Source: an uncultured Pseudomonadales bacterium
GTDB lineage: Bacteria > Patescibacteriota > Microgenomatia > UBA1400 > PJMF01
DNA: 57,944 nucleotides
Reading direction: 5' to 3'
NCBI GenBank assembly: GCA_964648715.1
Contig: CAZYNM010000008.1
Coordinates: 1-57,944 of the forward strand
Part shown: piece by piece, positions 1 to 57,944 of the stretch
How positions within the stretch are numbered: position 1 is the first letter of the stretch
Layout: every line of letters starts with the position of its first letter
Program-made: the position numbers and the translations under genes
The notes under the pieces: model-generated
The model's database searches: none
Told to the model about the DNA's origin: nothing
The model's input: only the letters and a program-made list of their open reading frames with translations

Positions 1-813
1 GACGCACTGATGTATATTGGGCCAGGCTCGATGCATTTTAAGTTGGAGAATGGTTTTCCCATGATCACTGAGCGCACCATGGCCCCCAAAGAAAGCGAGC
101 GGCTACCTGTTACTATTTGGCGACAGGCAATCGCGGAAATTATTGGTTTTATCAATGGGGCACGCACGCTCAAGCAGCTAGAAAGTTTTGGCTGTTCCTG
201 GTGGGCTCCTTGGGGAACTGAAGAAAAGTGTGTCAAACGTGGCCTACAGACTGGTGACCTCGGGCCTGGGTCATATGGGGCAGCTTTCCATGATTTCCCT
301 ACCAGTGAAGGGGAGTCATACAACCAGTTCCAGACCATTGTCCAGCAAATCAAAGAAGAGCCGCAGCTACGTACTCATTTCATTACACCGTGGGTGCCAC
401 AATACACAGCTCGGGTAAAAGGTAGAACCCAAAAAGTAGTTGTGTGTCCATGTCATGGGTGGGTACACTTGCGCGTAGTGGGAAACAAGTTGACATTGCA
501 TATGATGCAGCGTTCTGGTGACGTTCCGGTGGGTGTGCCATCAAATATGGTTCAGTATGCAGCGCTCCTTATGATGATTGCCCAAGCGACTGGACTTGAA
601 CCCTATGAATATATACACACGATTTCTGATGCACATATTTATGTTGATCAACTTGATGCTGTCAAACAAATGCTGGAGCGAGAGCCGCGCGCATTTCCTA
701 GCATGCAGCTTACCAGTAAGACTACTGATCTTTTTGCTTTCCGTCATACCGATTTTATGTTGAGCGACTATACACCGCATCCTGGTATCAAGAATATCCC
801 AGTGGCTATTTAA
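1..813 (+). CDS. thyA: Thymidylate synthase (5' truncated by window edge)
   Basis: Catalytic CPCHG, QRSGD..GVPSN, HTISDAHIY; frame is open from base 1. Confidence 0.95.
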   Translation, partial: DALMYIGPGSMHFKLENGFPMITERTMAPKESERLPVTIWRQAIAEIIGFINGARTLKQLESFGCSWWAPWGTEEKCVKRGLQTGDLGPGSYGAAFHDFPTSEGESYNQFQTIVQQIKEEPQLRTHFITPWVPQYTARVKGRTQKVVVCPCHGWVHLRVVGNKLTLHMMQRSGDVPVGVPSNMVQYAALLMMIAQATGLEPYEYIHTISDAHIYVDQLDAVKQMLEREPRAFPSMQLTSKTTDLFAFRHTDFMLSDYTPHPGIKNIPVAI

Positions 814-816
814 CGT

Positions 817-1290
817 ATGTCAGATACTCCGGCTCTCAAGTTAGTTGATATTGATAATGCTCGAATTGACGAGCAGCGACAAGTGATGCAAGAAATAGTG
901 GCGCAGGGACATTGTCCCTTTTGCCCCGAAAATATTGCGCTCTATCACAAGCAGCCTCTGCTTAAAGAAGGCACGTTTTGGTTCATTACTGCCAATCAGT
1001 GGCCATATGAACATACCCAACTTCATTTGCTCATCATTTATCGCCAACATGCAGTATCGTTGCAAGACCTGGATCCTGCAGCAGGTGCTGAGCTCATAGA
1101 ACAGATTCAGTGGATTGAACGCACCTATACTGTCCCTGGTGGAGGTGTAGCTTTGCGCTTTGGTGATAGCAGCTATTCTGCAGGCACAGTTGCCCATCTG
1201 CATGTACAGTTTGTGGTGCCCAATCTTGCTGACCCACAGTATCAGCCTGTTCGCATTAAAATTGGAAAAGCTCCTGCAGCGAAGTGCTAA
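817..1290 (+). CDS. HIT/GalT-superfamily nucleotide-binding protein
   Basis: N-terminal CPFC and HLHVQ (HxHxQ) motif. Confidence 0.75.
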   Translation: MSDTPALKLVDIDNARIDEQRQVMQEIVAQGHCPFCPENIALYHKQPLLKEGTFWFITANQWPYEHTQLHLLIIYRQHAVSLQDLDPAAGAELIEQIQWIERTYTVPGGGVALRFGDSSYSAGTVAHLHVQFVVPNLADPQYQPVRIKIGKAPAAKC

Positions 1291-2123
1291 GGAAGAGTCC
1301 AATGATGCAGCTGCACCCCAGCAGTCTTCAATATTCGCTCGCCATCTAAGACGGCATAGCCCTTGTGGTAGAAGAGGTTGGCAATACCTGCTTGTGCAAT
1401 CAACTTAGCACAGGGTGGGCAGGGAAAGTCGGTCACGTAAAGATCTGCACCTTCCAGTGAGATCCCCGTGCGCGCTGCGCGTGCTATGAGTAATGCTTCA
1501 GCATGAATTGCTGTAGTGAGCTCAATGTGATCACCTTGGTGAAAGTGTGCTCGTGGGTCACCCTCACTATATGGCTGTTGTTCATGAGGAAGATGTGTGT
1601 TGTGTGCTTTTAAAAGTAGCTCAGTAGCACGAACTGCTACTGCGCCTACCTGCCTCCACCAATCACTACTCAGAGCACCTTCACAGTATGCCTCGTGCAT
1701 CCATGGGTAAGCCGAAGGGTCAAGTGTAGTCTGTTTTGCATGGGGTGTGTATAGAGCTGTGGCAGATGCTCTGTCCCAGCGTAAAAAAATGCTGGTAGGC
1801 ACAATTTTCGCAAGTGGGAAGACGTCACTAGCCAATCGCTGAGTTACTTCTTCTGCGGGAATGTATATGGTATGAGTAGGCGTATTGAGTTCACTTAATG
1901 TTTCTTCAGTGGCATGGCAAACAAATGGGAAGAGCTGCCAACTCTCTATGGCTCGTTGTATGTGAAGGCTATCTAGCGCCCTGACTTCTTTTTGAACGGG
2001 TGTGTAACGAGCAGCAAGCTCTGGTGGGACTAGGTACAAACGGGACAGCTGGGGGTATTGGGTAAAGAAACGATAGTATCCCTCGTGGAGTACTGGAACA
2101 TAGGCCACGATACAGTGTGTCAC
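1287..2123 (-). CDS. dCMP deaminase with N-terminal extension
   Basis: HAE...FPCPPCAK zinc deaminase motifs in C-terminal half. Confidence 0.85.
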   Translation of the reverse strand: MTHCIVAYVPVLHEGYYRFFTQYPQLSRLYLVPPELAARYTPVQKEVRALDSLHIQRAIESWQLFPFVCHATEETLSELNTPTHTIYIPAEEVTQRLASDVFPLAKIVPTSIFLRWDRASATALYTPHAKQTTLDPSAYPWMHEAYCEGALSSDWWRQVGAVAVRATELLLKAHNTHLPHEQQPYSEGDPRAHFHQGDHIELTTAIHAEALLIARAARTGISLEGADLYVTDFPCPPCAKLIAQAGIANLFYHKGYAVLDGERILKTAGVQLHHWTLP

Positions 2124-2674
2124 TTCAGTTCCTCCAGTGCATCTTCAATTGCTTTGATAAGCTTGGTGGACAGAGCAGCACTCATTTTTTTTGCAGCGCC
2201 TATTTGTACCCGCCGTATTTTAGCACTTGTAGAGGTAGTGGCTTGTGGTTCCAAAACAACTACTGAGCCACACAATATGTGTAGTTCCTTGAGCTCTTCG
2301 GGTGAATATGTCTCTTGGGTGGCAATAAGGATATCTGGGTGTATCAGCTTGATAAGTTCCCATTTGGGTGTGGAAAGTGGCTTTAAAACCACATGATCAA
2401 CAGATGAGAGATAGGAAAGCATCTCAATACGTTCTTCTTCTGGAACTACTGGTCGCTCAGGGCCTTTGCGTGCTCGTATTTTTTCGTCGCTATCCACTCC
2501 CACAATCAACACATCACCTCGGCTTCTCGCTTCGCGCAAGTAGCGACCATGCCCAATATGGAGCATGTCAAAACTACCTTGGGTAAGGACAATTTTCTTG
2601 CCAGCTTTTCTATACTTTTCTACAAGAGCAGGAATAGCGCTATATGAGCTGATAATCGTATCTTTTGAAGACAT
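2120..2674 (-). CDS. Cytidylyltransferase-family (RfaE-II/TagD-like) nucleotidyltransferase
   Basis: GSFDMLHIGH, GVDSD, RKGPERP, STS motifs. Confidence 0.88.
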   Translation of the reverse strand: MSSKDTIISSYSAIPALVEKYRKAGKKIVLTQGSFDMLHIGHGRYLREARSRGDVLIVGVDSDEKIRARKGPERPVVPEEERIEMLSYLSSVDHVVLKPLSTPKWELIKLIHPDILIATQETYSPEELKELHILCGSVVVLEPQATTSTSAKIRRVQIGAAKKMSAALSTKLIKAIEDALEELK

Positions 2675-2686
2675 AGGTACTATTCT

Positions 2687-3484
2687 TTATACATCTTTTT
2701 TTGACTCAAACAAAGTACGAAGTTGAGGTAGTTGTTCATGGTCAGTAAACTCAACTCGACAAGGTGTGATGCAAATATGTCCAGCTTCTAGTGCACTAAT
2801 ATCATGATCGCTGCCCCGAATTGGAGTCCGTACATCTTCGTAGGCAAAGCGCTGGGTAGTGTGGTTAACCACAACACTATTATAGTAGTAATCTGGTTGT
2901 CCAGCTTTTTTAACAACAACGGTGTTGGTGGGTTGTAGGGGGAAGTTAACATTCCAGAATGTCTCTTTGGGAAACGAGTACCTGAGTGCTTGGTCAATAA
3001 TGTTCTTGAGCATAACTCCTGGGTAGTCCAACAGTGACTCATCAAATGAGCCATCGTGTTCTTTGAAAATCACGTCGTCTTGAGCATCAAATGATACTGC
3101 AATGCCGGGAGTATCTCTCCACTGGGTTGCGGTGACCACAGCAGATACAGTGCCAGAGCGATGAATCATGTTCCCTACATTGGAACCCATGTTCATTCCG
3201 CTGATTACCAAGTCCGGTTTGCGAGGCAGATGCGAAAAAGCAAAATAGACAGCGTCGCTTGGCGTGCCATCTACCCATACCGCCTCTGTACCATCTACCA
3301 ATTCGGTTCCCCAGTTCCCTCCATGCCAGGTGATGCGAGAGCCAGTTGCCGATTGTTGATGTTTGGTTGCTACAATGGCGAAATCGGCATAGGACTCGAC
3401 AAGTCGCTTTACCAAAATGATTCCTGGTGCTCGCACAGAATCATCACCAGTAAGAAGAAGGAAAGGACGTTTGGTATCTGGCAT
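2687..3484 (-). CDS. surE: SurE 5'/3'-nucleotidase
   Basis: LLTGDD, QSATG, GTPSD, SGMNMGSN, SGTV; start moved to ATG at 3484. Confidence 0.9.
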   Translation of the reverse strand: MPDTKRPFLLLTGDDSVRAPGIILVKRLVESYADFAIVATKHQQSATGSRITWHGGNWGTELVDGTEAVWVDGTPSDAVYFAFSHLPRKPDLVISGMNMGSNVGNMIHRSGTVSAVVTATQWRDTPGIAVSFDAQDDVIFKEHDGSFDESLLDYPGVMLKNIIDQALRYSFPKETFWNVNFPLQPTNTVVVKKAGQPDYYYNSVVVNHTTQRFAYEDVRTPIRGSDHDISALEAGHICITPCRVEFTDHEQLPQLRTLFESKKDV

Positions 3485-3540
3485 AGGAGTTGTAGTGTAG
3501 CGTAACTTCTGTATGATATAAAGTGGAGGAGCACGGATAC

Positions 3541-3810
3541 ATGACAATAGATCCAGATACAATAACGCAAGACAAAACGATCTATGGAGTAAGCTATTCC
3601 CAGATCTTTTGGCGCAACTTCGTGGCCGGTGTAGCTCGTGCTCTTGGCGGACTCATTTTTCAGATTTTGTTTCTTGTCATTGTCGCGAATCTTTTTATGG
3701 TCTATGCGTGGCCGTATGTGCAACCAGTGCTGAGCACACTTACTACTGTTTCAGAATCCTTGCAATCACTCCAACAGCAAACACAAAAACCATTGTTTGA
3801 ATGGAAGTAA
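3541..3810 (+). CDS. Small membrane protein (DUF5665-like)
   Basis: FWRNFVAGVARALG followed by a TM helix; GGAGGA upstream. Confidence 0.6.
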   Translation: MTIDPDTITQDKTIYGVSYSQIFWRNFVAGVARALGGLIFQILFLVIVANLFMVYAWPYVQPVLSTLTTVSESLQSLQQQTQKPLFEWK

Positions 3811-3818
3811 GGGACTTA

Positions 3819-4349
3819 ATGCATATTTATCTTTTGGCAGCTCAAAGTATTGATGGGTACATAGCACAAGACCCCACTGTGCCGTCTACAAGTTGGACTA
3901 GTAGTGAAGATGCACAATTTTTTAGTGAGAAAACGAAAGAAATTGGTACGTTGGTGATGGGCAGAAGAACCTTTGAAACAATTGGTAGAGCACTGCCACA
4001 CCGCACTATCATCGTACTTTCTGCACAATCAAAACCATCACAATATGCCCATATTCCAGATTCTGCAGTAACGTATATTGCTGCAAGCCCGCAGCAGCTT
4101 ATTTCACTTTTAGACAAAAGAGGAGTGCAGTCGTTTGCTGTCTGTGGAGGCACGCAAGTTTATTCCCAGTTTTTGCAGGCTGACTTAGTTGACACGGCCT
4201 TCATTACCACAGAGCCGGTTTTGTTTGGCTATGGCAATAAACTCTGGGATGTTCATGCTACTGCACCTATGAAGTTTTGCTGCACAGAACAAAAAACATT
4301 AAATGATGCAGGCACCATGCTGTGTACGTACGAAAGAACCAGGACGTGA
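3819..4349 (+). CDS. Dihydrofolate reductase family protein
   Basis: AAQSIDGYIA, MGRRTFE, GGTQVY; lies in the thyA/dut block. Confidence 0.85.
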   Translation: MHIYLLAAQSIDGYIAQDPTVPSTSWTSSEDAQFFSEKTKEIGTLVMGRRTFETIGRALPHRTIIVLSAQSKPSQYAHIPDSAVTYIAASPQQLISLLDKRGVQSFAVCGGTQVYSQFLQADLVDTAFITTEPVLFGYGNKLWDVHATAPMKFCCTEQKTLNDAGTMLCTYERTRT

Positions 4350-4780
4350 ACGTAGCTATTAAGCGGTTTGACACCACCTTACCACTGCCGGAATACAAGT
4401 CGTCTGGTGCAGCTGCACTTGATCTTTACTCTCGAGTTACTACCATCATAGCAGCGAGGCAAGTTGGGTATGTGCCCCTCAATATAGCTCTAGAGTTACC
4501 ACCAGATGCCTGGGTACTGTTGGCAGCTCGAAGCAGTTTGCACAAAAAAAACCTGATGATGGCCAATGGTATAGGAGTGGGTGATTCCGACTACTGTGGT
4601 GACAGTGATGAGTATCGGGCAGCACTTTACAACTTCTCTGATGAGCCTGTTACTATAGAGCGTGGTGAACGCATCGTGCAGTTGCTTATACTCACAAGAC
4701 AGAAGATTACTTTGACGGAAAAGACACGTTTTACTGGTCCAGATAGAGGTGGTTTTGGAACGACCGGGACCCACAGTTAA
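4346..4780 (+). CDS. dut: dUTPase
   Basis: AALDL, RSS, GVGDSDY, RIVQ, RGGFGTTG; GTG start overlaps the DHFR stop. Confidence 0.95.
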   Translation: MNVAIKRFDTTLPLPEYKSSGAAALDLYSRVTTIIAARQVGYVPLNIALELPPDAWVLLAARSSLHKKNLMMANGIGVGDSDYCGDSDEYRAALYNFSDEPVTIERGERIVQLLILTRQKITLTEKTRFTGPDRGGFGTTGTHS

Positions 4781-4846
4781 ATACTTCATGTTGTATTTTC
4801 AATACTTGCATTACTACAACATATTGTGGTTAGCTTATGCTTTGAT

Positions 4847-5851
4847 ATGGCACAAGCACTTAACGCAGAAGTTATACGAGCAAGACTACATGACACCTTC
4901 ACTCGCGCACGAGAGCTGACTGCGCAGCACCAGGTGCATCCTGAATATCGTTCACCTTTTGGCACGCGTCTTCCAGAAGCAGTTGTCTTTACTTCAAACA
5001 GCATGCGCAAGGCAGTCTTGCTGTATTGGGAGCTTGTGTGTCAATATGATCTCTCTTCATGGCCAGCTTTTGCTGCGCACATTCCCTATATTCCAGAGGA
5101 AATCACCACTGCATTATCCGTACACAGGTATTTTGAAGAACATATCCATAACGGTGATGGTACCGTGCGTGAGCCGTTTGTGATTGGATGCTTACCCGAT
5201 GGCGTTCCCGTTATACTCTGCCCAACAGATGGTGAGACACATGCCAACGAGGATCCCGTCTTGGAAGCTCAAAACAAAATAGATCATGCGCGTGAGCATT
5301 TTATAGGAAGAGATGTGGTCCTTATTAGCTCGGATGCTGTACAACATATTCGCACCGCAGGGCACGAGAAGCTAGGAAAGCCAGAAAACTCCCGCATGTA
5401 CAAAGAGATGCTTGAGAAAGGTAGGTATCTTGGGATAGATGCTGAACAAGTGCAAGAGAGTTTTAGAGAGTTATACAAGAAAAGATATTATGAAGTCAGT
5501 GATGGGGAGCCACTCATAGATACCCACATTACTGGCGTTGTGGCCGAGCGGGGCACAAAGCGTGTTACTCGTGAGTTCTCGCTGAGTGTTGAAATCCAGG
5601 ATTGGATGTTGGCACAGGTAGAAATCTGCATGGATATGGGTGGTGGCGGAGTATTTCAGCAGTTCATAGACCTCTTGGCGCAGGAAAACCCACATGCCTG
5701 GTTAGACCTGGAACCGACAGAAATGAAAAGCCACTTAGAGTCACATAGTCCAGAGCTCTGGCCGTATGTGATCATCTTCCAAATTATGGGAATGCCTGCC
5801 ATGATACATGCAGTGTTTGCAGAATTGAACAGAGAAGAAGAGGAGCCGTGA
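4847..5851 (+). CDS. Divergent Maf-like (ITPase-fold) nucleotide pyrophosphatase
   Basis: Ordered Maf-like motifs TSNSMRK, AQNK, ISSDAV..KLGKPEN, MDMGGG, IMGMP. Confidence 0.6.
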   Translation: MAQALNAEVIRARLHDTFTRARELTAQHQVHPEYRSPFGTRLPEAVVFTSNSMRKAVLLYWELVCQYDLSSWPAFAAHIPYIPEEITTALSVHRYFEEHIHNGDGTVREPFVIGCLPDGVPVILCPTDGETHANEDPVLEAQNKIDHAREHFIGRDVVLISSDAVQHIRTAGHEKLGKPENSRMYKEMLEKGRYLGIDAEQVQESFRELYKKRYYEVSDGEPLIDTHITGVVAERGTKRVTREFSLSVEIQDWMLAQVEICMDMGGGGVFQQFIDLLAQENPHAWLDLEPTEMKSHLESHSPELWPYVIIFQIMGMPAMIHAVFAELNREEEEP

Positions 5852-5852
5852 T

Positions 5853-6482
5853 ATGCCGCAATTAAAGGGTACACTCATTACATTTGAAGGGGGAGAAGGC
5901 GGAGGAAAAACGACGCAAATAGTGCGTTTACGTGACAGACTGCTTAAGACAGGAAAAGATGTCGTAGTACTACGTGAACCAGGCGGAACCACGATTAGTG
6001 AGCAAATTAGAGAAGTAGTTCTTTCTGCCAAAAATGTTGGAATTGCCTACACTACTGAAGTTCTTCTCTTCCAGGCTGCACGTGCGCAAATTTATCGTGA
6101 AATTGTCCTACCTTCGTTGGCAGCGGGTAAAGTAGTGCTTATGGATAGGTCGCGAGATAGTAGTGTGGTGTATCAAGGTATGGTGCGAGGTTTCGGGAAA
6201 GATATGATTGAGAGTCTCAATGAGATATCGACCAAGAACACGTATCCAGATACAACTATTCTCCTTGATGTTCTAGTTAAAACTGGTTTGCAAAGAGTGA
6301 ACGAAGCAGGCACTGCTAATCGACTGGAGATGGAAGGCACTAGTTTTCATGACAAGGTCCGTGCAGCATATCTGGAGCTAGCCAAAGAAGATACACGAAA
6401 GCGGTGGCATGTGGTTGACGCAAACGCTCCAATTGAGGTAGTTGAGGAAGCAGTCTGGAAGATCATTTCAGAAGTACTATAG
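5853..6482 (+). CDS. tmk: Thymidylate kinase
   Basis: FEGGEGGGKTTQ, REPGGT, DR..SS..YQG, RLE. Confidence 0.96.
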   Translation: MPQLKGTLITFEGGEGGGKTTQIVRLRDRLLKTGKDVVVLREPGGTTISEQIREVVLSAKNVGIAYTTEVLLFQAARAQIYREIVLPSLAAGKVVLMDRSRDSSVVYQGMVRGFGKDMIESLNEISTKNTYPDTTILLDVLVKTGLQRVNEAGTANRLEMEGTSFHDKVRAAYLELAKEDTRKRWHVVDANAPIEVVEEAVWKIISEVL

Positions 6483-6549
6483 TTATAGTGCCTAAAAAAT
6501 ACACACCCACTATACATTTCTGAATGAGTGTGATATACTGCTAATCTTG

Positions 6550-7749
6550 ATGCACATACATCAAGAAAAACAAACATCCCCAATTTTACCTCCAAACGAG
6601 GTAGCACTCTTTTCTTATCTTCTGAGCGTATGGACGCGAGAGACAACGTGGAGTACGCAGATTCCTCAAGAAGAGATGCTTCCTGAGGATACTTCATTTA
6701 CTCCAGAGTCACTCTTTGGCTCGCTATATGCAGAGCATCCTGAGTCATGTGAAAGAATTCTACAGCGTGCAGATTGGGCAGCAGAAAGATTGCGTGCCCA
6801 AATACAGGAGACAGCACTGGTAGATGCCACAAAAGAACTAACATTCTCAGATGCGGTGAAAGGTTTTCACTGGATTATTAACTGTATTCCTCAAGTTCCC
6901 GATGCCTCTGGAGCATGCTGGAAGTATGAAGCATTCGATACAAAACGCTTTACTCAAGATGAACAGTACGCCAAGATTTTTTCCAACTTTATTACCCACA
7001 GCTGGGTGGCAGGTATGGTGGGGTACACCTTAGCAACGAAACTGAATGAACAAAATGGTCGCAAACTTATTGATGAGAATCAGGTGCTGTGGGACCTCTT
7101 TACTCATGAAGCTGGTCGAGCAATTACACATAATCGAAAAGCGCACGATAAATTGCTGCCCTATATTTTTTACAAAGCTGGCGTCTTGCCAAAATACTGG
7201 CCCGTAGAAGGACAGATCCATCCCCGTGTCTTGCCTGTAAGTACCCACCACGAGCTTGCGCTTCCTCAACAACAGCTCCAACAAATCATTGAGTGGGTAG
7301 CCGACATGTATTGCAAGTCTGATGATGAAAATGCACCGTACGACACACCAAACGGCAAGCCTCAATTGCGTAAAGCAGATAGTGGTTTACAGTACATGTT
7401 ATTTTCCATGCTTGGCTATGATAGTGTTCCAGAAAACAGATTAGAACAGCAAAAGCTATGGTTGTCCATCTTAAGTAAAAATGGTGCTGCACTGTACTAC
7501 TTGCTTGAGCAGCAACTCATTAGTGAAGTGCCGCATTGGTTTGATCGTATGGGGGTTTCCATTCAAGAGACATTGGATCAATGGCAGCCTTTGTGGCAAT
7601 CGCTACTCCATTCGTTGGTCACTACACAACGCTTCCCTCAATGGTTAAGTAAAGAAGATGTCCATTTTGCTCCAGAATCAGAACTATATGAAGACCAACC
7701 TTGGGTGGAAATTCTACGAAACCTACCTCAGGTTCGCCGACATACCTAA
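6550..7749 (+). CDS. Hypothetical protein with divergent HD-like domain
   Basis: THSWVA...THEAGR...HD...HHE...ADM pattern. Confidence 0.45.
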   Translation: MHIHQEKQTSPILPPNEVALFSYLLSVWTRETTWSTQIPQEEMLPEDTSFTPESLFGSLYAEHPESCERILQRADWAAERLRAQIQETALVDATKELTFSDAVKGFHWIINCIPQVPDASGACWKYEAFDTKRFTQDEQYAKIFSNFITHSWVAGMVGYTLATKLNEQNGRKLIDENQVLWDLFTHEAGRAITHNRKAHDKLLPYIFYKAGVLPKYWPVEGQIHPRVLPVSTHHELALPQQQLQQIIEWVADMYCKSDDENAPYDTPNGKPQLRKADSGLQYMLFSMLGYDSVPENRLEQQKLWLSILSKNGAALYYLLEQQLISEVPHWFDRMGVSIQETLDQWQPLWQSLLHSLVTTQRFPQWLSKEDVHFAPESELYEDQPWVEILRNLPQVRRHT

Positions 7750-7796
7750 TTCCCATCTTGTGTTCACTGGTCACCTGCGTGTAGGCTAGCCACTGT

Positions 7797-8411
7797 ATGA
7801 TGAAGTTACCACGCGCTCTCAGAGAACTTACTGAGACCTTTGAGCGTTTACCAGGAGTTGGACCAAAATCTGCACAACGACTTGTGTTTCATTTATTGCA
7901 CTACCCAGCCCCAAGAATTGAAGAATTTGCGCAGCGCCTTCGCGCTCTTAAAACAGGAGTAGTGTTGTGTTCACAGTGTCACAATGTGAGCGAAAATGAT
8001 CCTTGTGATCTATGTACTGATCATGGACGAGATGTTCGTCAGTTGTGTATTGTGGAACAACCGCTCGATGTGCTGGCTTTGGAGAAAGCAAGCATCTACA
8101 CCGGGAAATACCACGTTCTGCACGGAGCCATTGCCCCGCTCAATAATATTGGTCCAAACGAATTGTTTCTGCATGACATAGCAGACCGATTGAGTGGAGT
8201 GGAAGAGATCATTTTGGCTACTAATCCAACTATGGAAGGTGAGGCAACTGCCTTGTATATACGAGAGTTTCTCAAACAGCGGGCTGCAGGTCAAAGTACG
8301 CTGCCAAGTTTTACCCGCATAGGGCATGGATTACCTGTAGGAGCAGACATTGAGTATGCTGACGGGATTACGCTCAAGCGTGCGCTTGAAGGTCGACGTC
8401 AACTTAACTAA
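7797..8411 (+). CDS. recR: Recombination mediator RecR
   Basis: LPGVGPKSAQR, C4 zinc finger, ATNPTMEGEATA. Confidence 0.97.
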   Translation: MMKLPRALRELTETFERLPGVGPKSAQRLVFHLLHYPAPRIEEFAQRLRALKTGVVLCSQCHNVSENDPCDLCTDHGRDVRQLCIVEQPLDVLALEKASIYTGKYHVLHGAIAPLNNIGPNELFLHDIADRLSGVEEIILATNPTMEGEATALYIREFLKQRAAGQSTLPSFTRIGHGLPVGADIEYADGITLKRALEGRRQLN

Positions 8412-8985
8412 TTTTTTTACCTTCAAGGATGGCGCGAAGTTTTGCGAGCGTCCGAAAATAAAAAGACTTGATGGCAGATTCAGATCTATTGAGCTCCTGA
8501 CCAATCTCAAGATTACTAAGCCCGATTTCCAATTTGTAGTATAGAAGTGCTTGCTCGTCAGTAGTAAGTTGGGTTACTGCAGCAGTGAGTACAGCGCTCT
8601 CTTCAAGGGCCAGAACAAAACCAAGCGGAGTGAGTGCCGTGTCTGGGAGATCAATACTTGTTGGATCATCAGACGATCCCCCTCCCGCATCAAGAGAAGT
8701 GAATCTCCTATATTTATGATAACGGTAAGTGTTGTATACCACTGAACGTATTACCGTATAGGCGTAATTTTTAAACCCTTGATCTGAAGGCTCATGGTCG
8801 TAGCCATGTGCTTGCAATGCACGTTTAACTGATGTTTGATAGACATCTTCTGCGGAGGTATCGGGAAAATCAAAAGGCATGAGTTTGCGAATGAAAAGCA
8901 TGAACTCTTGTTGATGTTGGATAAATATGCTGGCCATTCGCTCTTTGGGGAGCATGGTAGAGGGTAGATCCTTTGTCATCAGCAT
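8404..8985 (-). CDS. ECF-type sigma-70 factor
   Basis: Region 2 (AEDVYQ..F..Y.Y.V.R) and region 4 (GLSNLEIGQELNRSESAIKS). Confidence 0.85.
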   Translation of the reverse strand: MLMTKDLPSTMLPKERMASIFIQHQQEFMLFIRKLMPFDFPDTSAEDVYQTSVKRALQAHGYDHEPSDQGFKNYAYTVIRSVVYNTYRYHKYRRFTSLDAGGGSSDDPTSIDLPDTALTPLGFVLALEESAVLTAAVTQLTTDEQALLYYKLEIGLSNLEIGQELNRSESAIKSFYFRTLAKLRAILEGKKIS

Positions 8986-8993
8986 ATACAGGC

Positions 8994-9021
8994 TTGCTTT
9001 TCACACTAACGGGCGTATTAT
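8994..9021 (+). promoter_or_regulatory. Putative sigma70 promoter for hpf leader
   Basis: TTGCTT-16 nt-TATTAT. Confidence 0.45.
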
Positions 9022-9029
9022 AAGGCTTA

Positions 9030-9062
9030 ATGAAGAAAGTACACACCTCAGTTTGCTTGTGA
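9030..9062 (+). CDS. Putative leader peptide MKKVHTSVCL
   Basis: Short ORF just after the -10 box, overlapping the left arm of a terminator-like hairpin. Confidence 0.4.
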   Translation: MKKVHTSVCL

Positions 9063-9082
9063 GAGCAGGAGGTGTTTTTTTT
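9043..9082 (+). terminator. Intrinsic terminator-like hairpin upstream of hpf
   Basis: ACACCTC/GAGGTGT stem, inner TGCTT-GTGA-GAGCA stem, then a T run. Confidence 0.65.
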
Positions 9083-9101
9083 GTCCGGAAGGAGGCATCA
9101 C

Positions 9102-9407
9102 ATGCAGGTGATTGTTGAAGGCAAAAACGTACTCGTTACCGAGGCACTGCGGCTACATGCAGAGAAGCAAGCCCAAAAACTTGGTAAAGTATCGCACCTT
9201 ATTTCTGTTGTGCGTGTCTATCTTGAAACAGTTGCGAAAAAGCACAATGATCCGTCAGCAAACACGGCAACATTTCATATTGAGATGCCAGGCAAAGATG
9301 CCACTATTACTAAAAAAGCGGTTGATATGTACGAAGCTATTATTTCGGCTGCAGAAGGTGCGGTGCGCCAGGTGCAAAAAGCGGTAGAAAAACAGCGTTC
9401 ACATTGA
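9102..9407 (+). CDS. hpf: Ribosome hibernation promoting factor (short HPF/RaiA)
   Basis: IVEGKNVLVTEALR, DMYEAI..A; AAGGAGG SD. Confidence 0.9.
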   Translation: MQVIVEGKNVLVTEALRLHAEKQAQKLGKVSHLISVVRVYLETVAKKHNDPSANTATFHIEMPGKDATITKKAVDMYEAIISAAEGAVRQVQKAVEKQRSH

Positions 9408-9439
9408 GTTTCTAGCAAAAACAAGGTAAGCTAGGCAGT

Positions 9440-9790
9440 ATGGCGCAACAAGATCCTCTAGCTCAACTTGAAGAACTTCTGGCGAAGGCAAAAGGGCAGC
9501 GAGGTCAAACTGATGCTGTGACAGCACCCCCTTCTGGTCCCACACCAGAAGAAATTGCAGCAGAACAAAAAGCTCAAGCCGAACAAGCCCTCAAGCAGCA
9601 GGAAGCGGAGGCCGAAGCTCATCGCACAGTGGCACTAGAGCAAGTCCGTGAGCAAATGCATGGACTCAGTGATTCTCCTCAAGATAAAGCTCGCAGACAG
9701 CAAGATGAACAAAAGAAGGCAGAGAAACAAGCTCAGTCAGAGCAAATGGAAGGATACGAAATCCGCCAGATTACAAACACAAAAATCTAG
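9440..9790 (+). CDS. Hypothetical Q/E-rich coiled-coil protein
   Basis: 116-aa ORF, co-oriented with neighbours. Confidence 0.6.
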   Translation: MAQQDPLAQLEELLAKAKGQRGQTDAVTAPPSGPTPEEIAAEQKAQAEQALKQQEAEAEAHRTVALEQVREQMHGLSDSPQDKARRQQDEQKKAEKQAQSEQMEGYEIRQITNTKI

Positions 9791-9792
9791 GA

Positions 9793-10419
9793 ATGCAGCC
9801 TATGCAACAACCCAGCTTCAGACCTCGGCCTGGTGGGGGATTTAATCAAGGCTTAGGTCAGTTTGGAGAGCATCTTGATGAGCAAGCACTCCTACAAGCA
9901 GCACAGCAAAAAGCGTTGTCACAACAGTCTAGTTCCGTTTCACAAACTCCGGTAGCTCAGAATCCTACCGACACAGCTGCTCCCGAACCTCAATCTGCTG
10001 GAGGACCAAGCCTTTTTGATACGCTCATTACCGCACCAATGGAGGCTATTGGTAAAACGTTCTTATCTTTGCTGGGTCTTGATAAGCTGCTGGGAATAGA
10101 TACCAGTGCTCCGCAAACACCAGAGGAAAGAGCAAAAAAACAGACACTACTGCGAAGGTACAACCAATTAGACGATGAACAACAGGCTGTGGCTCGTACT
10201 CGCTACCAACAGCGTTTACGTCGTGAACAAATGCTCCAGCAAGAAGAGGAGCGGCGACGTCAATTTGAAGCACAAAAAGACGAAGCACCTCTTCAAGCAC
10301 AAAGTAAACCTCAATCTGGAGCTCAAGGGCCTGGCGGGCAGCGGTCTAAAAAGCAGCAGATGTTATCAAAATTACAACAGGACAGAAAGACCTTATCTGG
10401 TCCACAGAGTGCTGGCTAG
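9793..10419 (+). CDS. Hypothetical Q-rich protein
   Basis: 208-aa ORF 2 nt after the previous stop. Confidence 0.65.
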   Translation: MQPMQQPSFRPRPGGGFNQGLGQFGEHLDEQALLQAAQQKALSQQSSSVSQTPVAQNPTDTAAPEPQSAGGPSLFDTLITAPMEAIGKTFLSLLGLDKLLGIDTSAPQTPEERAKKQTLLRRYNQLDDEQQAVARTRYQQRLRREQMLQQEEERRRQFEAQKDEAPLQAQSKPQSGAQGPGGQRSKKQQMLSKLQQDRKTLSGPQSAG

Positions 10420-10433
10420 GTGAAAGGAAAGAT

Positions 10434-11147
10434 ATGAAAGAGAAAGTAGTGGTAGTAGGTATAGCCATGATTTTTTTTGGCTTGGTGTTTCCCTTGGTAC
10501 GTTGGGGGTCAGTGATTGTACAACCACCACAAACAATTACTGTGAGTGGCTATGCAGAGCGAGAAGAGAAAAATGAAGTCGCTCAGTTTTACGCTGGTGT
10601 GACTGCTACAAACGTTGATAAGCAGGTTGCTATTGATGAGGTAAATAAGCAAATGGCGCAAGTAATAGAAAAAGTTAAAGGGTTTGGCATAGCAGGTGCA
10701 GATGTCAAAACGCAAAGCTTGAGTGTGTACCAGGATCAGGAGCAAGTGACCGAAGGCGGTCGTCAGCGCTATCAAGCTGGGAACTGGCGAGTTAACAACT
10801 CAATCCAAATTAAGCTAAGAGATGGAGCACGCGCCAGTGAGCTTTTATCGTTATTGGGTGAGAGTGGCTTAACCGATATATCAGGGCCAAACTTTTCTCT
10901 TGACTCCAGTGATGATGGGCGTGCTGAATTACTTCAACAAGCTGTGGAAAAAGCAAAAGAAAAAGCAACCCACGTTGCTGAGGCAAATAAGAAGAAACTA
11001 GGTAAAGTCTTATCTATCTCAGAAGGCGTAGGAAACGGGCCAGTTATGTATGACTTTGCCCGCAACCAAGGTGGCGGTGGTGGTCCAGTTGAACCAGGAA
11101 CCTCAACAGTTGGCGCCACAGCAACCGTAGTTTTTGAGCTGAAATAA
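10434..11147 (+). CDS. SIMPL (DUF541) domain protein
   Basis: N-terminal TM, TITVSG, AVEKAKEKA..LGKVLSISE. Confidence 0.9.
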   Translation: MKEKVVVVGIAMIFFGLVFPLVRWGSVIVQPPQTITVSGYAEREEKNEVAQFYAGVTATNVDKQVAIDEVNKQMAQVIEKVKGFGIAGADVKTQSLSVYQDQEQVTEGGRQRYQAGNWRVNNSIQIKLRDGARASELLSLLGESGLTDISGPNFSLDSSDDGRAELLQQAVEKAKEKATHVAEANKKKLGKVLSISEGVGNGPVMYDFARNQGGGGGPVEPGTSTVGATATVVFELK

Positions 11148-11166
11148 CGATCCTTATGGTGAAACT

Positions 11167-11580
11167 CTATAACAGCTTGCGAGGGTGACGTGCACTTGTC
11201 GTGCTTCCAAATGATCCAATAATGTAGACACGGATGCAACTTCTGGAAAGTCCAGTCTGTGCACTGGCAGCTGTATTTTCCAGAGTATCAACATCTTTAA
11301 TCAGTGAGATAGTCCCACCTCGAGTTTGAAAAAGTGTCTTAGTTACTTCAATAGCTTGTGCAAGCACAGCCATACGATAGTCTAATGATCCTTCACCTCT
11401 GCGCACATCGTACTGGTGCGACATTTCCGTATTACCGAGATCTATTGTGGCAACATGATAGCCATGCTCATGGCCATCAATGATAGGAGTGTACTCAATA
11501 AAGCGAAGACTTTTTTCAGGCTCTAATCTTTCAAGTCGTTCGGGGTGTTGAGCACTTTCTTGCGCGGTACGGTGAGACAT
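11167..11580 (-). CDS. Hypothetical protein
   Basis: Strong SD AAAGGAGGT before ATG 11580; TATAAT upstream. Confidence 0.55.
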   Translation of the reverse strand: MSHRTAQESAQHPERLERLEPEKSLRFIEYTPIIDGHEHGYHVATIDLGNTEMSHQYDVRRGEGSLDYRMAVLAQAIEVTKTLFQTRGGTISLIKDVDTLENTAASAQTGLSRSCIRVYIIGSFGSTTSARHPRKLL

Positions 11581-11647
11581 AGACCTCCTTTGTGTGAGCA
11601 CATTATACAACAGACAAAGGTAGTCATCATGTTATACACTAATATGT

Positions 11648-14600
11648 ATGGCATTTAGCGAATCACGGCCACAAGTTACCCAAAAGCAAGAACGTCCACG
11701 CTTTGATGATGATCCTATTCGCCGAAGCATACTGTATGAAAAATGTTGCCAAATTCATAAGGCACAACTGGAAAAACTTCCGGACAAAAAAGCCAAAGCA
11801 CACTATCTTGCAAGTCACATTGATAAATCCTTCTTTGAAGTTGTGACCGGGCAGTTTGAAAAAGCACTGGGAGAGTGGTGGAGTGAAGACTTGATTCGTT
11901 TCTCAGCACTCAGTGATGAAGTTGTCAAAGAAATAACAGGTGATGTGTGGGAAGGAGCATGCCTGTGTATTGATAGTTTTCTCGAAAAAAATAAGCTGTT
12001 TACACAGCGAGACTTATCTTCAGCAATGTTTGTCAACGACATGCAAGAACGACGGCGTACAACGAGCATTGATGGTGTAGACATTATGCTCACCAGTGAA
12101 CGTGAGCTTTCTGCGATACGATATCAACTGACACTCCTTCGTATCCAAACATTAGAAAATGGTGCGAGCATCTCTACCGCAGACATGGAGCATACTGTAC
12201 AAAATGCTTTCCTTTTTTCGCAGCTTGAAAGAGATGAACCGGAGGGTTTATCAAGGCTCACTTTCCTGGTGAGAGAGATGCGCAGTGTTTTTCCTATGCA
12301 ACCAATCTGTCGGTATGTGTTCAATGAAAATAAAGACCTTTTGGAAGCAACAGAAACAGAAAAACTCATGAAGCTCAAGGGGATCTGGAAAAATGTTTTT
12401 TCTCTTTTTTTGGAAGTTGCTGCCCGCAAAGAGCTTACTGTCCACCCTTTAGGAAGAAGTTCGGCAGAAGCAGCAACACGTAAAGTAGGGCCAAATATAC
12501 GTAATTTTATTGATCAGCGTTCACATCAAGAAGTAGATCGTGCTGATTCATTGCTTGAGTCGCAATATGCTGGTCAAAAGCAGCAACTTCAGAAAGCAGC
12601 TAACTTGGCAATTATGGAATATTATGACAGGTTTCCTGCACTCCATGAGTTGCGGACAGTTTTTTCAAAGAGTGCCATTGACACCTTTATCAATACACTG
12701 CGTTTTGAGATTGCCACTCGTACTCGAGATAAACAGCAACTCAGTTCATTTGATATTCTTTATATGACTGAAACCGCAGAAGCACTTTTTGGTATAGAGA
12801 TGTTACAACATCTTTTTGGAAATGAGCATATTTCCAAAAACCCACCCATTGTTCGCCTTACACTATTATTCTATGTGTGCATGGGGCAAAATGGTTTTAG
12901 TTTTGGCAATGCCCGGCCACTTATTCAACAATGGGAACAGTTTATTCGACCCCATTTGACTGAGTATAAGGATACAAGCCCACCGTACCAAGAAAAAAGA
13001 ACTGGCACAGGACCACTCTACGACTTTAGGGAAAAAAAGTACGAGAAGGGATACCAAAGAGCACGTGACCGTTGGCAAAACAACGTTGCACTGCTCGAGT
13101 CAAAAGACTGCATCCGCAATGAAGAAGCAGAGGAATTTAAACAATTATTTGATAGTGCTATAACGCAACTTGCACCAAGCACAGATAAACTCACGACACT
13201 TATTGAGCTACAAAAAGCCTACCCAGCTGAAAGAAAAAAGCTGATAGCTGCGCTTGCTCTGCTGACAAGTGCAGTGGGCGGTAGTATTTTCCTGTGGCAA
13301 CTTGATATTAAGAGTGACTATCTTTTGTTGCAGTATAGGGTACTAGCCGTGATTGCTGCAGCATTTCTCCCTTCTTTTTACTTGCTCAATACCTATAGGC
13401 GGCAACGTCTTATTGCGAGATATGGAAGCGTCCGTTCGCTGCTTACCATATCTCCAGTACAACTTAACTCACTTGAGTATGCGCTGGAAGATATGCCGCG
13501 CAAAGATAAAAAAGGATTACGCAAGCTTGCGAGTGTTTCTGCTGCAACCCTGGCGATCTTACTCATGCTGCAGCTGGACATATCAATGCCAGGTAGCCTA
13601 GATACCTTACGCACTCAGGTTTCCCAGGGTGTCAGTGCTGCCAGCAGGGTAGGAGTTGGAGCCGCTGCCGCATTCTTTTCAGATGTTGGTGAGCTTGCTA
13701 GTTACCTTACAGATTACTTGATTGCACTGCTTCCAACACAAGAAACATCTCCATCTGAGAAACTGACAAATAATGAAAAAAACAACAAAATGGAGGATGC
13801 ACAGTTTACGACCTATGGTTCCCATAGTGACCTCACGTGGATCGACGAGACTGGTTACCTGAAGCCAGAGAGCGCATCTTATCAGCCTATTAGACTAGAG
13901 GAAGAAAGTAAGTTGCCAGTCATGCTACTTGATTCGGTAACGGCACTGCGTTCAGAAGTACTCAGCCAGGCACAACAAGGCAGGATAGTTCGCCTTAATC
14001 TTGATAAAGAGAACGCAGCATATGGTATTCCTCAAGGATATCGACCCAGTATGATTCTCTCCACACGAAGTGATGTTGTGCAGACGACTTCATCAGAGAT
14101 TGGTCTTGCGGTTAGTTTTTCTTCAGGCAGAAGTGGAAGAACAGCACTTGTGTATGAAGAAGATCCTAGTGGAATGACACAGCCACAGTCCTTTGTAGAC
14201 CTTCCTGACACTGATCTTATTCCAGATCAAAATTGGCAAAAAGGTGCACTCAAGTGGTTGCAACCACTTGAGGAAGAAGCGCGTAAATTACGTAAAAATG
14301 GTGCTACAGCTAGACAGATATTGGATCATCTAAAAGATGGTATCAGCCATCTTGGCATATCATATGGATATGAAGAGTATCTATCAACTGCAGATGTCCC
14401 AGAAGAGGAACTCATAGACCTATTTGCATTTGATAGCCAGGGAAAACCAACTAAGAAAGAATGGATCTGTACGCAATTTTCTCATGCACTCTATATACTT
14501 GCACGAGAAGCAGGACTTGATGTCCGTATCGCCAATGGAGCAATGCAGCTTACAGATGACATAAATGGTGGATATAAAGCCAGAAGACATCGCTTCCTTT

Positions 14601-15454
14601 TGTTTCGCGAGAAGCCAGGTGATGCATATGCATTTTTTGAAGCGACACTTCCGTCACTGACGGAGCCACTATTGCAGGAACCACAAGATGTTATTGATAC
14701 GCAGACAGAAGAAGACCCGCTTCTAAATGAAGCAAGAACAGAACAAAATATGCATCTTGCAGTGAACTGCCTTGCAGGCTTGGGTGCATTCTTGGCAATA
14801 AGTGGGATGGCTTTCTATGGGGTACGCAGGTACCGTTCCTACAAACAGGATCAGAGAGATGAAGCGTACTCAAACAGGTTTGATCGTTTGTCTAAAAAAC
14901 TCAAAGAGAATCCTCCTGAAGTACTCACTGCAGCATGGAGAATTATTTTTGCCTGTACCATTCAAAGTCCACTTAATTCTATCTATCGCGGCTCTCATGT
15001 AGCTCCTCGCCCTGTCAACTTTAAACCTGGAAAAGCGATGAATTATGAAGGTGCTGCATATCGCTGGTTTGACTTTCAAAAAGGAAGCGTTGTGCCATCC
15101 CAGGAAGAAGCAGCGCGAATTGTTGATCTGGCGCTCCACAGTTTTTCTGAACGTAGGTATACAACTCATGGCGAAGACCTTGCACTCTCCCAGCATATTG
15201 ATGAAATGTATGCTGCATTTGGTGCCGTGGCCAGTGAAGAAAGATTTGCCCGTGCTTCTAGAAGAAAGCGTTTTGTTAAAAGGATGATGAAACAGTTTTG
15301 GCAGACAAACATGGGTAGTCCTGTAACAGTCACACAGAGTCTTCAGATTGCTTCAGCTGCCATTACCAAGCAGATTGAAATGGAAGAATCGCTCTCTACT
15401 AAAGTGAAGATGCAAGAAGTTCGCAGTATCATTGAACTCTTACTTCCTGAATAA
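11648..15454 (+). CDS. Large multi-pass membrane protein with transglutaminase-like domain
   Basis: About 4 hydrophobic segments; ICTQFSHALYILAREAGLDVRIANG...H...EAT. Confidence 0.6.
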   Translation: MAFSESRPQVTQKQERPRFDDDPIRRSILYEKCCQIHKAQLEKLPDKKAKAHYLASHIDKSFFEVVTGQFEKALGEWWSEDLIRFSALSDEVVKEITGDVWEGACLCIDSFLEKNKLFTQRDLSSAMFVNDMQERRRTTSIDGVDIMLTSERELSAIRYQLTLLRIQTLENGASISTADMEHTVQNAFLFSQLERDEPEGLSRLTFLVREMRSVFPMQPICRYVFNENKDLLEATETEKLMKLKGIWKNVFSLFLEVAARKELTVHPLGRSSAEAATRKVGPNIRNFIDQRSHQEVDRADSLLESQYAGQKQQLQKAANLAIMEYYDRFPALHELRTVFSKSAIDTFINTLRFEIATRTRDKQQLSSFDILYMTETAEALFGIEMLQHLFGNEHISKNPPIVRLTLLFYVCMGQNGFSFGNARPLIQQWEQFIRPHLTEYKDTSPPYQEKRTGTGPLYDFREKKYEKGYQRARDRWQNNVALLESKDCIRNEEAEEFKQLFDSAITQLAPSTDKLTTLIELQKAYPAERKKLIAALALLTSAVGGSIFLWQLDIKSDYLLLQYRVLAVIAAAFLPSFYLLNTYRRQRLIARYGSVRSLLTISPVQLNSLEYALEDMPRKDKKGLRKLASVSAATLAILLMLQLDISMPGSLDTLRTQVSQGVSAASRVGVGAAAAFFSDVGELASYLTDYLIALLPTQETSPSEKLTNNEKNNKMEDAQFTTYGSHSDLTWIDETGYLKPESASYQPIRLEEESKLPVMLLDSVTALRSEVLSQAQQGRIVRLNLDKENAAYGIPQGYRPSMILSTRSDVVQTTSSEIGLAVSFSSGRSGRTALVYEEDPSGMTQPQSFVDLPDTDLIPDQNWQKGALKWLQPLEEEARKLRKNGATARQILDHLKDGISHLGISYGYEEYLSTADVPEEELIDLFAFDSQGKPTKKEWICTQFSHALYILAREAGLDVRIANGAMQLTDDINGGYKARRHRFLLFREKPGDAYAFFEATLPSLTEPLLQEPQDVIDTQTEEDPLLNEARTEQNMHLAVNCLAGLGAFLAISGMAFYGVRRYRSYKQDQRDEAYSNRFDRLSKKLKENPPEVLTAAWRIIFACTIQSPLNSIYRGSHVAPRPVNFKPGKAMNYEGAAYRWFDFQKGSVVPSQEEAARIVDLALHSFSERRYTTHGEDLALSQHIDEMYAAFGAVASEERFARASRRKRFVKRMMKQFWQTNMGSPVTVTQSLQIASAAITKQIEMEESLSTKVKMQEVRSIIELLLPE

Positions 15455-15484
15455 AAAGACTAGCAGCTGGTATACAATAAGCGC

Positions 15485-16966
15485 ATGCAGTTATACAACA
15501 CTCTTTCACGCACCATAGAGAAGGTGACAGGCTATTCCTCAAACCATTTGGGTTTGTATGCATGTGGACTAACAGTTTATGATTACACCCATTTGGGGCA
15601 TTTACGTAAATATACTTTTGATGACATCTTGGTGCGTGTACTACGTCATGCAGGCTTTAATGTCAAGTTTGTGCAAAACGTCACTGATGTTGGTCACCTG
15701 GCTTCAGATGCAGACACGGGCGAAGACAAATTAGAAAAGGGTGCTAAAAAATATGGTAAAAGTGTGTGGGATATTGCCCAAGAATTTGAAGACTACTTTT
15801 GGTACAGCATGGAGTTGATGGGCAACCTCAAGCCAGATGTCAGCTGCCGTGCCACTGAGCATATACAGGCACAACTGGCAATGGTGATAGAGCTTGAAAA
15901 AAAAGGCTTCACTTATGTAATTGGTGGTGATGGTGTGTACTTTGACACAAGTAAGTTAGACGATTATGGTAAATTGGCTGGGTTTGATCCCGATGCCTTG
16001 CAAGAGGGCGCACGGGTGGAGCCTGTTGCAGGAAAACGCAATAAAAGTGATTTTGCGTTATGGAAGTTTGAGCGTCCTGGAGAACACAGAGCAATGGTCT
16101 GGGAAAGTCCCTGGCACACGCGCAGTTTTCCTGGGTGGCACATTGAGTGTAGTGCAATGGCTATGCAGTACCTTGGCGCACAGTTTGAGATCCATACCGG
16201 AGGAATAGATCACATTCCAGTTCACCATACCAATGAGATTGCGCAGGCTGAAGCAGCCAGTGGTAAAAAACCCTTTGTAAAGTACTGGGTACACCACAAC
16301 TTCTTGAGAGTAGACGGTGAAAAAATGAGCAAATCACTGGGTAATTTCTTTACCATTGATGATGTTATAAAAAAAGGTTTTAGCCCTCGTGCGCTCCGTT
16401 TGTTGTTCCTTACCACTCACTATCGAAGCCAAATGAACTTTACTTGGGATACCCTGGAAGGTATGCAAAAGACGTATATACGTTTTCTCCAGCAAGTTGT
16501 TTCGTGCAAAAATGAAGCGGGAAGAACAGTCTTAAGTACAGAAAAATTAGAAAAAGTAGATACCTATAGAGCACGCTTTTATGCAGCGTTAGAACATGAT
16601 CTTAACACAGCTGAAGCAGTACCTATTGTGTGGGAAGTGATGAAGTCTAATATTCCTGGAGGTGATAAATACGACCTTATCGTAGAGTTTGATGAAGTGC
16701 TGGGGTTGGGTGTGCGTACTGCCGAAAAATATTTGACAGAGATCACATCACAACAAACAGCTACGACTTTTGCAGCCACTGATACACAGCTTCCAGCAGC
16801 AGTCCGCCAACTTTTGGCAGAACGTGCTGCAGCCAGGACTGCACGAGATTGGAATCAGTCAGACGAAAAGAGAGATGCACTCATCGCCCACGGGTACCGT
16901 GTTATTGATAAAACAAGTGAAGAACAGCTTGTCGTTCGGCTCACTGAAAACACGAACCCTGCATAA
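15485..16966 (+). CDS. cysS: Cysteinyl-tRNA synthetase
   Basis: [29 protein letters not shown]. Confidence 0.98.
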
Positions 16967-16982
16967 GGTATACTATCTGTAT

Positions 16983-17192
16983 ATGGCAAAGCACGATCCA
17001 CTCAACATACGAACACTGCGTATCCCCAAAAAAGGCAAAAAATGCGCAGGTGTGTGTGCCGCTTGGGCACATTTCTTTGGAATTGATGTTACTATTGTTC
17101 GCATAGTATGGGTACTTTTACTGGTCCCGGGGGGACTACCCGGTCTCATACCATATTTGGTGTGTTGGGCATTGATTCCTGATGAGGAGTAA
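16983..17192 (+). CDS. PspC domain protein
   Basis: AGVCAAWAHFFGID..VRI..V...Y..W..IP. Confidence 0.85.
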   Translation: MAKHDPLNIRTLRIPKKGKKCAGVCAAWAHFFGIDVTIVRIVWVLLLVPGGLPGLIPYLVCWALIPDEE

Positions 17193-17199
17193 GTCAAAC

Positions 17200-18693
17200 A
17201 TGATTGATAAAAAAGCACGCACACGAGTAGTTGTGGTAGGTGGCGGAGTTGGTGGACTTGCCACGGCTGCGCTACTAGCTAAGGATGGATACGCTGTTAC
17301 CGTGCTTGAAAAAAACAAACAGCTTGGTGGAAGAGCGCAAGTGCTCACAAAAGATGGGTTCACGTTTGATATGGGACCATCCTGGTACATGATGCCTGAT
17401 GTGTTTGAGCGTTTTTTTGCAGAGTTTGGTAAAAAACCAGAGGACTATCTTACATTACTTGCCCTTGATCCACAGTATCGTGTGCACTTTGCTGATGGCA
17501 CCAAGGTAGACATGCATCTGGATATGAGAAAGAACAAAGCAGTGTTTGAAAACATTGAACGTGGCTCGGGGATTAAGCTTGATGCATATCTTGCAGAAGC
17601 GAAGCAAAAATATGAGTTATCACTGCGAACCGTTTTGTATAAAAATTGTGATACGATTTTTGACTTTTTTAGCTGGGATTTACTTAAGAATAGTCGTTTG
17701 CTTGAACCGCTCACATCAATGCAAACCTATATTAGTCGTTTTTTTGTTTCAGAAAAACTCCAACAAATTATTCAATTTACGCTTGTCTTTTTGGGAGGTG
17801 CACCCCACAACATGCCAGCGCTGTACAGTTTGATTTCCTATGTTGATTTTAAGTTGCATACCTTTTATCCCAAAGGTGGTATGTATGCACTCATTCTTGC
17901 ACTCAAAAAGCTTGGCAGCGAATATGGAGTAGAGTATGTGACCAATACCCCCGTTCTTCAGCTTGTTACCAAAGATGGCATGATCACAGAAGTTATCACC
18001 CAGAAAAAAACATACATAGCAGATGTTGTAGTGGCCAATGCAGACTATGCCCACGTTGAGTCCTTGTTCAGTGATCCAGCCCAGCGTATGTACAGTGATG
18101 TCTATTGGCAGAAAAAAACTGTCGCACCATCGGCATTCCTTATGTATCTAGGTATTCAAGGTAAAGTGCCACAGTTGGCGCATCACTCCATTTATTACGG
18201 CAAAGATTGGCAAGAACATTTTAGAGCACTATTTGAAGCACCACACTGGCCACAAGAACCCGCAGTTTACCTTAATGTACCTAGTATCACCGATCCCGGC
18301 ATGGCTCCCAAAGGACATACCGGCGTCATGGTCTTGGTACCCATAGCTAGTGGTCTATCTGAGACAGAGTTGTGGAAAGAAACCTATGGAGATTTCATTA
18401 TTTCATATTTGGACAAAGCACTTAAGCTCAATTTGAAGGATCGTATTGTGAGTAAAACCCTTTTCTCTGTGACAGATTTTGAGAAGGTCTATAACAGTTT
18501 GCGCGGCAATGCCTTGGGCGGGCTTGCGCATACATTGTTTCAAACAGGACCTTTCCGTCCACCAAATGCTCATGCCAATATTAAAAACCTCTTTTTTGCT
18601 GGGGCAAACACTGTACCAGGAATTGGGGTGCCACCGGCGGTGATATCGGGTCATTTGGCTCGTGAACGTGTGCGTTCCTGCCGTTTGCCATAA
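17200..18693 (+). CDS. crtI: Phytoene desaturase family
   Basis: GGGVGGL, GGRA, FDMGPSW, YPKGG, GANTVPGIGVP. Confidence 0.92.
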   Translation: MIDKKARTRVVVVGGGVGGLATAALLAKDGYAVTVLEKNKQLGGRAQVLTKDGFTFDMGPSWYMMPDVFERFFAEFGKKPEDYLTLLALDPQYRVHFADGTKVDMHLDMRKNKAVFENIERGSGIKLDAYLAEAKQKYELSLRTVLYKNCDTIFDFFSWDLLKNSRLLEPLTSMQTYISRFFVSEKLQQIIQFTLVFLGGAPHNMPALYSLISYVDFKLHTFYPKGGMYALILALKKLGSEYGVEYVTNTPVLQLVTKDGMITEVITQKKTYIADVVVANADYAHVESLFSDPAQRMYSDVYWQKKTVAPSAFLMYLGIQGKVPQLAHHSIYYGKDWQEHFRALFEAPHWPQEPAVYLNVPSITDPGMAPKGHTGVMVLVPIASGLSETELWKETYGDFIISYLDKALKLNLKDRIVSKTLFSVTDFEKVYNSLRGNALGGLAHTLFQTGPFRPPNAHANIKNLFFAGANTVPGIGVPPAVISGHLARERVRSCRLP

Positions 18694-19400
18694 TGGGCAA
18701 AGGTATAACGAATGTTGCTTGTTTGGTGCAGCTGCTGTGTCACAAAAAGGTAACTAATATACAGATATGTGGCCAGTGTTGATAGGATCCCATCCTGTCT
18801 AAATCGCCTATCTGACACATGTGCTACTGTAGAAAGTTGCCTAAATCCAGCGGCTTTTCCCGCACGGAAAATACAGTCAAGGTCATCTGTGAGGATAGTT
18901 GTTGTAAACCCCCCAATAGACCTCAAAGACGAGCGAGTAATCCAGAATGCTGAGCCTGCACCAGCTGGGTAATAGTGCTGCCCACACCAAAAAACTGCAT
19001 TGAAAAATGTATAGATATACTTAATACACACTGAAGTTGTGTCGGGCACATACCGTGGACAAGCACAGCCAACTGCTGTGTGTGTTATCTCACGGAGGCT
19101 TTGTTCTGCAAAGTGAGGGTCGAGCCATACATCAGCATCCAAAAAAAGGATGTACTGTGTCTGTACCGTATCAGCACCCAACTGACGTTGTGCCCCCACA
19201 CCTGGTTTTGTGGTTATAACTGTGACTGGTAATTGATCAGAGTATGATAAGGCAATCTTTCGTGTATCATCTGTGGAACTGCCATCAATAATAAACACAG
19301 CATGGGGAAGGTGCGTCTGTCTGCACAGTGATTTAAGCAACTTTCCGAGCAGTCGCGCCTCATTGAGAGTAGGTATGCAAATACTGTAGGACGGTTTCAT
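18651..19400 (-). CDS. Family 2 glycosyltransferase (probable carotenoid glycosyltransferase)
   Basis: IPTLNE, DGSSTD, FLDAD, SDRRF; start overlaps the elongase stop. Confidence 0.8.
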   Translation of the reverse strand: MKPSYSICIPTLNEARLLGKLLKSLCRQTHLPHAVFIIDGSSTDDTRKIALSYSDQLPVTVITTKPGVGAQRQLGADTVQTQYILFLDADVWLDPHFAEQSLREITHTAVGCACPRYVPDTTSVCIKYIYTFFNAVFWCGQHYYPAGAGSAFWITRSSLRSIGGFTTTILTDDLDCIFRAGKAAGFRQLSTVAHVSDRRFRQDGILSTLATYLYISYLFVTQQLHQTSNIRYTFAHYGKRQERTRSRAK

Positions 19401-20239
19401 AGAGAGAGAACAAGATACCAAAACCCCATGAATCCAAGTACTGCATTAATAAAGGGAAGTCTCCAGTACCACCGTTCAATAACAGAGAGTGGCGCAGCGC
19501 GAAGCATAAAAATGATCGTTGGATAGACCAAAAATACCATGCCAACCCATCCAAGTATATACCAGAAAAGTAGTGCAGATATAAGCCAATTAGCACCCAC
19601 AAACACGAGGGATTTGTGATGTCCCAGTACTACCGCAGTAGTTTGTATGCCCGCATGTTCGTCACTTTTAATGTCGGGCAGAGCAGAAAATGTATGCAAA
19701 GCTGCTGTCCAACAGACAGCAGCAACAACCACCAGGGTGGAAGGAAGCATACCCGTACTCTCAATATATGCGACAAAACCAGGAAGTGCATACAAAACAT
19801 TGGAGTACGCATCCCACAATGGTTGGGCTTTAAAGCGGAAAGGGGGAGCACTATACCAAAAACTGAGAGCAACAAAAAAGGCAAAAAAGAGTCGTGCTAC
19901 TGGCTGTGCTAGCAGAAAGAAGATCCACACGGCGCAAACAAAGACTAGGAAAGATCCAAGTAATACGTGTTTGTCTTCGGTCTGTTTAAGCAGATGCTCG
20001 TGAGATGTTTTCTTTGGATTAAGAAGATCTGTATCTCTATCATAATAATCGTTTATTCCGTACAAGAAAAAATTCATGGGAAAAGATAAAAAAAACAAAA
20101 AGAGTACATTTTTAATATCTTGCAATACATGTATGCCAAGGCCAGTGGCTGCAAATCCTATCAGCGCCGGACCAACAAGATAGAGCCAAAAGCGTGGACG
20201 ACTGATTGCAAGGATCGTGGTAAGAGATGAACTCTGCAT
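19397..20239 (-). CDS. UbiA-family prenyltransferase, lycopene elongase (LyeJ/CrtEb)-like
   Basis: SRPRFWLYLVGP, YGINDYYD..D..NP.K, PPFRFK, PDIKSD; crt context. Confidence 0.8.
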   Translation of the reverse strand: MQSSSLTTILAISRPRFWLYLVGPALIGFAATGLGIHVLQDIKNVLFLFFLSFPMNFFLYGINDYYDRDTDLLNPKKTSHEHLLKQTEDKHVLLGSFLVFVCAVWIFFLLAQPVARLFFAFFVALSFWYSAPPFRFKAQPLWDAYSNVLYALPGFVAYIESTGMLPSTLVVVAAVCWTAALHTFSALPDIKSDEHAGIQTTAVVLGHHKSLVFVGANWLISALLFWYILGWVGMVFLVYPTIIFMLRAAPLSVIERWYWRLPFINAVLGFMGFWYLVLSL

Positions 20240-20270
20240 TTTACGTATTCTACTGTATACTATCCCCACC

Positions 20271-21053
20271 ATGGCAACGGTGGATTGGCAGAGAGCTATC
20301 TTTAAAAGAGCAAGCGTTACGTACTATACTGCTTCACTTTTTTTCCCTCAGGATGTTCAACAATTGGTGTTTACCTTGTATGCATTTGTGCGTACTGTTG
20401 ATGATTTTGTAGATGCCACGCCACAAGATGCAAAAGGCTTTTATGCGTTTGTAAAGGCATACTACCAACAGCTTCATGGTAAACGGCAATCGGGCAACGC
20501 CATCATTCACAGCTTTATACATTTACAGCAACAGTATCGATTCAAACAAGTTTGGGTAGATGCATTTTTGACCGCAATGGAGCTGGATTTGTACAAAAAG
20601 GTATATCGCACAGAACAAGAGCTAGAGCACTATATGTATGGCTCTGCTGAAGTGATTGGCTGTATGCTGTGTGCCATTTTTGGAACACCAGCTTCGCTGT
20701 ACCCAGCGGCTCGTATGCTGGGACGTACCATGCAATATGCCAACTTTTTACGTGACATTGCCGAAGACAAACAGCTTGGACGTTCTTATTTGTCTGCTGA
20801 AAGTGACACACTTGATGCGGTATACTCACGTGCGTGTGTGCGCTATGCTGAATGGAGTTCTCGTGCGCACCTTGGGATACAAAAACTTCCCTGGGAACTG
20901 CGCATACCGGTAGCAACAGCTACAGAAATGTATGATTGGACAGTGACACAAATACAAAAAAACCCTCAGGTCGTATGGAAGAAAAAAATAAAACCACAGC
21001 CACTCAGAGTCTTCATGACAGCAGTGAAGTTGCTGGTGCAGTCCAGCATTTGA
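20271..21053 (+). CDS. crtB: Phytoene synthase
   Basis: S.TYY.A, YAFVR..DDFVD, LEHYMYGSAEVIG, QYANFLRDIAED..LGRSY. Confidence 0.92.
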   Translation: MATVDWQRAIFKRASVTYYTASLFFPQDVQQLVFTLYAFVRTVDDFVDATPQDAKGFYAFVKAYYQQLHGKRQSGNAIIHSFIHLQQQYRFKQVWVDAFLTAMELDLYKKVYRTEQELEHYMYGSAEVIGCMLCAIFGTPASLYPAARMLGRTMQYANFLRDIAEDKQLGRSYLSAESDTLDAVYSRACVRYAEWSSRAHLGIQKLPWELRIPVATATEMYDWTVTQIQKNPQVVWKKKIKPQPLRVFMTAVKLLVQSSI

Positions 21054-22102
21054 GGCAAATTGGACCTGAACTAGCCGCACGTATTACTGCAGTGCTTACA
21101 GATTTCTCGCGTATAAATAGTCGTTATCCTCTTGATGCAGAAGTGTTTTCTTATTTAAGTACGTACTGTGTGTCAGGAAAGCTGTTCCGTGGTTCACTTT
21201 TTTTGGCTATGTGTGAACTCCTTAAAAAGGAGAATGAGTTTACTCTTGATAGGTTGATGCCAGTTGCTGTAGCACTAGAGTTGTATGGATCTGGCATCCT
21301 GATTCAGGACGATGTGATGGACCAAGATGGACTGCGTAGAGGAAACAAAACAGTTCACACATGGCTTGTGGAATATGCACAGAAGCACAGCATTCGTGAT
21401 GCACAACGGTGGGGAGAAAGTGTGGCAACGTGTTTTGCTGACACTTTGTTTTTTGTGGCAGGAGAATGCCTGACAACTGCACAACTTGATCAATCACATG
21501 TACAAAAACTACAAACGTATTCTTTCCGTGAACTTGCCCTCTTAGGTATGGCGCAAGCAGAAGACTTGCGGCAAGCCGGTGCGCCCGGCATTCCATCCCA
21601 TCAAGAAATACTGGATATGTTTGTGGGTAAAACAGGACGCTATACAGCTCGGTGGCCGCTTGCCCTTGCTGGGCTTGTGTCTGATGTCACTCCAGAAATC
21701 CAACATGCATTGGAGGCAGTGGGTGAGTCTATAGGTGTGGTGTACCAAATGCGTGATGATTATTTGGGTCTTTTTGGAGATGCGCAGGTGACAGGAAAAA
21801 ATACCACCAGTGATATTCGTGAAGGAAAGAAGACTCTATATGCAGCAACTTTCTTTGCTTGTGCCAGAGGGGAGATGAAAGAGCGTGCCCAGCGCATCTT
21901 TGCTAGCAAAAATGCGTCAGAACAGGACTGTGCATGGTTTAAAGAAGCGCTTACCACTACTGGTAGTAGTAAAGAGGTAGATGTACTGCTTGAGCAGTAC
22001 GTTGCAGAAATCTTGACGCAAATAGATCAGCTAGAACTTCCCATGGCAGTTAAGAGCTTACTTAAAGGTATCGCTATGTACAGTGCAAGGAGAGATAAAT
22101 GA
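20936..22102 (+). CDS. crtE: Polyprenyl (GGPP) synthase; true start possibly TTG at 21050
   Basis: GKLFR, QDDVMD....RRG, GKT, YQMRDD, SDIREGKKT. Confidence 0.85.
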   Translation: MDSDTNTKKPSGRMEEKNKTTATQSLHDSSEVAGAVQHLRQIGPELAARITAVLTDFSRINSRYPLDAEVFSYLSTYCVSGKLFRGSLFLAMCELLKKENEFTLDRLMPVAVALELYGSGILIQDDVMDQDGLRRGNKTVHTWLVEYAQKHSIRDAQRWGESVATCFADTLFFVAGECLTTAQLDQSHVQKLQTYSFRELALLGMAQAEDLRQAGAPGIPSHQEILDMFVGKTGRYTARWPLALAGLVSDVTPEIQHALEAVGESIGVVYQMRDDYLGLFGDAQVTGKNTTSDIREGKKTLYAATFFACARGEMKERAQRIFASKNASEQDCAWFKEALTTTGSSKEVDVLLEQYVAEILTQIDQLELPMAVKSLLKGIAMYSARRDK

Positions 22103-22806
22103 AGGTAATGGCTACTCTTGCAGAGATACGTGCATCAATGGCGACATTAGCACAACCACCCAAGGATCAAGATTTTATTCGCCGATACCTTGGAACACCA
22201 CGAGAAGTGCGTGGAGTGAAAACAGCATATATTCGTCAGCTGGCCAGTCGACTAGCCAAAGAAAAAGGAAATGACACACCATTTATGGTGGACATTCTTG
22301 ATATGTTGTACGCAAGTCCCACGTATGAAGAGCGAGCATTGGCTGGCTATCTCCTCACGCAGTGTAAAACTATGCGTACTGGTTTACCACTGCAGCGACT
22401 TGTCCCCTGGATTGGCGCGCAGACTGGATGGGCAGAAATAGACACCACGTGCCAATCGCTCATGACAGCTTCAGAAGTTTCAAACCGCTGGCAAGAGTTT
22501 GTTGATCTTATTACCCATCTATCTACAAGTCATAAGATCCAGTTGCGACGTGCCAGTTTAGTGCTGCTGGTAAAGCCACTGAGAGAAAGCAGTTCTCCCG
22601 AACTTGCTGAACTTGCCTGTGCGACTGTTGACCAGCTCAAAAAGGAAAAAGATAGTCTAATTACCAAAGCAATTTCGTGGACGCTGCGGAGCATGGTTTT
22701 GTTACATACAGCACATCTCACCAGTTACCTGAAAACAAACAGTTCCAGTTTGCCAAAAATTGCGGTAAGAGAAGTAACGCGCAAGCTTGCAACAGGGAAG
22801 AAGTAG
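22099..22806 (+). CDS. DNA alkylation repair (AlkD-like HEAT-repeat) protein
   Basis: GVK, WAEID, RRASLV, KAISWTLR. Confidence 0.8.
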   Translation: MKVMATLAEIRASMATLAQPPKDQDFIRRYLGTPREVRGVKTAYIRQLASRLAKEKGNDTPFMVDILDMLYASPTYEERALAGYLLTQCKTMRTGLPLQRLVPWIGAQTGWAEIDTTCQSLMTASEVSNRWQEFVDLITHLSTSHKIQLRRASLVLLVKPLRESSSPELAELACATVDQLKKEKDSLITKAISWTLRSMVLLHTAHLTSYLKTNSSSLPKIAVREVTRKLATGKK

Positions 22807-22808
22807 GT

Positions 22809-24323
22809 ATGCCAACATATGAACATCCTTATCGCGAGGAGCAAGAAAACCCACTATTTTCTGCCAAAGATTTCCACACAGGTGTTGCTGTGGGGACAGA
22901 TGTTGTGTCGCAAAGACTCAAAGCAGAAATAGAAGCAGCTGGTACCATTCCCTACAGTCGCTTTATGCAGGTGGCATGTACTGAGCATTTTTATGGCTCG
23001 GGTGTTGTGCGTTTTGATCAGAAAGAAGACTTCACCACCATCCCCGAACAGCATCCATTTTTTGGTGCATACTGCGCAAGCGTGCTGCATGACGTATGGA
23101 TATCATTAGGTAAACCTGAACAGTTTCAAGTAGTTGAGCAAGGCCCTGGACAAGGTGTTCTCGCTGCCAATCTCTTACACTATACACGCGAGCTATTCCC
23201 CAATTTTTTTGCAGCACTCTCATACACACTGGTTGAAGTGAGTCATCCTTTGGCGGTGCGTCAAAAAGAGAGACTTGCCAGCTACAGTGATAAAGTAACT
23301 TGGCTTATTGGTTCGGCCACCGAAATTGAACTTCCTACCACCGTGGGTGCGTTCATCTCCAATGAACTGCCTGATGCATTTCCGGTGGAGCGAGTCGCAC
23401 GAATCAATAGGAGAGTTAGGCAAAAGTACATCACCATCGAAAATGGTATGTGGGTTGAGGTATGGAGTGAGCCCACACCAGAAGTTACACAGTTTATTGA
23501 GAAGTTTGCACTCACTATTGAAGAAGAAAACGAGACAGCTATCAACCTCCCAAGTGTTGTCTGGCAACAGAAAATGCAGGCGGCACTGCAAGCAGGCGCA
23601 ATTTTTACTGTCGATTATGGTGGTCAAGGTAAGAGAGCTACAGGAAGCTACCTGGCAGTTCGTTATTATGGCAAAGATGCTACTCACTCCATACGTGGCG
23701 CAGCGGTAAGCGATGCTTTAGCAAACTATGCTGCACCAGGGCAGTACGACATGACCGCAGATGTAGATTTTGCGGTACTGGAAAAAATTGCTCGCAGTGA
23801 GGGTCTGGAAGTAGCGGAAAGTGCATCCGCAGAGAGGTTTTTTGAACGTCTGGGTGTGTTTAAGAGTATTGAGCCTTATATTGAGCAACTCAAGAGTGCA
23901 CACACATGGCAAGAATATGTGAGGTTGTTTGGTGAAGTAGAGGATGCGTATACAAGCCTCTATGGTTTCTTTTCTTGCTCTCAATTCTACGCACATCTCA
24001 TAACCAAAAACTGCACACTCATGAGACAAAACTACAGCAATGAAAACCAAGAATTTCCTGTTGAACTGGAAGACTTTTTTGTTCAACTTCCTGTTCCTTT
24101 GGAAGAAAAATACTACACGGTGGATAGAACACACGTTGCTGGTTTTGATGCAGAATCTGGTAAACCCACCAAGATGGCCCGTGAGACTGGTGGGTACCTT
24201 CTTGTGCCCCCTGTAGAACTTCAGGGAATGCGTGTCATGAAAAATGATGGAACACTGCTGTATGATTTTACAGATTCAGAAATCTGTGAACAGTTTGTAC
24301 AGCAAAGCGGGTATATACATTGA
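22809..24323 (+). CDS. SAM-dependent methyltransferase, MidA/NDUFAF7 family, with C-terminal extension
   Basis: DFTT.PE, EQGPGQG.LA, SNELPDAFPV, DYG, D.TADVDF. Confidence 0.85.
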   Translation: MPTYEHPYREEQENPLFSAKDFHTGVAVGTDVVSQRLKAEIEAAGTIPYSRFMQVACTEHFYGSGVVRFDQKEDFTTIPEQHPFFGAYCASVLHDVWISLGKPEQFQVVEQGPGQGVLAANLLHYTRELFPNFFAALSYTLVEVSHPLAVRQKERLASYSDKVTWLIGSATEIELPTTVGAFISNELPDAFPVERVARINRRVRQKYITIENGMWVEVWSEPTPEVTQFIEKFALTIEEENETAINLPSVVWQQKMQAALQAGAIFTVDYGGQGKRATGSYLAVRYYGKDATHSIRGAAVSDALANYAAPGQYDMTADVDFAVLEKIARSEGLEVAESASAERFFERLGVFKSIEPYIEQLKSAHTWQEYVRLFGEVEDAYTSLYGFFSCSQFYAHLITKNCTLMRQNYSNENQEFPVELEDFFVQLPVPLEEKYYTVDRTHVAGFDAESGKPTKMARETGGYLLVPPVELQGMRVMKNDGTLLYDFTDSEICEQFVQQSGYIH

Positions 24324-24333
24324 AAGGATAGCT

Positions 24334-25248
24334 ATGACAGTTGGTTTTATAGGTTTGGGAAAAATGGGTAAGAATATGGTGCTTCGACTCCTGGAACAGG
24401 GTGTGCCGGTGGTGGCGTGGAATAGGTCTCCTGAACCACGTGCAGAAGTTGCTTCAGCAGGTGCTCGTGTTACTGAGAGTGTGGCAGAATTGGTGGCGGA
24501 GCTTCCGTCTCCCAAAGTTGTATGGTTAATGCTCCCTGCTGGAGACGTGACAGATGCCATGATAACTGAAGTTGCTGCGCACTTAACCACGGGTGACACA
24601 CTTATTGATGGTGCAAACTCTTTCTACAAAGATACGCTCAGACGCGCACAGGTGATGACGGAGAAAGGCATTCGTTTTATTGATGCACCTATTTCTGGTG
24701 GTCCCGGTGGCGCACGGACAGGTGCCTGTATGTTGGTGGGCAGCACTGCAACAGCAGTGCACGATTTAATGCCACTTTTTTCTGCATTAACAGCACCACA
24801 AGCTCTTGGTTTTTTCGGTAGTGTGGGGAGTGGTCATTACGCCAAAATGATTCACAACGGCATTGAGTACGGCATGATGCAAGCTATTGCGGAAGGGGCT
24901 GCTCTGCTCAAGCATGGGCCATTTTCCTATGACATGGCAGAGGTCTTTCGTGTATACAACATTAAGACTGTGATTGAATCAAGGCTAGTGGGTTGGACAC
25001 AAGAAGCACTCGTAGAAGATCCCGAACTCACTCAAACAGCTGCCACTATCGGGGCACTTGGTGAAGGCGCATGGACCGCCGTAACTGCGCAAGAACTACA
25101 TATTGCAGCTCCAGTTATTACCGCGTCAGTGCAAGTACGCACTGAATCAAGTAGTGTTGCCGAAAGTTCACCAGAAGGGTATAGAAATAAAGTGGTTTCG
25201 GCACAGCGCGGTAAGTTTGGCGGTCATGCCGTCAAGAAAACTGCATAA
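24334..25248 (+). CDS. gnd: 6-phosphogluconate dehydrogenase (short type)
   Basis: GFIGLGKMG, DGANS, SGG..GA, KMIHNGIEYG, FGGH. Confidence 0.95.
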   Translation: MTVGFIGLGKMGKNMVLRLLEQGVPVVAWNRSPEPRAEVASAGARVTESVAELVAELPSPKVVWLMLPAGDVTDAMITEVAAHLTTGDTLIDGANSFYKDTLRRAQVMTEKGIRFIDAPISGGPGGARTGACMLVGSTATAVHDLMPLFSALTAPQALGFFGSVGSGHYAKMIHNGIEYGMMQAIAEGAALLKHGPFSYDMAEVFRVYNIKTVIESRLVGWTQEALVEDPELTQTAATIGALGEGAWTAVTAQELHIAAPVITASVQVRTESSSVAESSPEGYRNKVVSAQRGKFGGHAVKKTA

Positions 25249-25250
25249 CT

Positions 25251-26660
25251 TTAGAGATTTTCAGGGTGTTCGTCTGGAGGGTAAGTTTGGAGCGGTACTT
25301 TGTTGTCATCCCAGGCTGTGCTAATAGGGTCTATGAACTTCCACATTGCAGCAACTTCTTGTGTGCTGAGGAACAAAAGCTGGTTTCCCAAAATACAGTC
25401 TAGGAGTAAGCGTTCATATTCGTGTGTGTATTGTTGTTTGACTTCTGTGCTATCGGAGTAGACAAACTGAAAATCTGCCTCACGTGGTTCCAGTGTGAGA
25501 CCGGGTTTTTTTGCCCAAAAACTCATCTTAATTTCCTCTTTGGGCTCCATACGGAAGATGACTGTATTTTTGTAGTGCTTGTCTGTTGGGCACAAACAGC
25601 GCTTGGGGTGCTTGAAAGTTATGATTACTTCTTTTCGTGCTTCACCCATGCGTTTACCACTTTCCAAGGTAATCGGAACTCCGCGCCAGCGAGGGTGCGT
25701 AAGTGAAAATGTCATTTTGAAATAGGTCTCTGTATCAGAATTCGGTGCAACGCCCGCAATACCATGGTATCCCGCATACTGTGCTCGTTTGGTATTCATG
25801 CGAATACTGCGTGGTGAAAGATGTGGTAATGTAGCCAATAGTTTGGCTCGCTTACTGCGTACATCCTTTGCACTAAAACTGCGAGGTCTATCCATAAGAG
25901 AAAGTGCAACCATTTGTAGCATATGATTTTGACCCACATCACGCAGTGCACCAACTCCATCGTAGAATGAACCGCGGTGTTCCACTCCAATTTTTTCGTA
26001 CAGTTTTATGGATATAGATTCAATGTGGCTTTTGCTCCACATTTCTTCCAATAAATTATTATGGAAACGGAATACCAAAATGTTTTGCAGCATTTCTTTG
26101 GCAAGGTAGTGATCTATCCTATAAATTTGTTCTTCTTCAAACAGTTTTCCCAGCATTAAATCTAGTTCTTGGGCAGTTTGCAGATCCTTGCCAAATGGTT
26201 TCTCTACAATAATTCTCGTCCATCCGGTCTTGTCGCTACATGGCTCGGAGAGTTTTGAGTCGGCTAGTTTTTTGAAAATACTGGCATAGTACGTAGGTGG
26301 CACAGCGAGATAGAACAATTTGTTGGAACATGCTTGCCACTGTTCATCTACCAATCCCAATGTTGTAGCAAGTGCGTGGTAGTCTACCTTGTGTTCAAAG
26401 TTGCCCGTATGGTAGTAGCACAGAGACAAAAACGCGTCATCGACTGCGTGGATACCTTTATGAACCAGTTCACGTTTGATGAGGTGACGGAACTCATCAT
26501 GGCTCATTTCACGGCGGGCAAAGCCGTAAATCGCGAAGAGTTTAGGGAGATGTCCACCTTTATACAGCTGATATAAAGCTGGTGCAATTTTTTTGGCCAT
26601 TAAGTCGCCAGTTGCTCCTAAAACGATGAGAATGGTGGGAATAGATGATGATGACTGCAT
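25251..26660 (-). CDS. zwf: Glucose-6-phosphate dehydrogenase
   Basis: GATGDL, EKPFG, RIDHYLAKE, DVGQNH. Confidence 0.97.
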   Translation of the reverse strand: MQSSSSIPTILIVLGATGDLMAKKIAPALYQLYKGGHLPKLFAIYGFARREMSHDEFRHLIKRELVHKGIHAVDDAFLSLCYYHTGNFEHKVDYHALATTLGLVDEQWQACSNKLFYLAVPPTYYASIFKKLADSKLSEPCSDKTGWTRIIVEKPFGKDLQTAQELDLMLGKLFEEEQIYRIDHYLAKEMLQNILVFRFHNNLLEEMWSKSHIESISIKLYEKIGVEHRGSFYDGVGALRDVGQNHMLQMVALSLMDRPRSFSAKDVRSKRAKLLATLPHLSPRSIRMNTKRAQYAGYHGIAGVAPNSDTETYFKMTFSLTHPRWRGVPITLESGKRMGEARKEVIITFKHPKRCLCPTDKHYKNTVIFRMEPKEEIKMSFWAKKPGLTLEPREADFQFVYSDSTEVKQQYTHEYERLLLDCILGNQLLFLSTQEVAAMWKFIDPISTAWDDNKVPLQTYPPDEHPENL

Positions 26661-26822
26661 TAGTCACACGGTACCACACTTTCCCCAAAGGTGAAAGCGA
26701 GCTGTGCTGCAAACTCTACGGTTCTTACACCTTTCTTACACAACTATCATTGTGCCTTAGGTATGCAATGGTACAGTTATTCAGATTGAAAGAGTAATAG
26801 GTATGTTCTAGAAAGGAACAGT

Positions 26823-27437
26823 ATGAAAAAATATCTCCTCATCCTGCCAGCGGCAGGAATTCTTTTATCTGGCTGTACAACTAATTCAAGTACTACCATG
26901 ACCCCTTCACCAACACCACTAATGGAAGAACAGCCAATGAGGCAGGGATCATCACTAACAGAAAATGATGATATGGCAAAAATGGAAGATGGAGTGATGG
27001 TGGGTGGAGCATTAATGGTGCCTTCCAAAGATATCGTTGATAACGCAATGAACTCCAAAGATCACACTACGGTTGTTGCAGCGGTAAAGGCAGCAGGACT
27101 AGCTGAGACCCTCAAAGGTAAAGGTCCTTTCACCGTTTTTGCTCCTACCAATGCAGCCTTTGACAAACTGTCAGCTGGCACCGTAGATGCCCTTATGAAA
27201 CCAGAGAATAAGTCTAAGTTAACTGGAGTGCTTACTTACCATGTTGTGCCTGGAACGTACAAATCTTCAGATATTAAAGATGGCATGACCCTCAAAACAG
27301 TTAATGGACAGACGCTTAAGTTTACTATGAAAGACGGCACATGGTGGATCAATAATTCCGCACAGATTGAAATTTCAGATGTTGTATCATCCAACGGTGT
27401 GACCCACGTTATTGATACGGTACTCATGCCTCAGTAA
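26823..27437 (+). CDS. Fasciclin-domain lipoprotein
   Basis: Lipobox LLSGC; FTVFAPTNAAF, LTYHVVPG, NGVTHVIDTVL. Confidence 0.93.
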   Translation: MKKYLLILPAAGILLSGCTTNSSTTMTPSPTPLMEEQPMRQGSSLTENDDMAKMEDGVMVGGALMVPSKDIVDNAMNSKDHTTVVAAVKAAGLAETLKGKGPFTVFAPTNAAFDKLSAGTVDALMKPENKSKLTGVLTYHVVPGTYKSSDIKDGMTLKTVNGQTLKFTMKDGTWWINNSAQIEISDVVSSNGVTHVIDTVLMPQ

Positions 27438-27470
27438 TCTTATGACGAGTAACATGCACTCATGCTTTTC

Positions 27471-27500
27471 AAAGTTCCCAAGCTGTTGCTTGGGAACTTT
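27471..27500. terminator. Perfect 13-bp inverted repeat after the fasciclin gene
   Basis: AAAGTTCCCAAGC-TGTT-GCTTGGGAACTTT. Confidence 0.7.
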
Positions 27501-27532
27501 AGTAGTAAGTAGTTTCTGGTACAATCAAAATT

Positions 27533-28399
27533 ATGCGTAAACTCCATCTCACCACAAGTATTAATGCTCCAGTGGAAAAAGTCTGGAATGCAGTTGTCTC
27601 CAAAGACCTTTATGAACAGTGGACCGCGGCTTTTATGCCTGGTTCGACTTTTGAAGGCACGTGGGAGCAAGGATCAGAAATGCGGTTTCTAGGCCCTGGC
27701 GAAACTGGCGCCAGAGATGGTATGTTCAGCATGATTGCTGAAGCACGAAAAAATGAATTTATCTCTATTAAACACTTGGGTTTAATCACTAGTGGAGTGG
27801 TGGATACCACCAGCCCTGCAGTCAAAGAATGGACGCCATCTTTTGAAAACTATACTTTCACATCAACTCCAAGCGGTACAGAGTTTACCTTGGATATGGA
27901 TGTGGCTGATAATTTCTATGACATGTTTATGCAGATGTGGCCACATGCGCTTGAGCGTCTTAAAGAGGTAGTAGAAACCGGTAAAAGTACATGGATTGAT
28001 ATTGGTACCTTTATTGCTGCACCACTCAGTAAAGTTTGGGAGTACTACACTAAGCCAGAGCACATTGTGCAATGGGGTTTTGCTAGTGATGATTGGGAGG
28101 CGCCAGCAGCAGAAAATGATCTACGTGTAGGCGGGAGATTTAAAACAGTGATGGCTGCCAAAGACAAGAGTGCCCAATTTGACTTTACTGGTGTCTACAC
28201 AGCAGTAAAGCCTCAAGAACGTATTGAGTACACCATAGATGATGGGCGCAAAGTACGTGTCAGTTTCTCTGATCATGGCTCACAAGTGCAAGTTGCAGCG
28301 TCGTTTCAAGCAGAATCAGAAAACTCACTTGAACAACAACAAACAGGATGGCAAGCAATTCTTGATAACTTCAAAAAATATGTTGAGAAAGGAACCTAA
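27533..28399 (+). CDS. Tandem SRPBCC (AHSA1-like) domain protein
   Basis: Two repeats of I.AP..KVW...; ENDLRVGGRF, GWQAILDNFK. Confidence 0.88.
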   Translation: MRKLHLTTSINAPVEKVWNAVVSKDLYEQWTAAFMPGSTFEGTWEQGSEMRFLGPGETGARDGMFSMIAEARKNEFISIKHLGLITSGVVDTTSPAVKEWTPSFENYTFTSTPSGTEFTLDMDVADNFYDMFMQMWPHALERLKEVVETGKSTWIDIGTFIAAPLSKVWEYYTKPEHIVQWGFASDDWEAPAAENDLRVGGRFKTVMAAKDKSAQFDFTGVYTAVKPQERIEYTIDDGRKVRVSFSDHGSQVQVAASFQAESENSLEQQQTGWQAILDNFKKYVEKGT

Positions 28400-28665
28400 T
28401 GGCTATGCTGCACACACTATCCGGCAATTGTGAGAGTTGCCTCATGCCGTTTTCCAAAGATCCCAAAGGTGCTGCACGAGAAAGTGAAAAGTACTGTTCC
28501 TATTGTTTTACCAATGGAAAGCTCTGTTATCCCGGGAATGATTTGGGAGAATTTAGGAAAGCAATGGTTGCTGCGATCGTGGCACGTGGTGAAAGTAGGT
28601 TGAAGGCTTGGATTTTTGCCTTTATGGCAGGATTCGCACCACGCTGGAATAAAAAACATACGTAA
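28399..28665 (+). CDS. Small zinc-ribbon protein
   Basis: CESCLMP...YCSYCF. Confidence 0.75.
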   Translation: MAMLHTLSGNCESCLMPFSKDPKGAARESEKYCSYCFTNGKLCYPGNDLGEFRKAMVAAIVARGESRLKAWIFAFMAGFAPRWNKKHT

Positions 28666-28702
28666 GAGTAGTTCGTACGAATAAATTTTGAAAAGGAACA
28701 TC

Positions 28703-29590
28703 ATGCAGAAAATCGCCCTACATTTTTGGTTTGATACCCAAGCAAAAGCAGCGGCAGAAGTGTATACCAAGCTATTCGCCAACTCTCGTATCATCAGTGT
28801 CAATTCTATCTCTGATACACCATCTGGCACCGTAGAAATTGTCTCGCTGCAGATGGCAGGACAAGACTGTATGTTTATGTCAGCTGGGCCACTTTTTAAA
28901 ATTAATCCAAGCATTTCTCTCATGGTGGTCTGCGAAAACGAAGCAGAAGTAGATACATACTGGGCTGAGCTTTCCAAGGATGGTAAGGTCCTCATGGAAC
29001 TGAGCGAGTATCCCTTTGCCAAAAAATATGGATGGGTGCAGGATAGATTTGGTGTGTCATGGCAAATTGGCTACATGGAAGGTAGTGAAGTAACACAAAA
29101 AATCATGCCAGCACTCATGTACACAGGTGCGGTAGCTGGCAAAGCCGAAGAAGCAATGCAGTTCTATACCAGTCTCTTCAAAGATGGTGTGATTGATTTT
29201 ACTGCACGGTATGAAGCAGGTGAGTCTCCAGTAGATAAACCAGGCACTATTAAGCATGCAGTCTTCAAACTGGCTGGACAAAAATTTGTAGCAATGGATA
29301 GCGCGCACGACCATAAGTTTGGTTTCAATGAAGCTGTTTCACTCATGGTTTACTGTGAGACCCAAGCAGAAATTGACTTTCTCTGGGAAAAACTCAGTGC
29401 AGTTCCAGAATCAGAACAGTGCGGCTGGCTCAAAGACAAGTACGGTGTGTCTTGGCAGATTGTGCCTGTGCAGATGAATGAGATGATGGGCAAGGGCACA
29501 CCAGAACAACAACAGCGTGTCACCGCTGCATTCATGCAGATGAAAAAATTTGACATTGCCACACTCCAAAAAGCATTTGATGGTGAGTAG
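28703..29590 (+). CDS. Tandem VOC/PhnB-like protein
   Basis: Two repeats of ...DKYGVSWQI; QAFMQMKK-like C-terminus. Confidence 0.9.
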   Translation: MQKIALHFWFDTQAKAAAEVYTKLFANSRIISVNSISDTPSGTVEIVSLQMAGQDCMFMSAGPLFKINPSISLMVVCENEAEVDTYWAELSKDGKVLMELSEYPFAKKYGWVQDRFGVSWQIGYMEGSEVTQKIMPALMYTGAVAGKAEEAMQFYTSLFKDGVIDFTARYEAGESPVDKPGTIKHAVFKLAGQKFVAMDSAHDHKFGFNEAVSLMVYCETQAEIDFLWEKLSAVPESEQCGWLKDKYGVSWQIVPVQMNEMMGKGTPEQQQRVTAAFMQMKKFDIATLQKAFDGE

Positions 29591-29593
29591 AGT

Positions 29594-29935
29594 ATGACTA
29601 CACTTTTGCTTATCGTACTCATTGGCTTGGTAATTTCGTTTTTTGCTACGCAAAATACCGATCCTATATCATTGCAGTTTTTCATATATCAAATAACCGA
29701 AGTTCCTAAATATGTCGTAGTAGTGGGAGCATTTTTGCTGGGGCTTTTCTTGTCGTGGAGTATCAATCTTATCAATAACATTACAACTGGTTTTGTGATG
29801 CGAAAAAAAGATACAAAGATCACTGATTTTAAGAGAGAAAACGCCGAGCTTGTGAAGCGCGTGCATCAACTAGAGCTAGAAAATGCAAAGCTAAAAGAAC
29901 GTTACAATGAACCAGAAGATGAAAAGTCATTGTGA
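29594..29935 (+). CDS. LapA-family (DUF1049) membrane protein
   Basis: TM-FATQN-TM then coiled coil. Confidence 0.75.
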   Translation: MTTLLLIVLIGLVISFFATQNTDPISLQFFIYQITEVPKYVVVVGAFLLGLFLSWSINLINNITTGFVMRKKDTKITDFKRENAELVKRVHQLELENAKLKERYNEPEDEKSL

Positions 29936-30390
29936 AAAAAATGCTTGCTAAAATCTGGAAAGCCCTTTCATTTCCCAAGTTACTTCAGTTGAGCATAATG
30001 CGTTTGGTACAGTCACAATTTTTGGTGGGTGTTACCGGCATCATTTTTAATGAAAAAAATGAAGTACTGCTTTTTAAGCACACATACCGGCAAACTCCCT
30101 GGAGCCTTCCGGGTGGGTACTTGCAGTCCAAAGAACATCCCTTTGAAGGTATGGAACGAGAGATAGCAGAAGAATCGGGGTTTGTGGTGAGCATAGATGA
30201 ACAATTAAAAGTGCGGACAGACAGAGAAACATCCCGTCTAGATATCGTGCTGGTGGGACGATTTATGGGGGGAGAGTTTACGCCATCCAGTGAAGTATCA
30301 GAGTATGGTTTTTTTACCATGGAGACACTGCCACTTATTGCACGCAACCAGCTTTTTCTGATACAACAAGCATTGAGTGAAAAAATATGA
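29932..30390 (+). CDS. NUDIX hydrolase
   Basis: LPGG......E....REIAEESG Nudix box. Confidence 0.9.
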   Translation: MKKMLAKIWKALSFPKLLQLSIMRLVQSQFLVGVTGIIFNEKNEVLLFKHTYRQTPWSLPGGYLQSKEHPFEGMEREIAEESGFVVSIDEQLKVRTDRETSRLDIVLVGRFMGGEFTPSSEVSEYGFFTMETLPLIARNQLFLIQQALSEKI

Positions 30391-30878
30391 AACTCGCCAT
30401 CATGTCTGACGCTCATGATAACTGGGCACATCTAGAAACCGCAATTCAGCTAGCCAATGAACAGGGCTGTGAAGTTTTGCTTTTTGCAGGTGACTTGATT
30501 GCGCCACCTGGTCTTGCTGTACTTGAAAAATTTAATGGCAACGTCAAGCTAGTATGGGGAAACAACGAGGGTGAAAAGGTAGGCATTGCACTCAAGTGCG
30601 CGAAGAGTGAGAAGATTGAGCTGTGCGGAGATGTATTTGAGGGTGTGCTTGGTGGAGTGCGCATTTTCATGAATCACTATCCACGGATCGTGGAGCTCGC
30701 CTCACAATTTGGTGAGTTTGATCTGTGCATTTTTGGACATACGCATGAGTATATTCAAACCAAGGTGGGCGAGTGCTCTCTTGTGAATCCAGGTGAGATT
30801 CAGGGCTATATCACTGGTGAGGCTGGCTTTGTGGTGTGGGATACGCAGATGCGAAGTGGGGAGCGGGTGAGGGTGTAA
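30387..30878 (+). CDS. YfcE/MJ0936-type metallophosphoesterase
   Basis: SDAHDN, AGD, GNNE, H, FGHTH, NPG. Confidence 0.9.
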   Translation: MKLAIMSDAHDNWAHLETAIQLANEQGCEVLLFAGDLIAPPGLAVLEKFNGNVKLVWGNNEGEKVGIALKCAKSEKIELCGDVFEGVLGGVRIFMNHYPRIVELASQFGEFDLCIFGHTHEYIQTKVGECSLVNPGEIQGYITGEAGFVVWDTQMRSGERVRV

Positions 30879-30882
30879 ATAT

Positions 30883-31668
30883 ATGAAAAAGACAAAACAT
30901 TTTTATAAAACACATTTTCAATTAGTTACGATCAAGAAAGCATATGAAGATTTTATGTTTACCAATCAATTGTCTAATGTGGACTCTTATAAAATTCTGG
31001 AAATTGAAGATACTAATGAAACGTGGAATTTCGATTCAATAGATGAATTTTTTTCTAATTACTACAAAGCTAATAGTTTTACTTTGTTCGTCTCAAGTAA
31101 ACAAAAAAGGTTATCACTATCACTAATGGGGGATAATAAGAATTATATCAGAGTTGAGGTTGAATCTGATGAAAGAGCGAAGGTTGAAAAAACTTTTCAT
31201 ATTTTTGAAGAGAATGCCGTAGCAAGTAAGGTAATTGAAGCTGAAGAAGTGGTTAAAATATTTATTGGACATGGTAGAGATCAACAATGGAAATTACTCA
31301 AAGATCATTTGCATGAACAGCATGGTTATAAAATAGAACATTATGAAATTGGTCCTAGGGCAGGAACTACTGTTAAAGAAGTTTTAGAGTCAATGTTAAA
31401 TTCTTCTAGTTTTGCTTTACTTGTAATGACTGGTGAAGATTTAGATAATGTGGGAAATATACACGCCAGAGAGAACGTTATTCACGAAATTGGTTTATTT
31501 CAAGGTAGGTTGGGCTTTCAAAAAGCATTAGTTTTAAAAGAGGATGGTGTCAATGAATTTTCTAACATTTTTGGTATAAATCAAATTAGATTTTCAAAAA
31601 AAAATATTAGAGAAAGTTTTGGTGATGTAGTTGCAGCAATAAAAAAAGAATTTGAAGGTAAACATTAA
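30883..31668 (+). CDS. Cap12/Pycsar-type TIR domain protein (C-terminal TIR), AT-rich
   Basis: IFIGHG...FALLVMTGED...ARENVIHEIGLFQGRLG. Confidence 0.85.
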   Translation: MKKTKHFYKTHFQLVTIKKAYEDFMFTNQLSNVDSYKILEIEDTNETWNFDSIDEFFSNYYKANSFTLFVSSKQKRLSLSLMGDNKNYIRVEVESDERAKVEKTFHIFEENAVASKVIEAEEVVKIFIGHGRDQQWKLLKDHLHEQHGYKIEHYEIGPRAGTTVKEVLESMLNSSSFALLVMTGEDLDNVGNIHARENVIHEIGLFQGRLGFQKALVLKEDGVNEFSNIFGINQIRFSKKNIRESFGDVVAAIKKEFEGKH

Positions 31669-31698
31669 TCAATTTTATAAATACTAATGAATTTCTCC

Positions 31699-31707
31699 TG
31701 ATATAAT
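31699..31707 (+). promoter_or_regulatory. Extended -10 element for ychF
   Basis: TGATATAAT, 9 nt before ATG. Confidence 0.65.
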
Positions 31708-31716
31708 ACTCCCCAT

Positions 31717-32838
31717 ATGTCACTTTCCATTGGAATTGTTGGTCTTCCCAACGTAGGCAAAAGTACACTCTTCAACGCGCTCCTCAAGGAGCAACAGGCG
31801 CTGGCTGCCAACTATCCCTTTGCCACCATCGAGCCCAACGTGGGGATCGTGCCCGTCCCAGATGCACGCCTCGCCAAGCTCGCCAAGATCGTCAACACCA
31901 CCACTATCAAGCCCGCCACAGTAGAGTTTGTAGACATTGCAGGGCTTGTCAAAGGTGCCAGCAAAGGCGAGGGACTGGGCAATCAATTCTTATCACACAT
32001 CCGTGAAACAGCAGCCATTTGTCATGTGCTGCGTGCTTTTGAAGACACGGATATTATTCGTGAAGGTTCAGAAACTCCACAGCTAGACCTGGGAATCATC
32101 CGTCTTGAGTTGGTTTTTGCCGATCAAGCTACCGTAGACAAACAACAGCAACCCAAGGGTAGTGTTGATAAAACTGCCAAAGAACGTTGGGAAGTAGTAA
32201 CTGCACTGAAAACAGTCTTGGCCGCAGGCAAAACAATACGCTCTGTACTTGATGCTCAAGACACTACTTTTGCACTTACCTCTTTACCAGAAGAGCAGGT
32301 GATGCAAGTCTGTAAAGAACTATCACTGCTTACCTTCAAAAAAGAGCTCTTTGTGGTAAATGTGAGTGAAACACAGCTTGCCGAAGGTATACAAAATTTG
32401 ACGACTCGTTTTGCAGAAGAACTTGTTGTTCCAGCATCACAGATCATTGTGATGTGCAACAAAATAGAGAGCGAGCTAGCCACCCTATCCGATGAAGACC
32501 GCACTGCCTACTTGCATGAACTGGGATTAGAAAACAGCGGTTTAGACCGCCTTATTACCGCTGCATATAATACTTTGCATCTTCAGAGCTTCCTCACTGC
32601 AGGGGAAATTGAAGTCCGGGCGTGGACTATCACACAGGGTAGTACTGCTCGCAGAGCTGCGGGTGCTATCCATACGGACTTTGAGCGACTTATGATTTCT
32701 GCCAAAGTAGCTTCCTATGCAGACTTTGTGCAGTATGCGGGCTGGAAAGGTGTCAAAGAAGCTGGTAAGCTGAGAACTGAAGGAAGAGAGTATCACATGC
32801 AAGAAGGTGATATAGTGGAATTCTTACTAGGAAAATAA
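31717..32838 (+). CDS. ychF: Ribosome-binding ATPase YchF
   Basis: GLPNVGKSTLFN, NYPFATIEPN, DIAGL, G.EY..QEGDI. Confidence 0.98.
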   Translation: MSLSIGIVGLPNVGKSTLFNALLKEQQALAANYPFATIEPNVGIVPVPDARLAKLAKIVNTTTIKPATVEFVDIAGLVKGASKGEGLGNQFLSHIRETAAICHVLRAFEDTDIIREGSETPQLDLGIIRLELVFADQATVDKQQQPKGSVDKTAKERWEVVTALKTVLAAGKTIRSVLDAQDTTFALTSLPEEQVMQVCKELSLLTFKKELFVVNVSETQLAEGIQNLTTRFAEELVVPASQIIVMCNKIESELATLSDEDRTAYLHELGLENSGLDRLITAAYNTLHLQSFLTAGEIEVRAWTITQGSTARRAAGAIHTDFERLMISAKVASYADFVQYAGWKGVKEAGKLRTEGREYHMQEGDIVEFLLGK

Positions 32839-32844
32839 TACATC

Positions 32845-33885
32845 GTGCATATACTCCGCAACTTGAGCGAATCACTACATACTCTCTGGGCTCGGTATGA
32901 AGCGAGTATTATGTTGAGTGGCGGCTTGGTGATAGGTGCTGCCCTTATGTATTGGTTCATGGCAGGTACTACGTCTGTTCCAAAACAGACTTTGTTTGAA
33001 GAGTCTCGTAAACAGGGAAAATATTCATTTATCAATCCTCTTTTGGAGTGCGAACAGGCTGAGAGCGTAGGATATGGCTACTACCGGGCATCATTTGATG
33101 ATGTGCAAACAAAGGTAGATGTATATAAAGCAAATGGAACCGTTACAGATCTTGCGGTGTACTTTAGAGATCTTAATAATGGCCCTTGGTATAGCATCAA
33201 TGAAGAATCACTGTTTGAACCTGCAAGTTTATTTAAGTTGCCGCTGCTGGTAGCTCTGTACAAGAAAAGAGAAATGGATCCAACAATATTTCAAAAAAAA
33301 CTTCTAGTGCGTGAAGACACCGACGAAATCCAGGCAATCAAGCCAGAGACTGCTGCAAAAGTGGGGGCGGAGTATACAATCGCCGAACTGAGTGACTTTA
33401 TGATCAAGTACTCGGATAACAATTCTGCTGCTACGTTATTTGAGTTTCTTGGACCCGAGTATGTATCCACTATTTTCACAGACCTCGGCTTAACACAGAC
33501 TGCTGGGAGTCTTGGCTACGTAATTACCGTGAAAAACTACAGTGGCATCTATAGACTGTTATTCAATGGCTCATACCTCAACAAGGACGATTCAGAGGCT
33601 GTACTAAAAGCGCTAAGTTCTTCAGAGTATACAGAGGGTTTGCGCAAGGGGCTTCCCCCTGGTACGCTCATTTCGCATAAATTTGGTGAAAGAAGTACTC
33701 GCGCAGTGGACAACACTATTATTTATCAGCTCCATGATTGTGGAATTGTCTACTATCCTCAGCGACCATTTCTTTTGTGTATTATGACCAAGGGAAGGAA
33801 TGCTGATGTTCTCCCACAGGTTATTCAAGATATTGCCAATACCATTTTCACCGACTTTGATCAAAAAGTACGCCAAGTCCCTTAA
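32845..33885 (+). CDS. Membrane-anchored class A beta-lactamase-like serine hydrolase
   Basis: PASLFK (SxxK), SDN, HKFG; N-terminal TM. Confidence 0.85.
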   Translation: MHILRNLSESLHTLWARYEASIMLSGGLVIGAALMYWFMAGTTSVPKQTLFEESRKQGKYSFINPLLECEQAESVGYGYYRASFDDVQTKVDVYKANGTVTDLAVYFRDLNNGPWYSINEESLFEPASLFKLPLLVALYKKREMDPTIFQKKLLVREDTDEIQAIKPETAAKVGAEYTIAELSDFMIKYSDNNSAATLFEFLGPEYVSTIFTDLGLTQTAGSLGYVITVKNYSGIYRLLFNGSYLNKDDSEAVLKALSSSEYTEGLRKGLPPGTLISHKFGERSTRAVDNTIIYQLHDCGIVYYPQRPFLLCIMTKGRNADVLPQVIQDIANTIFTDFDQKVRQVP

Positions 33886-33887
33886 TG

Positions 33888-33896
33888 TGGTATACT
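33888..33896 (+). promoter_or_regulatory. Extended -10 element for rpsF operon
   Basis: TGGTATACT. Confidence 0.6.
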
Positions 33897-33901
33897 ACGC
33901 C

Positions 33902-33975
33902 TTGTCACGTTTGTGCTGTAGGTAGTGAAGTACCAAGCAGCATCCAGTAGCTCAACAAACGTATGACGAAAGGAG
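33902..33975 (+). promoter_or_regulatory. Structured 5' leader of rpsF-ssb-rpsR
   Basis: ACGTTTGT/ACAAACGT outer stem, TGCTG/CAGCA and GGTA/TACC inner stems, AAAGGAG SD adjacent. Confidence 0.55.
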
Positions 33976-33983
33976 CATAACCC

Positions 33984-34319
33984 ATGCAAATACCGCATGA
34001 TACTCGGGTCAAGAAGTATGAATTGACCTATTTAACTTCATCTCAGCTGACAAGCGACGAAGCTCGCGAAATTACTGCAGCTGTAGAAAAATCTATTAAG
34101 AAGTCTGAAGGCACTATTGTGTCTCAAGATGATTGGGGTAAGAAAGCACTCGCATACACCATCAAACACTTGAGCAAACGCCACACCGAGGCAGTATTTA
34201 AACATCTCGTGGTGCAGTTTGAAACGCATAATGCATTTGCGTTTGAGAAAGACTTACGTCTTAACCAACGGGTGATCCGTTACTTATTCGTTGTTGCAGA
34301 GGAAGAGAAAAAAGCTTAG
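33984..34319 (+). CDS. rpsF: 30S ribosomal protein S6
   Basis: KYEL, DWGKKALAYTIK, VIRYL; precedes ssb-rpsR. Confidence 0.93.
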   Translation: MQIPHDTRVKKYELTYLTSSQLTSDEAREITAAVEKSIKKSEGTIVSQDDWGKKALAYTIKHLSKRHTEAVFKHLVVQFETHNAFAFEKDLRLNQRVIRYLFVVAEEEKKA

Positions 34320-34391
34320 AGTACGCTAACACGTGGTTATACAGTTTATGCAAGAATACTGCATACACTGAGGCAAGAGAGAAAGGAACGT

Positions 34392-34895
34392 ATGTCAGCA
34401 CGATCACTCAACAAAGTAATGCTTATTGGTAATCTCACCAGAGACCCTAATGTTCGCTATACCCCCGGTGGTGCAGCAGTTTGTTCATTTGGACTTGCTA
34501 CCAACCGTTCATGGACGCCCACCGACGGTGGAGAAAAGCAAGAAAAAGTTGAGTACCACAACATTGTTGCTTGGTCAAAGCTTGCTGATATCTGTGGTCA
34601 ACTCCTTCACAAAGGTGACAAGATCTATGTTGAAGGCAGACTGCAAACGCGTGACTGGAAAGCAGATGACGGCAGTGATCGTCGTATCACTGAAATCGTT
34701 ATCGAAAACATGATCTTGCTACGTTCAACCACTGGTGCATCTGGCTCATATGCCAGTGATGACATGGGTGGTGATAATACAGATTCTTTCTCTACACCCG
34801 TCGCTAAGCCTGCTGCAAAGAAAAAAAAGGTAGAAAAACAAGAGGATGACGATGCTCCAACCAGTGAAGAGGTTGCTGACGACATCCCATTTTAA
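34392..34895 (+). CDS. ssb: Single-stranded DNA-binding protein
   Basis: NKVMLIGNLTRDP, C-terminal DDIPF. Confidence 0.98.
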   Translation: MSARSLNKVMLIGNLTRDPNVRYTPGGAAVCSFGLATNRSWTPTDGGEKQEKVEYHNIVAWSKLADICGQLLHKGDKIYVEGRLQTRDWKADDGSDRRITEIVIENMILLRSTTGASGSYASDDMGGDNTDSFSTPVAKPAAKKKKVEKQEDDDAPTSEEVADDIPF

Positions 34896-34925
34896 TAGAA
34901 GCATTAAAAATAAAAAGGATACTAT

Positions 34926-35153
34926 ATGCCAATGAAACTTAAGCCTAAAAAGCGTTCAGTAAAAAAACTCAATAACCCAGATTTGGTGTTCACGTACAAA
35001 GACGTGAGTACCTTGACTCGTTTTATGAACGAGCTTGGTATGATTATGTCTCGAGCTGAGACAGGTCTTACCCAGAAACAACAGCGCATCTTGGGTACAG
35101 AAGTGAAGCGTGCACGTCATCTGGCTTTGCTTCCATTTACTCAAACACTGTAA
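34926..35153 (+). CDS. rpsR: 30S ribosomal protein S18 (no zinc cysteines)
   Basis: YKDV..L.RF, TG...KQQR....VKRAR.LALLPF. Confidence 0.95.
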
Positions 35154-35207
35154 ACAGTCCAAGCCAGCTATTTCCATTGCGCTGATTTCATAGTACACTG
35201 AAAACTC

Positions 35208-36473
35208 ATGAAATTATTGCCTCTAGTGAGAACAGTAATTATTGCAGCTTTGCTGTGTGTGTTGGGTGGCATTCTCGAGAATCGCTACGCGTTTGTTGAG
35301 CGCTTTCCGCTCAGCCTGTTGTCAAACTCTATCACATCGAATGATGTATCAGGTGAGAGCATTGCTCATCTATTCCGAACAGAGGTGCCTTCCAAGCATA
35401 GTTCCATTGATTTTAGTGTGTTCTGGCAAGCATGGGATGTTCTGGAAGATGAGTTCCACGAGCCAGACAAAATGCAGCCAGAAAAAATGGTGGATGGTGC
35501 AGTAGCTGGGATGGTTGCCGCTTTGGGTGATCCGTACACTATGTATCTTCCTCCAGAAGACAAGGTTCGCAGCGGGCAAGATTTGGCAGGAGCATTTTAT
35601 GGTGTTGGAATTGAGTTGGGGTATGTAGAAGGAGTCTTGGCCGTTATGTCACCACTTGATGGTTCACCAGCCGCTAAAGCGAATGTTCAAGCTGGTGACT
35701 TAATCATAAAAGTAACAGATGAAGCTAAAAAAGTTGATGAATCAACTAATGGGTGGTCGCTTACAAAAGCAGTTGACACAATCCGTGGTCCCAAAGGCAG
35801 TCCAGTAGTCCTCACGCTGCTGCGCAAAAACAACGGCAACGAGCCATTCCAAGTAACACTCGTTCGCGATGAAATCATTGTTAAATCTGTACAGCTTTCT
35901 TTTGTGAATCAAGCAGGTAGTAAAGTAGCACATATTAAACTGTCGCGCTTTGGCGAGCGTACTCAGAATGAGTGGACAGAGGCCGTACAGCAAATTCAGA
36001 AAGAGCGCAAAGCAATTAAGGGTATTGTGCTTGATATGCGCAACGATCCAGGTGGCTTCTTTGATGAAGCAATTAATATTGCAAGTGACTTTGTTCCAGA
36101 TGGTGTCTTGGTAAGCCAAAAAGGTCGTTACACTTCCAAGGAATACTCATCTAATGGATCAGCACGACTCAAAGGTATTCCTCTAGTCCTCTTAGTAAAC
36201 GGAGGCAGTGCTTCTGCCTCAGAAATAGTGGCTGGAGCTCTCCGTGACCGCTTGGGTGTCAAGTTGGTAGGTCAAAAAACATTTGGAAAAGGCACTGTGC
36301 AAGACAGAAAAGAACTAAAAAACGGTGGTGGTATCCACGTTACCATTGCGCGTTGGATGCTACCCAGTGGTCAATGGATTCATGAACAAGGTATTCCTGT
36401 TGACGTAACCGTGACAGATGACCCTAAAACAGAGATAGATGAAATGCTCCAAAAAGCTATAGAAACATTGTAA
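35208..36473 (+). CDS. ctpA: Carboxyl-terminal processing protease (S41A)
   Basis: DPYT, PDZ, DMRNDPGG, SASASEI, TFGKG. Confidence 0.92.
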   Translation: MKLLPLVRTVIIAALLCVLGGILENRYAFVERFPLSLLSNSITSNDVSGESIAHLFRTEVPSKHSSIDFSVFWQAWDVLEDEFHEPDKMQPEKMVDGAVAGMVAALGDPYTMYLPPEDKVRSGQDLAGAFYGVGIELGYVEGVLAVMSPLDGSPAAKANVQAGDLIIKVTDEAKKVDESTNGWSLTKAVDTIRGPKGSPVVLTLLRKNNGNEPFQVTLVRDEIIVKSVQLSFVNQAGSKVAHIKLSRFGERTQNEWTEAVQQIQKERKAIKGIVLDMRNDPGGFFDEAINIASDFVPDGVLVSQKGRYTSKEYSSNGSARLKGIPLVLLVNGGSASASEIVAGALRDRLGVKLVGQKTFGKGTVQDRKELKNGGGIHVTIARWMLPSGQWIHEQGIPVDVTVTDDPKTEIDEMLQKAIETL

Positions 36474-36488
36474 GAGAGGAGGCGCCGT

Positions 36489-37670
36489 ATGCCACCCTTC
36501 ACCAGTTCACACAAATCATTTCTATTAGGAACAGGAGTCTCGCTAGTCGTGCTCGTGGCGTTTTTTGCCGGTGGCTTGGCAGATAGAGTATTTGTCATCA
36601 AACCACTTGACTATCTAGCACAACGTTCTGGAATAGGCGCACAGCCCAGTGTGGGAACGCCCTCCTCACCCCTCAGTGCGTTCATTGATCACAGTGCCAA
36701 TATGAGCGTCGCAGATGTAGCAGAGAAGACTTCTGCTTCTGTGGTTACTGTTGCTATCAAGAAACAACAAGTGGTACAGATTCCCTCTATACTCACACCA
36801 TTTTTTAATGGCCAAACTGAAGGTCAAGGCGAAGCAGTACAGAGAGATATTGGGACAGGTTTCGTCATAGATACCAATGGTTTGGTTGTGACCAATAAAC
36901 ATGTTGTGTTAGACAGCGCAGCTGAATACAAGGTGATTAGTAAGGATAATAAAGAATTCGCAGTTACCAAAATTTATCGCGATCCTGTTAATGACCTGGC
37001 TATCCTCAAAGTGGAAGGGGCACAACTTCCAGCACTTGCTTTGGGTGCATCCGATACTTTACGTGTAGGTGAGACGGTAATTGCTATTGGTACCGCACTG
37101 GGTGAATTCCGTCATACGGTCACGACTGGTGTAATCTCGGGGATTGGTAGGAGTATCACAGCTGGTACAGGTTTTGCCCAGTTTGAGGAGCTTGAGAACG
37201 TTATTCAAACCGATGCCGCTATTAACCCTGGCAACTCAGGAGGACCACTTCTCAACGCTCGTGGTGAAGTGATTGCTGTCAATGTGGCGGTATCTGCCAA
37301 CGCGCAAAATGTGGGTTTTGCACTACCCATCAATATTGTCAAAGATTCTTTGGAAAACTTCAACAAGACTGGCCAATTTGAACGACCACTCCTTGGTGTG
37401 AAGTATCAGATGATCAGTGAGGCAGCTGCATTAGCAAATGAAGTACCTCAGGGAGCGTATGTGGTGAGCATTGTTGAAGGAAGTACCGCCGCGCAAGTTG
37501 GTTTGCAGCGTGGTGATATTGTTACCAAACTTGATGGGACTGCACTCAAGGGCAAAGATACACTAGCCAAGTTTATGAGTAAGAAAAAAGTGGGTGATAC
37601 TCTGAGTATTACGTATTGGAGAGATACGGCAGAGAAGACAGTGACCGTAACTTTGAAGGCTGGGACGTAA
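36489..37670 (+). CDS. HtrA/DegP trypsin-like protease with PDZ
   Basis: TNKHV, DLA, QTDAAINPGNSGGPL. Confidence 0.95.
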   Translation: MPPFTSSHKSFLLGTGVSLVVLVAFFAGGLADRVFVIKPLDYLAQRSGIGAQPSVGTPSSPLSAFIDHSANMSVADVAEKTSASVVTVAIKKQQVVQIPSILTPFFNGQTEGQGEAVQRDIGTGFVIDTNGLVVTNKHVVLDSAAEYKVISKDNKEFAVTKIYRDPVNDLAILKVEGAQLPALALGASDTLRVGETVIAIGTALGEFRHTVTTGVISGIGRSITAGTGFAQFEELENVIQTDAAINPGNSGGPLLNARGEVIAVNVAVSANAQNVGFALPINIVKDSLENFNKTGQFERPLLGVKYQMISEAAALANEVPQGAYVVSIVEGSTAAQVGLQRGDIVTKLDGTALKGKDTLAKFMSKKKVGDTLSITYWRDTAEKTVTVTLKAGT

Positions 37671-37674
37671 CAGA

Positions 37675-38640
37675 TTAGTCTTGATCGCTCTCATCACCCG
37701 TAGCTTGGGGATCATAGTCTGGGTTTTCCAAGGCAGCCTTGGTTTCGGTGAGTATAGACATGATATCTCCCTCGAGGATGGTCTCTAGACTGAACCATGA
37801 CTGTTTGGTGCGATGATCGGTCACTCTGTTTTGAGGAAAGTTGTACGTACGTATTTTCTCAGCACGCTGTGCACGACCAATGAGGCTGCGAGCATTACCC
37901 AACTCACGTTGACGCTTTTCTTCTTCTAGTTCCCAGAGCTGAGAGCGCAAAAGTTCCAATGCTATCTTTCTGTTTTGATCTTGTTTTTTTTCTTGACGAG
38001 CATTAACTACCACCCCAGTAGGGAGATGCACCAAGCGGACAGCGCTATTCACTTTATTTACGTTCTGTCCTCCCGCACCACCAGCTCGCATAAAGGACCA
38101 TTCAAGATCTTCTTCACGGATAGTAATGGCAGTAGGGGGTATTTCTGGAAGCACTGCTACGCTTGCAGTAGAGGTATGGATACGACCTTGTGATTCGGTC
38201 ACTGGTACACGTTGTACGCGGTGTACACCGGTTTCATACTTGAGAAGTTCAAAAGGAGTGAGTGGAATGCCATCGGTTCGTGAAATACCCATCACTTTGA
38301 CAATGAGATCATCAATCATGCCACATTTGAGGCCATGTGCTTCTGCAAAGCGCATATACATACGCAAAATTTCACCTGCCCAAATTTTTGCTTCATCTCC
38401 ACCAGCTCCACCACGGATTTCAATGGTGCAGTTGCCACGTTTTCCTGTTTCGGTTGCATCTGGCGTACTCGTTTCGTGACTGGTAAGCTGAGCAGCAGCT
38501 TCTTCAAGAGTCGCTTTTTGTGCGCGTAGGCTCTCAACTTCATCTGTTGCAAGCTCACGCATGCTAGGATCACTCAACAAGAGTTCGGCCTCTGCAATTT
38601 TATCTTCTAATTCTTTGATGCTGTGTTCGTAGGGATTCAT
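37675..38640 (-). CDS. prfA: Peptide chain release factor 1
   Basis: [11 protein letters not shown] (PxT), GGQNVNK, RTYNFPQ. Confidence 0.95.
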
Positions 38641-38697
38641 ACAATGCTCACTCCAGTATACCAAACGATACTGGGAGCTAGGTGCACGCCAATAACA

Positions 38698-39087
38698 CTA
38701 TTGTGCGGGTGTACTTGCTTTGGTGGCAGCGCGAAGAGCGGATTGTTGTTCTCGGAGAAGTTCGCGGTATGATTTGCTGGGACCTGCAGGAACTTCAGTT
38801 TTTTGTTTCTTGTTTGTGCGTTCTTCTCTCAGTTTCTTCTGTTCAGCAGCAAAAAGCTGTTTCTTCTTGAAGCCATCAACACGACCCTTGAGGTCAACGA
38901 AGCGCATCTCTCCAGTGAAGAAGGGATGTGATTTTGAGGTGATATCGGTTTTTATGACATAGTGAGTCACACCATCGATATCCATGGTTTCGTTACTTTT
39001 GATTGTTGAAGCACTAATAATTTTGTCACCAGTAGATACGTCGATAAAGACGACTGGGTGAAGTGTGGGGTGAATGCCTGTTTTCAT
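38698..39087 (-). CDS. rpmE: 50S ribosomal protein L31 type B with C-terminal extension
   Basis: MKTGIHP, S.SHPFFTG, GRVDGF; no Cys. Confidence 0.92.
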   Translation of the reverse strand: MKTGIHPTLHPVVFIDVSTGDKIISASTIKSNETMDIDGVTHYVIKTDITSKSHPFFTGEMRFVDLKGRVDGFKKKQLFAAEQKKLREERTNKKQKTEVPAGPSKSYRELLREQQSALRAATKASTPAQ

Positions 39088-39117
39088 ACTGTCCTTATTA
39101 GCAAGTTGAGACTGCCC

Positions 39118-39146
39118 ATTATATCAGATCACATACCTTATAGCAA
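39118..39146 (-). promoter_or_regulatory. Sigma70 promoter for rpmE
   Basis: TTGCTA-17 nt-TATAAT with extended TG. Confidence 0.75.
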
Positions 39147-39187
39147 AGCAGAAAAAAGTCTTTGTACTTCTTGTTCTTGCTCAAATG

Positions 39188-40435
39188 CTACTCTCCCAAA
39201 GAAAGTTGTGCAATGACTTGTGAGAGAGAAAGACGGTCTTGTTGGCCTGTCTGCATATTCTTGAGTGATACTGTGCCATTTGCAGCCTCATCTTCACCAA
39301 TTACAACGACGTACGGTATTTTTTTTTGGTCAGCCAGCTTGAACTGCTTACCCAACTTGTCAACAGCAGGGTAGAGTTCAGTCTTGATGCCTGCTTGACG
39401 GAGCTGAGCTGTAGCTGCATATGCTGCTGCTGCACTTTCCTCAGAAAAAACACTCACGAGCACTTGAGTACCCTGGCCTTTTTGTTGTAACAGTCCCAGT
39501 TCTTCAAGCACTTCAACTGTTCTATCAAAGCCCACTGCAAAACCAACTGCGGGCATAGTGTAGCCTGAGAGTTGTTCTATGAGGTTGTCGTATCTACCGC
39601 CACCACCCAGTGATCCACTCGGATATTCGGGTACGCGACTCTCAAAAATGAGACCAGTGTAGTAATCCAAGCCGCGAGCTAGATTGGGGTTTCTTTTGAG
39701 TGCTTCACGTGGCACACCCAACTCAATAGCAATGTCTACAATTTGTTGTAATTGATTTGATATAGGAGCATTTTTAAGTTTGCTTAAAAGTTCATCAGCA
39801 GCAGCTGAAGTAAGGCCTTTCTCTACCAACTCTGCCGCTACTTCCGCAGGGCTCTGTTTGTCTAATTTGTCTATCGTTTGGGTCAAAGACAAAACAGGTG
39901 TTTGGGTAGTAGCAAAGGGGGTAAGAACCGAAAATAGTGTCTCACGATCGTTGATTTCAATCACGACAGATTTGAGACCAAGCTCACGGTACACAGCATA
40001 AAAAACTGCCAACACTTCAGCGTCTGCTTGTGCGCTGGTGCTGCCAAAAATATCACAGTCACTTTGGGTAAATTCGCGATACCGTCCTTTTTGTGGTTTG
40101 TCGGCGCGGAATACATTTTGGATTTGGTAGCGGCGGAAGTAGCGAGGGAGCTCACTTTGATACTGGTAGAGAATACGTGCCGTGGGTACCGTTTGGTCGT
40201 AGCGAAGTGCAATTGCGCGATCACCTCGATCTTGGAATGAATACACAAGCTTGTCTGCTTCGTCGCCATATTTACCCATAAGCAGTTCTGCATACTCCAG
40301 GGTGGGTGTTTCCAGTGGCTCAAAACCAAACCGCTCATATACTGAGCGCATAGTGGCCATCACAAAATCACGCGCACGTTTCTTCTGGGGTAAAAAATCT
40401 CTAAATCCTTTAAGTGTTTGTACTGGTGTTTGCAT
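39188..40435 (-). CDS. hisS: Histidyl-tRNA synthetase
   Basis: KGFRD, LRYDQT, FRADKPQKGRYREF, ARGLDYYTG, GGGRYD. Confidence 0.98.
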   Translation of the reverse strand: MQTPVQTLKGFRDFLPQKKRARDFVMATMRSVYERFGFEPLETPTLEYAELLMGKYGDEADKLVYSFQDRGDRAIALRYDQTVPTARILYQYQSELPRYFRRYQIQNVFRADKPQKGRYREFTQSDCDIFGSTSAQADAEVLAVFYAVYRELGLKSVVIEINDRETLFSVLTPFATTQTPVLSLTQTIDKLDKQSPAEVAAELVEKGLTSAAADELLSKLKNAPISNQLQQIVDIAIELGVPREALKRNPNLARGLDYYTGLIFESRVPEYPSGSLGGGGRYDNLIEQLSGYTMPAVGFAVGFDRTVEVLEELGLLQQKGQGTQVLVSVFSEESAAAAYAATAQLRQAGIKTELYPAVDKLGKQFKLADQKKIPYVVVIGEDEAANGTVSLKNMQTGQQDRLSLSQVIAQLSLGE

Positions 40436-40468
40436 AGATTCCTTTATTAGTTCTCCTGTTTTTTTTAC

Positions 40469-40493
40469 AAAAAATCCCGCCTATGTGCGGGAT
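40469..40493 (-). terminator. Attenuator terminator upstream of hisS
   Basis: ATCCCGC-ACATAG-GCGGGAT followed by a T run on the minus strand. Confidence 0.85.
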
Positions 40494-40527
40494 GGTGACG
40501 TACTTTTTGAGCACACAAAACCATCCC
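40489..40527 (-). promoter_or_regulatory. Antiterminator hairpin of hisS attenuator
   Basis: GGGATGGT (40527-40520) pairs with ACCATCCC (40496-40489), which overlaps the terminator 5' arm. Confidence 0.8.
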
Positions 40528-40572
40528 TCAGGCGAGAGTATGATGATGTGCTGCAGTACACTTACTAAACAT
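40528..40572 (-). CDS. His leader peptide MFSKCTAAHHHTLA
   Basis: ATG TTT AGT AAG TGT ACT GCA GCA CAT CAT CAT ACT CTC GCC TGA, upstream of hisS. Confidence 0.85.
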   Translation of the reverse strand: MFSKCTAAHHHTLA

Positions 40573-40578
40573 AGGTGT

Positions 40579-40587
40579 AGTATACCA
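40579..40587 (-). promoter_or_regulatory. Extended -10 for hisS leader
   Basis: TGGTATACT, 6 nt before the leader ATG. Confidence 0.75.
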
Positions 40588-40644
40588 TCGCCAGAACACT
40601 TAGCCAAATACGAAAGGGGTGTTACAATACAAGATGCACATTGA

Positions 40645-40717
40645 GGGCCCGTAGCTCATCTGGTAGAGCGCTGCATTCGCATTGCAGAGGCGGTCGGTTC
40701 GAGTCCGATCGGGTCCA
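40645..40717 (+). tRNA. tRNA-Ala(CGC)
   Basis: GGGCCCG/CGGGTCC acceptor with G3:U70, CTGCA-TTCGCAT-TGCAG anticodon arm, GTTCGA T-loop; CCA not encoded. Confidence 0.95.
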
Positions 40718-40749
40718 CTCAGTATGTGGAACAACACCTTGAAACATAT

Positions 40750-41613
40750 ATGCGCATTTTCCAAACAGGATGGCTTGATTACGAACTACTTGATGTAGGC
40801 AATGGGAAAAAACTTGAACGATATGGCGACATTGTTGTAGAGCGTCCTGCGCCAGGGACAACTGGTGCACCGATTAAAGACCTTCACCTATGGCAACCAC
40901 ACGCTCGCTTTGTGGAAGAAAATAAAAATTGGCAGTTTCTGAGGCATGTTCCTCAAACTTGGCCAGTGCACTGGCAGGACCTCACATTTACTGCAGAGTG
41001 TGCACCGTACAAACACATGGGTATATTTCCGGAACAGAGTGCGCACTGGCAGTGGATGCGTGATGTTCTTATGCAGTACAAAACACCATCTGAACCACCT
41101 CACGTACTTAATCTATTTGCATATACTGGCTGTGCAAGCGTGGTGGCTGCGCATACGGGGGCTCGAGTGACTCATGTGGATAGCTCTCGTGCAGTAATTG
41201 GTATGGCCAAGAAAAACCAGGCAAGTTCTGGTTTGTCAGAGCGATCTATCCGCTGGATTCTGGATGATGTGACAACGTTTGTAGGTAGAGAAGTGCGCAG
41301 AGGTGTGCGGTATGATGGTATCATCCTTGATCCACCTGCGTTTGGTCATGGACCACGAGGTGAACGTTGGCAGTTGCAGCGCTCGCTGCCGGAGCTCTTG
41401 TCATTGTGCAAAGAAGTCCTCAGCGATGCTCCGTTATTTGTGCTCATCAATATATACACAGGAGGCCTGTCCCCAAAGCAAATGGGAGCTGCACTGCAAC
41501 AGGTGCAACCTCAGCGGACAGGAGTTGTGACTACTGGTGAACTGTGTTTACAGACAAAGCAGGGTGAACGGCAGCTTTCTACGGGAGTGTGGGGCCGTTG
41601 GCAGGCAACGTAA
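40750..41613 (+). CDS. Class I SAM-dependent methyltransferase (RlmI/RlmK-like)
   Basis: KLERYG, GIFPEQ, LNLFAYTG, DGIILDPPAF. Confidence 0.88.
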   Translation: MRIFQTGWLDYELLDVGNGKKLERYGDIVVERPAPGTTGAPIKDLHLWQPHARFVEENKNWQFLRHVPQTWPVHWQDLTFTAECAPYKHMGIFPEQSAHWQWMRDVLMQYKTPSEPPHVLNLFAYTGCASVVAAHTGARVTHVDSSRAVIGMAKKNQASSGLSERSIRWILDDVTTFVGREVRRGVRYDGIILDPPAFGHGPRGERWQLQRSLPELLSLCKEVLSDAPLFVLINIYTGGLSPKQMGAALQQVQPQRTGVVTTGELCLQTKQGERQLSTGVWGRWQAT

Positions 41614-41617
41614 CGAT

Positions 41618-42679
41618 TCAATCATAGGTGAGGTCTTGAATCTGGGCAGCCGCATCTATATAGAGCGTATTCTCATGTCGATACCCAAATTGATCAGGAA
41701 CATAGATGCCAGGTTCGATGGTAATAGCCTGGTAGGGAAGAACCTGTTCAGTACTACCTGCGTGCAGATGGGGTGATTCATGAATGAGGTAGCCCACTCC
41801 ATGGCCCGTGCTATGTATGAAGTGTTCTCCGTATCCAGCCTGCTTGATGACGTCGCGAGCAGCCGCATCAATCTGGGCAGCGCTAAGTGGTGCAGCCGTA
41901 AGCTGTGCACGAGCAGCTTGGTAGCTGGTGCGCACGATTTTTTCCACTGTGGTGAAAAGTGATGATGGCCTGGATCCATACCAGACTGTACGAGTCATAT
42001 CAGCGCACTGATGCTTGTAGCGTGCCCCAAGATCTATAAGGACGGGTACATTGAGGGTAAGGGGAGTATCGTCTGAATGGTGATGAGGAATTGCGGTGTG
42101 TGCTCCAAACGCGACAATGGGCTCAAATGCCCACTCTGCACCATTGTGTAGAAAGTGCTGCTTGAGCACAGATATGAGATGAGCTTCTGTCACACCAGGC
42201 TTGAGAGTCTGGTGAATCAGCCGCCAAGCCTCACTGGTAATTTTTCCAGCTTGCAGCATGGCTGCACGCTCGGTCTCTGTTGTAGGAAATGAAAGTGTCT
42301 CCAGTAGTGTTTGGGGTAATGGAGCGTACTTGATGTGCGGACTGCGCATCTGTAGACCCTCAAGTTCTGCACAAGTGAGTGTGTGCGAGTCGTACCACAC
42401 ACTGCTGGATTTTGTTTCTTCAAAAAAAGTACGAACAGGACTCTGGCTGCCCTGGCCAAATACAGCATACTGAATGCCGGGAATTTGTGATGGAGTAAGG
42501 AGGGGGGAGTGCACAAGTAGTGCCTGAGTAGAAGACAGTAGAAGTAATGCTTCTCGCTCTAGTTGTGAACAAGGACAACTGGTAAGTTTATAGATATGAT
42601 GAGGAGCACTGAGCAGCACTGCATGGTGGGAAGGAATCTGTTTTTGCAATTGCCTAATGCGTTCAAGCACGTTCCTCAT
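41618..42679 (-). CDS. Xaa-Pro peptidase (M24B)
   Basis: D.GA.....AD.TRT, HSTGHGVG..IHE, TIEPG, RHE. Confidence 0.92.
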   Translation of the reverse strand: MRNVLERIRQLQKQIPSHHAVLLSAPHHIYKLTSCPCSQLEREALLLLSSTQALLVHSPLLTPSQIPGIQYAVFGQGSQSPVRTFFEETKSSSVWYDSHTLTCAELEGLQMRSPHIKYAPLPQTLLETLSFPTTETERAAMLQAGKITSEAWRLIHQTLKPGVTEAHLISVLKQHFLHNGAEWAFEPIVAFGAHTAIPHHHSDDTPLTLNVPVLIDLGARYKHQCADMTRTVWYGSRPSSLFTTVEKIVRTSYQAARAQLTAAPLSAAQIDAAARDVIKQAGYGEHFIHSTGHGVGYLIHESPHLHAGSTEQVLPYQAITIEPGIYVPDQFGYRHENTLYIDAAAQIQDLTYD

Positions 42680-43791
42680 TTCTTGGTTTTTGTGGCTAGT
42701 GAGCGAACAGTAGTAAGCACATACTCTGCATCATCTTCTTTTTGTTTTTGAGCCACTACCACGACTGTAAAGTCTTTCTGTATGTCAGTCAATTTAAGTG
42801 GGGTGCCATCTAATGCTTCAAACTTGGTTTGTTTGGTGCTGGCAAAGCTGAGTTGCTCACCTTGGGTTTTGTCACGGGGCACAAAAACGAGTTGCTGTTT
42901 TTTGATGTCCTGCACGGTGGCGATACTCACCAGCTTTGGTTTTGGACGTAAAGAGGTATCAGAAATAAGAATAAGCTTAGGCACCAGGGTATCTTCAGAT
43001 TTTTCACCTACTACAGTTACCCAGTTGGAAACAGATACATCAGGCAGTGCAACCTTTTTATCTTTCTTTCTAAAAGATACGGTGTCATTGATCTTTAATA
43101 TAGTACTGGTGTCATCATGTTTTACCGTGATACTGCTCTGAGCGATTCTGGTCACTTCACCAACAAATCCGGTGAGTGCTGTATCTTGTGATGCAAGCGT
43201 TTCAAGTGCTTTTTCTATACGTTGGTTAAGATTGGCAGTTCCTGATGCGGATGGAGTTGGCGTGAGTGAGGGAAGTGGTGAAGCAGATGTTTTGGGCTTA
43301 GGGGTAGGGGTAGGAGATGCTTTTTTGGGTGGTGGTGTGGGTGTAGGGGTAGGTTCGGGGGCAGCGAGGTCTGCTACAATCACGGTGCGTTCAAGACTAC
43401 GCATGGTGTTGTCACTATCGTTCGTTACTACTGTGAGAATATTGCCACCAGAACTGAGCGGGACGTCAAAACTAAATGTCCCCGCATCATCTGACTCCCG
43501 GATGTACTCAGTATCATTGACAAAAAGAACAACTGGTTGCAGAGGATTGGTAGTTCCAGTTACGGTTGTTTTCTTTTCCTTTTGAACAGTACCCTGTTGA
43601 GGATTATGGAGTGTAATTCCATGTACCATCGTTGTGGCACTTTCCACTGCGGATCCCGATACTACCTGCGCACTTGTTCCTGGCTTGACTGGCTTCTTCT
43701 GTAGCGCGCTGCGTGCTTGGTATACGCCGTAGGTGATAATTAGACCCAAGGTAAGTCCAATAAAGACAGCGACTGCGGTTTCCTTTTTCAT
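42676..43791 (-). CDS. Membrane-anchored hypothetical protein with Ig-like domain, Pro/Thr linker and beta-rich repeats
   Basis: N-terminal TM, G.FSFDVPL..G.N.L, PTPTP linker. Confidence 0.7.
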   Translation of the reverse strand: MKKETAVAVFIGLTLGLIITYGVYQARSALQKKPVKPGTSAQVVSGSAVESATTMVHGITLHNPQQGTVQKEKKTTVTGTTNPLQPVVLFVNDTEYIRESDDAGTFSFDVPLSSGGNILTVVTNDSDNTMRSLERTVIVADLAAPEPTPTPTPPPKKASPTPTPKPKTSASPLPSLTPTPSASGTANLNQRIEKALETLASQDTALTGFVGEVTRIAQSSITVKHDDTSTILKINDTVSFRKKDKKVALPDVSVSNWVTVVGEKSEDTLVPKLILISDTSLRPKPKLVSIATVQDIKKQQLVFVPRDKTQGEQLSFASTKQTKFEALDGTPLKLTDIQKDFTVVVVAQKQKEDDAEYVLTTVRSLATKTKK

Positions 43792-43868
43792 GTTATGCCC
43801 ACATTATACTATGGAGTCAACAAGAGACGAGTGGTATAGTAAGCCTACCAAACTGGGGGAGTATACGT

Positions 43869-44531
43869 ATGACAGTAACATATCATGGCCATTCTGCCTT
43901 TAAACTCAAGGGAAAACGCGGAACAGTTGTTACCGACCCTTATACAGCTGCTGTGGGATTTGAGCTGCCATCACTGAGTGCAGACATCGTGACAGTGTCC
44001 CATGACCATTTTGATCACAATGCTGCACAGTCTGTCCGTGGTACCGCTCGTAGAGAACATCCCTTCCTTATTACTCAACCAGGTGAATATGAACTAGGCG
44101 GTATTTCTGTCTTTGGTGTACAGTCCTTTCACGACGCTTCACAAGGTACTGAGCGAGGAAACAACACTATATTTACCATTCTGCTTGATGATGTGCGGGT
44201 GTGTCACCTTGGTGACCTTGGACATGAATTAACCGATGAACAACGAGAGTTTATAGGTGGTGTTGACGTATTGTTATGCCCTGTTGGTGGTAGTTTTACT
44301 CTAGATGCACAAACAGCCATCAAGGTAATCCGAACTCTTGAACCAAGTATTGTTATTCCCATGCATTATCGCACAGATAGGCATGATGCCAAAATCTTTG
44401 CTGATGTACAACCAGTGGGGGTCTTCCTTAAAGAATACGGTGTAGAGGTGCAAGCCGAAGCTAAACTTGAAGTGGAAAAAGAGGCATTACCTGAAGAAAC
44501 AGAAGTGGTAGTACTCACTGAACAGTGGTAA
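43869..44531 (+). CDS. MBL-fold metallo-hydrolase
   Basis: GHSAF, TDPY, SHDHFDHN, HLGDLG, PMHY. Confidence 0.92.
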   Translation: MTVTYHGHSAFKLKGKRGTVVTDPYTAAVGFELPSLSADIVTVSHDHFDHNAAQSVRGTARREHPFLITQPGEYELGGISVFGVQSFHDASQGTERGNNTIFTILLDDVRVCHLGDLGHELTDEQREFIGGVDVLLCPVGGSFTLDAQTAIKVIRTLEPSIVIPMHYRTDRHDAKIFADVQPVGVFLKEYGVEVQAEAKLEVEKEALPEETEVVVLTEQW

Positions 44532-44541
44532 AAGCAGAACA

Positions 44542-45861
44542 ATGTCAAATGTCAAACTACCTCCGCACGATTTGGATGCAGAGGCATCTCTTCTCAGCGC
44601 ACTACTTATTGATCCAGATGCAATTATAAAGATTGCGGATACTATTGCTCCAGAGAGTTTTTATGATCCTGCCAATAAAACCGTGTATGCAGCCATAGAA
44701 GCGCTCTATGAAAAGCGCCAACCGGTTGATGCAATCACACTTACCAATCAGCTCAAGAAAATGAAGAAACTCCAAGAAATTGGAGGTGCTGCCAGGTTGG
44801 CTGATCTTTCCAGTGTACTTTCAACCGCTGCCAATGTGGTGGAATACGCCAAAGTTGTCTCTGATGCTGCGATTAAACGCCGTCTTATTACCATAGCAGG
44901 TGAGATGAGCGAGAAAGCCTTTGACCCAAGTGTGGAAGCCAGTGATGTGATGGATCTTGCTGAACAACATGTTTTTGCAATTTCTCAAGACTCTGGAAGC
45001 CAGTCTTTTAGTGCCATTAAAGATACGTTGGTAGAAAGTTTTGAACGGCTTGATGAACTGCAGAAAAATGGAGGAGACATTCGTGGGGTTCCCACGGGTT
45101 TCCTTGACGTAGACAGAATGCTGGCGGGTATGCAGCGCTCCAATCTACTTATCTTAGCGGCTCGCCCTGGTATGGGAAAGACTGCCTTTGCCCTTAACAT
45201 AGCGCATCATGCTGCCGTGGTGGCCAAGCAGCGAGTGGGTATTTTTTCGTTGGAAATGAGTCGAGAAGAGTTGGTTGATCGTTTGTTGGTGTCACAAGCT
45301 GACATTGATGCGTGGCGGCTCAAAACAGGCAGATTGGATCAGCAAGATTTCTTGAAGATTTCCGATGCAATGGGTGTGCTGGCCGATGCGCACATCTTTA
45401 TTGATGATACTCCTGGTTTGACCATTTTTGAAATGCGTACGCGAGCGCGTCGCTTAATGACAGAACATCACATTGACCTCCTGGTAGTGGACTACCTACA
45501 GCTTGCCCAAGGTCGTACCAAAGATAATCGTGTGCAAGAAGTTGCAGAAATATCACAGGGACTCAAAAATATTGCGCGTGAACTCAAGATCCCGGTGCTA
45601 GCACTTTCACAGTTGTCACGTGCCGTTGAAAGCAGAGGAGAGCGCATTCCACAGCTTTCAGATCTACGTGAATCGGGTTCCATAGAACAGGATGCAGACG
45701 TGGTGCTATTCTTGTATCGCAAAGATGAAGATATTCGTGAAGCGGTGAGTCTTAAGATTGCAAAACATCGTAATGGATCTGTTGGTGATATTGATCTGTA
45801 CTTTAAGGGTGATCGTATTAAATTCTATGGTATGGAAACAAGAAAACCAGGTGGCGGTTAA
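44542..45861 (+). CDS. dnaB: Replicative DNA helicase
   Basis: PPHD..AE, AARPGMGKT, DYLQL, SQLSR, DLRESGSIEQDAD. Confidence 0.98.
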   Translation: MSNVKLPPHDLDAEASLLSALLIDPDAIIKIADTIAPESFYDPANKTVYAAIEALYEKRQPVDAITLTNQLKKMKKLQEIGGAARLADLSSVLSTAANVVEYAKVVSDAAIKRRLITIAGEMSEKAFDPSVEASDVMDLAEQHVFAISQDSGSQSFSAIKDTLVESFERLDELQKNGGDIRGVPTGFLDVDRMLAGMQRSNLLILAARPGMGKTAFALNIAHHAAVVAKQRVGIFSLEMSREELVDRLLVSQADIDAWRLKTGRLDQQDFLKISDAMGVLADAHIFIDDTPGLTIFEMRTRARRLMTEHHIDLLVVDYLQLAQGRTKDNRVQEVAEISQGLKNIARELKIPVLALSQLSRAVESRGERIPQLSDLRESGSIEQDADVVLFLYRKDEDIREAVSLKIAKHRNGSVGDIDLYFKGDRIKFYGMETRKPGGG

Positions 45862-45882
45862 AGTGTGTTCAAGGTGTTGAAT

Positions 45883-46119
45883 TTACGCGTGTGAACTGTA
45901 GCCAAAAAGCAGATACAGTAGTGTGCCCGAAAGAACTAAAAAAATAAGCAAAAACCCCAGATTCTGTTTGAGTTTACCGGTGCTTTCTTCTGGGTGCGGG
46001 GTGTCGGTACTGGCAATAATGACACCTGCTATCACAAACCATACTACGCCACGAGCTACGATAGACCAGATACTGCTCACATCAAATATACCGCGAATAA
46101 TGCTCTCAAGCCAAGCCAT
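45883..46119 (-). CDS. Small two-TM membrane protein
   Basis: Two hydrophobic segments from ATG at 46119. Confidence 0.55.
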   Translation of the reverse strand: MAWLESIIRGIFDVSSIWSIVARGVVWFVIAGVIIASTDTPHPEESTGKLKQNLGFLLIFLVLSGTLLYLLFGYSSHA

Positions 46120-46160
46120 GTATACCACTATGCATGAATTGAGAAGAAAATGCAAGTTTG

Positions 46161-48248
46161 CTAGAGGCGAAGACCATTTTCTACAGCACTCAGAAGAGGT
46201 GAAAAGTGTCCTCGGAACCAAGCTGAAAATAGGGGGACCTGTGGTTCACCCATTTTTTGTTCTTTGCCTTTGGCACCAAGGCTAGGGTGGGCAGCCCATT
46301 CACTCAGGATACCGGGATGGAGAGCAGCAGCAGCAAGCCCGCCCATGAGAATGCTCCAGTGATCTCCGTATTTTTCCTGAATACGGGATAGTACTTCTGA
46401 AGGTAGTGCGGTGTCGGCAAAACGGGGATTGGCGGGTAAGATTGCTTCTTTGAAGAGGGGTGCTGGTTGGGAACTTCCCAGTTTCCAACAGAGTAGGGGA
46501 GTGATGCATCGTTCACTTGTTTCTGTAGTGGTAAGAGGGTGTGGTTTGAGGTTTTTGAGTCTGTCACCACTGAACTCAAGTTCTGGTGTCAGTTGATAGG
46601 AGCCATCTGAGCCATCAGGGAATCGAACCTGTATTCTATTGTGGGCGGCATCGGCGGCCCTGAGCAGAATGGTGGGAACATCTTGAGGTTCCGTATAATA
46701 CGCTTTTACCTCCAGACCATCTTGCGTTTCAACACACTCTATTTGTGCCCAATGCACGCCTGGCGTTATTGGGGGTTGATGAAGGACAGTGATCAGTTTT
46801 TCTAAAATTGTTGAGCCGGCTACCTGTGCAAGGTGCGCGGTGAATGCCTTGCGTTCAAGACCTTCTCCATACGTTTGCGCATGTGTGTATGTCACTGTGT
46901 TTGCGGGGGTATGGCAAGCTGCTAAATAACTGATAAGTTGAAATAAACTGTACTCGACGCTAATCGACTTTGAATAAGCACTCTGTGCATCATTGAGGGC
47001 AGTCAACCAATCACGCTTTTCATGTTGAAACTCCGACCAGCCGGGTATCTGATCATGCAGCTCGAGTATTTCAGTTTTTTCATCAACCCAATCAGCCTTG
47101 GTGAATGTAGGGATATCCGCTAGATTCCCATAGGAAGTTCCAGTACTGGGTGCTACAGCATGCAGCAGTCTCAACAAACCTACAGAATAGACCGGTGCAA
47201 ATACGAGGAGTCCGTATTGTTCGCCTGTTGAAGTGGTAATAACTTCTACACGAGGAGGGGCCTCTTGTGCCGCTACACGTATGTGTTCTAGGGCAGCGCG
47301 TTGGGAACCTTGGCGAGACAGTTTGAGTGCACTCTGATCTTTTTGCTCTAGAGCACAGGGTACTATGATATGAATGCCGTCTCCCTGGAGGGAAGTGATG
47401 GTCAGGTGAGTAGGGAGAGTGAGCTGTGGTGCACGAACTCGTTCTTGTTCAGTGATGAGTGGTGCCAGGAAAGCCTGGAGTGTTACCTCAAATTGATTGG
47501 GAGTAGTCAACCATTGGCTAAGTCCTGGGGTAACAAATGATTCTTGTTCTAACGTTTCGAGGAACCGTTTCCCTCGGTGTGAAGGCACCGCACCACTATA
47601 GAAAGATGTGTAGGTGTGGTAGGTGTCTCTTCGAGTTGGTTTGCCCAGGATTCCCTGTAATTTTTGGCGGACATCATCAAGGAATGATTGCAGCGTACGC
47701 TTGTAGTACCACTGGTCATTGCCATCAATAGACTGTTTGTTACCACTCATGTCGCAGATCAAAAAATGCATCATATAGTCTGGCATTGATCGTATGTATG
47801 ATTCATTTCTGAAGGTGGTGACAACTTGGCGAAGCACCATGTGTGCAGTAGCGCGATCAATGATACGTTCCAGACCAAGTTCTTGTGGGGTATACATGAG
47901 GGTGAGAAAGCAGAGTAGCTGGCGTTCTTCGGGCTGAGACAGGTGTGAAAAATAGGTTGTTAGTTGGTCATAGTGTGCTTCAAGTGTTTCTTGAGCTGCA
48001 CTAAGCCATGTTGTCACGGCTTGGGTGGTTTCATCAGGCATCTTTGACCAATAGAGATCTTTCTGATGTGCTGCGGTAATCTGTGCTGCAACACGAGCAG
48101 GATTGTAGAGCTGCTGGAGTGCTTCGCGAGAAGCAAAAAATGGTGTGCTTCCTTTATTTATAAATACATTCGTAGCCAACACCGCAGAGTTTATCCATTG
48201 GAATTCTGGCAATGATGTTTGAGGTTCTTGCTCCGGAGATTTCCGCAT
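46161..48248 (-). CDS. Large hypothetical protein, possible APH/kinase-like fold centrally
   Basis: 695-aa ORF; TGCTATACT upstream. Confidence 0.6.
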   Translation of the reverse strand: MRKSPEQEPQTSLPEFQWINSAVLATNVFINKGSTPFFASREALQQLYNPARVAAQITAAHQKDLYWSKMPDETTQAVTTWLSAAQETLEAHYDQLTTYFSHLSQPEERQLLCFLTLMYTPQELGLERIIDRATAHMVLRQVVTTFRNESYIRSMPDYMMHFLICDMSGNKQSIDGNDQWYYKRTLQSFLDDVRQKLQGILGKPTRRDTYHTYTSFYSGAVPSHRGKRFLETLEQESFVTPGLSQWLTTPNQFEVTLQAFLAPLITEQERVRAPQLTLPTHLTITSLQGDGIHIIVPCALEQKDQSALKLSRQGSQRAALEHIRVAAQEAPPRVEVITTSTGEQYGLLVFAPVYSVGLLRLLHAVAPSTGTSYGNLADIPTFTKADWVDEKTEILELHDQIPGWSEFQHEKRDWLTALNDAQSAYSKSISVEYSLFQLISYLAACHTPANTVTYTHAQTYGEGLERKAFTAHLAQVAGSTILEKLITVLHQPPITPGVHWAQIECVETQDGLEVKAYYTEPQDVPTILLRAADAAHNRIQVRFPDGSDGSYQLTPELEFSGDRLKNLKPHPLTTTETSERCITPLLCWKLGSSQPAPLFKEAILPANPRFADTALPSEVLSRIQEKYGDHWSILMGGLAAAALHPGILSEWAAHPSLGAKGKEQKMGEPQVPLFSAWFRGHFSPLLSAVENGLRL

Positions 48249-48359
48249 GTGTGCTTTTTACAGCTATATAGCGCTGCTGATGGGGGTAGTATAGCATGCG
48301 TTGCAAACACGCAATGTCAGATTTGTGGATGATGAGGTATACTACGTCCTGTATCCGGA

Positions 48360-48445
48360 GCCACTGTGGCGGAACTGGTAGACGCGTGGGTCTCAAAAAC
48401 CCATGAGCCTTAAAACTCGTGTCGGTTCGATTCCGACCAGTGGCA
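48360..48445 (+). tRNA. tRNA-Leu(CAA)
   Basis: GCCACTG/CAGTGGC acceptor, TGGGT-CTCAAAA-ACCCA anticodon arm, long variable arm; CCA not encoded. Confidence 0.95.
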
Positions 48446-48454
48446 CGTGCAGTT

Positions 48455-48904
48455 TTACTTTAAAAAATAAATCACCCCAACAATGATTATCTGAGGCAAT
48501 AACCCCAACCACATGGTGGGAATTGAGTGGTGAAAGTTGTGATGGAATTGGTTAACAGGTTTCAAAAACCATGGTTCCCATTTGAGAAAATTACGTGGTG
48601 CTTCTAGAAAATCGGGCAACAGCCCACAGAAAGCACCTATACAAATGTGGTATATGAGTGTTGTACCCAAGGTATCTTTCCAGAACCAATACACCAGCAC
48701 TGCAGTGAGTGCTAAATCAAATAATTCCAAAATAAATGCTGTCCGGCGTGTCCGGGTGCCCGCAGAAAGACCTGTACCCACATCCCAGTGTGGCATCCAA
48801 TCCTGAAGGTAATGAAACCCAAGTGCCAAGGGTATATACACCAAGGGCGTGGGGATTTTGCTTGCGATGAATGCCCCCGTTAGGGCATGTGGTATAGAAA
48901 GCAT
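48455..48904 (-). CDS. Membrane protein, YdjM-like metal-dependent hydrolase
   Basis: HALTGA, H..QD..PHWD, LPD, H..FHH. Confidence 0.6.
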   Translation of the reverse strand: MLSIPHALTGAFIASKIPTPLVYIPLALGFHYLQDWMPHWDVGTGLSAGTRTRRTAFILELFDLALTAVLVYWFWKDTLGTTLIYHICIGAFCGLLPDFLEAPRNFLKWEPWFLKPVNQFHHNFHHSIPTMWLGLLPQIIIVGVIYFLK

Positions 48905-48931
48905 ACAAAAACATAGTATACAATAGACTTT

Positions 48932-49741
48932 ATGTTTCCAGAACTTCTACACGCGGGTCCCTTCGTTGTGCGTACACTGAGTGTGGCTACTGGCCTTGCA
49001 TTTTGTGTCATTAGCTTCTTATTTTGGCGTAAAGGAAGAGAAGAACACTATGAACTTGCCGAACTATTTGACAGCTATTTCGTAGCCTGGTTTTTAGGTT
49101 TCCTAGTAGCACGAGGTACGTATGTGGCACTTCATCAAGATATATTTGGTCTCAGTGTGGGTAAGTGGTTTGACATTGTCACATATCCAGGTGTTCACGG
49201 TCTCATATGCCTGCTTGTAGCAGGACTGTACCTCTTCTGGCAAGCACACGCTCAAGAATGGGATGCATATGAAGTGTTAGATTTCTTTAGTCTTGCCATT
49301 GCTCATGGCTTGAGTATTGTATTTCTTGGACAGTTTTTTGATGGAAGTGGGATGGGCACTGCTACCCAGCTTCCCGTAGGAATTGTGTTTCCCGGAGTAC
49401 AGGGTGCCCATCATCCTGTACAACTCTATCTAGCTGTAGTTTTTCTCATCATAGCCAGAGTACTAGCTAGAGTAGAGTATCGGTACCGCACCTATGAATG
49501 GTATCGAGCAGGTAAAAAAACTGCGCAGACTGGCTTTCTTGTGTCATTGTTCCTACTTTCCAGCGGTAGTGCGCTTTTTATAGTTAGCTTTTTCCGTTCT
49601 GCTGTATACTCAGTGGCGGGAATAGGTCTTGATTCTCTTCTGGCAGGAATTCTTTTTTGTGTTGGTTCATGGATGTTGTTCACTCGATCTGGACGCGGCA
49701 TGCAAAAAAAGAAAATACCCACATATGAAGCTAGCGTATAG
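48932..49741 (+). CDS. lgt: Prolipoprotein diacylglyceryl transferase-like (divergent)
   Basis: MFPELL..GPF start, HG, HPVQLY, multiple TMs; next to lspA. Confidence 0.75.
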   Translation: MFPELLHAGPFVVRTLSVATGLAFCVISFLFWRKGREEHYELAELFDSYFVAWFLGFLVARGTYVALHQDIFGLSVGKWFDIVTYPGVHGLICLLVAGLYLFWQAHAQEWDAYEVLDFFSLAIAHGLSIVFLGQFFDGSGMGTATQLPVGIVFPGVQGAHHPVQLYLAVVFLIIARVLARVEYRYRTYEWYRAGKKTAQTGFLVSLFLLSSGSALFIVSFFRSAVYSVAGIGLDSLLAGILFCVGSWMLFTRSGRGMQKKKIPTYEASV

Positions 49742-50129
49742 CACTTATTTGCTTTTCAGTGTTTTCATCGTTTTTTTTGTTGATCAGGCTAGTAAAAAGT
49801 GGGCTGATTCTCAGGGTTGGATAGTTTTGAATCCAGGAGTTTCCTTTGGTTTTCTTTCTAATGGTTCACCTGTAGTACACGTCTTTGTTGTGGCGAGTGT
49901 ACTTTGCGGTACGTGGGCGATTTTGCGGTCACAGAAGCTTCCAGCTTGGTGGTGGGGTGCACTTGGTGGTGCTGCAGTAAGCAACCTGTTTGATCGTAGT
50001 ATGTATCATGCTGTTCAAGATTGGCTACCGTTACCCTATACATCGATCACCAATAATCTGGCCGATTGGGTGATTTGCCTGTGCCTGGTTTGGCTTTGTG
50101 TGAAGGAGTATCGTACAATACGCTCATGA
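49725..50129 (+). CDS. lspA: Lipoprotein signal peptidase II
   Basis: DQASK, NPGVSFG, SNLFDR, V.DW, NLAD. Confidence 0.85.
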   Translation: MKLAYSTYLLFSVFIVFFVDQASKKWADSQGWIVLNPGVSFGFLSNGSPVVHVFVVASVLCGTWAILRSQKLPAWWWGALGGAAVSNLFDRSMYHAVQDWLPLPYTSITNNLADWVICLCLVWLCVKEYRTIRS

Positions 50130-50974
50130 TGGTTCCTGTTATTTACGAAGATGAAGATCTTATTGTTTTCAATAAACCACCGGGTTGTGTGGTCAATGAA
50201 GCTGAATCAACACACGGGGAAACCCTGCAAGCTTGGCAGAGAACTGTCCTGGACTTTTTGCAACCTGCAGAAGACTGGTTCCCTCTAGTGCCACAGAATT
50301 TCTCACTTGACTATGGTACGCCAGAAGAAATTTTCGCTGAACGAGCAGGTATGGTGCATAGACTGGATAAAGATACCAGTGGTGCCATTCTTTTTGCCAA
50401 AAATCCTGGCAGTTTAGTCAACCTGCTTGCACAGTTCCGTGATCGTACAGTTCACAAAGAATATCTTGCTTTGACTCATGGTACTTTTCAGACAGATCAC
50501 GAAGTAGTGAAGCTGCCCATTGGTCGTGCTACGGGGGAGAATAGGCAGCGGTTTCAAGTGACTGTGCAAGGACGTCCTGCAGAAACAGAGATCACTCGGG
50601 TTGGGGAATACTGTATGTCGTTTGAAGAGTTGCTTCCAGCCTTAGATGCAAGAGGAATGCGAAGAGGAAGAAGCGATGCACAGCTCGAAAAAGAGTACAG
50701 TACCTATGGCCAGTTCACCTTGGTACGCTGTCATCCAAAAACTGGAAGAACACACCAAATTAGAGTCCACTGTGCCTATTTGCAACATCCGTTGGTGTCA
50801 GATTACATGTACGGTGGGAGAAAAGTCCCTCTTGATATGTTGTGGTGTCCACGTCAGTTTCTCCATGCAGCAACCCTGCGGTGTACCCACCCACGCACAG
50901 GTGTAGTGCTGACCTTTGAAGCACCCCTCTGGGCAGATCTCGAAACTGCTCTTGGTTCACTTATCAAAACATAA
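50126..50974 (+). CDS. RluA-family pseudouridine synthase
   Basis: NKPPG, HRLDKDTSG, TGRTHQIRVH, QFLHA. Confidence 0.95.
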   Translation: MMVPVIYEDEDLIVFNKPPGCVVNEAESTHGETLQAWQRTVLDFLQPAEDWFPLVPQNFSLDYGTPEEIFAERAGMVHRLDKDTSGAILFAKNPGSLVNLLAQFRDRTVHKEYLALTHGTFQTDHEVVKLPIGRATGENRQRFQVTVQGRPAETEITRVGEYCMSFEELLPALDARGMRRGRSDAQLEKEYSTYGQFTLVRCHPKTGRTHQIRVHCAYLQHPLVSDYMYGGRKVPLDMLWCPRQFLHAATLRCTHPRTGVVLTFEAPLWADLETALGSLIKT

Positions 50975-51016
50975 CTCGCTACTTTTTTTTTGCGCATGAG
51001 TTGTGTAGCATAGAGT

Positions 51017-51640
51017 ATGGAGCAAAAATCACGCAGATTCTCCTTTCCCCAAGATCCCATTACCTATTTGTGTCCAAGTTGGGATGACCTGACCACGTAT
51101 TGTTGCGCGCTAACTGACTCGCTAGAGGGTAGTACATGTGATGTCGTGGTCAGTCTCGCCAAAGGAGGTTGGCCACTTTCTCGGATGTATGCAGATTGTG
51201 CAGGTGTGAGAGAGCTCTATAGCCTGGGTGTGAAGTTCTACACTGGCATTGATGAGCAAGCAGTTGCTCCTGTGGTGTATCAAGATATTGATCCTATTCT
51301 CATTGCGGGCAAGACAGTGCTCCTCTTTGATGATATTGCCGACTCTGGTCATTCACTCCGTTTTGCGACATCACATCTACTTTCGTTGGGAGCAAGCAAG
51401 GTTGTTTCAGTCGTGATTTATTACAAACCACGGTCTGTGGTGAAGCCAGATCACTACTGTGCAGAAACAACCGATTGGGTGATCTTTCCCTTTGAAGTGT
51501 TTGAGACGTGCCAGCAACTCAGCCAGCGATGGGCAAAACTAGGTATTCCAGAAGAGACACAGCGTGACTATCTCCTAAGGTTGGGGATAGCAGAGCAGTG
51601 GATTAGTAAGTATCAAAAGGAGGTTGACAAGCATATATGA
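51017..51640 (+). CDS. Purine phosphoribosyltransferase (Hpt/Gpt-like)
   Basis: AKGG, VLLFDDIADSGHSL, WVIFPFE. Confidence 0.85.
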   Translation: MEQKSRRFSFPQDPITYLCPSWDDLTTYCCALTDSLEGSTCDVVVSLAKGGWPLSRMYADCAGVRELYSLGVKFYTGIDEQAVAPVVYQDIDPILIAGKTVLLFDDIADSGHSLRFATSHLLSLGASKVVSVVIYYKPRSVVKPDHYCAETTDWVIFPFEVFETCQQLSQRWAKLGIPEETQRDYLLRLGIAEQWISKYQKEVDKHI

Positions 51641-51652
51641 TGCGTATACAAT
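51624..51652 (+). promoter_or_regulatory. Near-consensus sigma70 promoter for guaB leader
   Basis: TTGACA-17 nt-TACAAT. Confidence 0.8.
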
Positions 51653-51668
51653 ATATCCTATAGAAAAT

Positions 51669-51775
51669 ATGCGAGAGCACCTTCGTTGCTTTCGCTCCCA
51701 AGTAACAAAACTATTCATGTAACCTCAACATGAATAGGGAAACCAAGTAGAGCAGAAAGTAAGGGAGGTGTTTTT
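51669..51775 (+). promoter_or_regulatory. Structured guaB leader with 17-aa uORF
   Basis: 9-bp and 10-bp hairpins, alternative CACCTTC/GGAGGTG pairing before T5; uORF 51669-51722. Confidence 0.55.
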
Positions 51776-51875
51776 GTATAATATGACTAAATAATCAATC
51801 CATTCCTTGTGTTGTTTTTCTCAATTTTTCAGAAAACGTTTATTCGTATTTTGTATAAAGTAAAAAGGTACATTT

Positions 51876-53033
51876 ATGATTCATTCTATTTCAGATTTAG
51901 CACAGATCCCCATTTATCTTACCTATGACGATGTTTTGCTTAAGCCCGGTTTTTCTGACTTCTCACGTCAAGACATAACTACTAAAACACGTCTTTCTAA
52001 AAACGTATTTCTTGATCTTCCTTTGGTCGCAGCGCCAATGGATACCGTCGTTGAGGCACGATTAGCAAGTGCGCTTGCTCAGAAGGGCGGCATTGGCATC
52101 ATGCATCGCAATATGTCTATTGCAGATCAAGCTAGTCAGGTACAACAAGTCAGCAGTCAGAACCTGCAAGTAGGCGCGGCAGTAGGGTACACAGAAGGAT
52201 ATCTTGAGCGAGCATTAGCATTAGTACAAGCTAATGTAACTGTGTTACTCATTGATTCAGCCCATGGTGCATGTACTCCTATGGTAAATGCTATTCGAGA
52301 ACTCAAAAAAAACTATCCACATATTGATATTATTGCTGGAAACGTAGCTACCTATGAGGGCGCACGGGTTCTTATTGAAGCAGGTGCCGATGCAATTCGT
52401 GTAGGGATGGGTCCAGGCGCAATATGCACAACACGCATTATTTCTGGCATGGGGGTGCCACAGCTTTCAGCACTAGTTGATACTGTTCGAGCAGGTAGAG
52501 AGCACAATGTGCCAATTATTGCTGATGGTGGCATCAAGTATTCTGGAGACATGGTTAAAGCATTAGCTGTTGGTGCAGAGACAGTTATGATGGGTAGTTA
52601 CTTTGCTTCTAGTGTCGAGTCACCAGGAGAGTTGGTAACGTTGAAAGCACATGAGCTTCCTGAGAAATTTAAACATTTAATTAAACCAGGACAAAATGAA
52701 TATCACTTTAAAACATATCGTGGCATGGGATCTGAAGCGGCAATGAAGAAGGGAGCCGAAATAAAGTCAGAAGATGAGTTTCACGGTAAGCAGTATGGTA
52801 AGGATCGTGTGCTTGTGGCCGAAGGTGTGGAAGCGTTAGTACCTATCAAGGGTACTGTCGCAGAGCTAGTTGATCAGGCACTTGGTGGAATTAAATCCGG
52901 TATGTATTATGTAGGAGGAAGAACAATTGCAGAGCTTCAAGAGACTGCACAGTTCTTACGTATTACCGATGCTTCTCTTAAGGAAAGTCATCCACACAGC
53001 CTAGTTATTACAAATGCTGGAAAAAATTATTAA
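51876..53033 (+). CDS. guaB: IMP dehydrogenase/GMP reductase family, no CBS domain
   Basis: [34 protein letters not shown]. Confidence 0.9.
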
Positions 53034-53034
53034 T

Positions 53035-54933
53035 ATGCACGCAAACACTTCCAAAGTTGCTATTCTTGATGCCGGTGCTCAGTATGCCAAAGTCATAGAT
53101 CGGCGGGTACGGGAGCTTGGTGTTGAGTCAGTCCTGCTCCCTCTAAATACGCCAGCAGCACAGCTGGCTGGATATGGTGCAATCATCATCTCTGGAGGAC
53201 CACAGAGTGTCTACTCCGTTGATGCACCTGCCTATGATCGTGCCATGCTGCAACTCAAAGTTCCATTTTTAGGTATTTGTTATGGTATGCAGCTCATGGT
53301 TCATGCAAGTGGTGGTGTAGTTGAAAAAAAAGCACGTCGCGAAGATGGACCATGCAATATTTCTGTACAACCGGAAAGTGCGCTTTTTCGCGGACTTATT
53401 CCTGAGCAAATGGTTCTTATGAGCCATGGTGACAGTGTGAGTAAGCTTCCTGAGGGATATGTAGTTACTGCAGAGTCACAAGGAATTATTGCAGCCATTG
53501 AGTGTGCTGCAACTCAACGTTATGGGGTTCAATTTCACCCAGAAGTTGATCTGACTGTAAATGGTAATCGTATCATTGAAAACTTCATATGTAGTATTGC
53601 CGCTCTGCCCAGAACCTACACAGTGCATGATCGGCAAGCAAAGGCACTTGAATACATACAATCAACAGTAGGAACAGGAAAAGTCTTACTTCTAGTAAGT
53701 GGTGGCGTAGACTCAAGTGTATGCGCTGCGCTTATCCGAAAAGCATTGCCTCCAGAACAGATCATTGCTGTCCATATTGACAGTGGCATGATGCGTAAAG
53801 GTGAAAGCGCACAGGTTGCAGCGGCCTTGCGTGCTCAGGGTGTTCCACTCACGGTGATAAATGCTGCAGCAGACTTTTTTGCTGCAACGACTGTCATGCA
53901 TGGGAAAGTGATTGGTCCATTGCATACAGTCTTAGAGCCACAACATAAACGTCAAATTATTGGTGACACGTTTATCAAAGTAGTTGAGAACTACTTGCAG
54001 GAACTCAACTTGGATTTGGACACCGTATTTTTGGCGCAGGGCACGCTACGTCCAGACCTTATTGAAAGTGCATCCACACACATAAGTAGCACAGCCAGTG
54101 TTATCAAGACACATCATAATGACACTGAAATTGTCAGAGCATTGCGTGCGCGAGGACGCGTCATTGAGCCACTTGCAGAGTATCACAAAGATGAGGTCAG
54201 GGTATTAGGTGAAGAGTTGGGACTACCTCATGAAATGGTGTGGAGACAACCATTTCCTGGCCCTGGTTTGGGTATTAGAATCTTGTGTGCCACTGAGCCC
54301 TATCTTACTTCAGAATACTCAGCTATCCTTAAGAATTTACAAGTGCACGTCCCTAAGAAATATGCTGTTACTGTACTTCCGGTACGGACTGTGGGTGTAC
54401 AAGGAGATGGTAGAACATATAGCTATGTTGCAGCACTTAGCTGTGAGCGTGATGCACTGAGCTTTGCACCAGTAGAGTGGGAAGAGATTATTAATTTAGC
54501 TCGAGAACTGCCTAAGTATGTGCATCAAATTAATAGAGTTGTCTGGATGTTCGGAGCACCAGTGTCAGTGTCAGTTACCAGTATTACGCCAACGCTCCTC
54601 ACTCCTGATACCGTTGCTCAACTACAAATACCAGATGCTATTGTTTCTCAAGCAATCATACGTCACAATCTGGGCACTGTTTTGAGTCAAGTACCGGTGA
54701 TACTTGTGCCTGTGGACTGTGAAGCACCGAATCATCAAGGTGGACGTTGTATTACTATTCGTACATTTATTACCAATGACTTTATGACTGGGATACCTGC
54801 AACACCAGGTAAAGAATTGCCACTTGAAGCACTCAAAGAGATGGTAACAGAGGTGGAAGCTCAGACACCAGGAATATCTCGAGTATTATACGATCTTACG
54901 TCAAAGCCACCTGGCACTACAGAATGGGAGTAG
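53035..54933 (+). CDS. guaA: GMP synthase (long form)
   Basis: LDAGAQY, GICYG, QFHPE, SGGVDS, PFPGPGL, KPPGTTEWE. Confidence 0.97.
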   Translation: MHANTSKVAILDAGAQYAKVIDRRVRELGVESVLLPLNTPAAQLAGYGAIIISGGPQSVYSVDAPAYDRAMLQLKVPFLGICYGMQLMVHASGGVVEKKARREDGPCNISVQPESALFRGLIPEQMVLMSHGDSVSKLPEGYVVTAESQGIIAAIECAATQRYGVQFHPEVDLTVNGNRIIENFICSIAALPRTYTVHDRQAKALEYIQSTVGTGKVLLLVSGGVDSSVCAALIRKALPPEQIIAVHIDSGMMRKGESAQVAAALRAQGVPLTVINAAADFFAATTVMHGKVIGPLHTVLEPQHKRQIIGDTFIKVVENYLQELNLDLDTVFLAQGTLRPDLIESASTHISSTASVIKTHHNDTEIVRALRARGRVIEPLAEYHKDEVRVLGEELGLPHEMVWRQPFPGPGLGIRILCATEPYLTSEYSAILKNLQVHVPKKYAVTVLPVRTVGVQGDGRTYSYVAALSCERDALSFAPVEWEEIINLARELPKYVHQINRVVWMFGAPVSVSVTSITPTLLTPDTVAQLQIPDAIVSQAIIRHNLGTVLSQVPVILVPVDCEAPNHQGGRCITIRTFITNDFMTGIPATPGKELPLEALKEMVTEVEAQTPGISRVLYDLTSKPPGTTEWE

Positions 54934-54973
54934 TCCAAAAAAGGTGTAGGTATATCCCACTAGAAAAAATCAT

Positions 54974-55996
54974 ATGACAGCACATCTACCAGTTAGTTCA
55001 GAAAATATTTCTTTTTTGGAAAGTGTTGAACTTACAGAACTACATGCTCACCTGGGGGCGGCACTTTCGGCGACCGAATTGTGGGAGATGGCGCATGACC
55101 AGGGTTTGAAACTACCAACAAAAGATTATCGGCAGTTTGAACGATTAGTGAATGTTTATGAGGCCAAGGATTTTGAAGAGCAATTAAAGATATTTGATTT
55201 GACGGAAAAAATACAATCATCACCAGAGGCTATGTTCCATGCACTGCAGCATGTGATTTCTGAAGCATACAGAAAAAATAATATTACAACTCTGGAGCTA
55301 CGATTTAATCCCATTTTTCGTTGCCAAGACGGTGAACGTGATATGGATCATATTTTAGTATTTGCACTTCAAGGCATGGAGCGAGCACAGCTCAAGTATG
55401 GTGTGCGGGCCGGACTTATTTTATGTATGGATCGTCGGCTATCATTAGAAAAAAATACTGCCATCGTAAAAAAAGCAATTAAGTACAAAGACCGCGGTGT
55501 GGTAGGCATTGATTTGGCTGGTCCTGTTCTTCGCAGCGAACAAAGTCAAACATTCCGACCACGTGATATTGCACACTTGGCGGCAGAAGCACGAGCGGCA
55601 GGATTAGGAGTAACATTTCATACTGGCGAAGTAACAGGTGTCGATGAGATGTGGGAGGTAGTCAAAGAAGTACAACCAGACAGAATAGGGCATGGTATTG
55701 CCTGTGTAAAAGATGAATCACTCATGGTAGAGCTTCGTGAGAAAAATATTGTTCTTGAATTGTGTCCAAGCTCGAACATCCACACTAAAGTACTGCAAGA
55801 TTATGATGCGGTAAGAGATGTGTTTGTCCAGATTAAGAAACATGGTGTTCCCTACACAATTAATACTGACTGGCCAGCTACTTTAGGCCTTTCGCTCCGA
55901 CAGCAAATAGCACAATTATTGGAGCATAATGTAATTAACAAAGAAGATGTGTTGCAGGCTAATGCAGTTGCCGTGAATGCATCGTTCATAGAATAA
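54974..55996 (+). CDS. add: Adenosine deaminase family
   Basis: ELHAHL, HTGE, RIGHG, LCPSSN, NTD. Confidence 0.88.
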   Translation: MTAHLPVSSENISFLESVELTELHAHLGAALSATELWEMAHDQGLKLPTKDYRQFERLVNVYEAKDFEEQLKIFDLTEKIQSSPEAMFHALQHVISEAYRKNNITTLELRFNPIFRCQDGERDMDHILVFALQGMERAQLKYGVRAGLILCMDRRLSLEKNTAIVKKAIKYKDRGVVGIDLAGPVLRSEQSQTFRPRDIAHLAAEARAAGLGVTFHTGEVTGVDEMWEVVKEVQPDRIGHGIACVKDESLMVELREKNIVLELCPSSNIHTKVLQDYDAVRDVFVQIKKHGVPYTINTDWPATLGLSLRQQIAQLLEHNVINKEDVLQANAVAVNASFIE

Positions 55997-56005
55997 CCGC
56001 TCCTG

Positions 56006-56014
56006 TGGTATAGT
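56006..56014 (+). promoter_or_regulatory. Extended -10 for glyA leader
   Basis: TGGTATAGT, 6 nt before an ATG. Confidence 0.7.
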
Positions 56015-56020
56015 AGATGC

Positions 56021-56071
56021 ATGATTAAGTCACCCAACGCGTTCCAGCTTTCGTTCTCCACGTTGTTCTAG
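56021..56071 (+). CDS. Putative leader peptide MIKSPNAFQLSFSTLF
   Basis: ATG at leaderless spacing; 3' end forms the left arm of an SD-sequestering hairpin. Confidence 0.55.
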   Translation: MIKSPNAFQLSFSTLF

Positions 56072-56111
56072 ACATGAAGTATTTCATGTAGTAGAACAAT
56101 CCAGAGGAGAA
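56054..56111 (+). promoter_or_regulatory. SD-sequestering hairpin upstream of glyA
   Basis: TTCTCC/GGAGAA, TTGTTCTA/TAGAACAA and ACATGAA/TTCATGT nested stems. Confidence 0.65.
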
Positions 56112-56117
56112 TTATTC

Positions 56118-57431
56118 ATGTCAGATAGTATTTTTTCAATAATACGTAAAGAAGAACAGCGTCAGATTAATAAAATTGGGCTGATTCCTTCAGAAAATAA
56201 CACATCACCTGCAGTCTCAGCAGTGTTGTCATCATGCCTTTCTAATAAATATGCAGAAGGCTATCCAGGCAGACGTTACTATGAAGGCAACCAATTTGTT
56301 GATGAAGTAGAAATAGCAGCTATTGAGCGCGTCAAGAAATTGTTTGGGGTCCCGTACGTTAACGTCCAGCCGTACTCTGGCAGTCCAGCAAATTTTGCTA
56401 TTTATTTTGCCTTAATGAAACCAGGTGAAACACTCATGGGCCTCAAGTTGTCTATGGGTGGTCATTTAACCCATGGGCACCCTGATGTGACAGCATCAGG
56501 TCGTTTTTACACCTCGGTCCAGTATGGTGTACGGGAAGACGCTCGTATTGACTTTGACCAGGTAGAAGAGCTGGCAAAAAAACACAAACCAAAAGTGATT
56601 GTGGCAGGAAACACGGCTTATCCTTTTGAACTAGATTTCAAAAAGTTCCGTAAAATTGCTGATGCTGTGGGTGCGTGGTTAGTTGCTGACATCTCTCACG
56701 TAACTGGCTTGGTGATTGGGGGAGAGCATGTGAGTCCTGTGCCGTATGCTGATGTCATCATGTCAACTACCCACAAGACATTCCGTGGCCCACGTGGCGC
56801 CATGATTCTGGTCACTGAACGTGGACTTAAAAAAGATCCAGATCTGGGAAAGAAAATTGATGCTGCTATTATACCGGGCTTACAAGGTGGGCCACACAAT
56901 GCCACCAGTGCCGGTATTGCTATTGCAGCAGCAGAAGCCGCAACACCCAAGTTTAAGAAGTACGTACACCAGATTCGGCTCAATGCCGATGCACTGGCAG
57001 ATGAACTGAAGAAGCAAGGACTTACATTGGTAGGTGATGGTACAGAGACCCACCTTATGGTGGTTGATCTCACGCCGTTTGGCATTGGGCTTGGTACCCA
57101 AGTAGCATTTGCCCTTGATGTGGCTGGTATCTATGCCAACAGAAATACCGTGCCTACAGAAAAAGGTTCGCCATTTTATCCATCAGGATTACGTGTGGGT
57201 ACACCTCTGGTGACAACCCGTGGCATGAAAGAAAAAGAAATGCGTGCTATTGCACGATGGATAGCGCAAGTTGCCAAACATGTGGCACAAGAGCAGCTTC
57301 CTACAGATGCCAAAGAGCGTCAAGCATTTTTGAAAGCATTCCGGCTCAAAGCCGCTAAAGACAAAGTGCTTTTGCAGATTGCCCGTGAAGTTAAAGCGAT
57401 GGCGAGTACATTTCCTCTCTTTAAGGGGTAG
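56118..57431 (+). CDS. glyA: Serine hydroxymethyltransferase
   Basis: LIPSEN, NKYAEGYPG.RYY, GGHLTHG, TTHKTFRGPRG. Confidence 0.98.
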   Translation: MSDSIFSIIRKEEQRQINKIGLIPSENNTSPAVSAVLSSCLSNKYAEGYPGRRYYEGNQFVDEVEIAAIERVKKLFGVPYVNVQPYSGSPANFAIYFALMKPGETLMGLKLSMGGHLTHGHPDVTASGRFYTSVQYGVREDARIDFDQVEELAKKHKPKVIVAGNTAYPFELDFKKFRKIADAVGAWLVADISHVTGLVIGGEHVSPVPYADVIMSTTHKTFRGPRGAMILVTERGLKKDPDLGKKIDAAIIPGLQGGPHNATSAGIAIAAAEAATPKFKKYVHQIRLNADALADELKKQGLTLVGDGTETHLMVVDLTPFGIGLGTQVAFALDVAGIYANRNTVPTEKGSPFYPSGLRVGTPLVTTRGMKEKEMRAIARWIAQVAKHVAQEQLPTDAKERQAFLKAFRLKAAKDKVLLQIAREVKAMASTFPLFKG

Positions 57432-57446
57432 AGCGCACTGGGTGCA

Positions 57447-57767
57447 TTACGGCAGCGAGCCTTTTGAGTCTAACTCGACTGTAGCTCCAATACCTTCAAG
57501 CACTTGTCGTGCTAGTCTTAAGCAGTATGCGGCTCTAGTTCCAACAAGTACAACAGTGTCACCAGCGTCAACATTTTCTTTTAATGTGGGAAAGCCAGTA
57601 CTGGGTGGTTCTTCAATGTGGATAACATTTTCTGGCGCGAAGGTTTCCGTTAATTGATCTATTCTTTGCAATGCTGCAGTAATGTGCTGTCTAGGCAAGG
57701 GTGGCTTATCGCTTTGGCCCCAGCTTTCCATATAAGATCTATGAACTATGGCAAGCTTTTCACTCAT
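57447..57767 (-). CDS. Small protein resembling the isochorismatase/cysteine hydrolase fold
   Basis: TVVLVGTRAAYCL...GATV; TGTTATACT upstream. Confidence 0.5.
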   Translation of the reverse strand: MSEKLAIVHRSYMESWGQSDKPPLPRQHITAALQRIDQLTETFAPENVIHIEEPPSTGFPTLKENVDAGDTVVLVGTRAAYCLRLARQVLEGIGATVELDSKGSLP

Positions 57768-57790
57768 ACTTAAGTATAACAGGCAGTTTT

Positions 57791-57826
57791 AAAAACACTC
57801 ATCTACTACCCGATAGACTGATGAGT
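57791..57826 (-). terminator. Terminator-like hairpin
   Basis: ACTCATC/GATGAGT stem then GTTTTT on the minus strand. Confidence 0.5.
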
Positions 57827-57942
57827 CTACGAGGATTTATCTGTTCTAGATCATTCTCTTTACCATCCTGTGAATAGTGTAGCTCAAAGCCAATTCCAAG
57901 CAAGAATTCACTCAGTTTTTCAAGGTTTTGGCCTGCATGAGG
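57799..57942 (-). CDS. Possible 3' end of a gene entering from beyond the window
   Basis: Frame open from the window edge to TGA at 57801-57799. Confidence 0.3.
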   Translation of the reverse strand, partial: PHAGQNLEKLSEFLLGIGFELHYSQDGKENDLEQINPRRLISLSGSR

Positions 57943-57944
57943 AT

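Follow-up and report, generated by a model that had tools for sequence, protein, structure and literature searches.

The window analyzed here, a 57,944-nucleotide stretch of DNA from the genome of a Woesebacteria-like Patescibacterium, contains four genes that are each preceded by a promoter, a short upstream ORF (uORF) and a hairpin. On the plus strand these are hpf/raiA (9102..9407; Pfam PF02482), which encodes a short-form protein of 101 amino acids; guaB (51876..53033; PF00478), encoding an IMP dehydrogenase without a CBS domain; and glyA (56118..57431; PF00464), encoding serine hydroxymethyltransferase. On the minus strand lies hisS (39188..40435; PF13393 and PF03129), encoding histidyl-tRNA synthetase. 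Homologs were found for hpf and hisS. A GTG at 9072 was rejected as the hpf start in favor of the ATG at 9102, which follows a Shine-Dalgarno (SD) sequence AAGGAGG at 9089-9095. The original prediction had assigned leaders of this type to all four genes, and all four are present where it had placed them. We describe their anatomy, its conservation in relatives, codon-level selection and predicted pairings.

The layout was defined as an ATG placed 5-10 nt past a -10 box and opening an ORF of 8-30 codons, with a hairpin at the stop codon. It occurs in 5 of the 17 upstream intergenic regions of the window, compared with 0.36 +/- 0.58 in dinucleotide shuffles, an excess that is owed in part to promoters rather than to uORFs because shuffling also destroys real promoters. 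None of 1000 such shuffles reached 5 hits, and the layout is far more frequent than chance within the window, the comparison on which the original prediction had staked itself. The fifth hit (27438-27532) was set aside as a probable combination of the preceding gene's terminator hairpin and a leaderless promoter for the next gene. A scan of 1.8 Mb of collected loci, skewed to hisS and guaA neighbourhoods, looked for genes preceded by a -10 box, ATG, uORF and terminator. It returned leaders of hisS and glyA; the remainder were a few likely chance matches, with no new class among them.

Several protein genes in the window, including cysS, ychF, lgt and rpsR, begin 6-9 nt after a -10 box, and many transcripts of this lineage appear to begin at or beside the start codon. 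The proposed uORFs at the very 5' end of the transcript fit this pattern, and for hpf and glyA conservation in relatives supports them. The spacing and consensus of the elements suggest leaderless uORF initiation and termination, and from sequence we infer where transcription starts, that the uORFs are translated, and all regulatory outcomes. No Cys leader is present at cysS, where the upstream space is only 30 nt. Pfam scans of about 60 ORFs in the window matched no transcription factor beyond a sigma-70-family protein (8404-8985), in agreement with the regulator poverty noted previously; about 11 of these ORFs have no Pfam match, and a regulator could be hidden among them.

The histidine leader of hisS

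The hisS leader is encoded on the minus strand. Its promoter (40579..40607) consists of TTGGCT, a spacer of 17 nt and a TG-extended TATACT (TGgTATACT ending at 40579). The leader peptide MFSKCTAAHHHTLA (40528..40572) begins with an ATG 6 nt past the -10 box and includes three tandem His codons (CAT CAT CAT, 40548-40540). Directly past its stop codon lies the G-tract GGGATGGT (40527-40520), which can pair with ACCATCCC (40496-40489) to form an antiterminator (40489..40527), with a predicted energy of -18.2 kcal/mol (z = -4.0). The attenuator terminator (40468..40493) has the stem ATCCCGC-acatag-GCGGGAT (40493-40474), followed by six T residues.

Across 34 kb upstream of hisS genes in Patescibacteria, a His-run uORF combined with a -10 box and a T-run was found 23 times, compared with once in a 2.87-Mb control. 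The enrichment of codons for the cognate amino acid, suggested earlier as a check, was observed for His, while every other amino acid gave at most 1 match. We compared 24 leaders, in which the His-run uORF is followed by a stem and T-run terminator 25-44 nt past the stop codon. In 20 of the 24, predicted pairing joins the terminator 5' arm to the 18 nt that directly follow the stop, where the G-tract lies. Antiterminator duplexes between each leader's own pair of strands average -10.3 kcal/mol, versus -8.7 kcal/mol for permuted pairs (P = 0.0004); the antiterminator covaries with the terminator. A hairpin between the His-codon region and the G-tract is possible in 22/24 leaders, which is not above shuffles (mean z = -0.46). 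The His codons lie 2-4 codons ahead of the stop in short-form hisS leaders. Such a leader was found within 4.5 kb of 35 of 80 hisS loci, and some precede an upstream gene ahead of hisS. Rfam searches of 40380-40660 at E values up to 10 gave no match to His_leader (RF00514) or to the T-box (RF00230); the sole leader-family match was a sub-threshold one to Trp_leader (23.5 bits, cut-off 41).

Tandem cognate codons, an intrinsic terminator and a mutually exclusive antiterminator were thus all found in silico and, as judged from these features, the hisS leader is a classical leader-peptide transcription attenuator. The ranking of hisS as the strongest of the four cases is borne out by the conservation of the His-codon attenuator across Patescibacteria. 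When charged tRNA-His is plentiful, a ribosome would reach the uORF stop codon and cover the G-tract just past it, allowing the terminator to form and ending transcription. When His is scarce, the ribosome would stall on the three His codons, 4-6 codons ahead of the stop, so that the G-tract could pair with the C-rich terminator 5' arm; this antiterminator would permit transcription of hisS.

The leaders of hpf and glyA

The hpf leader lies on the plus strand, with a promoter (8994..9021) made up of a -35 box TTGCTT (8994-8999), a 16-nt spacer and a -10 box TATTAT (9016-9021); relatives L161-L173 have a matching arrangement. The uORF MKKVHTSVCL (9030..9062) starts 8 nt past the -10 box and lacks an SD. 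It overlaps a predicted intrinsic terminator (9043..9082), whose 5' arm ACACCTC (9043-9049) falls within uORF codons 5-7 and whose 3' arm GAGGTGT (9069-9075) runs into eight T residues (9075-9082), the uORF stop codon lying in the loop region. Six hpf lineages, with Hpf identities of 54-79%, keep the promoter, a gap of 7-9 nt and the ATG. In five of the six, a stem with T7-8 has its 5' arm inside the uORF (equivalents are found in L162-165, L166-168, L169-170 and L171-173), and overlap between uORF and terminator is thus conserved across species. No terminator was found in the L161 leader; in the sixth lineage, the same uORF segment is predicted to pair with the hpf SD. The 5' arm begins 11-16 nt from the putative 5'-terminal AUG in four of the five terminator-bearing lineages, and the stop codon is usually in the loop. 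The uORF varies in length and stop position (9-22 codons) and in L162 it reads through the terminator.

Because the uORF peptides are unrelated among the six lineages, the hpf leader is probably a generic translation sensor. Any ribosome on the uORF would block the terminator, and hpf transcription would then report ribosome loading or dwell time and not the supply of one amino acid. A more ambitious interpretation, which we regard as doubtful, is that the leader senses idle ribosomes and that, with those of hisS and glyA, ribosome-read leaderless uORFs are a main regulatory layer in Patescibacteria. Free 70S ribosomes would bind the 5'-terminal AUG of the nascent hpf transcript and cover the terminator 5' arm, and hpf would be transcribed only once that arm was covered; ribosomes bound by HPF could not load, and negative feedback would result.

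The glyA promoter (55985..56014, plus strand) consists of TTCATA, an 18-nt spacer and a TG-extended TATAGT (TGgTATAGT ending at 56014), and TGGTATNNT is also found 6-10 nt ahead of the glyA uORF in L178, L181 and L182. The leader peptide MIKSPNAFQLSFSTLF (56021..56071, plus strand) starts 6 nt past the -10 box. It is conserved in six lineages as a peptide of 15-16 amino acids with the pattern MIKS-x6-[SA]FS[TS]x. Synonymous and nonsynonymous changes number 72 and 93 in frame, compared with 9/143 and 5/149 in the other frames; divergence by codon position is 0.32, 0.35 and 0.65; and pairwise differences at codons 2-4 comprise 24 synonymous and 0 nonsynonymous changes. The glyA peptide is therefore under clear coding selection. 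The CU-rich codons of SFS might be constrained in part as an anti-SD sequence instead of as amino acids.

In the leader structure (56053..56112, plus strand), GUUCUCC (56053-56059, codons 12-13) is predicted to pair with GGAGAAU (56106-56112) in the SD region. This pairing encloses a hairpin, TTGTTCTA to TAGAACAA (56063-56099), which abuts the SD (56104-56109) and takes its 5' arm from the final codons of the uORF. The predicted fold, with the SD pairing included, has z = -3.85; in L182, L178 and L082 the uORF region is likewise predicted to base-pair with the SD. The glyA leaders adjoin hairpins that would mask the SD or act as terminators, with the downstream structures differing by lineage. 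The uORFs of L082 and L106 overlap the end of the upstream gene and are followed by a -10-like box, while L174, L175 and L177 have a degenerate uORF or none. If the peptide is translated, ribosome pausing near its Ser, Phe and Thr codons would expose the glyA SD, since the SD is paired with codons 12-13 and the hairpin 5' arm consists of the last codons. In some relatives, pausing on the uORF would counteract a terminator instead.

A conserved structured RNA upstream of guaB

The guaB-leader promoter (51624..51652, plus strand) matches 11 of 12 consensus positions (TTGACA, 17 nt, TACAAT). The ORF downstream of it, MREHLRCFRSQVTKLFM (51669..51722, plus strand), is less clearly leaderless because its ATG lies 16 nt past the -10 box. 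It is not conserved and is probably incidental: most relatives lack a start codon at this position (there is none in L177, L082 or L083), and L106 and L178 have their ORFs there in different frames. Relatives keep a structured RNA in place of the uORF.

In the window this RNA (51671..51777, plus strand) is predicted to fold into a rod of 107 nt (z = -5.75). A closing stem P1, GCACCUUC with GGGAGGUG, is followed by a U-run; stem P2, GCUUUCGCUC with GAGCAGAAAG, accompanies a near-invariant internal loop, CCCAAGUAAC with GGAAACCAAGU. The apical hairpin (51711-51737), which is only the tip of the rod, is variable. An alternative 5' hairpin, GCGAGAGC with GCUUUCGC, is also predicted. The RNA, of about 105 nt, was found in seven lineages, with homologs in L177, L178, L145/L106, L082/L081 and L083. 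These share one fold with near-invariant loops and, in what is a small sample, compensatory changes in P1 (where GCACC/GGUGC becomes GCAUC/GAUGU) and in P2 (L083). RNAalifold returned the 5' hairpin only, because MAFFT had misregistered the 3' strand; the rod was obtained by folding each sequence individually. A covariance model recovered L178, which was outside the training set, with E = 1e-7, and its search yielded no copies beyond the seven lineages. Rfam at the gathering score gave two tRNAs only for the whole window, and E-value scans of the guaB leader and the L106 RNA gave no meaningful match.

The genes downstream of the RNA differ among lineages: guaB, a 418-aa protein of unknown function, a weak HD-domain match, a GNAT protein and a 280-aa unknown. 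Close relatives of GuaB are rare, as judged with a concatenated GuaB and GlyA query that performed well for GlyA, and the closest GuaB homologs are 59-61% identical. The region upstream of guaB in L180 is unrelated, and in L182 guaB lies 16 nt past add and has no leader, so that the gene homologs lend no support to the uORF idea. A metagenome scan with GuaA gave relatives at 59% identity or less, few of them with conserved gene order; glyA was present only in L081, L082 and L106. As modeled, the conserved guaB-leader RNA, about 105 nt long, can adopt two alternative folds and carries a terminator of its own; it is a candidate riboswitch or else a small RNA.

Interpretation and comparison with known systems

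We consider it likely that in three of the leaders a short ORF at the 5' end lets ribosome position decide the fate of a downstream hairpin, and that at guaB the uORF is incidental to a conserved RNA. The hisS, hpf and glyA leaders are probably conserved switches, in which the 5'-end mini-ORF would allow the ribosome to control a terminator or a ribosome binding site (RBS). The original prediction therefore holds in part: its ranking of hisS stands and the leaderless uORFs of hpf and glyA find support, but its single family does not hold, the hisS leader being specific to one amino acid, the hpf peptides unrelated, the glyA peptide conserved and the guaB uORF absent from relatives. A general strategy for translation and nucleotide genes would be an extrapolation from three loci, with the 58-kb window as the sole unbiased sample of the lineage.

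Short ORFs are common in intergenic DNA, and the match at 27438-27532 looks like just such an ORF beside an ordinary terminator. That all four leaders are of this kind, chance ORFs next to terminators or stabilising hairpins with no regulatory role, is nevertheless scarcely credible given the observed and expected counts in the window, the roughly 2000-fold, His-specific enrichment of His-run uORFs upstream of hisS, which already contradicts the idea for that gene, and the persistence of the hpf and glyA layouts across lineages. At guaB, translation of the 17-codon uORF was originally proposed to unzip the rod 5' strand and prevent termination. The uORF does cover that whole strand and the rod does end in a U-run, a geometry resembling that of the hpf leader, but the distance of the ATG from a strong -10 box, its absence or change of frame in relatives and near-invariant loops that point to constraint on the RNA make this very improbable.

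For hpf and glyA, the leaders might instead be RNA-only or protein-controlled attenuators, or stability elements, with the initial ATG belonging to an untranslated initial transcribed sequence. The unrelated hpf peptides and unconserved stops, the variable hairpins downstream of the glyA uORF, and L175, which retains just ATG ATT TAG, would all suit that account. We think it rather unlikely, since the ATG is held 7-9 nt past the -10 box even in hpf leaders that do not align (L166, L169 and L171), and the three-base periodicity of the glyA uORF, with 72 synonymous changes in frame but 9 and 5 in the other two frames, is not predicted by constraint at the RNA or DNA level. Another alternative is that the product of the glyA uORF is a small protein that has its own function and is merely co-located with glyA; amino acids are conserved at both ends (MIKS and SFST), and in L082 and L106 the placement ahead of the -10-like box may put the uORF on another transcript than glyA. 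We judge this quite improbable: the uORF is always directly upstream of glyA though the preceding gene differs (add in the window), its 3' codons in the window are built into the hairpin that pairs with the glyA SD, and its middle six residues are free to vary.

Patescibacteria have tiny genomes and few transcription factors and, to our knowledge, almost nothing is known of gene regulation in this group (the Candidate Phyla Radiation). We found no paper on attenuation or leader peptides in Patescibacteria in the literature searched; the class of mechanism is known, and these instances appear to be unreported there. The leaders offer an initial look at how gene control may work in ultrasmall bacteria with few regulators. 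If ribosome control of the three uORFs is correct, the His attenuator would be a phylum-wide element predictable from sequence, replacing the logic of the T-box that Firmicutes use for hisS; the hpf leader would suggest a direct, testable link from ribosome availability to hibernation factor production; and the glyA peptide and guaB-leader RNA would be two unclassified regulatory candidates beside one-carbon and purine genes. Such elements could improve small-ORF annotation and serve as native control parts for those Patescibacteria that have become culturable.

The guaB RNA resembles purine-gene riboswitches or small structured RNAs, the raiA-motif and 6S-type rods in having its own promoter, a conserved internal loop, covarying stems, a 3' terminator and an alternative 5' hairpin; it differs in having no Rfam match at any threshold and in the variety of its downstream genes. 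The hpf leader recalls uORF attenuators that respond to slow translation or to antibiotics acting on the ribosome (for example bmrB-bmrCD and vmlR of B. subtilis, lmo0919 of Listeria and the ermC leader), in which a short uORF of no particular composition overlaps a terminator and ribosome occupancy leads to read-through. It would differ from them in its target, a ribosome hibernation factor, in being leaderless and in placing a terminator arm within the footprint of the initiating ribosome; the literature searched yielded no description of hpf or raiA being controlled in this way.

Classical leader-peptide attenuators include hisL and trpL of E. coli and Salmonella and pheM-pheST. The hisS leader shares with them tandem cognate codons, an intrinsic terminator and an overlapping antiterminator that would depend on ribosome position. 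In contrast to them, its uORF, probably leaderless, starts 5-10 nt past the -10 box without an SD and includes no more than 3-4 His codons; the antiterminator 5' strand begins immediately past the stop, and the leader occurs in another phylum, where it is widespread and has no match to the Rfam His_leader. In bacilli, His leader peptides have been predicted upstream of a hisS paralog and of hisZ (Naville & Gautheret 2010, PMC2965389). As with pheST and the Bacillus hisS paralog, the regulated gene here is an aminoacyl-tRNA synthetase.

Leaderless short ORFs rich in cysteine codons (polycysteine) have been described in mycobacteria, together with the concept of a "ribulon" (Canestrari et al., bioRxiv 10.1101/834739), and leaderless translation initiation has been discussed for the attenuator leader peptide of Corynebacterium ilvBNC (PMC11857589). 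The mycobacterial elements sequester the RBS, whereas the putative switches of hisS and hpf use intrinsic terminators, and only the glyA leader of the window looks like a case of RBS sequestration. Amino acids and targets differ as well, being His for hisS, none for hpf and possibly Ser for glyA. Common to the mycobacterial and ilvBNC leaders and those described here would be a 5'-terminal AUG, the lack of an SD and a sensory short ORF as first cistron. With the ribulon they would also share a stalled ribosome that opens a structure blocking the downstream gene, and several loci coordinated via the ribosome.

Occurrence and genomic setting of the leaders

Short upstream ORFs (uORFs) with adjoining predicted hairpins were found ahead of hpf, hisS, guaB and glyA at the positions of the original prediction, which had treated the four leaders as one family. 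The common layout held, but three descriptions required correction: hpf starts at ATG 9102 and not at GTG 9072, the glyA uORF occupies 56021-56071, and the ATG of the guaB uORF (51669) lies 16 nt past a strong -10 box. The observation is thus confirmed and its interpretation partly supported. Instead of one family, the leaders appear to fall into three distinct types of leaderless uORF read by the ribosome, plus one RNA element. We infer all of their regulatory outcomes from sequence.

Seventeen upstream intergenic regions of the window were searched for the combination of a -10-like hexamer, an ORF of 8-30 codons whose ATG lies 5-10 nt past it, and a hairpin at the ORF's stop. This combination was present in five regions, compared with 0.36 +/- 0.58 in dinucleotide shuffles (n = 1000), in which five was never reached. 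The layout is commoner than in shuffled intergenic sequence, although promoters account for part of the excess, because shuffling destroys real ones as well. The fifth matching region, 27438-27532, is an apparent false positive.

Nucleotide and translation genes are present in the window, whose genes include thyA, folA, dut, tmk, recR, a sigma-70-family factor, hpf, cysS, zwf, gnd, rpsF-ssb-rpsR, a release factor, rpmE, hisS, dnaB, lgt, rluD, a phosphoribosyltransferase, guaB, guaA, add and glyA. The nearest HisRS, Hpf and GlyA homologs are from Patescibacteria, several labelled Candidatus Woesebacteria. Rfam at gathering score identified only tRNA-Ala and tRNA-Leu in the window. Two large ORFs, 11648-15454 (1268 aa) and 46161-48248 (695 aa), had no Pfam match. 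Located among the housekeeping genes is an ORF (30883-31668) with a CAP12/Pycsar-effector TIR domain (PF10137, E = 2e-24), possibly an anti-phage defence effector.

Several protein genes, including cysS, ychF, lgt, rpsR and the gene at 27533, lack an SD and have a -10 box 6-9 nt ahead of the start codon, so that leaderless mRNAs seem common in this genome. Starts of this type are at 15485 (cysS), 27533 (AHSA1-domain gene), 31717 (ychF), 34932 (rpsR), 48932 (lgt) and 6547 (400-aa unknown), and the lineage appears to use them routinely. YchF has itself been linked to leaderless mRNA translation (PMC12641178). Upstream of rpsF (S6), at 33886-33983, a TGgTATACT promoter, a 5' UTR of ~85 nt and a normal SD were seen. 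This 5' UTR, for which Rfam gave no match, may be an autoregulatory leader of the rpsF-ssb-rpsR cluster.

Histidine codons and terminators upstream of hisS

On the minus strand, the hisS promoter (TTGGCT, 17 nt, TGgTATACT) is followed after 6 nt by the uORF ATG TTT AGT AAG TGT ACT GCA GCA CAT CAT CAT ACT CTC GCC TGA. Downstream, GGGATGGT pairs with ACCATCCC (minus strand) as a predicted antiterminator; ACCATCCC overlaps a terminator, ATCCCGC-acatag-GCGGGAT followed by T6. These features are those of a classical ribosome-mediated attenuator, and the uORF probably starts leaderless.

We fetched 80 Patescibacterial hisS loci, many of which carry an ORF of 15-17 codons with HHH or HHHH 2-4 codons ahead of the stop, a -10 box 5-10 nt upstream, and a G-tract and C-rich terminator downstream. 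The terminator lies 25-44 nt past the stop in 24 leaders, and for 20 of these, pairing is predicted between its 5' arm and the 18 nt directly downstream of the stop. Predicted pairing of a leader's G-tract is stronger with the terminator arm of the same leader than with arms from other lineages (P = 0.0004). Twenty-two of the 24 leaders could also form a hairpin between the His codons and the G-tract, but its predicted pairing does not exceed chance. The hisS leader did not match the Rfam His_leader or T-box models.

The combination of uORF with His run, -10 box and T-run was found at 23 places in the 34 kb lying upstream of hisS and at a single place in 2.87 Mb of control sequence; the same search with other amino acids gave at most one match each. 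Such a His leader lies within 4.5 kb of hisS at 35 of the 80 loci, some of them longer variants, with the G-tract inside the ORF, ahead of upstream genes that precede hisS.

The longer leader peptides, e.g. MSSYKPSLAHHHSPHTMRGSISHI, occur 0.8-3.4 kb upstream of hisS and ahead of other same-strand genes (loci L022 ~2996, L014 ~2581, L031 ~1601, L069 ~898, L074 ~358, L051, L063 and L013 ~4161). Judged by N-terminal sequence, one of the genes behind them is hisG-like and another HAD-type phosphatase-like. The sole control match, MLTITPAPIPVHHHIHLAI (locus L029, minus strand, ~7076 of the reverse-complemented locus), likewise comes with a -10 box and T-run, and could be a real His attenuator serving a gene that is not hisS.

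The hpf, glyA and guaB leaders

The hpf leader reads TTGCTT, 16 nt, TATTAT, 8 nt, ATG AAG AAA GTA CAC ACC TCA GTT TGC TTG TGA. Codons 5-7 supply the 5' arm of a hairpin (ACACCTC...GAGGTGT followed by T8), with the stop codon in the loop region. In all relatives fetched (79, 73, 66, 56 and 55% Hpf identity), a sigma-70-type promoter is followed after 7-9 nt by ATG. A stem followed by T7-8, its 5' arm inside the uORF and usually 11-16 nt from the AUG, is found in the window and four relative lineages. In relative L161 there is no terminator, and the equivalent uORF segment pairs with the hpf SD. The hairpin cannot serve to terminate the upstream gene, because that gene is divergent in the window and in L161. 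We propose that a ribosome occupying the uORF would prevent termination. The peptides of the relatives (MQKVDTPEADKGGTSCK, MQKEYTPGAHHTAMGFFCTKGGT, MSDSMTPSS, MLVSINLVNI and MTRVEIIHFLSRTSL) share no conserved sequence, so the leader would respond to ribosome loading or dwell time, not to one amino acid. The literature searched contained no report of such control of hpf or raiA.

The glyA uORF encodes MIKSPNAFQLSFSTLF, followed by a stop, and begins 6 nt after TGgTATAGT. Its counterparts encode MIKSHILFLVSFSTL (L178), MIKSRVSYLLSFSTL (L181), MIKSSLIFHLAFSTC (L182), MIKSRLAALQSFSSAQ (L082) and (V)IKSRLPALQSFSSAQ (L106). Divergence at codon positions 1, 2 and 3 is 0.32, 0.35 and 0.65. Synonymous/nonsynonymous differences number 72/93 in frame versus 9/143 and 5/149 in the other frames, with 24 synonymous and none nonsynonymous in codons 2-4; this is the pattern of a coding sequence, and it shows that selection acts on the encoded amino acids. 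The uORF is degenerate and lacks a stop in L174, is reduced to MI and a stop in L175, and in L177 the uORF present is an unrelated one.

In the window a hairpin takes its 5' arm from the last uORF codons, and codons 12-13 (UUCUCC) are predicted to base-pair with the SD (z = -3.85); comparable pairing is predicted in L182, L178 and L082. A terminator-like GTGCG-T6-8 lies downstream of the uORF in L178 and L181. At loci L082 and L106, the uORF and the stop of an upstream gene overlap, and a -10-like box lies downstream of the uORF. The conserved Ser-Phe-Ser-Thr codons are placed, with respect to the stop, like the His codons in the hisS leader, which suggests sensing of Ser, the substrate of serine hydroxymethyltransferase. 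Ser sensing is a guess, and an effect of the nascent peptide is equally likely. Just ahead of the uORF, ATG CAT GAT TAA (56017-56028) matches the last codons (HD and stop) of an unrelated small gene upstream of the L082 uORF, suggesting that in the lineage of the window this gene disappeared or gave way to add, with the uORF junction kept.

The 17-codon guaB uORF proposed as a leader element is not conserved in relatives; what is conserved is an RNA. Homologous intergenic elements reached via a short exact match (L177, L178, L145/L106, L082/L081 and L083) are all predicted to fold into the same rod: a closing stem then a U-run, stem P2 (GCUUUCGCUC / GAGCNGAAAGC), a near-invariant internal loop (CCCAAGUAAC / GGAAACCAAGU) and a variable tip. 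Both stems show compensatory changes, and an alternative 5' hairpin (GCGAAGGC/GCUUUCGC) is predicted to compete with the rod. A covariance model scored the window at 90 bits and recovered L178, outside the model-building set, at E = 1e-7; it revealed no additional copies in 1.8 Mb, and Rfam gave no match. Downstream genes vary by lineage (guaB, a 418-aa unknown, a weak HD-domain match, a GNAT acetyltransferase and a 280-aa unknown), and the syntenic position, after rluD or the phosphoribosyltransferase, is kept. The element is a candidate riboswitch-like attenuator or, alternatively, a candidate small RNA gene. The neighboring GuaA (53014-54933) has 639 aa, well above the ~515 aa of the L180 GMP synthase; its closest relatives align along almost all of it, so the long form is a conserved feature of this group.

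Relation to known systems

In the literature searched we found no report of the hisS, hpf, glyA or guaB instances, of such leaders in this phylum, of hpf as a target, of the glyA peptide or of the guaB RNA. The mechanism class is already known. His leader peptides have been predicted upstream of a hisS paralog in bacilli (PMC2965389), and leaderless sensory ORFs, as proposed here for the hisS uORF, are known in mycobacteria (10.1101/834739).

Follow-up and report, generated by a model that had tools for sequence, protein, structure and literature searches.

Among the described systems closest to the locus analyzed here, the haloarchaeal bacterioruberin cluster has the gene order crtD (c0507)-lyeJ (c0506)-cruF (c0505) in Haloarcula japonica/Halobacterium salinarum. 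Maresca and Bryant are said to have described in 2006 a group of GT2 glycosyltransferases, CruC and CruD of Chlorobaculum and CruG of cyanobacteria, that glycosylate the hydroxyls made by 1,2-hydratases and work with an acyltransferase partner. The actinobacterial crtE-crtB-crtI-crtYe/Yf-crtEb pathway, as found in Corynebacterium glutamicum, is based on the C5 elongation of lycopene by a UbiA-family enzyme, and its C50 end products are the glucosides of decaprenoxanthin and sarcinaxanthin (PMC3598387). In Patescibacteria from Lake Baikal, passages of one study report lyeJ, crtD and cruF as dispersed genes and propose for them a role in membrane adaptation (Haro-Moreno et al., 2023; PMC9948471); in the passages of that article covered by a term search, glycosyltransferases do not come up. 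Lastly, a 2025 report on the Asgard archaeon ‘Ca. Kariarchaeum pelagium’, a host with rhodopsins, lists uncharacterized, putative genes for lyeJ, crtD and a carotenoid glycosyltransferase (‘crtQ?’) (PMC12137139).

The locus described here lies in a window of 58 kb, i.e., the whole stretch of DNA that was analyzed, and consists of five intact genes in a compact span of 4.9 kb (17200-22102), where a sequence-only reading had placed a carotenoid cluster with crtE, crtB and crtI, all of which are present. The CrtI/CrtD-type desaturase gene (17200..18693, plus strand; 497 residues from the ATG at 17200, in an ORF that opens at 17182; PF01593 and NAD_binding_8) converges with that of a small GT2 glycosyltransferase, predicted to act on carotenoids (18651..19400, minus strand; 249 residues; PF00535, 87 bits), and their 3′ ends overlap by 43 nt. 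The ATG of the GT2 gene overlaps as ATGA the TGA of a lyeJ-type gene for a UbiA-family prenyltransferase, a predicted lycopene elongase/1,2-hydratase (19397..20239, minus strand; 280 residues; PF01040; alternative ATG at 20272), which makes the translational coupling proposed earlier plausible; the same 4-nt overlap is found in the relative L001. Divergent from lyeJ, with start regions that abut or overlap, is the phytoene synthase gene crtB (20271..21053, plus strand; 260 residues from the ATG, in an ORF that opens at the GTG at 20217; SQS_PSY, PF00494, 153 bits), whose stop overlaps as TTGA the likely TTG start of a crtE-like gene for a polyprenyl-diphosphate synthase (21050..22102, plus strand; alternatives ATG 20975 and TTG 20936; PF00348, 139.5 bits). 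Counted along the long ORF of the latter gene, alignments with homologs start at residues 36-44.

Purifying selection acts on each of the five genes, with dN/dS values of 0.04-0.14 (crtI 0.04, crtB 0.08, GT2 0.10, crtE 0.10, lyeJ 0.135), and several independent contigs are syntenic across the cluster; a chance ORF pattern is ruled out by these two properties. LyeJ and the GT2 evolve fastest, with 77-78% identity to their L001 counterparts vs. 89-91% for CrtI and CrtB. These and the following data directly support what the genes are, the families to which they belong, their coupling in an operon, their conservation and the purifying selection on them.

The likeness to the haloarchaeal cluster is centered on LyeJ and the desaturase, an NF009516-type LyeJ and an NF058655-type desaturase being encoded next to each other in both, although the host of the window is a CPR bacterium and the identities reach only 41-50%. 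As judged from profile scores, the UbiA-family protein (...AISRPRFWLYLVGP...) is of the LyeJ type that the sequence-only reading had recognized, neither a quinone prenyltransferase nor a CrtEb-type enzyme. It reaches 279.4 bits on NF009516 (PRK12875; cut-off 205), whereas NF010119 gives 138 bits and NF009608, a CrtEb-type model with a cut-off of 217, gives 99; LyeJ proteins from haloarchaeal crtID-lyeJ-cruF clusters score 451-464 bits on NF009516, a model that is broader than function, as a haloarchaeal plasmid paralog devoid of carotenoid neighbors also passes it with 231 bits. A phylogeny against LyeJ and CrtEb had been suggested as a check; in a neighbor-joining tree the two are not separated at depth. 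The window LyeJ is 41-42% identical to haloarchaeal LyeJ. When 34 members of the family, haloarchaeal ones among them, are aligned, it keeps 32 of 32 invariant columns, including those of the catalytic motifs NDxxDxxxD and DxxxD (N63, D64, D67, D71, D189 and D193). The N-terminal S-R-P-R-F motif noticed from the sequence (S13-F17) is conserved at 90% or more in the same alignment, and the Asp-rich motifs and the SRPRFW motif are common to the LyeJ proteins of both clusters. JGI annotation calls homologs ‘lycopene elongase/hydratase’. Neighbors of lyeJ within 3 kb are crtI/D, crtB and crtE, an association also found in most of 80 loci from other genomes.

The desaturase scores 629.7 bits on the CrtID model NF058655, slightly under the cut-off of 640, and 452 bits on the generic TIGR02734. 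The same order of scores is found for the CrtI/D proteins encoded next to lyeJ in haloarchaea, to which it is 44-50% identical, and is reversed for the CrtI of the Arthrobacter CrtEb cluster. The cluster has one crtI-family gene, and bifunctional CrtI/CrtD enzymes have a precedent (PMC11946383). This lone desaturase of haloarchaeal CrtI/CrtD type probably does more than make lycopene, which qualifies the lycopene pathway deduced earlier from crtE, crtB and crtI. CrtB is 36-51% identical to the CrtB proteins of other lyeJ clusters. For both CrtB and the polyprenyl synthase all NCBIfam equivalog models remain below cut-off, which leaves their C40 or C30 class unproven.

Compared with haloarchaea, the window has a GT2 gene after lyeJ rather than cruF, and crtB and crtE are part of the cluster. 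The lack of CruF and cyclase in the window noted in the sequence-only reading was upheld by Pfam scans of all window ORFs of at least 150 residues, by tblastn for CruF, and by searches of all stop-to-stop ORFs of at least 40 residues with a 53-sequence CruF HMM and CrtYe/Yf queries, for which the best E value in the window was about 0.9, with positive controls at E ≤ 1e-69. Of the bacterioruberin set of lyeJ, crtD and cruF, the window thus lacks cruF. MVA/MEP and rhodopsin genes are also absent from the 58 kb. A CrtEb-type elongase acting with a C50 cyclase was considered and rejected, given the 99 bits on NF009608, on which the Arthrobacter CrtEb reaches 469, and the absence of an ORF with a lycopene-cyclase domain; the locus further differs from the actinobacterial pathway by the subtype of its CrtI.

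The link between the GT2 and lyeJ is recurrent. Of 14 other loci examined, 13 have a GT2 homolog adjoining lyeJ, among them L001, L006, L034, L042, L051, L062, L076, L087, L088 and L092, where it is directly downstream, and L095, where it is beside lyeJ. Some bacterial crtI-crtB-lyeJ operons have, after lyeJ, a gene for a fusion of the GT2 with a genuine type-1 IPP isomerase. Its D88-A-D90 (DXD) motif is invariant across 53 homologs. The arrangement resembles CruC/CruD and CruG in that a GT2 is encoded with the enzyme predicted to create its hydroxyl acceptor. The window protein is nevertheless not a member of the CruG family, the curated carotenoid glycosyltransferase model with which it was compared (NF045692, 386 positions): it is shorter, with about 250 residues, and reaches 27.6 bits where the cut-off is 600, with only its N-terminal 55 residues aligned. 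An acyltransferase is absent from the 58-kb window; a PlsC-type acyltransferase is encoded beside crtI in the relative L087.

The best explanation, which we regard as rather probable, is that the locus is a functional five-gene module for a glycosylated C45/C50 carotenoid of the bisanhydrobacterioruberin type in a Patescibacteria (CPR) genome. CrtE would supply GGPP, two molecules of which would be condensed to phytoene by CrtB, and the single CrtI/CrtD-type desaturase would convert phytoene to lycopene and probably also introduce the later 3,4 double bonds. At one or both ends, LyeJ would then add a C5 unit from DMAPP onto C-2 and water onto C-1, yielding C45/C50 diols of the bisanhydrobacterioruberin type, and the coupled GT2 would add sugar to the tertiary hydroxyl(s) newly formed at C-1. 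Such a pathway would end in a carotenoid glycoside, bipolar and membrane-spanning, that may stiffen or protect the membrane. For this scheme we infer the substrates, the chain length, the position and type of the sugar and the physiological role from the genes and their context.

That the locus belongs to a full bacterioruberin pathway, with cruF outside the window, bacterioruberin or monoanhydrobacterioruberin as aglycone, and a GT2 making bacterioruberin glycosides as in Arthrobacter agilis, appears fairly unlikely. Such glycosides are known in Arthrobacter according to parts of one article (PMC10991996), and passages of the Baikal study place cruF far from lyeJ and crtD in a Saccharibacterium (PMC9948471). 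CruF is encoded nearby in several CPR and other lyeJ loci (L002, L008, L040, L053), and because the window covers 58 kb only, the remainder of the genome may hold CruF, an acyltransferase or a second desaturase. However, when flanks of at most 10 kb to either side are included, CruF was found in 0 of 13 GT2-type loci, from which a cyclase is likewise absent, vs. 53 of the 74 that lack GT2 (Fisher p = 0.001; restricted to non-haloarchaeal loci, p = 0.067), and the GT2 gene holds the very slot, directly after lyeJ, that cruF has in haloarchaea. It is also unlikely that the GT2 acts on a polyprenyl phosphate or envelope acceptor, its adjacency to lyeJ being incidental and the product a non-glycosylated carotenoid of the bisanhydrobacterioruberin type. 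Its AlphaFold model (pLDDT 93) predicts a generic GT-A fold resembling GT2 structures, the closest being those of polysaccharide and teichoic-acid enzymes; DPM synthase is among its sequence matches, its best NCBIfam match is a non-carotenoid family, TIGR04283, below cut-off, and carotenoid neighbors are absent within 5 kb of a more distant homolog (33% identity). Yet adjacency to lyeJ is retained in many lineages even though other genes are rearranged, the start and stop of the two genes overlap, the IPP isomerase fusions lie inside carotenoid operons, and the family is small and specific, a word-indexed search, itself of limited sensitivity, giving 110 matches at E ≤ 1e-5.

A different activity of the LyeJ homolog, such as a single C5 addition, hydration only, or action on another polyene or a C30 backbone, would yield something other than a C50 carotenoid. 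The predicted activity could differ at about 41% identity to characterized haloarchaeal LyeJ, LyeJ and the GT2 are the fastest-evolving proteins of the cluster, CrtB and CrtE stay below the equivalog cut-offs, and we know of no characterized LyeJ homolog from this clade. The retention of all invariant family residues, the score above the NF009516 cut-off, and a crtI/D-crtB-crtE context that matches that of LyeJ homologs across archaea and bacteria make such a deviation improbable. As for a quinone or aromatic prenyltransferase (UbiA/MenA/MqnP-type) unrelated to carotenoids, membership in the UbiA superfamily and the JGI auto-annotation of some homologs as ‘4-hydroxybenzoate polyprenyltransferase’ would agree with it. 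The protein does not group with those enzymes, however: it scores 26 bits on TIGR01474 against a cut-off of 275 and 26 on MqnP against 375, E. coli UbiA aligns with it in part only (25% identity, E = 3e-6) and is an outgroup on a very long branch, and the locus has no quinone-pathway neighbors. This identity is effectively refuted by HMM scores and synteny, and its probability is negligible.

The genomes of CPR bacteria are tiny, and these cells are assumed to scavenge membrane lipids or to depend on hosts for them. The CPR-like character that the sequence-only reading gave to the genome agrees with the backbone of the window, whose Tmk-RecR-CysS-YchF order is shared with the contig of a ‘Candidatus Pacebacteria’ (NCBI: Minisyncoccota) MAG at 70-78% identity, CysRS being 71% identical to proteins of that group. 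This synteny supports a CPR/Patescibacteria host for the cluster, and the comparison also supports the carotenoid genes being an accessory insert in a CPR backbone; the same neighborhood in a Pacebacteria relative devoid of carotenoid genes holds a polyprenyl synthase 36% identical to the window CrtE. Syntenic relatives are found on contigs of 1.37-1.41 Mb, some syntenic contigs carrying conflicting labels (Methylococcaceae, Vitreimonas).

The claim that such a pathway would be notable for CPR bacteria is weakened, since lyeJ, crtD and cruF in Patescibacteria and, in passages of the same article, the idea of a membrane role were published in 2023 (PMC9948471). The window shares with the Baikal bacteria the phylum, lyeJ and crtD-type genes and the proposed role, and it differs from what those passages describe by its single compact cluster, its coupled GT2 and its lack of CruF. 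A pairing of lyeJ with a glycosyltransferase has likewise been noted before, in Asgard archaea (2025); the putative genes of ‘Ca. Kariarchaeum pelagium’, an archaeon, resemble the present locus in this combination (PMC12137139). As a recurrent module, lyeJ-GT2 lacking CruF is an uncharacterized variant. More tentatively, and with rather less than even confidence in the whole, the small GT2 may stand for carotenoid 1-O-glycosyltransferases of a new family, which pair with LyeJ in place of CruF, CPR cells may build a doubly glycosylated, membrane-spanning C50 carotenoid as a self-made bolaamphiphilic ‘rivet’, lyeJ-GT2, sometimes fused to IPP isomerase, may mark an unrecognized class of glycosylated C45/C50 pigments, and gene transfer may have carried the module to CPR, Armatimonadota-like and other bacteria.

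If the proposed pathway is correct, some CPR bacteria would themselves make a rigid, bipolar, glycolipid-like pigment, which would bear on how their membranes are stabilized or shielded from cold, light or oxidative stress. A small, widespread family of GT2 proteins, associated with elongases of the LyeJ type and in some cases fused to IPP isomerase, would gain a function as well, and C50 carotenoid chemistry would extend beyond haloarchaea and actinobacteria.

All five genes of the carotenoid cluster claimed by the sequence-only reading are found intact in the region 17182-22102, and the motif that it quoted, ISRPRFWLYLVGP, is present in the UbiA-family protein. A crtI-family flavoprotein gene (Pfam Amino_oxidase; 17182/17200-18693, + strand) converges on the gene of a 249-aa GT2 glycosyltransferase (Glycos_transf_2; 18651-19400, - strand), and their 3' ends have 43 nt in common. 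The 280-aa prenyltransferase (UbiA) is encoded at 19397-20239 (- strand), its TGA overlapping the ATG of the GT2 gene as ATGA. On the + strand follow crtB, of the squalene/phytoene-synthase family (SQS_PSY; 20271-21053), and the polyprenyl-diphosphate synthase gene crtE (polyprenyl_synt), which ends at 22102. The likeliest start of crtE is the TTG at 21050 that overlaps the crtB stop codon (TTGA); alignments of its long ORF to homologs start at residues 36-44.

Gene order is the same in L001, a Logan contig whose proteins are 77-91% identical, and no stops interrupt the genes; dN/dS between the two is 0.04 for crtI, 0.10 for GT2, 0.135 for the UbiA gene, 0.08 for crtB and 0.10 for crtE. The arrangement, with crtB-crtE divergent from lyeJ-GT2 and the latter convergent with crtI, recurs in the more distant loci L087, L088, L006 and L092, the last on a 1.37-Mb contig (ENA ERZ15185638 NODE_1). 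A scan of 16700-24500 for promoters and terminators was uninformative, since counts equaled those of shuffled sequence. Upstream, a gene for a 69-aa PspC-domain membrane protein (16983-17192, +) ends 8 nt 5' of the crtI ATG at 17200; its position is kept in L001, and it may be co-transcribed with crtI. Downstream, a HEAT-like gene assigned to PF08713, 'DNA alkylation repair' (22099-22806, +), overlaps the crtE stop with its start codon (ATGA); crtE is followed by this gene in L001 and L086 too, not in L088 or L092.

The prenyltransferase had been recognized from its motif as a LyeJ-type lycopene elongase, with grouping among quinone prenyltransferases as the outcome that would speak against this. 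Among 34 family members, haloarchaeal proteins included, conservation of the SRPRF core is 90% or higher, and the window protein retains all invariant family residues and both Asp-rich motifs. Among NCBIfam models it scored 279 bits on the LyeJ-type NF009516/PRK12875 (cut-off 205), 138 on NF010119 and 99 on the CrtEb-type NF009608; the chlorophyll-synthase, UbiA and MqnP models gave no more than 45. Reference proteins were scored on the same models to calibrate their meaning. Haloarchaeal LyeJ from crtI/D-lyeJ-cruF clusters (L029, L030) reached 451-464 bits on NF009516; the CrtEb-type reference, taken from a plasmid search that gave six matches only, was an Arthrobacter plasmid protein that reached 469 bits on NF009608 but only 134 on NF009516. 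In keeping with the CrtEb arrangement, its gene belongs to a cluster of the crtE-crtB-crtI-crtY type and immediately follows an ORF with a lycopene-cyclase domain. Many homologs carry the JGI name 'lycopene elongase/hydratase (dihydrobisanhydrobacterioruberin-forming)'.

Identity of the window protein to haloarchaeal LyeJ is 41-42% over the full length, compared with 32% over part of the length for the CrtEb-type protein and a partial 25% (E=3e-6) for E. coli UbiA. A CrtEb-type enzyme is thus ruled out by the NF009608 score and the partial identity, and a quinone prenyltransferase by the low UbiA and MqnP scores and the distance from E. coli UbiA. With E. coli UbiA as the root and 200 bootstraps, a neighbor-joining tree of the UbiA family (114 proteins) resolved shallow clades only, uniting the window protein with those of L001 and P0003, and those of L006, L088 and L092, at 100% each. 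As its deep nodes had less than 40% support, and the lone CrtEb sequence and one paralog formed long branches within the radiation, LyeJ and CrtEb were separated by HMM scores and synteny and not by the tree. Some caution on NF009516 comes from a haloarchaeal plasmid paralog that lacks carotenoid neighbors and also passes it, at 231 bits. Model score, calibration, identities, JGI names and retained residues together place the window protein, at the sequence level, in the LyeJ type, as first proposed.

The single crtI-family gene of the cluster encodes a protein that scores 629.7 bits, just under the cut-off of 640, on NF058655, entitled 'bifunctional phytoene desaturase/3,4-desaturase', versus 452 on the generic crtI model. 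The two models rank in the same order for lyeJ-adjacent desaturases of haloarchaea (750 vs 475) and for those of Saccharibacteria and Magasanikbacteria (716-738 vs 485-514), and in the opposite order for the CrtI of the Arthrobacter CrtEb cluster (453 vs 553). In Haloarcula japonica, both such enzymes perform phytoene desaturation and 3,4-desaturation (PMC11946383). Given this precedent and the order of the scores, the window desaturase may supply both steps.

The GT2 protein is a small GT-A enzyme (PF00535) with an invariant DXD motif, D88-A-D90. Its AlphaFold model is confident (pLDDT 93), yet similar only to generic GT2 enzymes (TM 0.6-0.68), and neither structural comparison nor PDB sequence searches, which returned generic matches, gave a clue to the acceptor. 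Membership in the curated CruG family is ruled out (27.6 bits; cut-off 600). Its tie to the carotenoid pathway is based on gene context, and the translational coupling to lyeJ noted earlier fits the ATGA overlap; the adjacency recurs in other loci. Among 80 lyeJ loci of GTDB species representatives, six have a homologous GT2 (36-38% identical) directly downstream of lyeJ, namely L006, L034, L042 (Peribacteria), L051 (Roizmanbacteria), L062 (Patescibacteria) and L076; it is likewise directly downstream in L001, L087, L088 and L092, and beside lyeJ in L095. The family appears small: a word-indexed search, limited in sensitivity, gave 110 matches at E<=1e-5. About 15 homologs, 32-40% identical to the window GT2, are GT2::NUDIX fusions of 417-433 aa (P0260-P0291; L089 8001-9266, L091 8001-9263). 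In P0272, the one scanned, both type-1 IPP-isomerase models recognize the NUDIX domain above cut-off (215 bits against 127), and by this measure the C-terminal half of the fusions is a genuine type-1 isopentenyl-diphosphate isomerase. In non-CPR bacteria, one of them labelled Armatimonadota, two fusions are encoded immediately after lyeJ in operons of the order crtI-crtB-lyeJ. One homolog, at 33% identity, no longer has a carotenoid neighborhood but keeps a separate NUDIX gene downstream.

The window's own NUDIX gene (29932-30390) is ruled out as an IPP isomerase, with no match to IDI models and 28% identity (E=0.03) to the fusion IDI domain. In L087, whose LyeJ (P0003) is 54% identical to that of the window, a PlsC-type acyltransferase gene (PF01553; 4652-5371, -) directly adjoins crtI; by analogy with CruD its product is a candidate for carotenoid-glycoside acylation. 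The window has no PlsC-type acyltransferase gene. L088 (1859-3013) and L092 (6005-7141) have a UDP-galactopyranose mutase-like GLF gene close to their carotenoid clusters, in the latter convergent with crtE; as a clue to the sugar donor it is purely speculative. In L095 (5692-8382; GT2 34% identical), the GT2 gene is followed by genes for a uracil-DNA glycosylase, a VTT-domain protein and a DNA photolyase, which are compatible with a light or UV-protection context.

In the haloarchaea of the 80-locus set, cruF always directly follows lyeJ, an identity backed by NF041333 (428 bits). An HMM built from 53 such genes recovered CruF in bacterial control loci at E<=1e-69 and found no match in the window or in 13 lyeJ loci of the GT2 type (best E 0.39); CrtYe/Yf queries found no cyclase in the same sequences. 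The reported lack of a CruF-type hydratase and a cyclase therefore stands within the 58-kb window. CruF occurs in 0/6 GT2-type loci vs 53/74 others (p=0.001), and in 0/6 vs 17/38 (p=0.067) when haloarchaea are excluded. Mutual exclusion of GT2 and CruF is thus significant over all loci and only suggestive without haloarchaea, and counts as supportive, not decisive. In a Baikal Saccharibacterium, cruF is distant from lyeJ (PMC9948471). Pfam searches with every window ORF of 150 aa or longer, covering the 58 kb only, yielded no MVA or MEP enzyme, IPP isomerase or rhodopsin.

The CysRS encoded beside the cluster has relatives 65-77% identical, the named ones mostly from 'Candidatus Pacebacteria' (NCBI phylum Minisyncoccota) and the 'Patescibacteria group'. 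A backbone Tmk-RecR-...-CysS-...-polyprenyl synthase-...-YchF is common, at 70-78% identity, to the window, a contig of the Pacebacteria MAG GCA_002772705.1 and a longer ENA contig; crtB, lyeJ, GT2 and crtI are absent from the two latter contigs. Because the backbone order is common and these relatives are without carotenoid genes, the lineage is by homology and synteny a CPR relative, in agreement with the CPR-like host first suggested, and the carotenoid genes are by the same comparison an accessory insert next to the polyprenyl synthase. Syntenic relatives on single contigs of 1.37-1.41 Mb are compatible with a small genome. Two syntenic sequences, L006 ('Methylococcaceae bacterium') and the 1.41-Mb contig of P0150 ('Vitreimonas sp.'), bear labels that clash with Pacebacteria/Patescibacteria and are probably mislabelled MAGs. 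Looking up the window's own protein in the contig collection gave no match, and cluster look-ups supplied no further organism names.

Between the flanking region 27533-31668 and L092 900-3983 (1.37-Mb relative), the 3-dmu-9_3-mt gene is 95% and the NUDIX gene 97% identical, whereas the proteins encoded elsewhere in the window are less similar to those of this relative, LyeJ at 43%, GT2 at 40%, CrtI at 63% and CysRS at only 69%; flanks far closer than the carotenoid genes point to a mosaic history or cluster replacement. The flanking region also encodes a 261-aa protein (30883-31668, +) with a C-terminal CAP12/Pycsar-type TIR domain (PF10137). PADLOC matches it to TIR effectors and to PDC-S35, a candidate single-gene system, and it may be an accessory defence gene. 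No PF10137 gene is listed in the relatives' loci seen, L092 having an unannotated 130-aa gene in the matching interval. Neither of two large ORFs, 11648-15454 (+; 1268 aa) and 46161-48248 (-; 695 aa), matches Pfam or PADLOC; the product of the longer one has hydrophobic segments and is 65% conserved in L001.

The pathway interpretation of the sequence-only reading is supported at the sequence level; its claim to notability is weakened by a 2023 report that Patescibacteria carry lyeJ, crtD and cruF, for which a membrane role in cold adaptation was proposed (PMC9948471). A putative lyeJ/crtD/glycosyltransferase set was noted in an Asgard archaeon in 2025 (PMC12137139), and glycosylated C50 carotenoids are already known from actinobacteria. 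In the literature searched, neither the IPP-isomerase fusions nor lyeJ-GT2 as a recurrent, translationally coupled module lacking CruF was found described.

In the proposed pathway, CrtE would provide GGPP, CrtB phytoene and CrtI/D lycopene. At one or both ends of the molecule, LyeJ would then place a DMAPP-derived C5 unit on C-2 and a hydroxyl on C-1, and 3,4 double bonds introduced by CrtI/D would give bisanhydrobacterioruberin-type C45/C50 diols, whose tertiary C-1 hydroxyl(s) GT2 would glycosylate. Bisanhydrobacterioruberin itself has the formula C50H72O2 and a mass of about 704.6 Da, and its tetrahydro form one of about 708.6 Da. CruC acts after a 1,2-hydratase, and the last step would resemble it in logic, not in family. 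The genes' identity, coupling and conservation are observed; with its predicted substrates, chain length, sugar and role, the whole chain from CrtE to GT2-glycosylated C45/C50 diols is judged somewhat more probable than otherwise, and this CPR relative would then make an elongated, glycosylated acyclic carotenoid.

Follow-up and report, generated by a model that had tools for sequence, protein, structure and literature searches.

The CPR/Patescibacteria are uncultured bacteria with reduced genomes, for which a dependence on amino acids from outside is assumed, and how their genes are regulated is barely known. A stretch of 57,944 nucleotides of DNA from this group, the whole of which is here called the window, raises the question of what purpose is served by a short leader region that is placed directly upstream of hisS, the gene for histidyl-tRNA synthetase (HisRS). 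The original prediction made for this DNA interpreted the region as a His-codon attenuator with a leaderless ORF, which controls hisS. The conservation of the ORF and of its His codons in related genomes, together with the spacing, the terminator and the co-variation of segments 2 to 4 of the leader RNA, supports this interpretation at the sequence level. We propose, with a probability of about 0.85, that the element attenuates transcription by way of a ribosome translating the leader peptide, through which it senses charged tRNA-His and controls how much transcription enters hisS.

Examination of the region (Table 1) reveals that the promoter, the 6-nt gap, the ATG, the ORF, the three CAT codons, the pairing segments and the terminator of the original prediction are correct to the base in their minus-strand coordinates. 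The leader promoter is of the sigma-70 type, with a spacer of 17 nt between the -35 hexamer and the TG of the extended -10, and a promoter scan gave it a score of 9/12 with the TG; comparison of promoters shows TTGACA-type -35 boxes at an equal distance in relatives. The gap between the -10 and the leader ATG reads ACACCT in the window, and the predicted transcription start is the A of this ATG or an adjacent base. Promoter geometry, from which this predicted start is placed, fits a leaderless mRNA, and a Shine-Dalgarno sequence is absent from the leader ORF. Promoter and terminator delimit a transcript of about 104 nt, and such a self-contained unit could in principle be a small gene or sRNA in its own right, with hisS being transcribed from another promoter. 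Against this, the window has only 33 nt between the U-run and the hisS ATG, and a promoter scan found no promoter-like site between the terminator and hisS. Further evidence bearing on this alternative comes from the relatives and is considered below.

Table 1. Coordinates of the features that make up and surround the hisS leader region of the window
Feature	Position	Strand	Remarks
-35 hexamer TTGGCT	40602..40607	(-)	promoter scan; leader promoter
Extended -10 TGgTATACT	40579..40587	(-)	TG 40587-86, TATACT 40584-40579
Leader ORF MFSKCTAAHHHTLA	40528..40572	(-)	ATG 40572, stop TGA 40530-40528; 14 codons
Regulatory codons CAT CAT CAT (His9-His11)	40540..40548	(-)	in frame in the leader ORF
Segment 1 AGCACAU.AUCAU.CUCUC	40534..40552	(-)	His and Thr-Leu codons; partner of segment 2; RNAfold MFE
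Segment 2 GAGGGAUGGU core, then U-rich tract and GUGUGCU	40510..40529	(-)	core at 40529-40520; pairs with segment 1 or segment 3
GGGATGGT	40527-40520	(-)	immediately 3' of the TGA stop
ACCATCCC	40496-40489	(-)	antiterminator partner of GGGATGGT
Segment 3 ACCAUCCCGCA	40486..40496	(-)	antiterminator with segment 2; overlaps the terminator 5' arm; constrained folds
Intrinsic terminator ATCCCGC / loop ACAUAG / GCGGGAU + U6	40469..40493	(-)	7-bp GC-rich stem, 6-nt loop; stem 40493-40474 and T6 at 40474-40469 by terminator scan
Shine-Dalgarno-like AAAGGAA	40439..40445	(-)	3 nt 5' of the hisS ATG
hisS, histidyl-tRNA synthetase	39188..40435	(-)	415 aa; Pfam tRNA-synt_His and HGTP_anticodon; homologues
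tRNA-Ala(CGC) gene	40645-40718		divergent to the leader

The full leader folds at -35.4 kcal/mol, which corresponds to z = -3.6 against dinucleotide shuffles, with 0 of 200 shuffles being as stable; this and all other helices described here are thermodynamic predictions. The structure of minimum free energy combines a hairpin between segments 1 and 2 (1:2) with the terminator (3:4), and leaves the first 11 nt, including the AUG, unpaired. In its extended form the 1:2 hairpin comprises 24 bp, is worth -23.4 kcal/mol alone, and pairs the His codons and the next two codons with the stretch running from GAGGGAUGGU to GUGUGCU (RNAfold). It overlaps the end of the leader ORF, with its 5' side constrained by coding, and an equivalent pairing is found in all relatives. 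The competing 2:3 antiterminator has 8+2 bp and reaches about -18.4 to -19 kcal/mol including the inner hairpin (stop codon to terminator loop); set against its -19.0 kcal/mol, the terminator has -11.5 kcal/mol. The GGGAUGGU/ACCAUCCC antiterminator shares 5 nt with the 5' arm of the terminator, or 7 of 7 nt if the CA/UG extension is counted, and 2:3 and 3:4 are mutually exclusive in the window leader. Blocking of the His codons, the 10 nt that follow them and the 3' arm of the terminator makes the 2:3 antiterminator the best fold. The antiterminator/terminator pair had thus been recognized correctly in the original prediction, which overlooked the 1:2 hairpin over the His codons and with it the full four-segment character of the attenuator. 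The predicted layout is the complete four-segment design of the trp and his attenuators, with 1:2 and 3:4 together forming the default terminating state. In the terminator scan the 1:2 hairpin with its T-tract was itself scored as terminator-like, both in the window and in relatives, and in the modelled structure this hairpin, with UUUU behind it, may act as a pause site that would synchronize ribosome and polymerase.

In light of these features, we infer a transcription start, translation of the ORF by initiation at the 5' end, stalling on CAU codons, pausing, and a regulatory output, which could be combined as follows. The transcript would begin with the A of the AUG at 40572 or with a neighboring base, and the ORF would be translated as a leaderless mRNA. 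If no ribosome is present, segment 2 would be held in the 1:2 hairpin and segment 3 would pair with segment 4. A fast ribosome that has reached the UGA would cover GGGAUGGU and mask segment 2, upon which the terminator (AUCCCGC/GCGGGAU and U6) would form and transcription would end 33 nt before hisS. If His-tRNA(His) is scarce, the ribosome would stall on CAU CAU CAU with its footprint over segment 1, leaving segment 2 free; the free segment 2 would pair with segment 3 (-19 versus -11.5 kcal/mol), thereby blocking the terminator, and RNA polymerase would enter hisS. The spacing is suited to such a mechanism if judged by ribosome footprint sizes, which are well established: a stalled ribosome is expected to mask segment 1 and not segment 2, and a terminating ribosome to mask segment 2. 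The window leader has only three regulatory codons, with segment 2 starting 9-12 nt 3' of the last of them, and a ribosome halted at the last of the three might cover part of segment 2; the effective stalls would therefore be those on the first one or two.

Related elements were collected with the HisRS protein as query, which retrieved 80 loci from species-representative genomes, 80 from metagenomes and 14 from exact-protein look-ups of close homologues. These loci belong nearly all to Microgenomates-type Patescibacteria (Pace-, Woese-, Shapiro- and Roizmanbacteria), and several of the genome bins bear plainly wrong taxon labels. A search of the upstream regions of hisS, and then of the whole loci, recovered 43 distinct elements of identical architecture adjoining hisS in related Patescibacteria; roughly two in three of the related hisS loci contain no such element inside the flanks examined. 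Every one of the 43 elements has, 6-10 nt 3' of the -10 hexamer, an ATG that shares the frame of the His codons; the -35 is often TTGACA, and in none of the elements is the leader ORF preceded by a Shine-Dalgarno sequence. The hisS genes, by contrast, have AAGGA-type sites. At four loci (L007, L018, L020 and L023) hisS itself lies 6-7 nt 3' of a -10 box.

The leader ORFs of the relatives are 12-26 codons long, have their first His at position 8-13, and contain between HH and HHHH in 40 of the 43 elements, with the remaining three showing an in-frame HxH in which the His codons are exactly one codon apart. The locus whose HisRS is 94% identical to that of the window encodes the leader peptide MFLQRTAAHHHHTLA; further relatives encode MTTQIVITTHHHHTLD, MLQNTILLATHHHSHI, MKMTLQTRLATHHTRHI, MKNTFAQAHHHTTQC, MKTPPMSASAHHALL, MEQLNTVHHHHA and MIFAKVISNHHHTTK, and the HxH type is exemplified by MELRSLAHSHSTTKTVAGAV. 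The peptide N-terminal to the His cluster diverges freely and the frame nevertheless stays open, such that only His is conserved, and the His codons themselves vary synonymously (CAT:CAC = 75:18). Among the ten closest relatives the gaps within the ORF are multiples of 3 nt, and across the elements the other two frames almost never make an ATG-initiated ORF available. The last His is found 1-4 codons 5' of the stop in 24 of the 29 elements tallied, with the ORFs of the others extending through segment 2. Segment 2 starts 5-17 nt 3' of the last His codon and mostly within a few nt of the stop, and an intrinsic terminator is located between the leader ORF and the next gene in all relatives.

These patterns bear on whether the leader has to be translated at all. 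An untranslated RNA switch would treat the CAUCAUCAU tract as a T-box-like specifier for the GUG anticodon of uncharged tRNA-His, or as a site for a ligand or a protein, and would work a ribosome-free antiterminator. CAY codons are indeed complementary to the tRNA-His anticodon, a GUG-containing stretch 3' of segment 2 is conserved, and in Firmicutes hisS is usually under T-box control (PMC2965389). However, no T-box or riboswitch model matches even at E<=10, and the element, being only about 100 nt long, is without Stem I, the K-turn and the T-box bulge with its conserved UGGN. Such a switch would also leave unexplained the in-frame ATG 6-10 nt after the -10 in 43/43, the in-frame stop beside or after segment 2, the synonymous variation of the His codons with their exact one-codon spacing, and a 5' region that is variable yet open; the conservation of GUG can be put down to its pairing with codons further 5' when the extended 1:2 hairpin forms. 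We therefore regard an untranslated switch as very unlikely, and translation of the leader ORF as the preferred reading.

The alternative helices, as predicted by folding, are preserved in the relatives while their sequences change. Each element was folded twice, once unconstrained and once with the His codons, about 10 nt after them and the 3' arm of the terminator blocked, which mimics a stalled ribosome. The unconstrained folds of the relatives yield the 1:2 hairpin and the terminator, and in the blocked folds the stretch 3' of the stop (segment 2) pairs with the 5' arm of the terminator. The resulting antiterminators have 7-16 bp and -10.6 to -20.7 kcal/mol, usually occupy 5-8 nt of the terminator arm, and in most cases exceed the terminator in stability. 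The sequences of segments 2 and 3 vary by lineage and are matched within each locus, including its own terminator 3' arm: segment 2 reads GGGAUGG against segment 3 CCAUCCC in one relative, UUGGCGG against CCGCCAA in another, and GCGGCGG against CCGCCGC in a third; in a further relative GGGAGUU of segment 2 faces AACUCCC of segment 3, and segment 4 is again GGGAGUU. A similar pair is formed by GGGGUGGUU (segment 2) and AACCGCUCC (segment 3).

The 2:3 duplexes have a mean of -14.9 kcal/mol when both partners are taken from their own locus versus -11.1 kcal/mol across loci, with the own-locus mean being reached in 0 of 20,000 permutations (p<5e-5, a value that is optimistic in that the loci are related). 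The arms of the terminators behave in the same way (-12.5 kcal/mol in their own locus versus -8.8 kcal/mol across loci), with a gap of the same size as that for 2:3; though the p-value is optimistic, the effect for 2:3 is as large as that for the undoubted terminator. In comparison with shuffles, the own-locus 2:3 duplexes give z<-2 in 35 of 43 elements. A conventional consensus made by MAFFT and RNAalifold from 17 trimmed elements recovered only the terminator and no single consensus for 1:2 and 2:3, owing to variable loops, indels and shifts in register where the His codons repeat, and per-locus constrained folding and duplex permutation were therefore used in place of column covariation. 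By these predicted pairings, segments 2, 3 and 4 co-vary. Consistent with this, the search for His-rich uORFs and compensatory stem changes in relatives, which had been suggested as the check on the attenuator, returned 43 elements with matched stems.

Alternative hairpins alone leave the sensor unspecified, and the choice between them could in principle be made by a protein, for instance a HutP-like His sensor or HisRS itself, which would bind the leader and act as terminator or antiterminator factor while the ORF is incidental. There is precedent for aminoacyl-tRNA synthetases (aaRS) that autoregulate by binding leader RNA, as is the case with E. coli thrS. Nevertheless, this would leave without explanation that the leaderless ATG is conserved, that the frame stays open with the His codons in it, and where the stop is placed, and besides the codons there is no repeated protein-binding motif conserved across the 43 elements. 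Protein-mediated selection of the hairpins is thus highly improbable in our judgement.

The specificity of the architecture was assessed by a scan that is blind to the amino acid, in which a -10 matching at at least 5/6 positions had to be followed shortly by an ATG, an ORF of 7-29 codons and a strong terminator within 90 nt. Applied to about 1 Mb of sequence (about 2 Mb with both strands), the scan returned 29 candidates, all 29 of which have at least two His codons. The 58-kb window holds no instance of this architecture besides the hisS element, nor a second strong hairpin that ends in a T6 run like that of its terminator; no leaderless-ORF attenuator was found elsewhere in the window, including the region before cysS (15485-16966), the only other synthetase gene there, which directly adjoins the ORF before it and lacks a leader. 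In AT-rich intergenic DNA, short ORFs and hairpins are frequent and might have come together by chance. His accounts for 2.6% of the codons in the genes of the window, so that HH is expected in only about 1% of random 15-mers, and a chance pairing of short ORF and terminator would have to meet with 43 conserved cases, with 29/29 His-rich matches in the blind scan and with the fold z of -3.6. This explanation is hardly credible and, given the comparative data, effectively refuted.

The genes situated 3' of the element provide contextual connections of another kind. All elements lie on the hisS strand, and in the clade of the window the element is directly 5' of hisS. Elsewhere the arrangements are more elaborate: 1) In L057, L058, L128 and L068 the terminator is followed by a tRNA-His(GTG) gene and then by hisS. 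2) In L052, L066, L119 and L127 the attenuator is followed in turn by tRNA-His, small ORFs, a peptidase gene of the M20/ArgE-DapE family, and hisS. 3) In L006 and L036 the attenuator precedes the gene for a DapF-fold protein, which resembles, albeit below threshold, the histidine racemases CntK and HisR most closely and, among PDB entries, a diaminopimelate epimerase and a histidine racemase. 4) In L021 a DapF-fold domain is fused in frame to HisRS in an ORF of 643 aa. 5) L075 has a gene of the Asp/Glu-racemase family, L034 has hisG and an aminotransferase, and L028 has a HAD hydrolase. One locus, L068, contains two attenuators in tandem, and in one subclade a further, unclassified structured RNA stands in tandem between the attenuator and hisS. 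By gene content, the histidine-related cargo would independently tie the element to histidine.

The same arrangements bear on the independent small gene or sRNA raised above. In favor of it, a promoter of the TGnTACAAT type does stand 3' of the terminator and 5' of hisS in several relatives. The tRNA-His gene, in turn, begins 9-22 nt 3' of the terminator in some loci, and the gap of 16 nt in L058 leaves no space for a second promoter. Furthermore, a conserved and co-varying antiterminator on the 5' arm of the terminator would be needless for an ordinary terminator, the peptide is conserved only in its His residues, and the element always occurs on the hisS strand and 5' of histidine-related cargo. 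An independent transcript is accordingly very improbable, and transcription that proceeds from the leader promoter into the downstream genes is the reading that we prefer.

Together the above observations raise the wider possibility that the element is a lineage-wide, leaderless, ribosome-based His sensor of Microgenomates-type Patescibacteria, which takes the place that the T-box has in Firmicutes and governs a whole His-charging module. We put this forward tentatively, at somewhat less than even odds on the gene neighborhoods compared. If it were true, the loci with tRNA-His would represent a leader-peptide attenuator that drives a tRNA gene, and the racemase-like and M20 peptidase cargo would suggest the regulated scavenging of D-His or of His-containing peptides. 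Neither tRNA genes controlled by leader peptides nor fusions of a racemase with HisRS turned up in a literature search, which is no proof of novelty. The suggestion in the original prediction that the organism scavenges histidine is favored only indirectly by the racemase-like and peptidase genes that appear under the same control in relatives, and is not borne out by the one relative with hisG.

A conserved attenuator of this kind would have several implications for the biology of these cells. It would imply initiation at 5'-terminal AUGs and the use of intrinsic terminators, and leaderless starts appear to be common in this lineage as far as promoter positions indicate. It would also imply a coupling of transcription and translation that is tight enough for the ribosome to control RNA polymerase. 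Finally, it would imply that the charging of tRNA-His is monitored and that HisRS is adjusted accordingly, as are tRNA-His and putative histidine-salvage enzymes in relatives. The element offers a small and concrete target, and could guide the search for further amino-acid sensors in such genomes.

By their covariance models, the element belongs neither to the His_leader family of Rfam nor to the T-box family. In an Rfam search of the window region and 20 related loci no family reached threshold, and the weak matches to the Trp, Thr, His and Phe leaders fell over the terminator. The best leader-family match in the window was Trp_leader (23.5 bits versus a cut-off of 41, terminator part only), the His_leader model (RF00514) had no match in the window at E<=10, and the relative L003 scored 16.7 bits with RF00514, below the gathering threshold of 49. 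A T-box (RF00230) was considered and rejected, with no match in the window or in the 20 related loci. A T-box-like string, GGATGGGACCGCG, upstream of hisS in L122 likewise had no Rfam support and was treated as an ordinary terminator.

The closest parallel in design is hisL, the his attenuator of E. coli and Salmonella, which has a leader peptide with tandem His residues, mutually exclusive 1:2, 2:3 and 3:4 pairings and a terminator; the sensing of charged tRNA-His via ribosome stalling is attributed by inference to the element described here. Unlike hisL, the target here is a synthetase gene and not a biosynthetic operon, three His codons stand in place of seven in a row, and the leader ORF of the window lacks a Shine-Dalgarno sequence and would begin at the very 5' end of its transcript. 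The element is not similar to hisL in sequence or by covariance model, and the two are probably of independent origin. Functionally, the element as proposed also resembles the hisS T-box of Firmicutes, since in both a low charging of tRNA-His would prevent a terminator ahead of hisS. The T-box differs in that it binds the tRNA directly through an RNA of 200-300 nt, whereas a translating ribosome and a leader of about 100 nt are proposed here.

Attenuation of synthetase genes through leader peptides is itself established for pheST and predicted for trpS and leuS of Streptomyces (PMC1262725). Like E. coli pheM-pheST and the Streptomyces trpS and leuS leaders, the element would be a classical attenuator with cognate codons before an aaRS gene; it is unlike them in the amino acid and the phyla concerned, and the proteobacterial leaders start from a Shine-Dalgarno sequence. 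His leaders have been predicted before his operons in several Firmicutes (PMC9413887), and, in bacilli, 5' of a hisS paralogue (hisS*) and of hisZ (Naville & Gautheret 2010, PMC2965389). The hisS*/hisZ leader shares with the present element a short ORF with a His run, a terminator and antiterminator and a gene of the HisRS family, and it too is known by comparative genomics alone. It differs in belonging to Firmicutes, in preceding a paralogue or regulatory subunit and not the sole housekeeping hisS, and in not having been reported as leaderless. Leaderless leaders, in turn, are represented by 14 leader peptides of Deinococcus deserti that are predicted to attenuate aaRS and amino-acid genes, such as cysS with two Cys codons (de Groot et al. 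2014, PMC4007540), and by the leaderless poly-Cys uORFs that act as attenuators in mycobacteria (bioRxiv 10.1101/834739). As in these D. deserti and mycobacterial leaders, the ORF of the window would lie at the 5' end of the transcript, in a different phylum; the starts in D. deserti were mapped experimentally, whereas the start here is placed from promoter geometry.

No paper on attenuators in CPR/Patescibacteria was found in our literature search, which does not prove novelty. The original prediction had called the combination of a leaderless start with a synthetase target unusual in a CPR-like genome; the combination has precedents, however, in D. deserti (PMC4007540) and in the hisS paralogue of bacilli (PMC2965389). 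The element shows the features by which the class is recognized, namely an ORF with cognate codons, an intermediate terminator, mutually exclusive 2:3 and 3:4 pairings, a 1:2 hairpin and the appropriate spacing. Its value is to be sought in where it is found and in what it would control, the mechanism being that of the textbook and no new principle. It is a new and well-conserved representative of a known class, in which both a synthetase gene as target and a leaderless start had been described before.

In eight of the related hisS loci (L-numbered here; collected with the histidyl-tRNA synthetase, HisRS, protein from genomes and metagenomes, mostly of Patescibacteria), a tRNA-His(GTG) gene lies immediately 3' of the His leader-peptide attenuator, at spacings from the terminator that go down to 9-22 nt, with hisS farther downstream (table). 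Given this juxtaposition, the predicted ribosome-mediated attenuator would control a tRNA gene; our literature search found no account of a tRNA gene driven in this way. In L068, two tandem His leader-peptide attenuators (2154-2246 and 2477-2590, with leader peptides MMFIKSNHHHAH and MLIKFVPHHTHTVVFTPRGWC) share a single transcript, the tRNA-His gene being lodged between them and hisS downstream of all three. A tRNA-His gene also stands immediately 5' of hisS in L014 (2868-2940), here without a His leader peptide and preceded by two terminator-like hairpins.

Coordinates of genes and RNA elements in the window and in related hisS loci (L-numbers, positions within the locus)
Locus	Position	Feature	Remark
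L058	2725-2915	attenuator + tRNA-His(GTG)	
L057	2724-2982	attenuator + tRNA-His(GTG)	
L128	891-1269	attenuator + tRNA-His(GTG)	
L119	703-881	attenuator + tRNA-His(GTG)	
L127	216-416	attenuator + tRNA-His(GTG)	
L052	1438-1674	attenuator + tRNA-His(GTG)	
L066	674-918	attenuator + tRNA-His(GTG)	
L068	2154-2416	attenuator + tRNA-His(GTG)	
L075	2269-2970	Asp/Glu-racemase-family protein gene	His attenuator ahead, hisS behind
L052	1837-2955	M20 (ArgE/DapE-family) peptidase gene	His attenuator ahead, hisS behind
L119	1411-2478	M20 (ArgE/DapE-family) peptidase gene	His attenuator ahead, hisS behind
L034	1158-2988	HisG + class I/II aminotransferase genes	His attenuator ahead, hisS behind
L028	566-1228	HAD hydrolase gene	His attenuator ahead, hisS behind
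L001	~2885-2975	extra RNA motif	
L003	~2835-2925	extra RNA motif	
L165	~1870-1960	extra RNA motif	
L170	~1870-1960	extra RNA motif	
L173, L174		extra RNA motif	between attenuator terminator and hisS
L006	2294-3001	DapF-fold protein gene	
L036	2283-2999	DapF-fold protein gene	
L021	2058-3989	DapF-fold ORF fused to HisRS	leader of L029 and L106 identical
Window	38698-39087	rpmE (L31)	
Window	37675-38664	prfA	

In six relatives the stretch from the attenuator terminator to hisS contains an additional conserved RNA motif, about 90 nt long, which is not present in the window. It comprises a helix (UUGAGC...GCUCA) that is broken by tandem G.A/A.G pairs, an inner hairpin that is variable, and a further hairpin of the form AAGGCA-loop-UGCC; across the six sequences, compensatory changes occur at 10 of the 15 predicted pairs. 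The motif matched no Rfam family, and it may constitute a second regulator in tandem with the attenuator. A T-box-consensus-like string in L122 (~2325-2365, AAAGGATGGGACCGCGGGAGGTCCTTTTTT), 165 nt upstream of hisS, was rejected as a T-box and is probably a plain terminator, since it had no Rfam T-box match even at E<=1.

The hisS leader is flanked upstream by a divergent tRNA-Ala(CGC) gene, and a promoter-like site (TAGCCA-16-TACAAT with TG) lies back-to-back with the leader promoter (gene and site together at window 40601-40718, plus strand); this divergent neighbourhood is common to L001-L003, L006, L021, L024 and L036. In the attenuator-less L007, L018, L020, L023 and L025 a TGnTACAAT/TATAAT box is positioned 6-7 nt before the hisS ATG, and hisS thus appears to be leaderless. 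The attenuator-bearing L009, L012, L013, L015, L017 and L004 have a second promoter of this type between the terminator and hisS, suggesting constitutive supply alongside the attenuated promoter; this second promoter is absent from the window. In the window, hisS is separated from rpmE by a strong promoter-like site (TTGCTA-17-TATAAT with TG; 39118-39146, minus strand); rpmE and prfA are probably transcribed from a promoter of their own, independently of the attenuator. Elsewhere in the window, two large ORFs lack a Pfam match: one of 1268 aa (11648-15454, plus strand), ending 30 nt ahead of cysS, and one of 695 aa (46161-48248, minus strand).

Protein-coding genes likewise occur between a His attenuator and hisS (table) and indicate that parts of histidine biosynthesis are retained in at least some relatives. 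Public records assign many genome bins (L001, L002, L004-L006 and others) to Limisphaerales, Methylococcaceae, Pseudomonadales or Gammaproteobacteria; as their loci are typical of Patescibacteria, these assignments are probably wrong.

Some loci (table) also encode, between the His attenuator and hisS, a DapF-fold protein about 235 aa long, and in L021 it is joined in frame to HisRS in one 643-aa ORF. This suggests that interconversion of D- and L-histidine could be tied to tRNA charging. The DapF-fold protein most closely resembles, in every case below threshold, the histidine racemases CntK and HisR in NCBIfam, and a diaminopimelate epimerase and a histidine racemase in the PDB.

Follow-up and report, generated by a model that had tools for sequence, protein, structure and literature searches.

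A conserved leader RNA upstream of nucleotide-salvage operons in Patescibacteria, a candidate riboswitch-like transcription attenuator

The guaB leader and its locus

The window, that is, the whole 57.9-kb stretch of DNA analysed here, carries on its plus strand the genes guaB (51876-53033), encoding a protein of 385 aa without a CBS domain, guaA (53014-54933), add (54974-55996) and glyA (56118-57431), which were assigned with Pfam and NCBIfam and make up the operon (51876..57431) that the leader described here would control. A purine-type phosphoribosyltransferase (PRT) gene, assigned in the same way, lies upstream of the leader on the same strand (51017..51640). Its stop codon is overlapped by the -35 box of a promoter at 51624..51652 (TTGACA at 51624-29, a 17-nt spacer and TACAAT at 51647-52). 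A sequence-only reading of this DNA had noted a near-perfect promoter before the leader, and our promoter scan agreed, with a match at 11 of 12 positions and no other promoter-like site within 51000-52500. The transcript is predicted to start at about 51659-61.

Two covariance models, R1 and R2, delimit a conserved RNA motif at 51663..51785 (plus strand, as are all features below), with scores of 98.6 and 87 bits, respectively, and this was their only match across the window. An AT-rich spacer (51786..51875) separates the motif from the start codon of guaB; the corresponding spacer in related loci is ~0-150 nt long and shows no conservation. Within the motif, hairpin A (51671..51695), the putative antiterminator, is formed by pairing of GCGAGAGC (51671-78) with GCTTTCGC (51688-95; also written GCUUUCGC) around a loop at 51679-87, with a calculated free energy of -13.1 kcal/mol. 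As the earlier reading had pointed out, CACCTTC (51678-84) can pair with GGAGGTG (51764-70), and T5 (51771-75) comes right after the latter. Modelling indicates that the competition with hairpin A would be wider than this, with 51668-97 pairing with 51750-80 as one extended hairpin.

The minimum-energy fold of 51655-51880 has a free energy of -61.5 kcal/mol, against -37.9 +/- 4.2 kcal/mol for shuffled sequences (z = -5.6), and none of 200 shuffles was equally stable. In this fold, helix P1 pairs 51668..51684, a strand shared in part with hairpin A (5' arm and loop), with GGAGGUGUUUUUGUAUA at 51764..51780, a strand that includes the U-run (51771-75) and is predicted to form the base of an extended hairpin resembling an intrinsic terminator. 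Helix P1b pairs UUGCUUUCGCUC (51686..51697), overlapping the 3' arm of hairpin A, with a strand composed of GAGC, a bulged A and GAAAGUAA (51750..51762). The conserved internal loop has CCAAGUAACAAAA on its 5' side (J1, 51698..51710) and GGAAACCAAGUA on its 3' side (J2, 51738..51749), with the variable hairpin P2 (51711..51737) between them; in the window P2 is a perfect 10-bp stem (51711-20 with 51728-37) with a 7-nt loop. Three AAGTA motifs are present, at 51700, 51745 and 51757. Two of them sit in two invariant CCAAG core elements, and the third is merely the 3' strand of P1b. Thus, every sequence feature that had been listed for the leader, including the 10-bp hairpin and the AAGTA motifs, was found in its place.

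A family of related leader RNAs

Comparison of sequences indicates that the leader belongs to a hitherto undescribed family of conserved RNAs of ~100-130 nt in Patescibacteria (CPR), which comprises 42 instances in Patescibacteria-type genome and metagenome contigs. Searches with blastn and a regular-expression scan recovered homologous leaders in 4 of 80 guaB loci. The covariance models gave 35 matches of at least 50 bits, with none scoring between ~20 and 50 bits, and seven more in loci that were reached only via adenosine-deaminase homologues; of ten such homologues looked up, six carried the motif. The motif is patchy among guaB sources (5 of 81), and the improved model R2 detected no further, more divergent copies among the 80 guaB loci. 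Core invariance at the pattern positions is partly by construction, because the pattern that yielded 28 of the 42 instances required part of the core; the remaining 14, retrieved without a sequence pattern, answer this objection only in part. Nine matches to a second core pattern in viral contigs were rejected, being coding sequence with neither hairpin A nor a U-run and scoring at most 21.5 bits. These rejected matches double as a negative control for the model.

All instances share a common anatomy, in which hairpin A is set against a long-range P1 helix with its U-run, together with P1b, the internal loop and P2. Across the 42 sequences, 91.0% of cells pair in the long-range fold and both partners vary in 21 of 25 pairs; none of 500 shuffles matched this pairing, and slid controls paired in 48-58% of cells. 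In P1, 97.8% of cells pair and seven of nine pairs change on both sides (pair 16-166, for example, is seen as AU 14, GC 11 and GU 10 times). The outer P1b helix, GCUC/GAGC, is fully paired (100% of cells) and, elsewhere invariant, is swapped for AUUC/GAAU in loci L213 and L214. All seven modelled pairs of P2 covary, and its length and sequence vary among instances. Hairpin A folds in essentially all of the 35 instances tested (mean -11.2 kcal/mol), pairs in 93% of cells and also covaries (pair 17-33: GC 21, AU 5, GU 5; pair 11-40: GC 30, AU 2). Its nucleotides G9 and C10 are conserved despite their position outside P1, and its loop varies in length and sequence except for the ACC that pairs in P1. 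With RNAfold, the long-range fold came out as the structure of lowest energy in nearly all instances. The switch-like structured leader proposed from the window is thus borne out, as its fold is stable beyond chance and recurs with covariation in 41 other loci.

The internal loop has the consensus UCCCAAGnnAC / GrAnACCAAGy-GA. The J1 element UCCcAAG..AC and the J2 element G.A.ACCAag followed by GA vary little or not at all across all 42 instances, including the 14 retrieved independently of the pattern. Since the conserved core nucleotides never vary, their role in pairing or tertiary contacts is unreadable from covariation. G-U pairs outnumber A-C combinations by 138 to 17, so that the structure can be assigned to the sense strand. 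A likeness of J1 in some instances to the PurBox of B. subtilis (AACGAAC) was also considered. This reading was dropped because the G is missing in the window and in half of the family, and the evidence points to RNA.

A same-strand ORF starts no more than ~150 nt downstream of the motif in every instance having downstream sequence, usually immediately 3' of it and often within less than 40 nt. Promoter-like sites (at least 9 of 12 positions, up to 70 nt upstream) precede 13 of 35 instances, compared to 5% of background windows, and in L003 and L008 the distance from the -10 box to the first G of hairpin A is likewise 18-20 nt. The proposed tie to purine genes was upheld, as the motif precedes guaB-guaA, add-guaB-guaA or PRT-add-guaB-guaA and keeps the 5' end of the operon despite differing gene order. 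Homologues of the PRT gene upstream of the leader in the window are the first gene 3' of the motif in L210, L213, L214 and L216, and genes upstream of the motif are unrelated or divergent across loci. Tandem copies occur in L099, L159, L109 and L198, and the L216 genome has two copies, before adjacent operons. The regulon includes guaB, guaA, add, purine-type PRTs, glyA, folD, nfo, IU-nucleoside hydrolase, deoxynucleoside kinase (dNK), SLOG, DUF488, Vut_1 and HD-like proteins; it is broader than guanine synthesis, and for some of its genes, nfo and a GNAT among them, a link to purines is not obvious. Genes for a ~260-aa protein family are often found 3' of the motif. This family has only a weak Maf match in Pfam, no sequence match in the PDB and only two database relatives by word index. 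Taken together, these are conserved, structured and covarying 5'-leader RNAs upstream of functionally related genes, a combination expected of riboswitches.

A terminator-like fold and its proposed control

A U-run of five or more residues (U5-U9, median 7) comes directly after P1 in 41 of the 42 instances, and the remaining one is cut by the contig end; the run in the window is only 5 nt long. A stable stem directly before a U-run is the hallmark of an intrinsic terminator, and termination at this site is our prediction. The terminator is atypical in that its stem encloses ~90 nt, which is why a simple scanner missed it: a consensus terminator scan did not call it in the leader. Hairpin A shares strands with P1b and P1, so that the two folds, both conserved, are mutually exclusive terminator and antiterminator structures, as in an expression platform. 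Before the 3' strand of P1 is included, the energies of the hairpin-A and P1b states differ by no more than 3 kcal/mol in 29 of 35 instances, with a slight bias to hairpin A (median ~+1.2 kcal/mol).

These features suggest the following sequence of events. Transcription would start ~10 nt upstream of the element, and hairpin A (GCGArrGC / GCUUUCGC) would be the first structure to form, followed by P2. The 3' strand GAGC-n-GAAAG, on emerging, could displace hairpin A to form P1b, which would close the internal loop with UCCCAAGnnAC opposite GrAnACCAAGy. Displacement of hairpin A would leave GAAGGCACC free to pair with GGUGUCUUU (P1) and, with P1 lying directly before the U-run, the whole extended hairpin would act as an intrinsic terminator. 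Hairpin A and P1b are nearly isoenergetic, and an effector held in the closed internal loop may shift the balance between them in favour of the terminator, which would make the leader an OFF switch with a terminator-embedded aptamer. Such an effector may be a small purine-related metabolite, namely a guanine-, hypoxanthine- or xanthine-type base, nucleoside or nucleotide.

We are highly confident that the leader is a conserved cis-regulatory RNA of the terminator/antiterminator type. Its alternative folds and its site before many nucleotide-salvage and one-carbon operons make it a strong candidate for a new riboswitch class, and the RNA probably binds a metabolite directly. The family is likely to consist of cis-acting 5'-leader RNAs that control transcription elongation into these operons. 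We propose that it is a new, riboswitch-like attenuator of transcription serving nucleotide salvage, which is most likely turned OFF by a purine compound bound in the internal loop; its narrower assignment as an OFF switch responding to a guanine-type purine is tentative. The evidence seems to us evenly balanced on the most far-reaching proposal, namely that of a new, CPR-specific riboswitch class with a new aptamer fold, acting as a purine- or nucleotide-sensing master regulator of nucleotide scavenging. In that case the ligand pocket would be the internal loop inside the terminator hairpin, and the scavenging regulon would consist of purine interconversion, PRTs, nucleoside and nucleotide hydrolases and one-carbon supply.

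The same switch could operate in the opposite sense. At full length, the terminator fold is ~15-20 kcal/mol more stable than the hairpin-A state (-45.7 vs -29.7 kcal/mol in the window), and termination could therefore be the default, with the effector preventing it by stabilising hairpin A or blocking completion of P1b and P1. Substrate induction would make sense because add, PRTs and guaB consume adenosine, hypoxanthine and PRPP, and PRPP, adenine or adenosine, hypoxanthine or inosine, and IMP would be the candidate ligands. The adenine riboswitch of Vibrio add is an ON switch, as is the PRPP riboswitch. The terminator-embedded HMP-PP riboswitch works in this manner as well (PMC6478431). However, the variable loop of hairpin A makes this hairpin look like a plain competitor helix and not part of a binding pocket, and the invariant nucleotides are opposed only once P1b closes the loop, that is, in the terminator conformer. 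The balance before P1 forms, with its slight bias to hairpin A, also fits a ligand that pushes towards P1b, and we regard an ON switch, together with its candidate ligands, as rather improbable. We assign a low probability also to attenuation by a nucleotide-responsive, trans-acting RNA-binding protein that sets the choice from the internal loop, such as a PyrR-like PRT-fold protein or a dimer reading the two CCAAG elements. These elements lie on opposite strands of the loop, as for a symmetric binder, and PRT-fold genes often lie near the motif, on its upstream side in the window and also in nine other loci (L114, L128, L133, L168, L189, L210, L213, L214 and L216). PyrR and B. subtilis PurR are themselves PRT-fold regulators. 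Yet no single protein family is common to all motif loci, and the best NCBIfam matches of the neighbouring PRTs are to xanthine, hypoxanthine or adenine PRTs, with matches to PyrR absent or far weaker (E = 4e-5 in the best case, vs 4.6e-20 for XPRT). The Rfam model of the PyrR RNA site found no match in the leader or the other motif loci tested, and the family's tandem copies and its ~20 unpaired, nearly invariant nucleotides are features seen more typically in metabolite aptamers.

Two further explanations were considered. The sequence-only reading had offered a pyrBI-type coupling attenuator, in which translation of a uORF controls the terminator. The uORF is present in the window: ATG 51669 opens a frame encoding MREHLRCFRSQVTKLFM that overlaps hairpin A and ends, as had been described, in the 10-bp stem, with its stop codon (51720-22) at the boundary between the 5' arm and the loop of P2. 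An ATG-initiated uORF anywhere in the 5' part is found in just five of 35 instances tested, however, with unrelated frames and non-homologous peptides; the ATG in the window has no Shine-Dalgarno sequence upstream, and changes in the loop length of hairpin A shift the reading frame. As the uORF is not conserved, coupling is effectively refuted. The other explanation is that the element is not a regulator of the downstream genes but a stand-alone sRNA gene with a promoter and terminator of its own, or an elaborate terminator of the upstream gene, and that guaB is driven from a promoter at the second TATAAT. A promoter followed by structured RNA and a U-run does resemble an sRNA gene, and in the window 91 nt and the TATAAT (51777-82) follow the U-run. 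That hexamer had been taken as a possible internal promoter, and this suggestion failed: the position falls in the tail after the terminator U-run, where relatives read UAUACA or UAUUAC, and the promoter scan was negative there. Moreover, the element always has the orientation of the downstream ORF, which is often so close (less than 40 nt) that there is no room for another promoter; the upstream genes are unrelated to one another or divergent, and tandem copies lie inside single leaders. This makes a non-regulatory element very unlikely, and a trans-acting role for the terminated leader fragment is possible.

A purine-responsive attenuator would bear on the biology of these organisms. CPR bacteria cannot make nucleotides de novo and depend on nucleotides scavenged from their hosts. 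An RNA controlling guaB, guaA, add, PRTs, glyA and folD would reveal the metabolite that signals nucleotide sufficiency in an epibiotic cell, and would tie the unannotated HD-like and ~260-aa proteins to nucleotide metabolism. A validated element would also serve as a native inducible switch for Patescibacteria genetics, a need that has been named explicitly (PMC11665869). For the riboswitch field, the proposal, if true, would provide a new aptamer fold for a very old ligand class and a second aptamer embedded in a terminator, larger than the first.

Comparison with known regulatory RNAs

A scan of the whole window with all 4227 models of Rfam 15 gave nothing at gathering score, in agreement with the earlier reading, which had recognised no purine riboswitch in the leader. 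At E <= 10, the leader, scanned with permissive filters, and 14 other instances (including L004 and L213) gave only inconsistent sub-threshold matches (tfoR on the minus strand, CRISPR-DR10 and miRNA models). Among them, CRISPR-DR10 covered the core at 26.7 bits in L178 and at 14.1 bits in L004, where the gathering score is 39; all of these matches were deemed chance. There was no match at E <= 10 to the purine riboswitch (RF00167) or its xanthine-II, guanine-II, 2'-dG and 8-oxoG variants, and none in Rfam to ZTP/pfl, the ykkC subtypes (PRPP, ppGpp, NDP), THF-I, THF-II/folE, NMT1/xanthine, preQ1, c-di-GMP or 2'-dG-II. In the literature we found no description of this leader RNA and no CPR/Patescibacteria riboswitch candidate or gene regulation of this kind.

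The family resembles the PyrR-controlled pyr attenuators in its terminator and antiterminator in the leader of a nucleotide operon and in its PRT-fold neighbours. In contrast to them, it has no third, anti-antiterminator structure, and its neighbouring PRTs are purine-type and not PyrR-like. A PyrR-type regulator may be encoded elsewhere in the genome, of which the window covers 58 kb. The ZTP riboswitch (pfl motif) and the PurR regulons of B. subtilis and E. coli include glyA and folD alongside purine genes, a content that overlaps with the regulon described here. The family gave no match to the pfl model, and its covariation, G-U bias and U-run speak for an RNA element, in contrast to PurR, a protein that binds DNA.

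In S. aureus, the guanine riboswitch controls xpt-pbuX-guaB-guaA (PMC2858708). The leader occupies the same position before the same kind of operon (a purine PRT, then guaB and guaA), is predicted to act likewise through an intrinsic terminator, and belongs to a family that shares with the guanine riboswitch a place upstream of several purine salvage and transport operons per genome (PMC2858708). The two differ in architecture: the guanine riboswitch is a three-way junction of P1, P2 and P3 with kissing loops L2 and L3 and conserved junction nucleotides, whereas the leader, with no match in sequence or structure at E <= 10, is an extended hairpin of two nested helices, one large internal loop and one hairpin, without a three-way junction. 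They also differ in scope, as the leader family takes in glyA, folD, nfo and HD-like genes.

The HMP-PP riboswitch (thiS motif) is a terminator-embedded aptamer and an ON switch (PMC6478431). Here too, conserved and presumably ligand-sensing nucleotides lie inside a hairpin predicted to be itself the intrinsic terminator, the terminator fold dominates thermodynamically over a competing alternative helix, and tandem arrangements occur (PMC6478431). However, the HMP-PP element is shorter than 50 nt, has a conserved terminal loop and responds to a thiamin precursor, whereas the present family, of 100-130 nt, has a conserved internal loop closed by the terminator helices and a separate 5' hairpin as competitor. 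The family has no Rfam match to thiS and its genes belong to nucleotide metabolism and not thiamin; it shares with the HMP-PP riboswitch the design principle only. If its effector is a purine, the element would be the functional counterpart, in these bacteria, of the guanine riboswitch and the PurR regulon.

The leader in the window and its relatives

The 235-nt intergenic region carrying the element is bounded by a phosphoribosyltransferase (PRT) gene (51017-51640) on one side and guaB (51876-53033) on the other. A promoter scan returned TTGACA-17-TACAAT at 51624-52 (11/12 match) as the sole promoter-like site within 1.5 kb. This promoter, hairpin A (51671-78 with 51688-95), a perfect 10-bp hairpin (P2; 51711-20 with 51728-37), and the complementarity of CACCUUC (51678-84) to GGAGGUG (51764-70), which is followed by U5, had been described in a sequence-only reading of this DNA, and all were located in the intergenic region. 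The minimum-energy fold is a single extended hairpin, in which the helices P1 (51668-84 with 51764-80) and P1b (51686-97 with 51750-62) enclose an internal loop (13 and 12 nt) and P2. The region folds at -61.5 kcal/mol, compared to -37.9 +/- 4.2 kcal/mol for shuffled sequence (z = -5.6). Since the 5' strands are common to both folds, hairpin A excludes P1 and P1b.

The same reading had noted a uORF and considered a pyrBI-type coupling attenuator. The uORF is present in the window but is not conserved among relatives, and a coupling or leader-peptide mechanism was therefore rejected. The neighbouring PRTs are purine-type and not PyrR-like. A TATAAT at 51777, suggested as a second, internal promoter, is also present, but it received no promoter call and relatives read UAUACA or UAUUAC in this post-U-run tail; we discarded it as a promoter. 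The element was said to match no purine riboswitch, and no matching family was indeed found in Rfam 15. A search of one full-text library of openly accessible papers turned up neither an account of a motif of this type nor any candidate riboswitch from CPR bacteria.

A blastn search and a regular-expression scan of 80 guaB loci revealed homologous leader sequence in four of them (L001, L003, L004 and L008). In L003, L004 and L008 the element lies ~1.1 kb upstream of guaB, in front of add-guaB-guaA; it tracks the operon 5' end and not one gene. A first covariance model, built from five sequences and run over metagenome-collection contigs retrieved with the core pattern, gave 30 further matches at 31-99 bits, while the remaining core-pattern matches, mostly one recurrent human-gut sequence, obtained no score with the model. 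To counter the bias of the core pattern, we moved from adenosine-deaminase homologues to their contigs, and found the motif for 6 of the 10 proteins looked up, which added seven instances. The locus L216 has two copies, fronting two adjacent operons. The family totals 42 distinct instances, with a mean pairwise identity of 64% (minimum 46%) among the first 35. A second core pattern yielded only chance matches in coding sequence of viral contigs, at no more than 21.5 bits, and the gap in score from ~20 to 50 bits gives the family clear boundaries.

The nearest relatives of guaB and add come from Patescibacteria MAGs labelled Levybacteria, Roizmanbacteria, Gottesmanbacteria, Paceibacterota and similar, so that the window is a CPR contig, as the earlier reading had assumed. 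Dozens of TPA MAG records, L003, L005 and L006 among them, are titled 'uncultured Gammaproteobacteria' or 'uncultured Pseudomonadales', and L001 is titled 'Limisphaerales'. The guaB genes of these records are 60-80% identical to Levybacteria-/Patescibacteria-type genes and their neighbourhoods are CPR-like; the titles look unreliable.

Two conserved, mutually exclusive folds

All instances share a 5' half that reads 5'-GCGArrGCACC, a variable loop, GCUUUCGC-UCCCAAGnnAC(r)A and a variable P2, and a 3' half that reads (r)GrAnACCAAGy(n)GAGC-n-GAAAGy, a 3-14 nt linker, GGUGUyUUU and a U-run. The sequence-only reading had named the lack of conserved structure, together with the lack of any ligand- or translation-dependent change, as the outcome that would speak against it; a conserved, covarying structure was found. 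In the 42-sequence alignment, 91.0% of cells in the long-range fold were paired and 21 of 25 pairs showed changes on both sides, whereas slid controls reached 48-58% of cells paired, and none of 500 column shuffles attained any of the five measures. P1 was 97.8% paired (pair 16-166 being AU in 14, GC in 11 and GU in 10), and all seven modelled pairs of P2 covaried. The outer P1b helix, GCUC/GAGC, seemed invariant in the pattern-derived set, but L213 and L214, which were found independently, have AUUC/GAAU in its place, along with an entirely different P1 sequence. G-U pairs outnumbered A-C pairs 138 to 17, and the structure is therefore that of the sense-strand RNA. In 41 of 42 instances P1 is followed by a run of five or more U (median 7), the remaining one ending at a contig edge, and RNAfold alone arrived at this architecture as the lowest-energy structure of nearly every instance. 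Some 20 unpaired positions are near-invariant and cluster in a single internal loop, and they are so in the 14 sequences found independently of the core pattern as well.

Hairpin A is also conserved. Of the 35 instances examined, practically all form it (mean -11.2 kcal/mol), and it is 93% paired, with pair 17-33 being GC in 21, AU in 5 and GU in 5; in second tandem copies, GCAAAG/CUUUGC replaces GCGAAG/CUUUCGC. G9 and C10, conserved in 33 and 32 of 35 instances respectively, have a partner only in hairpin A and none in the long-range fold. The element thus has two conserved and mutually exclusive folds, one of which is a terminator-like hairpin. With the transcript stopping short of the P1 3' strand, the state with hairpin A and that with P1b differed by no more than 3 kcal/mol in 29 of 35 instances (median ~1.2 kcal/mol favouring hairpin A), and three outliers were alignment artefacts. 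Stepwise minimum-energy folds of the window gave -24.7 kcal/mol with hairpin A (to 51756) and -26.5 kcal/mol with P1b (to 51763); once P1 could form, the terminator fold was ahead by ~16 kcal/mol (-45.7 vs -29.7). In these folding models, the conserved fold pair and its energetics have the design of a kinetically controlled terminator/antiterminator switch.

Operons behind the element

A same-strand ORF starts within ~150 nt, often <40 nt, of every instance with downstream sequence, and promoter-like sites (at least 9/12) lie just upstream of 13 of 35 instances, compared to 5% of background windows. The sequence GTTTAATAC recurs ~25 nt ahead of the element. At the expected position of the -10 box, about 25-35 nt upstream, (T)GTTTAATA(C) was repeatedly seen in L001, L004, L082, L108, L128, L133, L159/L099, L163, L178 and L196; a standard TATAAT scan misses it, and it may be a preferred -10 or extended -10 in these Patescibacteria. 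Two complete copies are found ~20 nt apart in L099 and L159, and about 200-300 nt apart in L109 and L198. Such tandem arrays of whole switches are known for riboswitches (PMC9481103).

In the window, guaB (385 aa, without a CBS domain), guaA, add and glyA lie downstream. Across loci, the genes assigned to control by the motif are guaB, guaA and add, PRTs of the xanthine, hypoxanthine or adenine type, a UPRT-like protein, glyA (in 12 loci or more), folD, an nfo-like AP endonuclease, IU-nucleoside hydrolase, deoxynucleoside kinase, a SLOG/LOG-like protein, DUF488, a Vut_1/YhhQ transporter, a GNAT, several unannotated HD-motif proteins and an unannotated ~260 aa family. This gene set is a nucleotide-salvage and one-carbon regulon whose content closely resembles what PurR controls in E. 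coli and B. subtilis.

The unannotated family (255-315 aa) is among the commonest directly behind the motif, as first or second ORF in L114, L168, L099, L128, L189, L087, L143 and L108. Its members share (A/S)SD(V/I) and NPGF-L-E motifs in a protein alignment; the sole Pfam signal was a weak one to Maf (E = 0.008) and no PDB sequence match was found. They may be divergent Maf/ITPase-like nucleotide pyrophosphatases. Several unrelated, unannotated proteins of 330-450 aa with HD...GK or HHDD-type motifs are the motif's first gene or lie in CPR purine-salvage clusters (L109, L119, L158, L140, L145, L198, L133; L216 282-1502, L210 11323-12435, L218 7794-8996, L221 1288-2496), and are probably HD-domain nucleotide phosphohydrolases missed by Pfam.

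The window guaA (53014-54933) encodes 639 aa, ~120 aa beyond the 512-position GMP synthase model, and an insertion is implied because the match to the C-terminal dimerisation domain is confined to residues 571-638. Long forms also occur in L001 (634 aa), L145 (633 aa) and L210 (643-650 aa), and forms of ~505 aa in L003, L216, L219 and L220. The window IMP dehydrogenase (51876-53033) is the short 385-aa form lacking the CBS (Bateman) subdomain, and a second IMPDH-family paralogue is encoded in L003, L133, L210 and L217.

The order LGT - pseudouridine synthase - PRT is kept between the window (48932-51640) and L213 (44-2418). The motif precedes PRT in L213, L214, L210 and L216 and follows it in the window, where add now lies behind guaA; the operon is locally rearranged around the element. 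Motif-less PRT/add-guaB homologues in L217 (leader 2963-3197) and L218 (2860-3052) have two strong hairpins with U-runs each, which may represent a different attenuator for the same genes. Elsewhere in the window, minus-strand ORFs of 695 aa (46161-48248) and 149 aa (48455-48904) had no Pfam match, and tRNA genes lie at 40645-40717 and 48360-48445.

Probable direction of switching and known systems

The comparative evidence supports the riboswitch-like interpretation offered by the sequence-only reading, and argues well for the element as a new family of structured RNAs that act in cis as regulators in CPR bacteria. Only with P1b closing the loop do the invariant nucleotides lie opposite one another, and hairpin A has a variable loop; the P1b/P1 conformer is therefore the simplest candidate for the effector-bound state. 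Effector binding would then favour this conformer and hence termination, making the element an OFF switch with a terminator-embedded aptamer. From the gene content, our guess is that the ligand is purine-related. An ON mechanism would accord with the thermodynamic dominance of the terminator fold, but given where the invariant nucleotides face each other we consider it unlikely. It is similarly improbable that a protein reading the two CCAAG elements, one in each conserved half, sets the switch.

For a terminator-embedded aptamer we know of a single described precedent, the HMP-PP riboswitch. It works in the direction opposite to the OFF switch proposed here, and is much smaller than the present element (PMC6478431).
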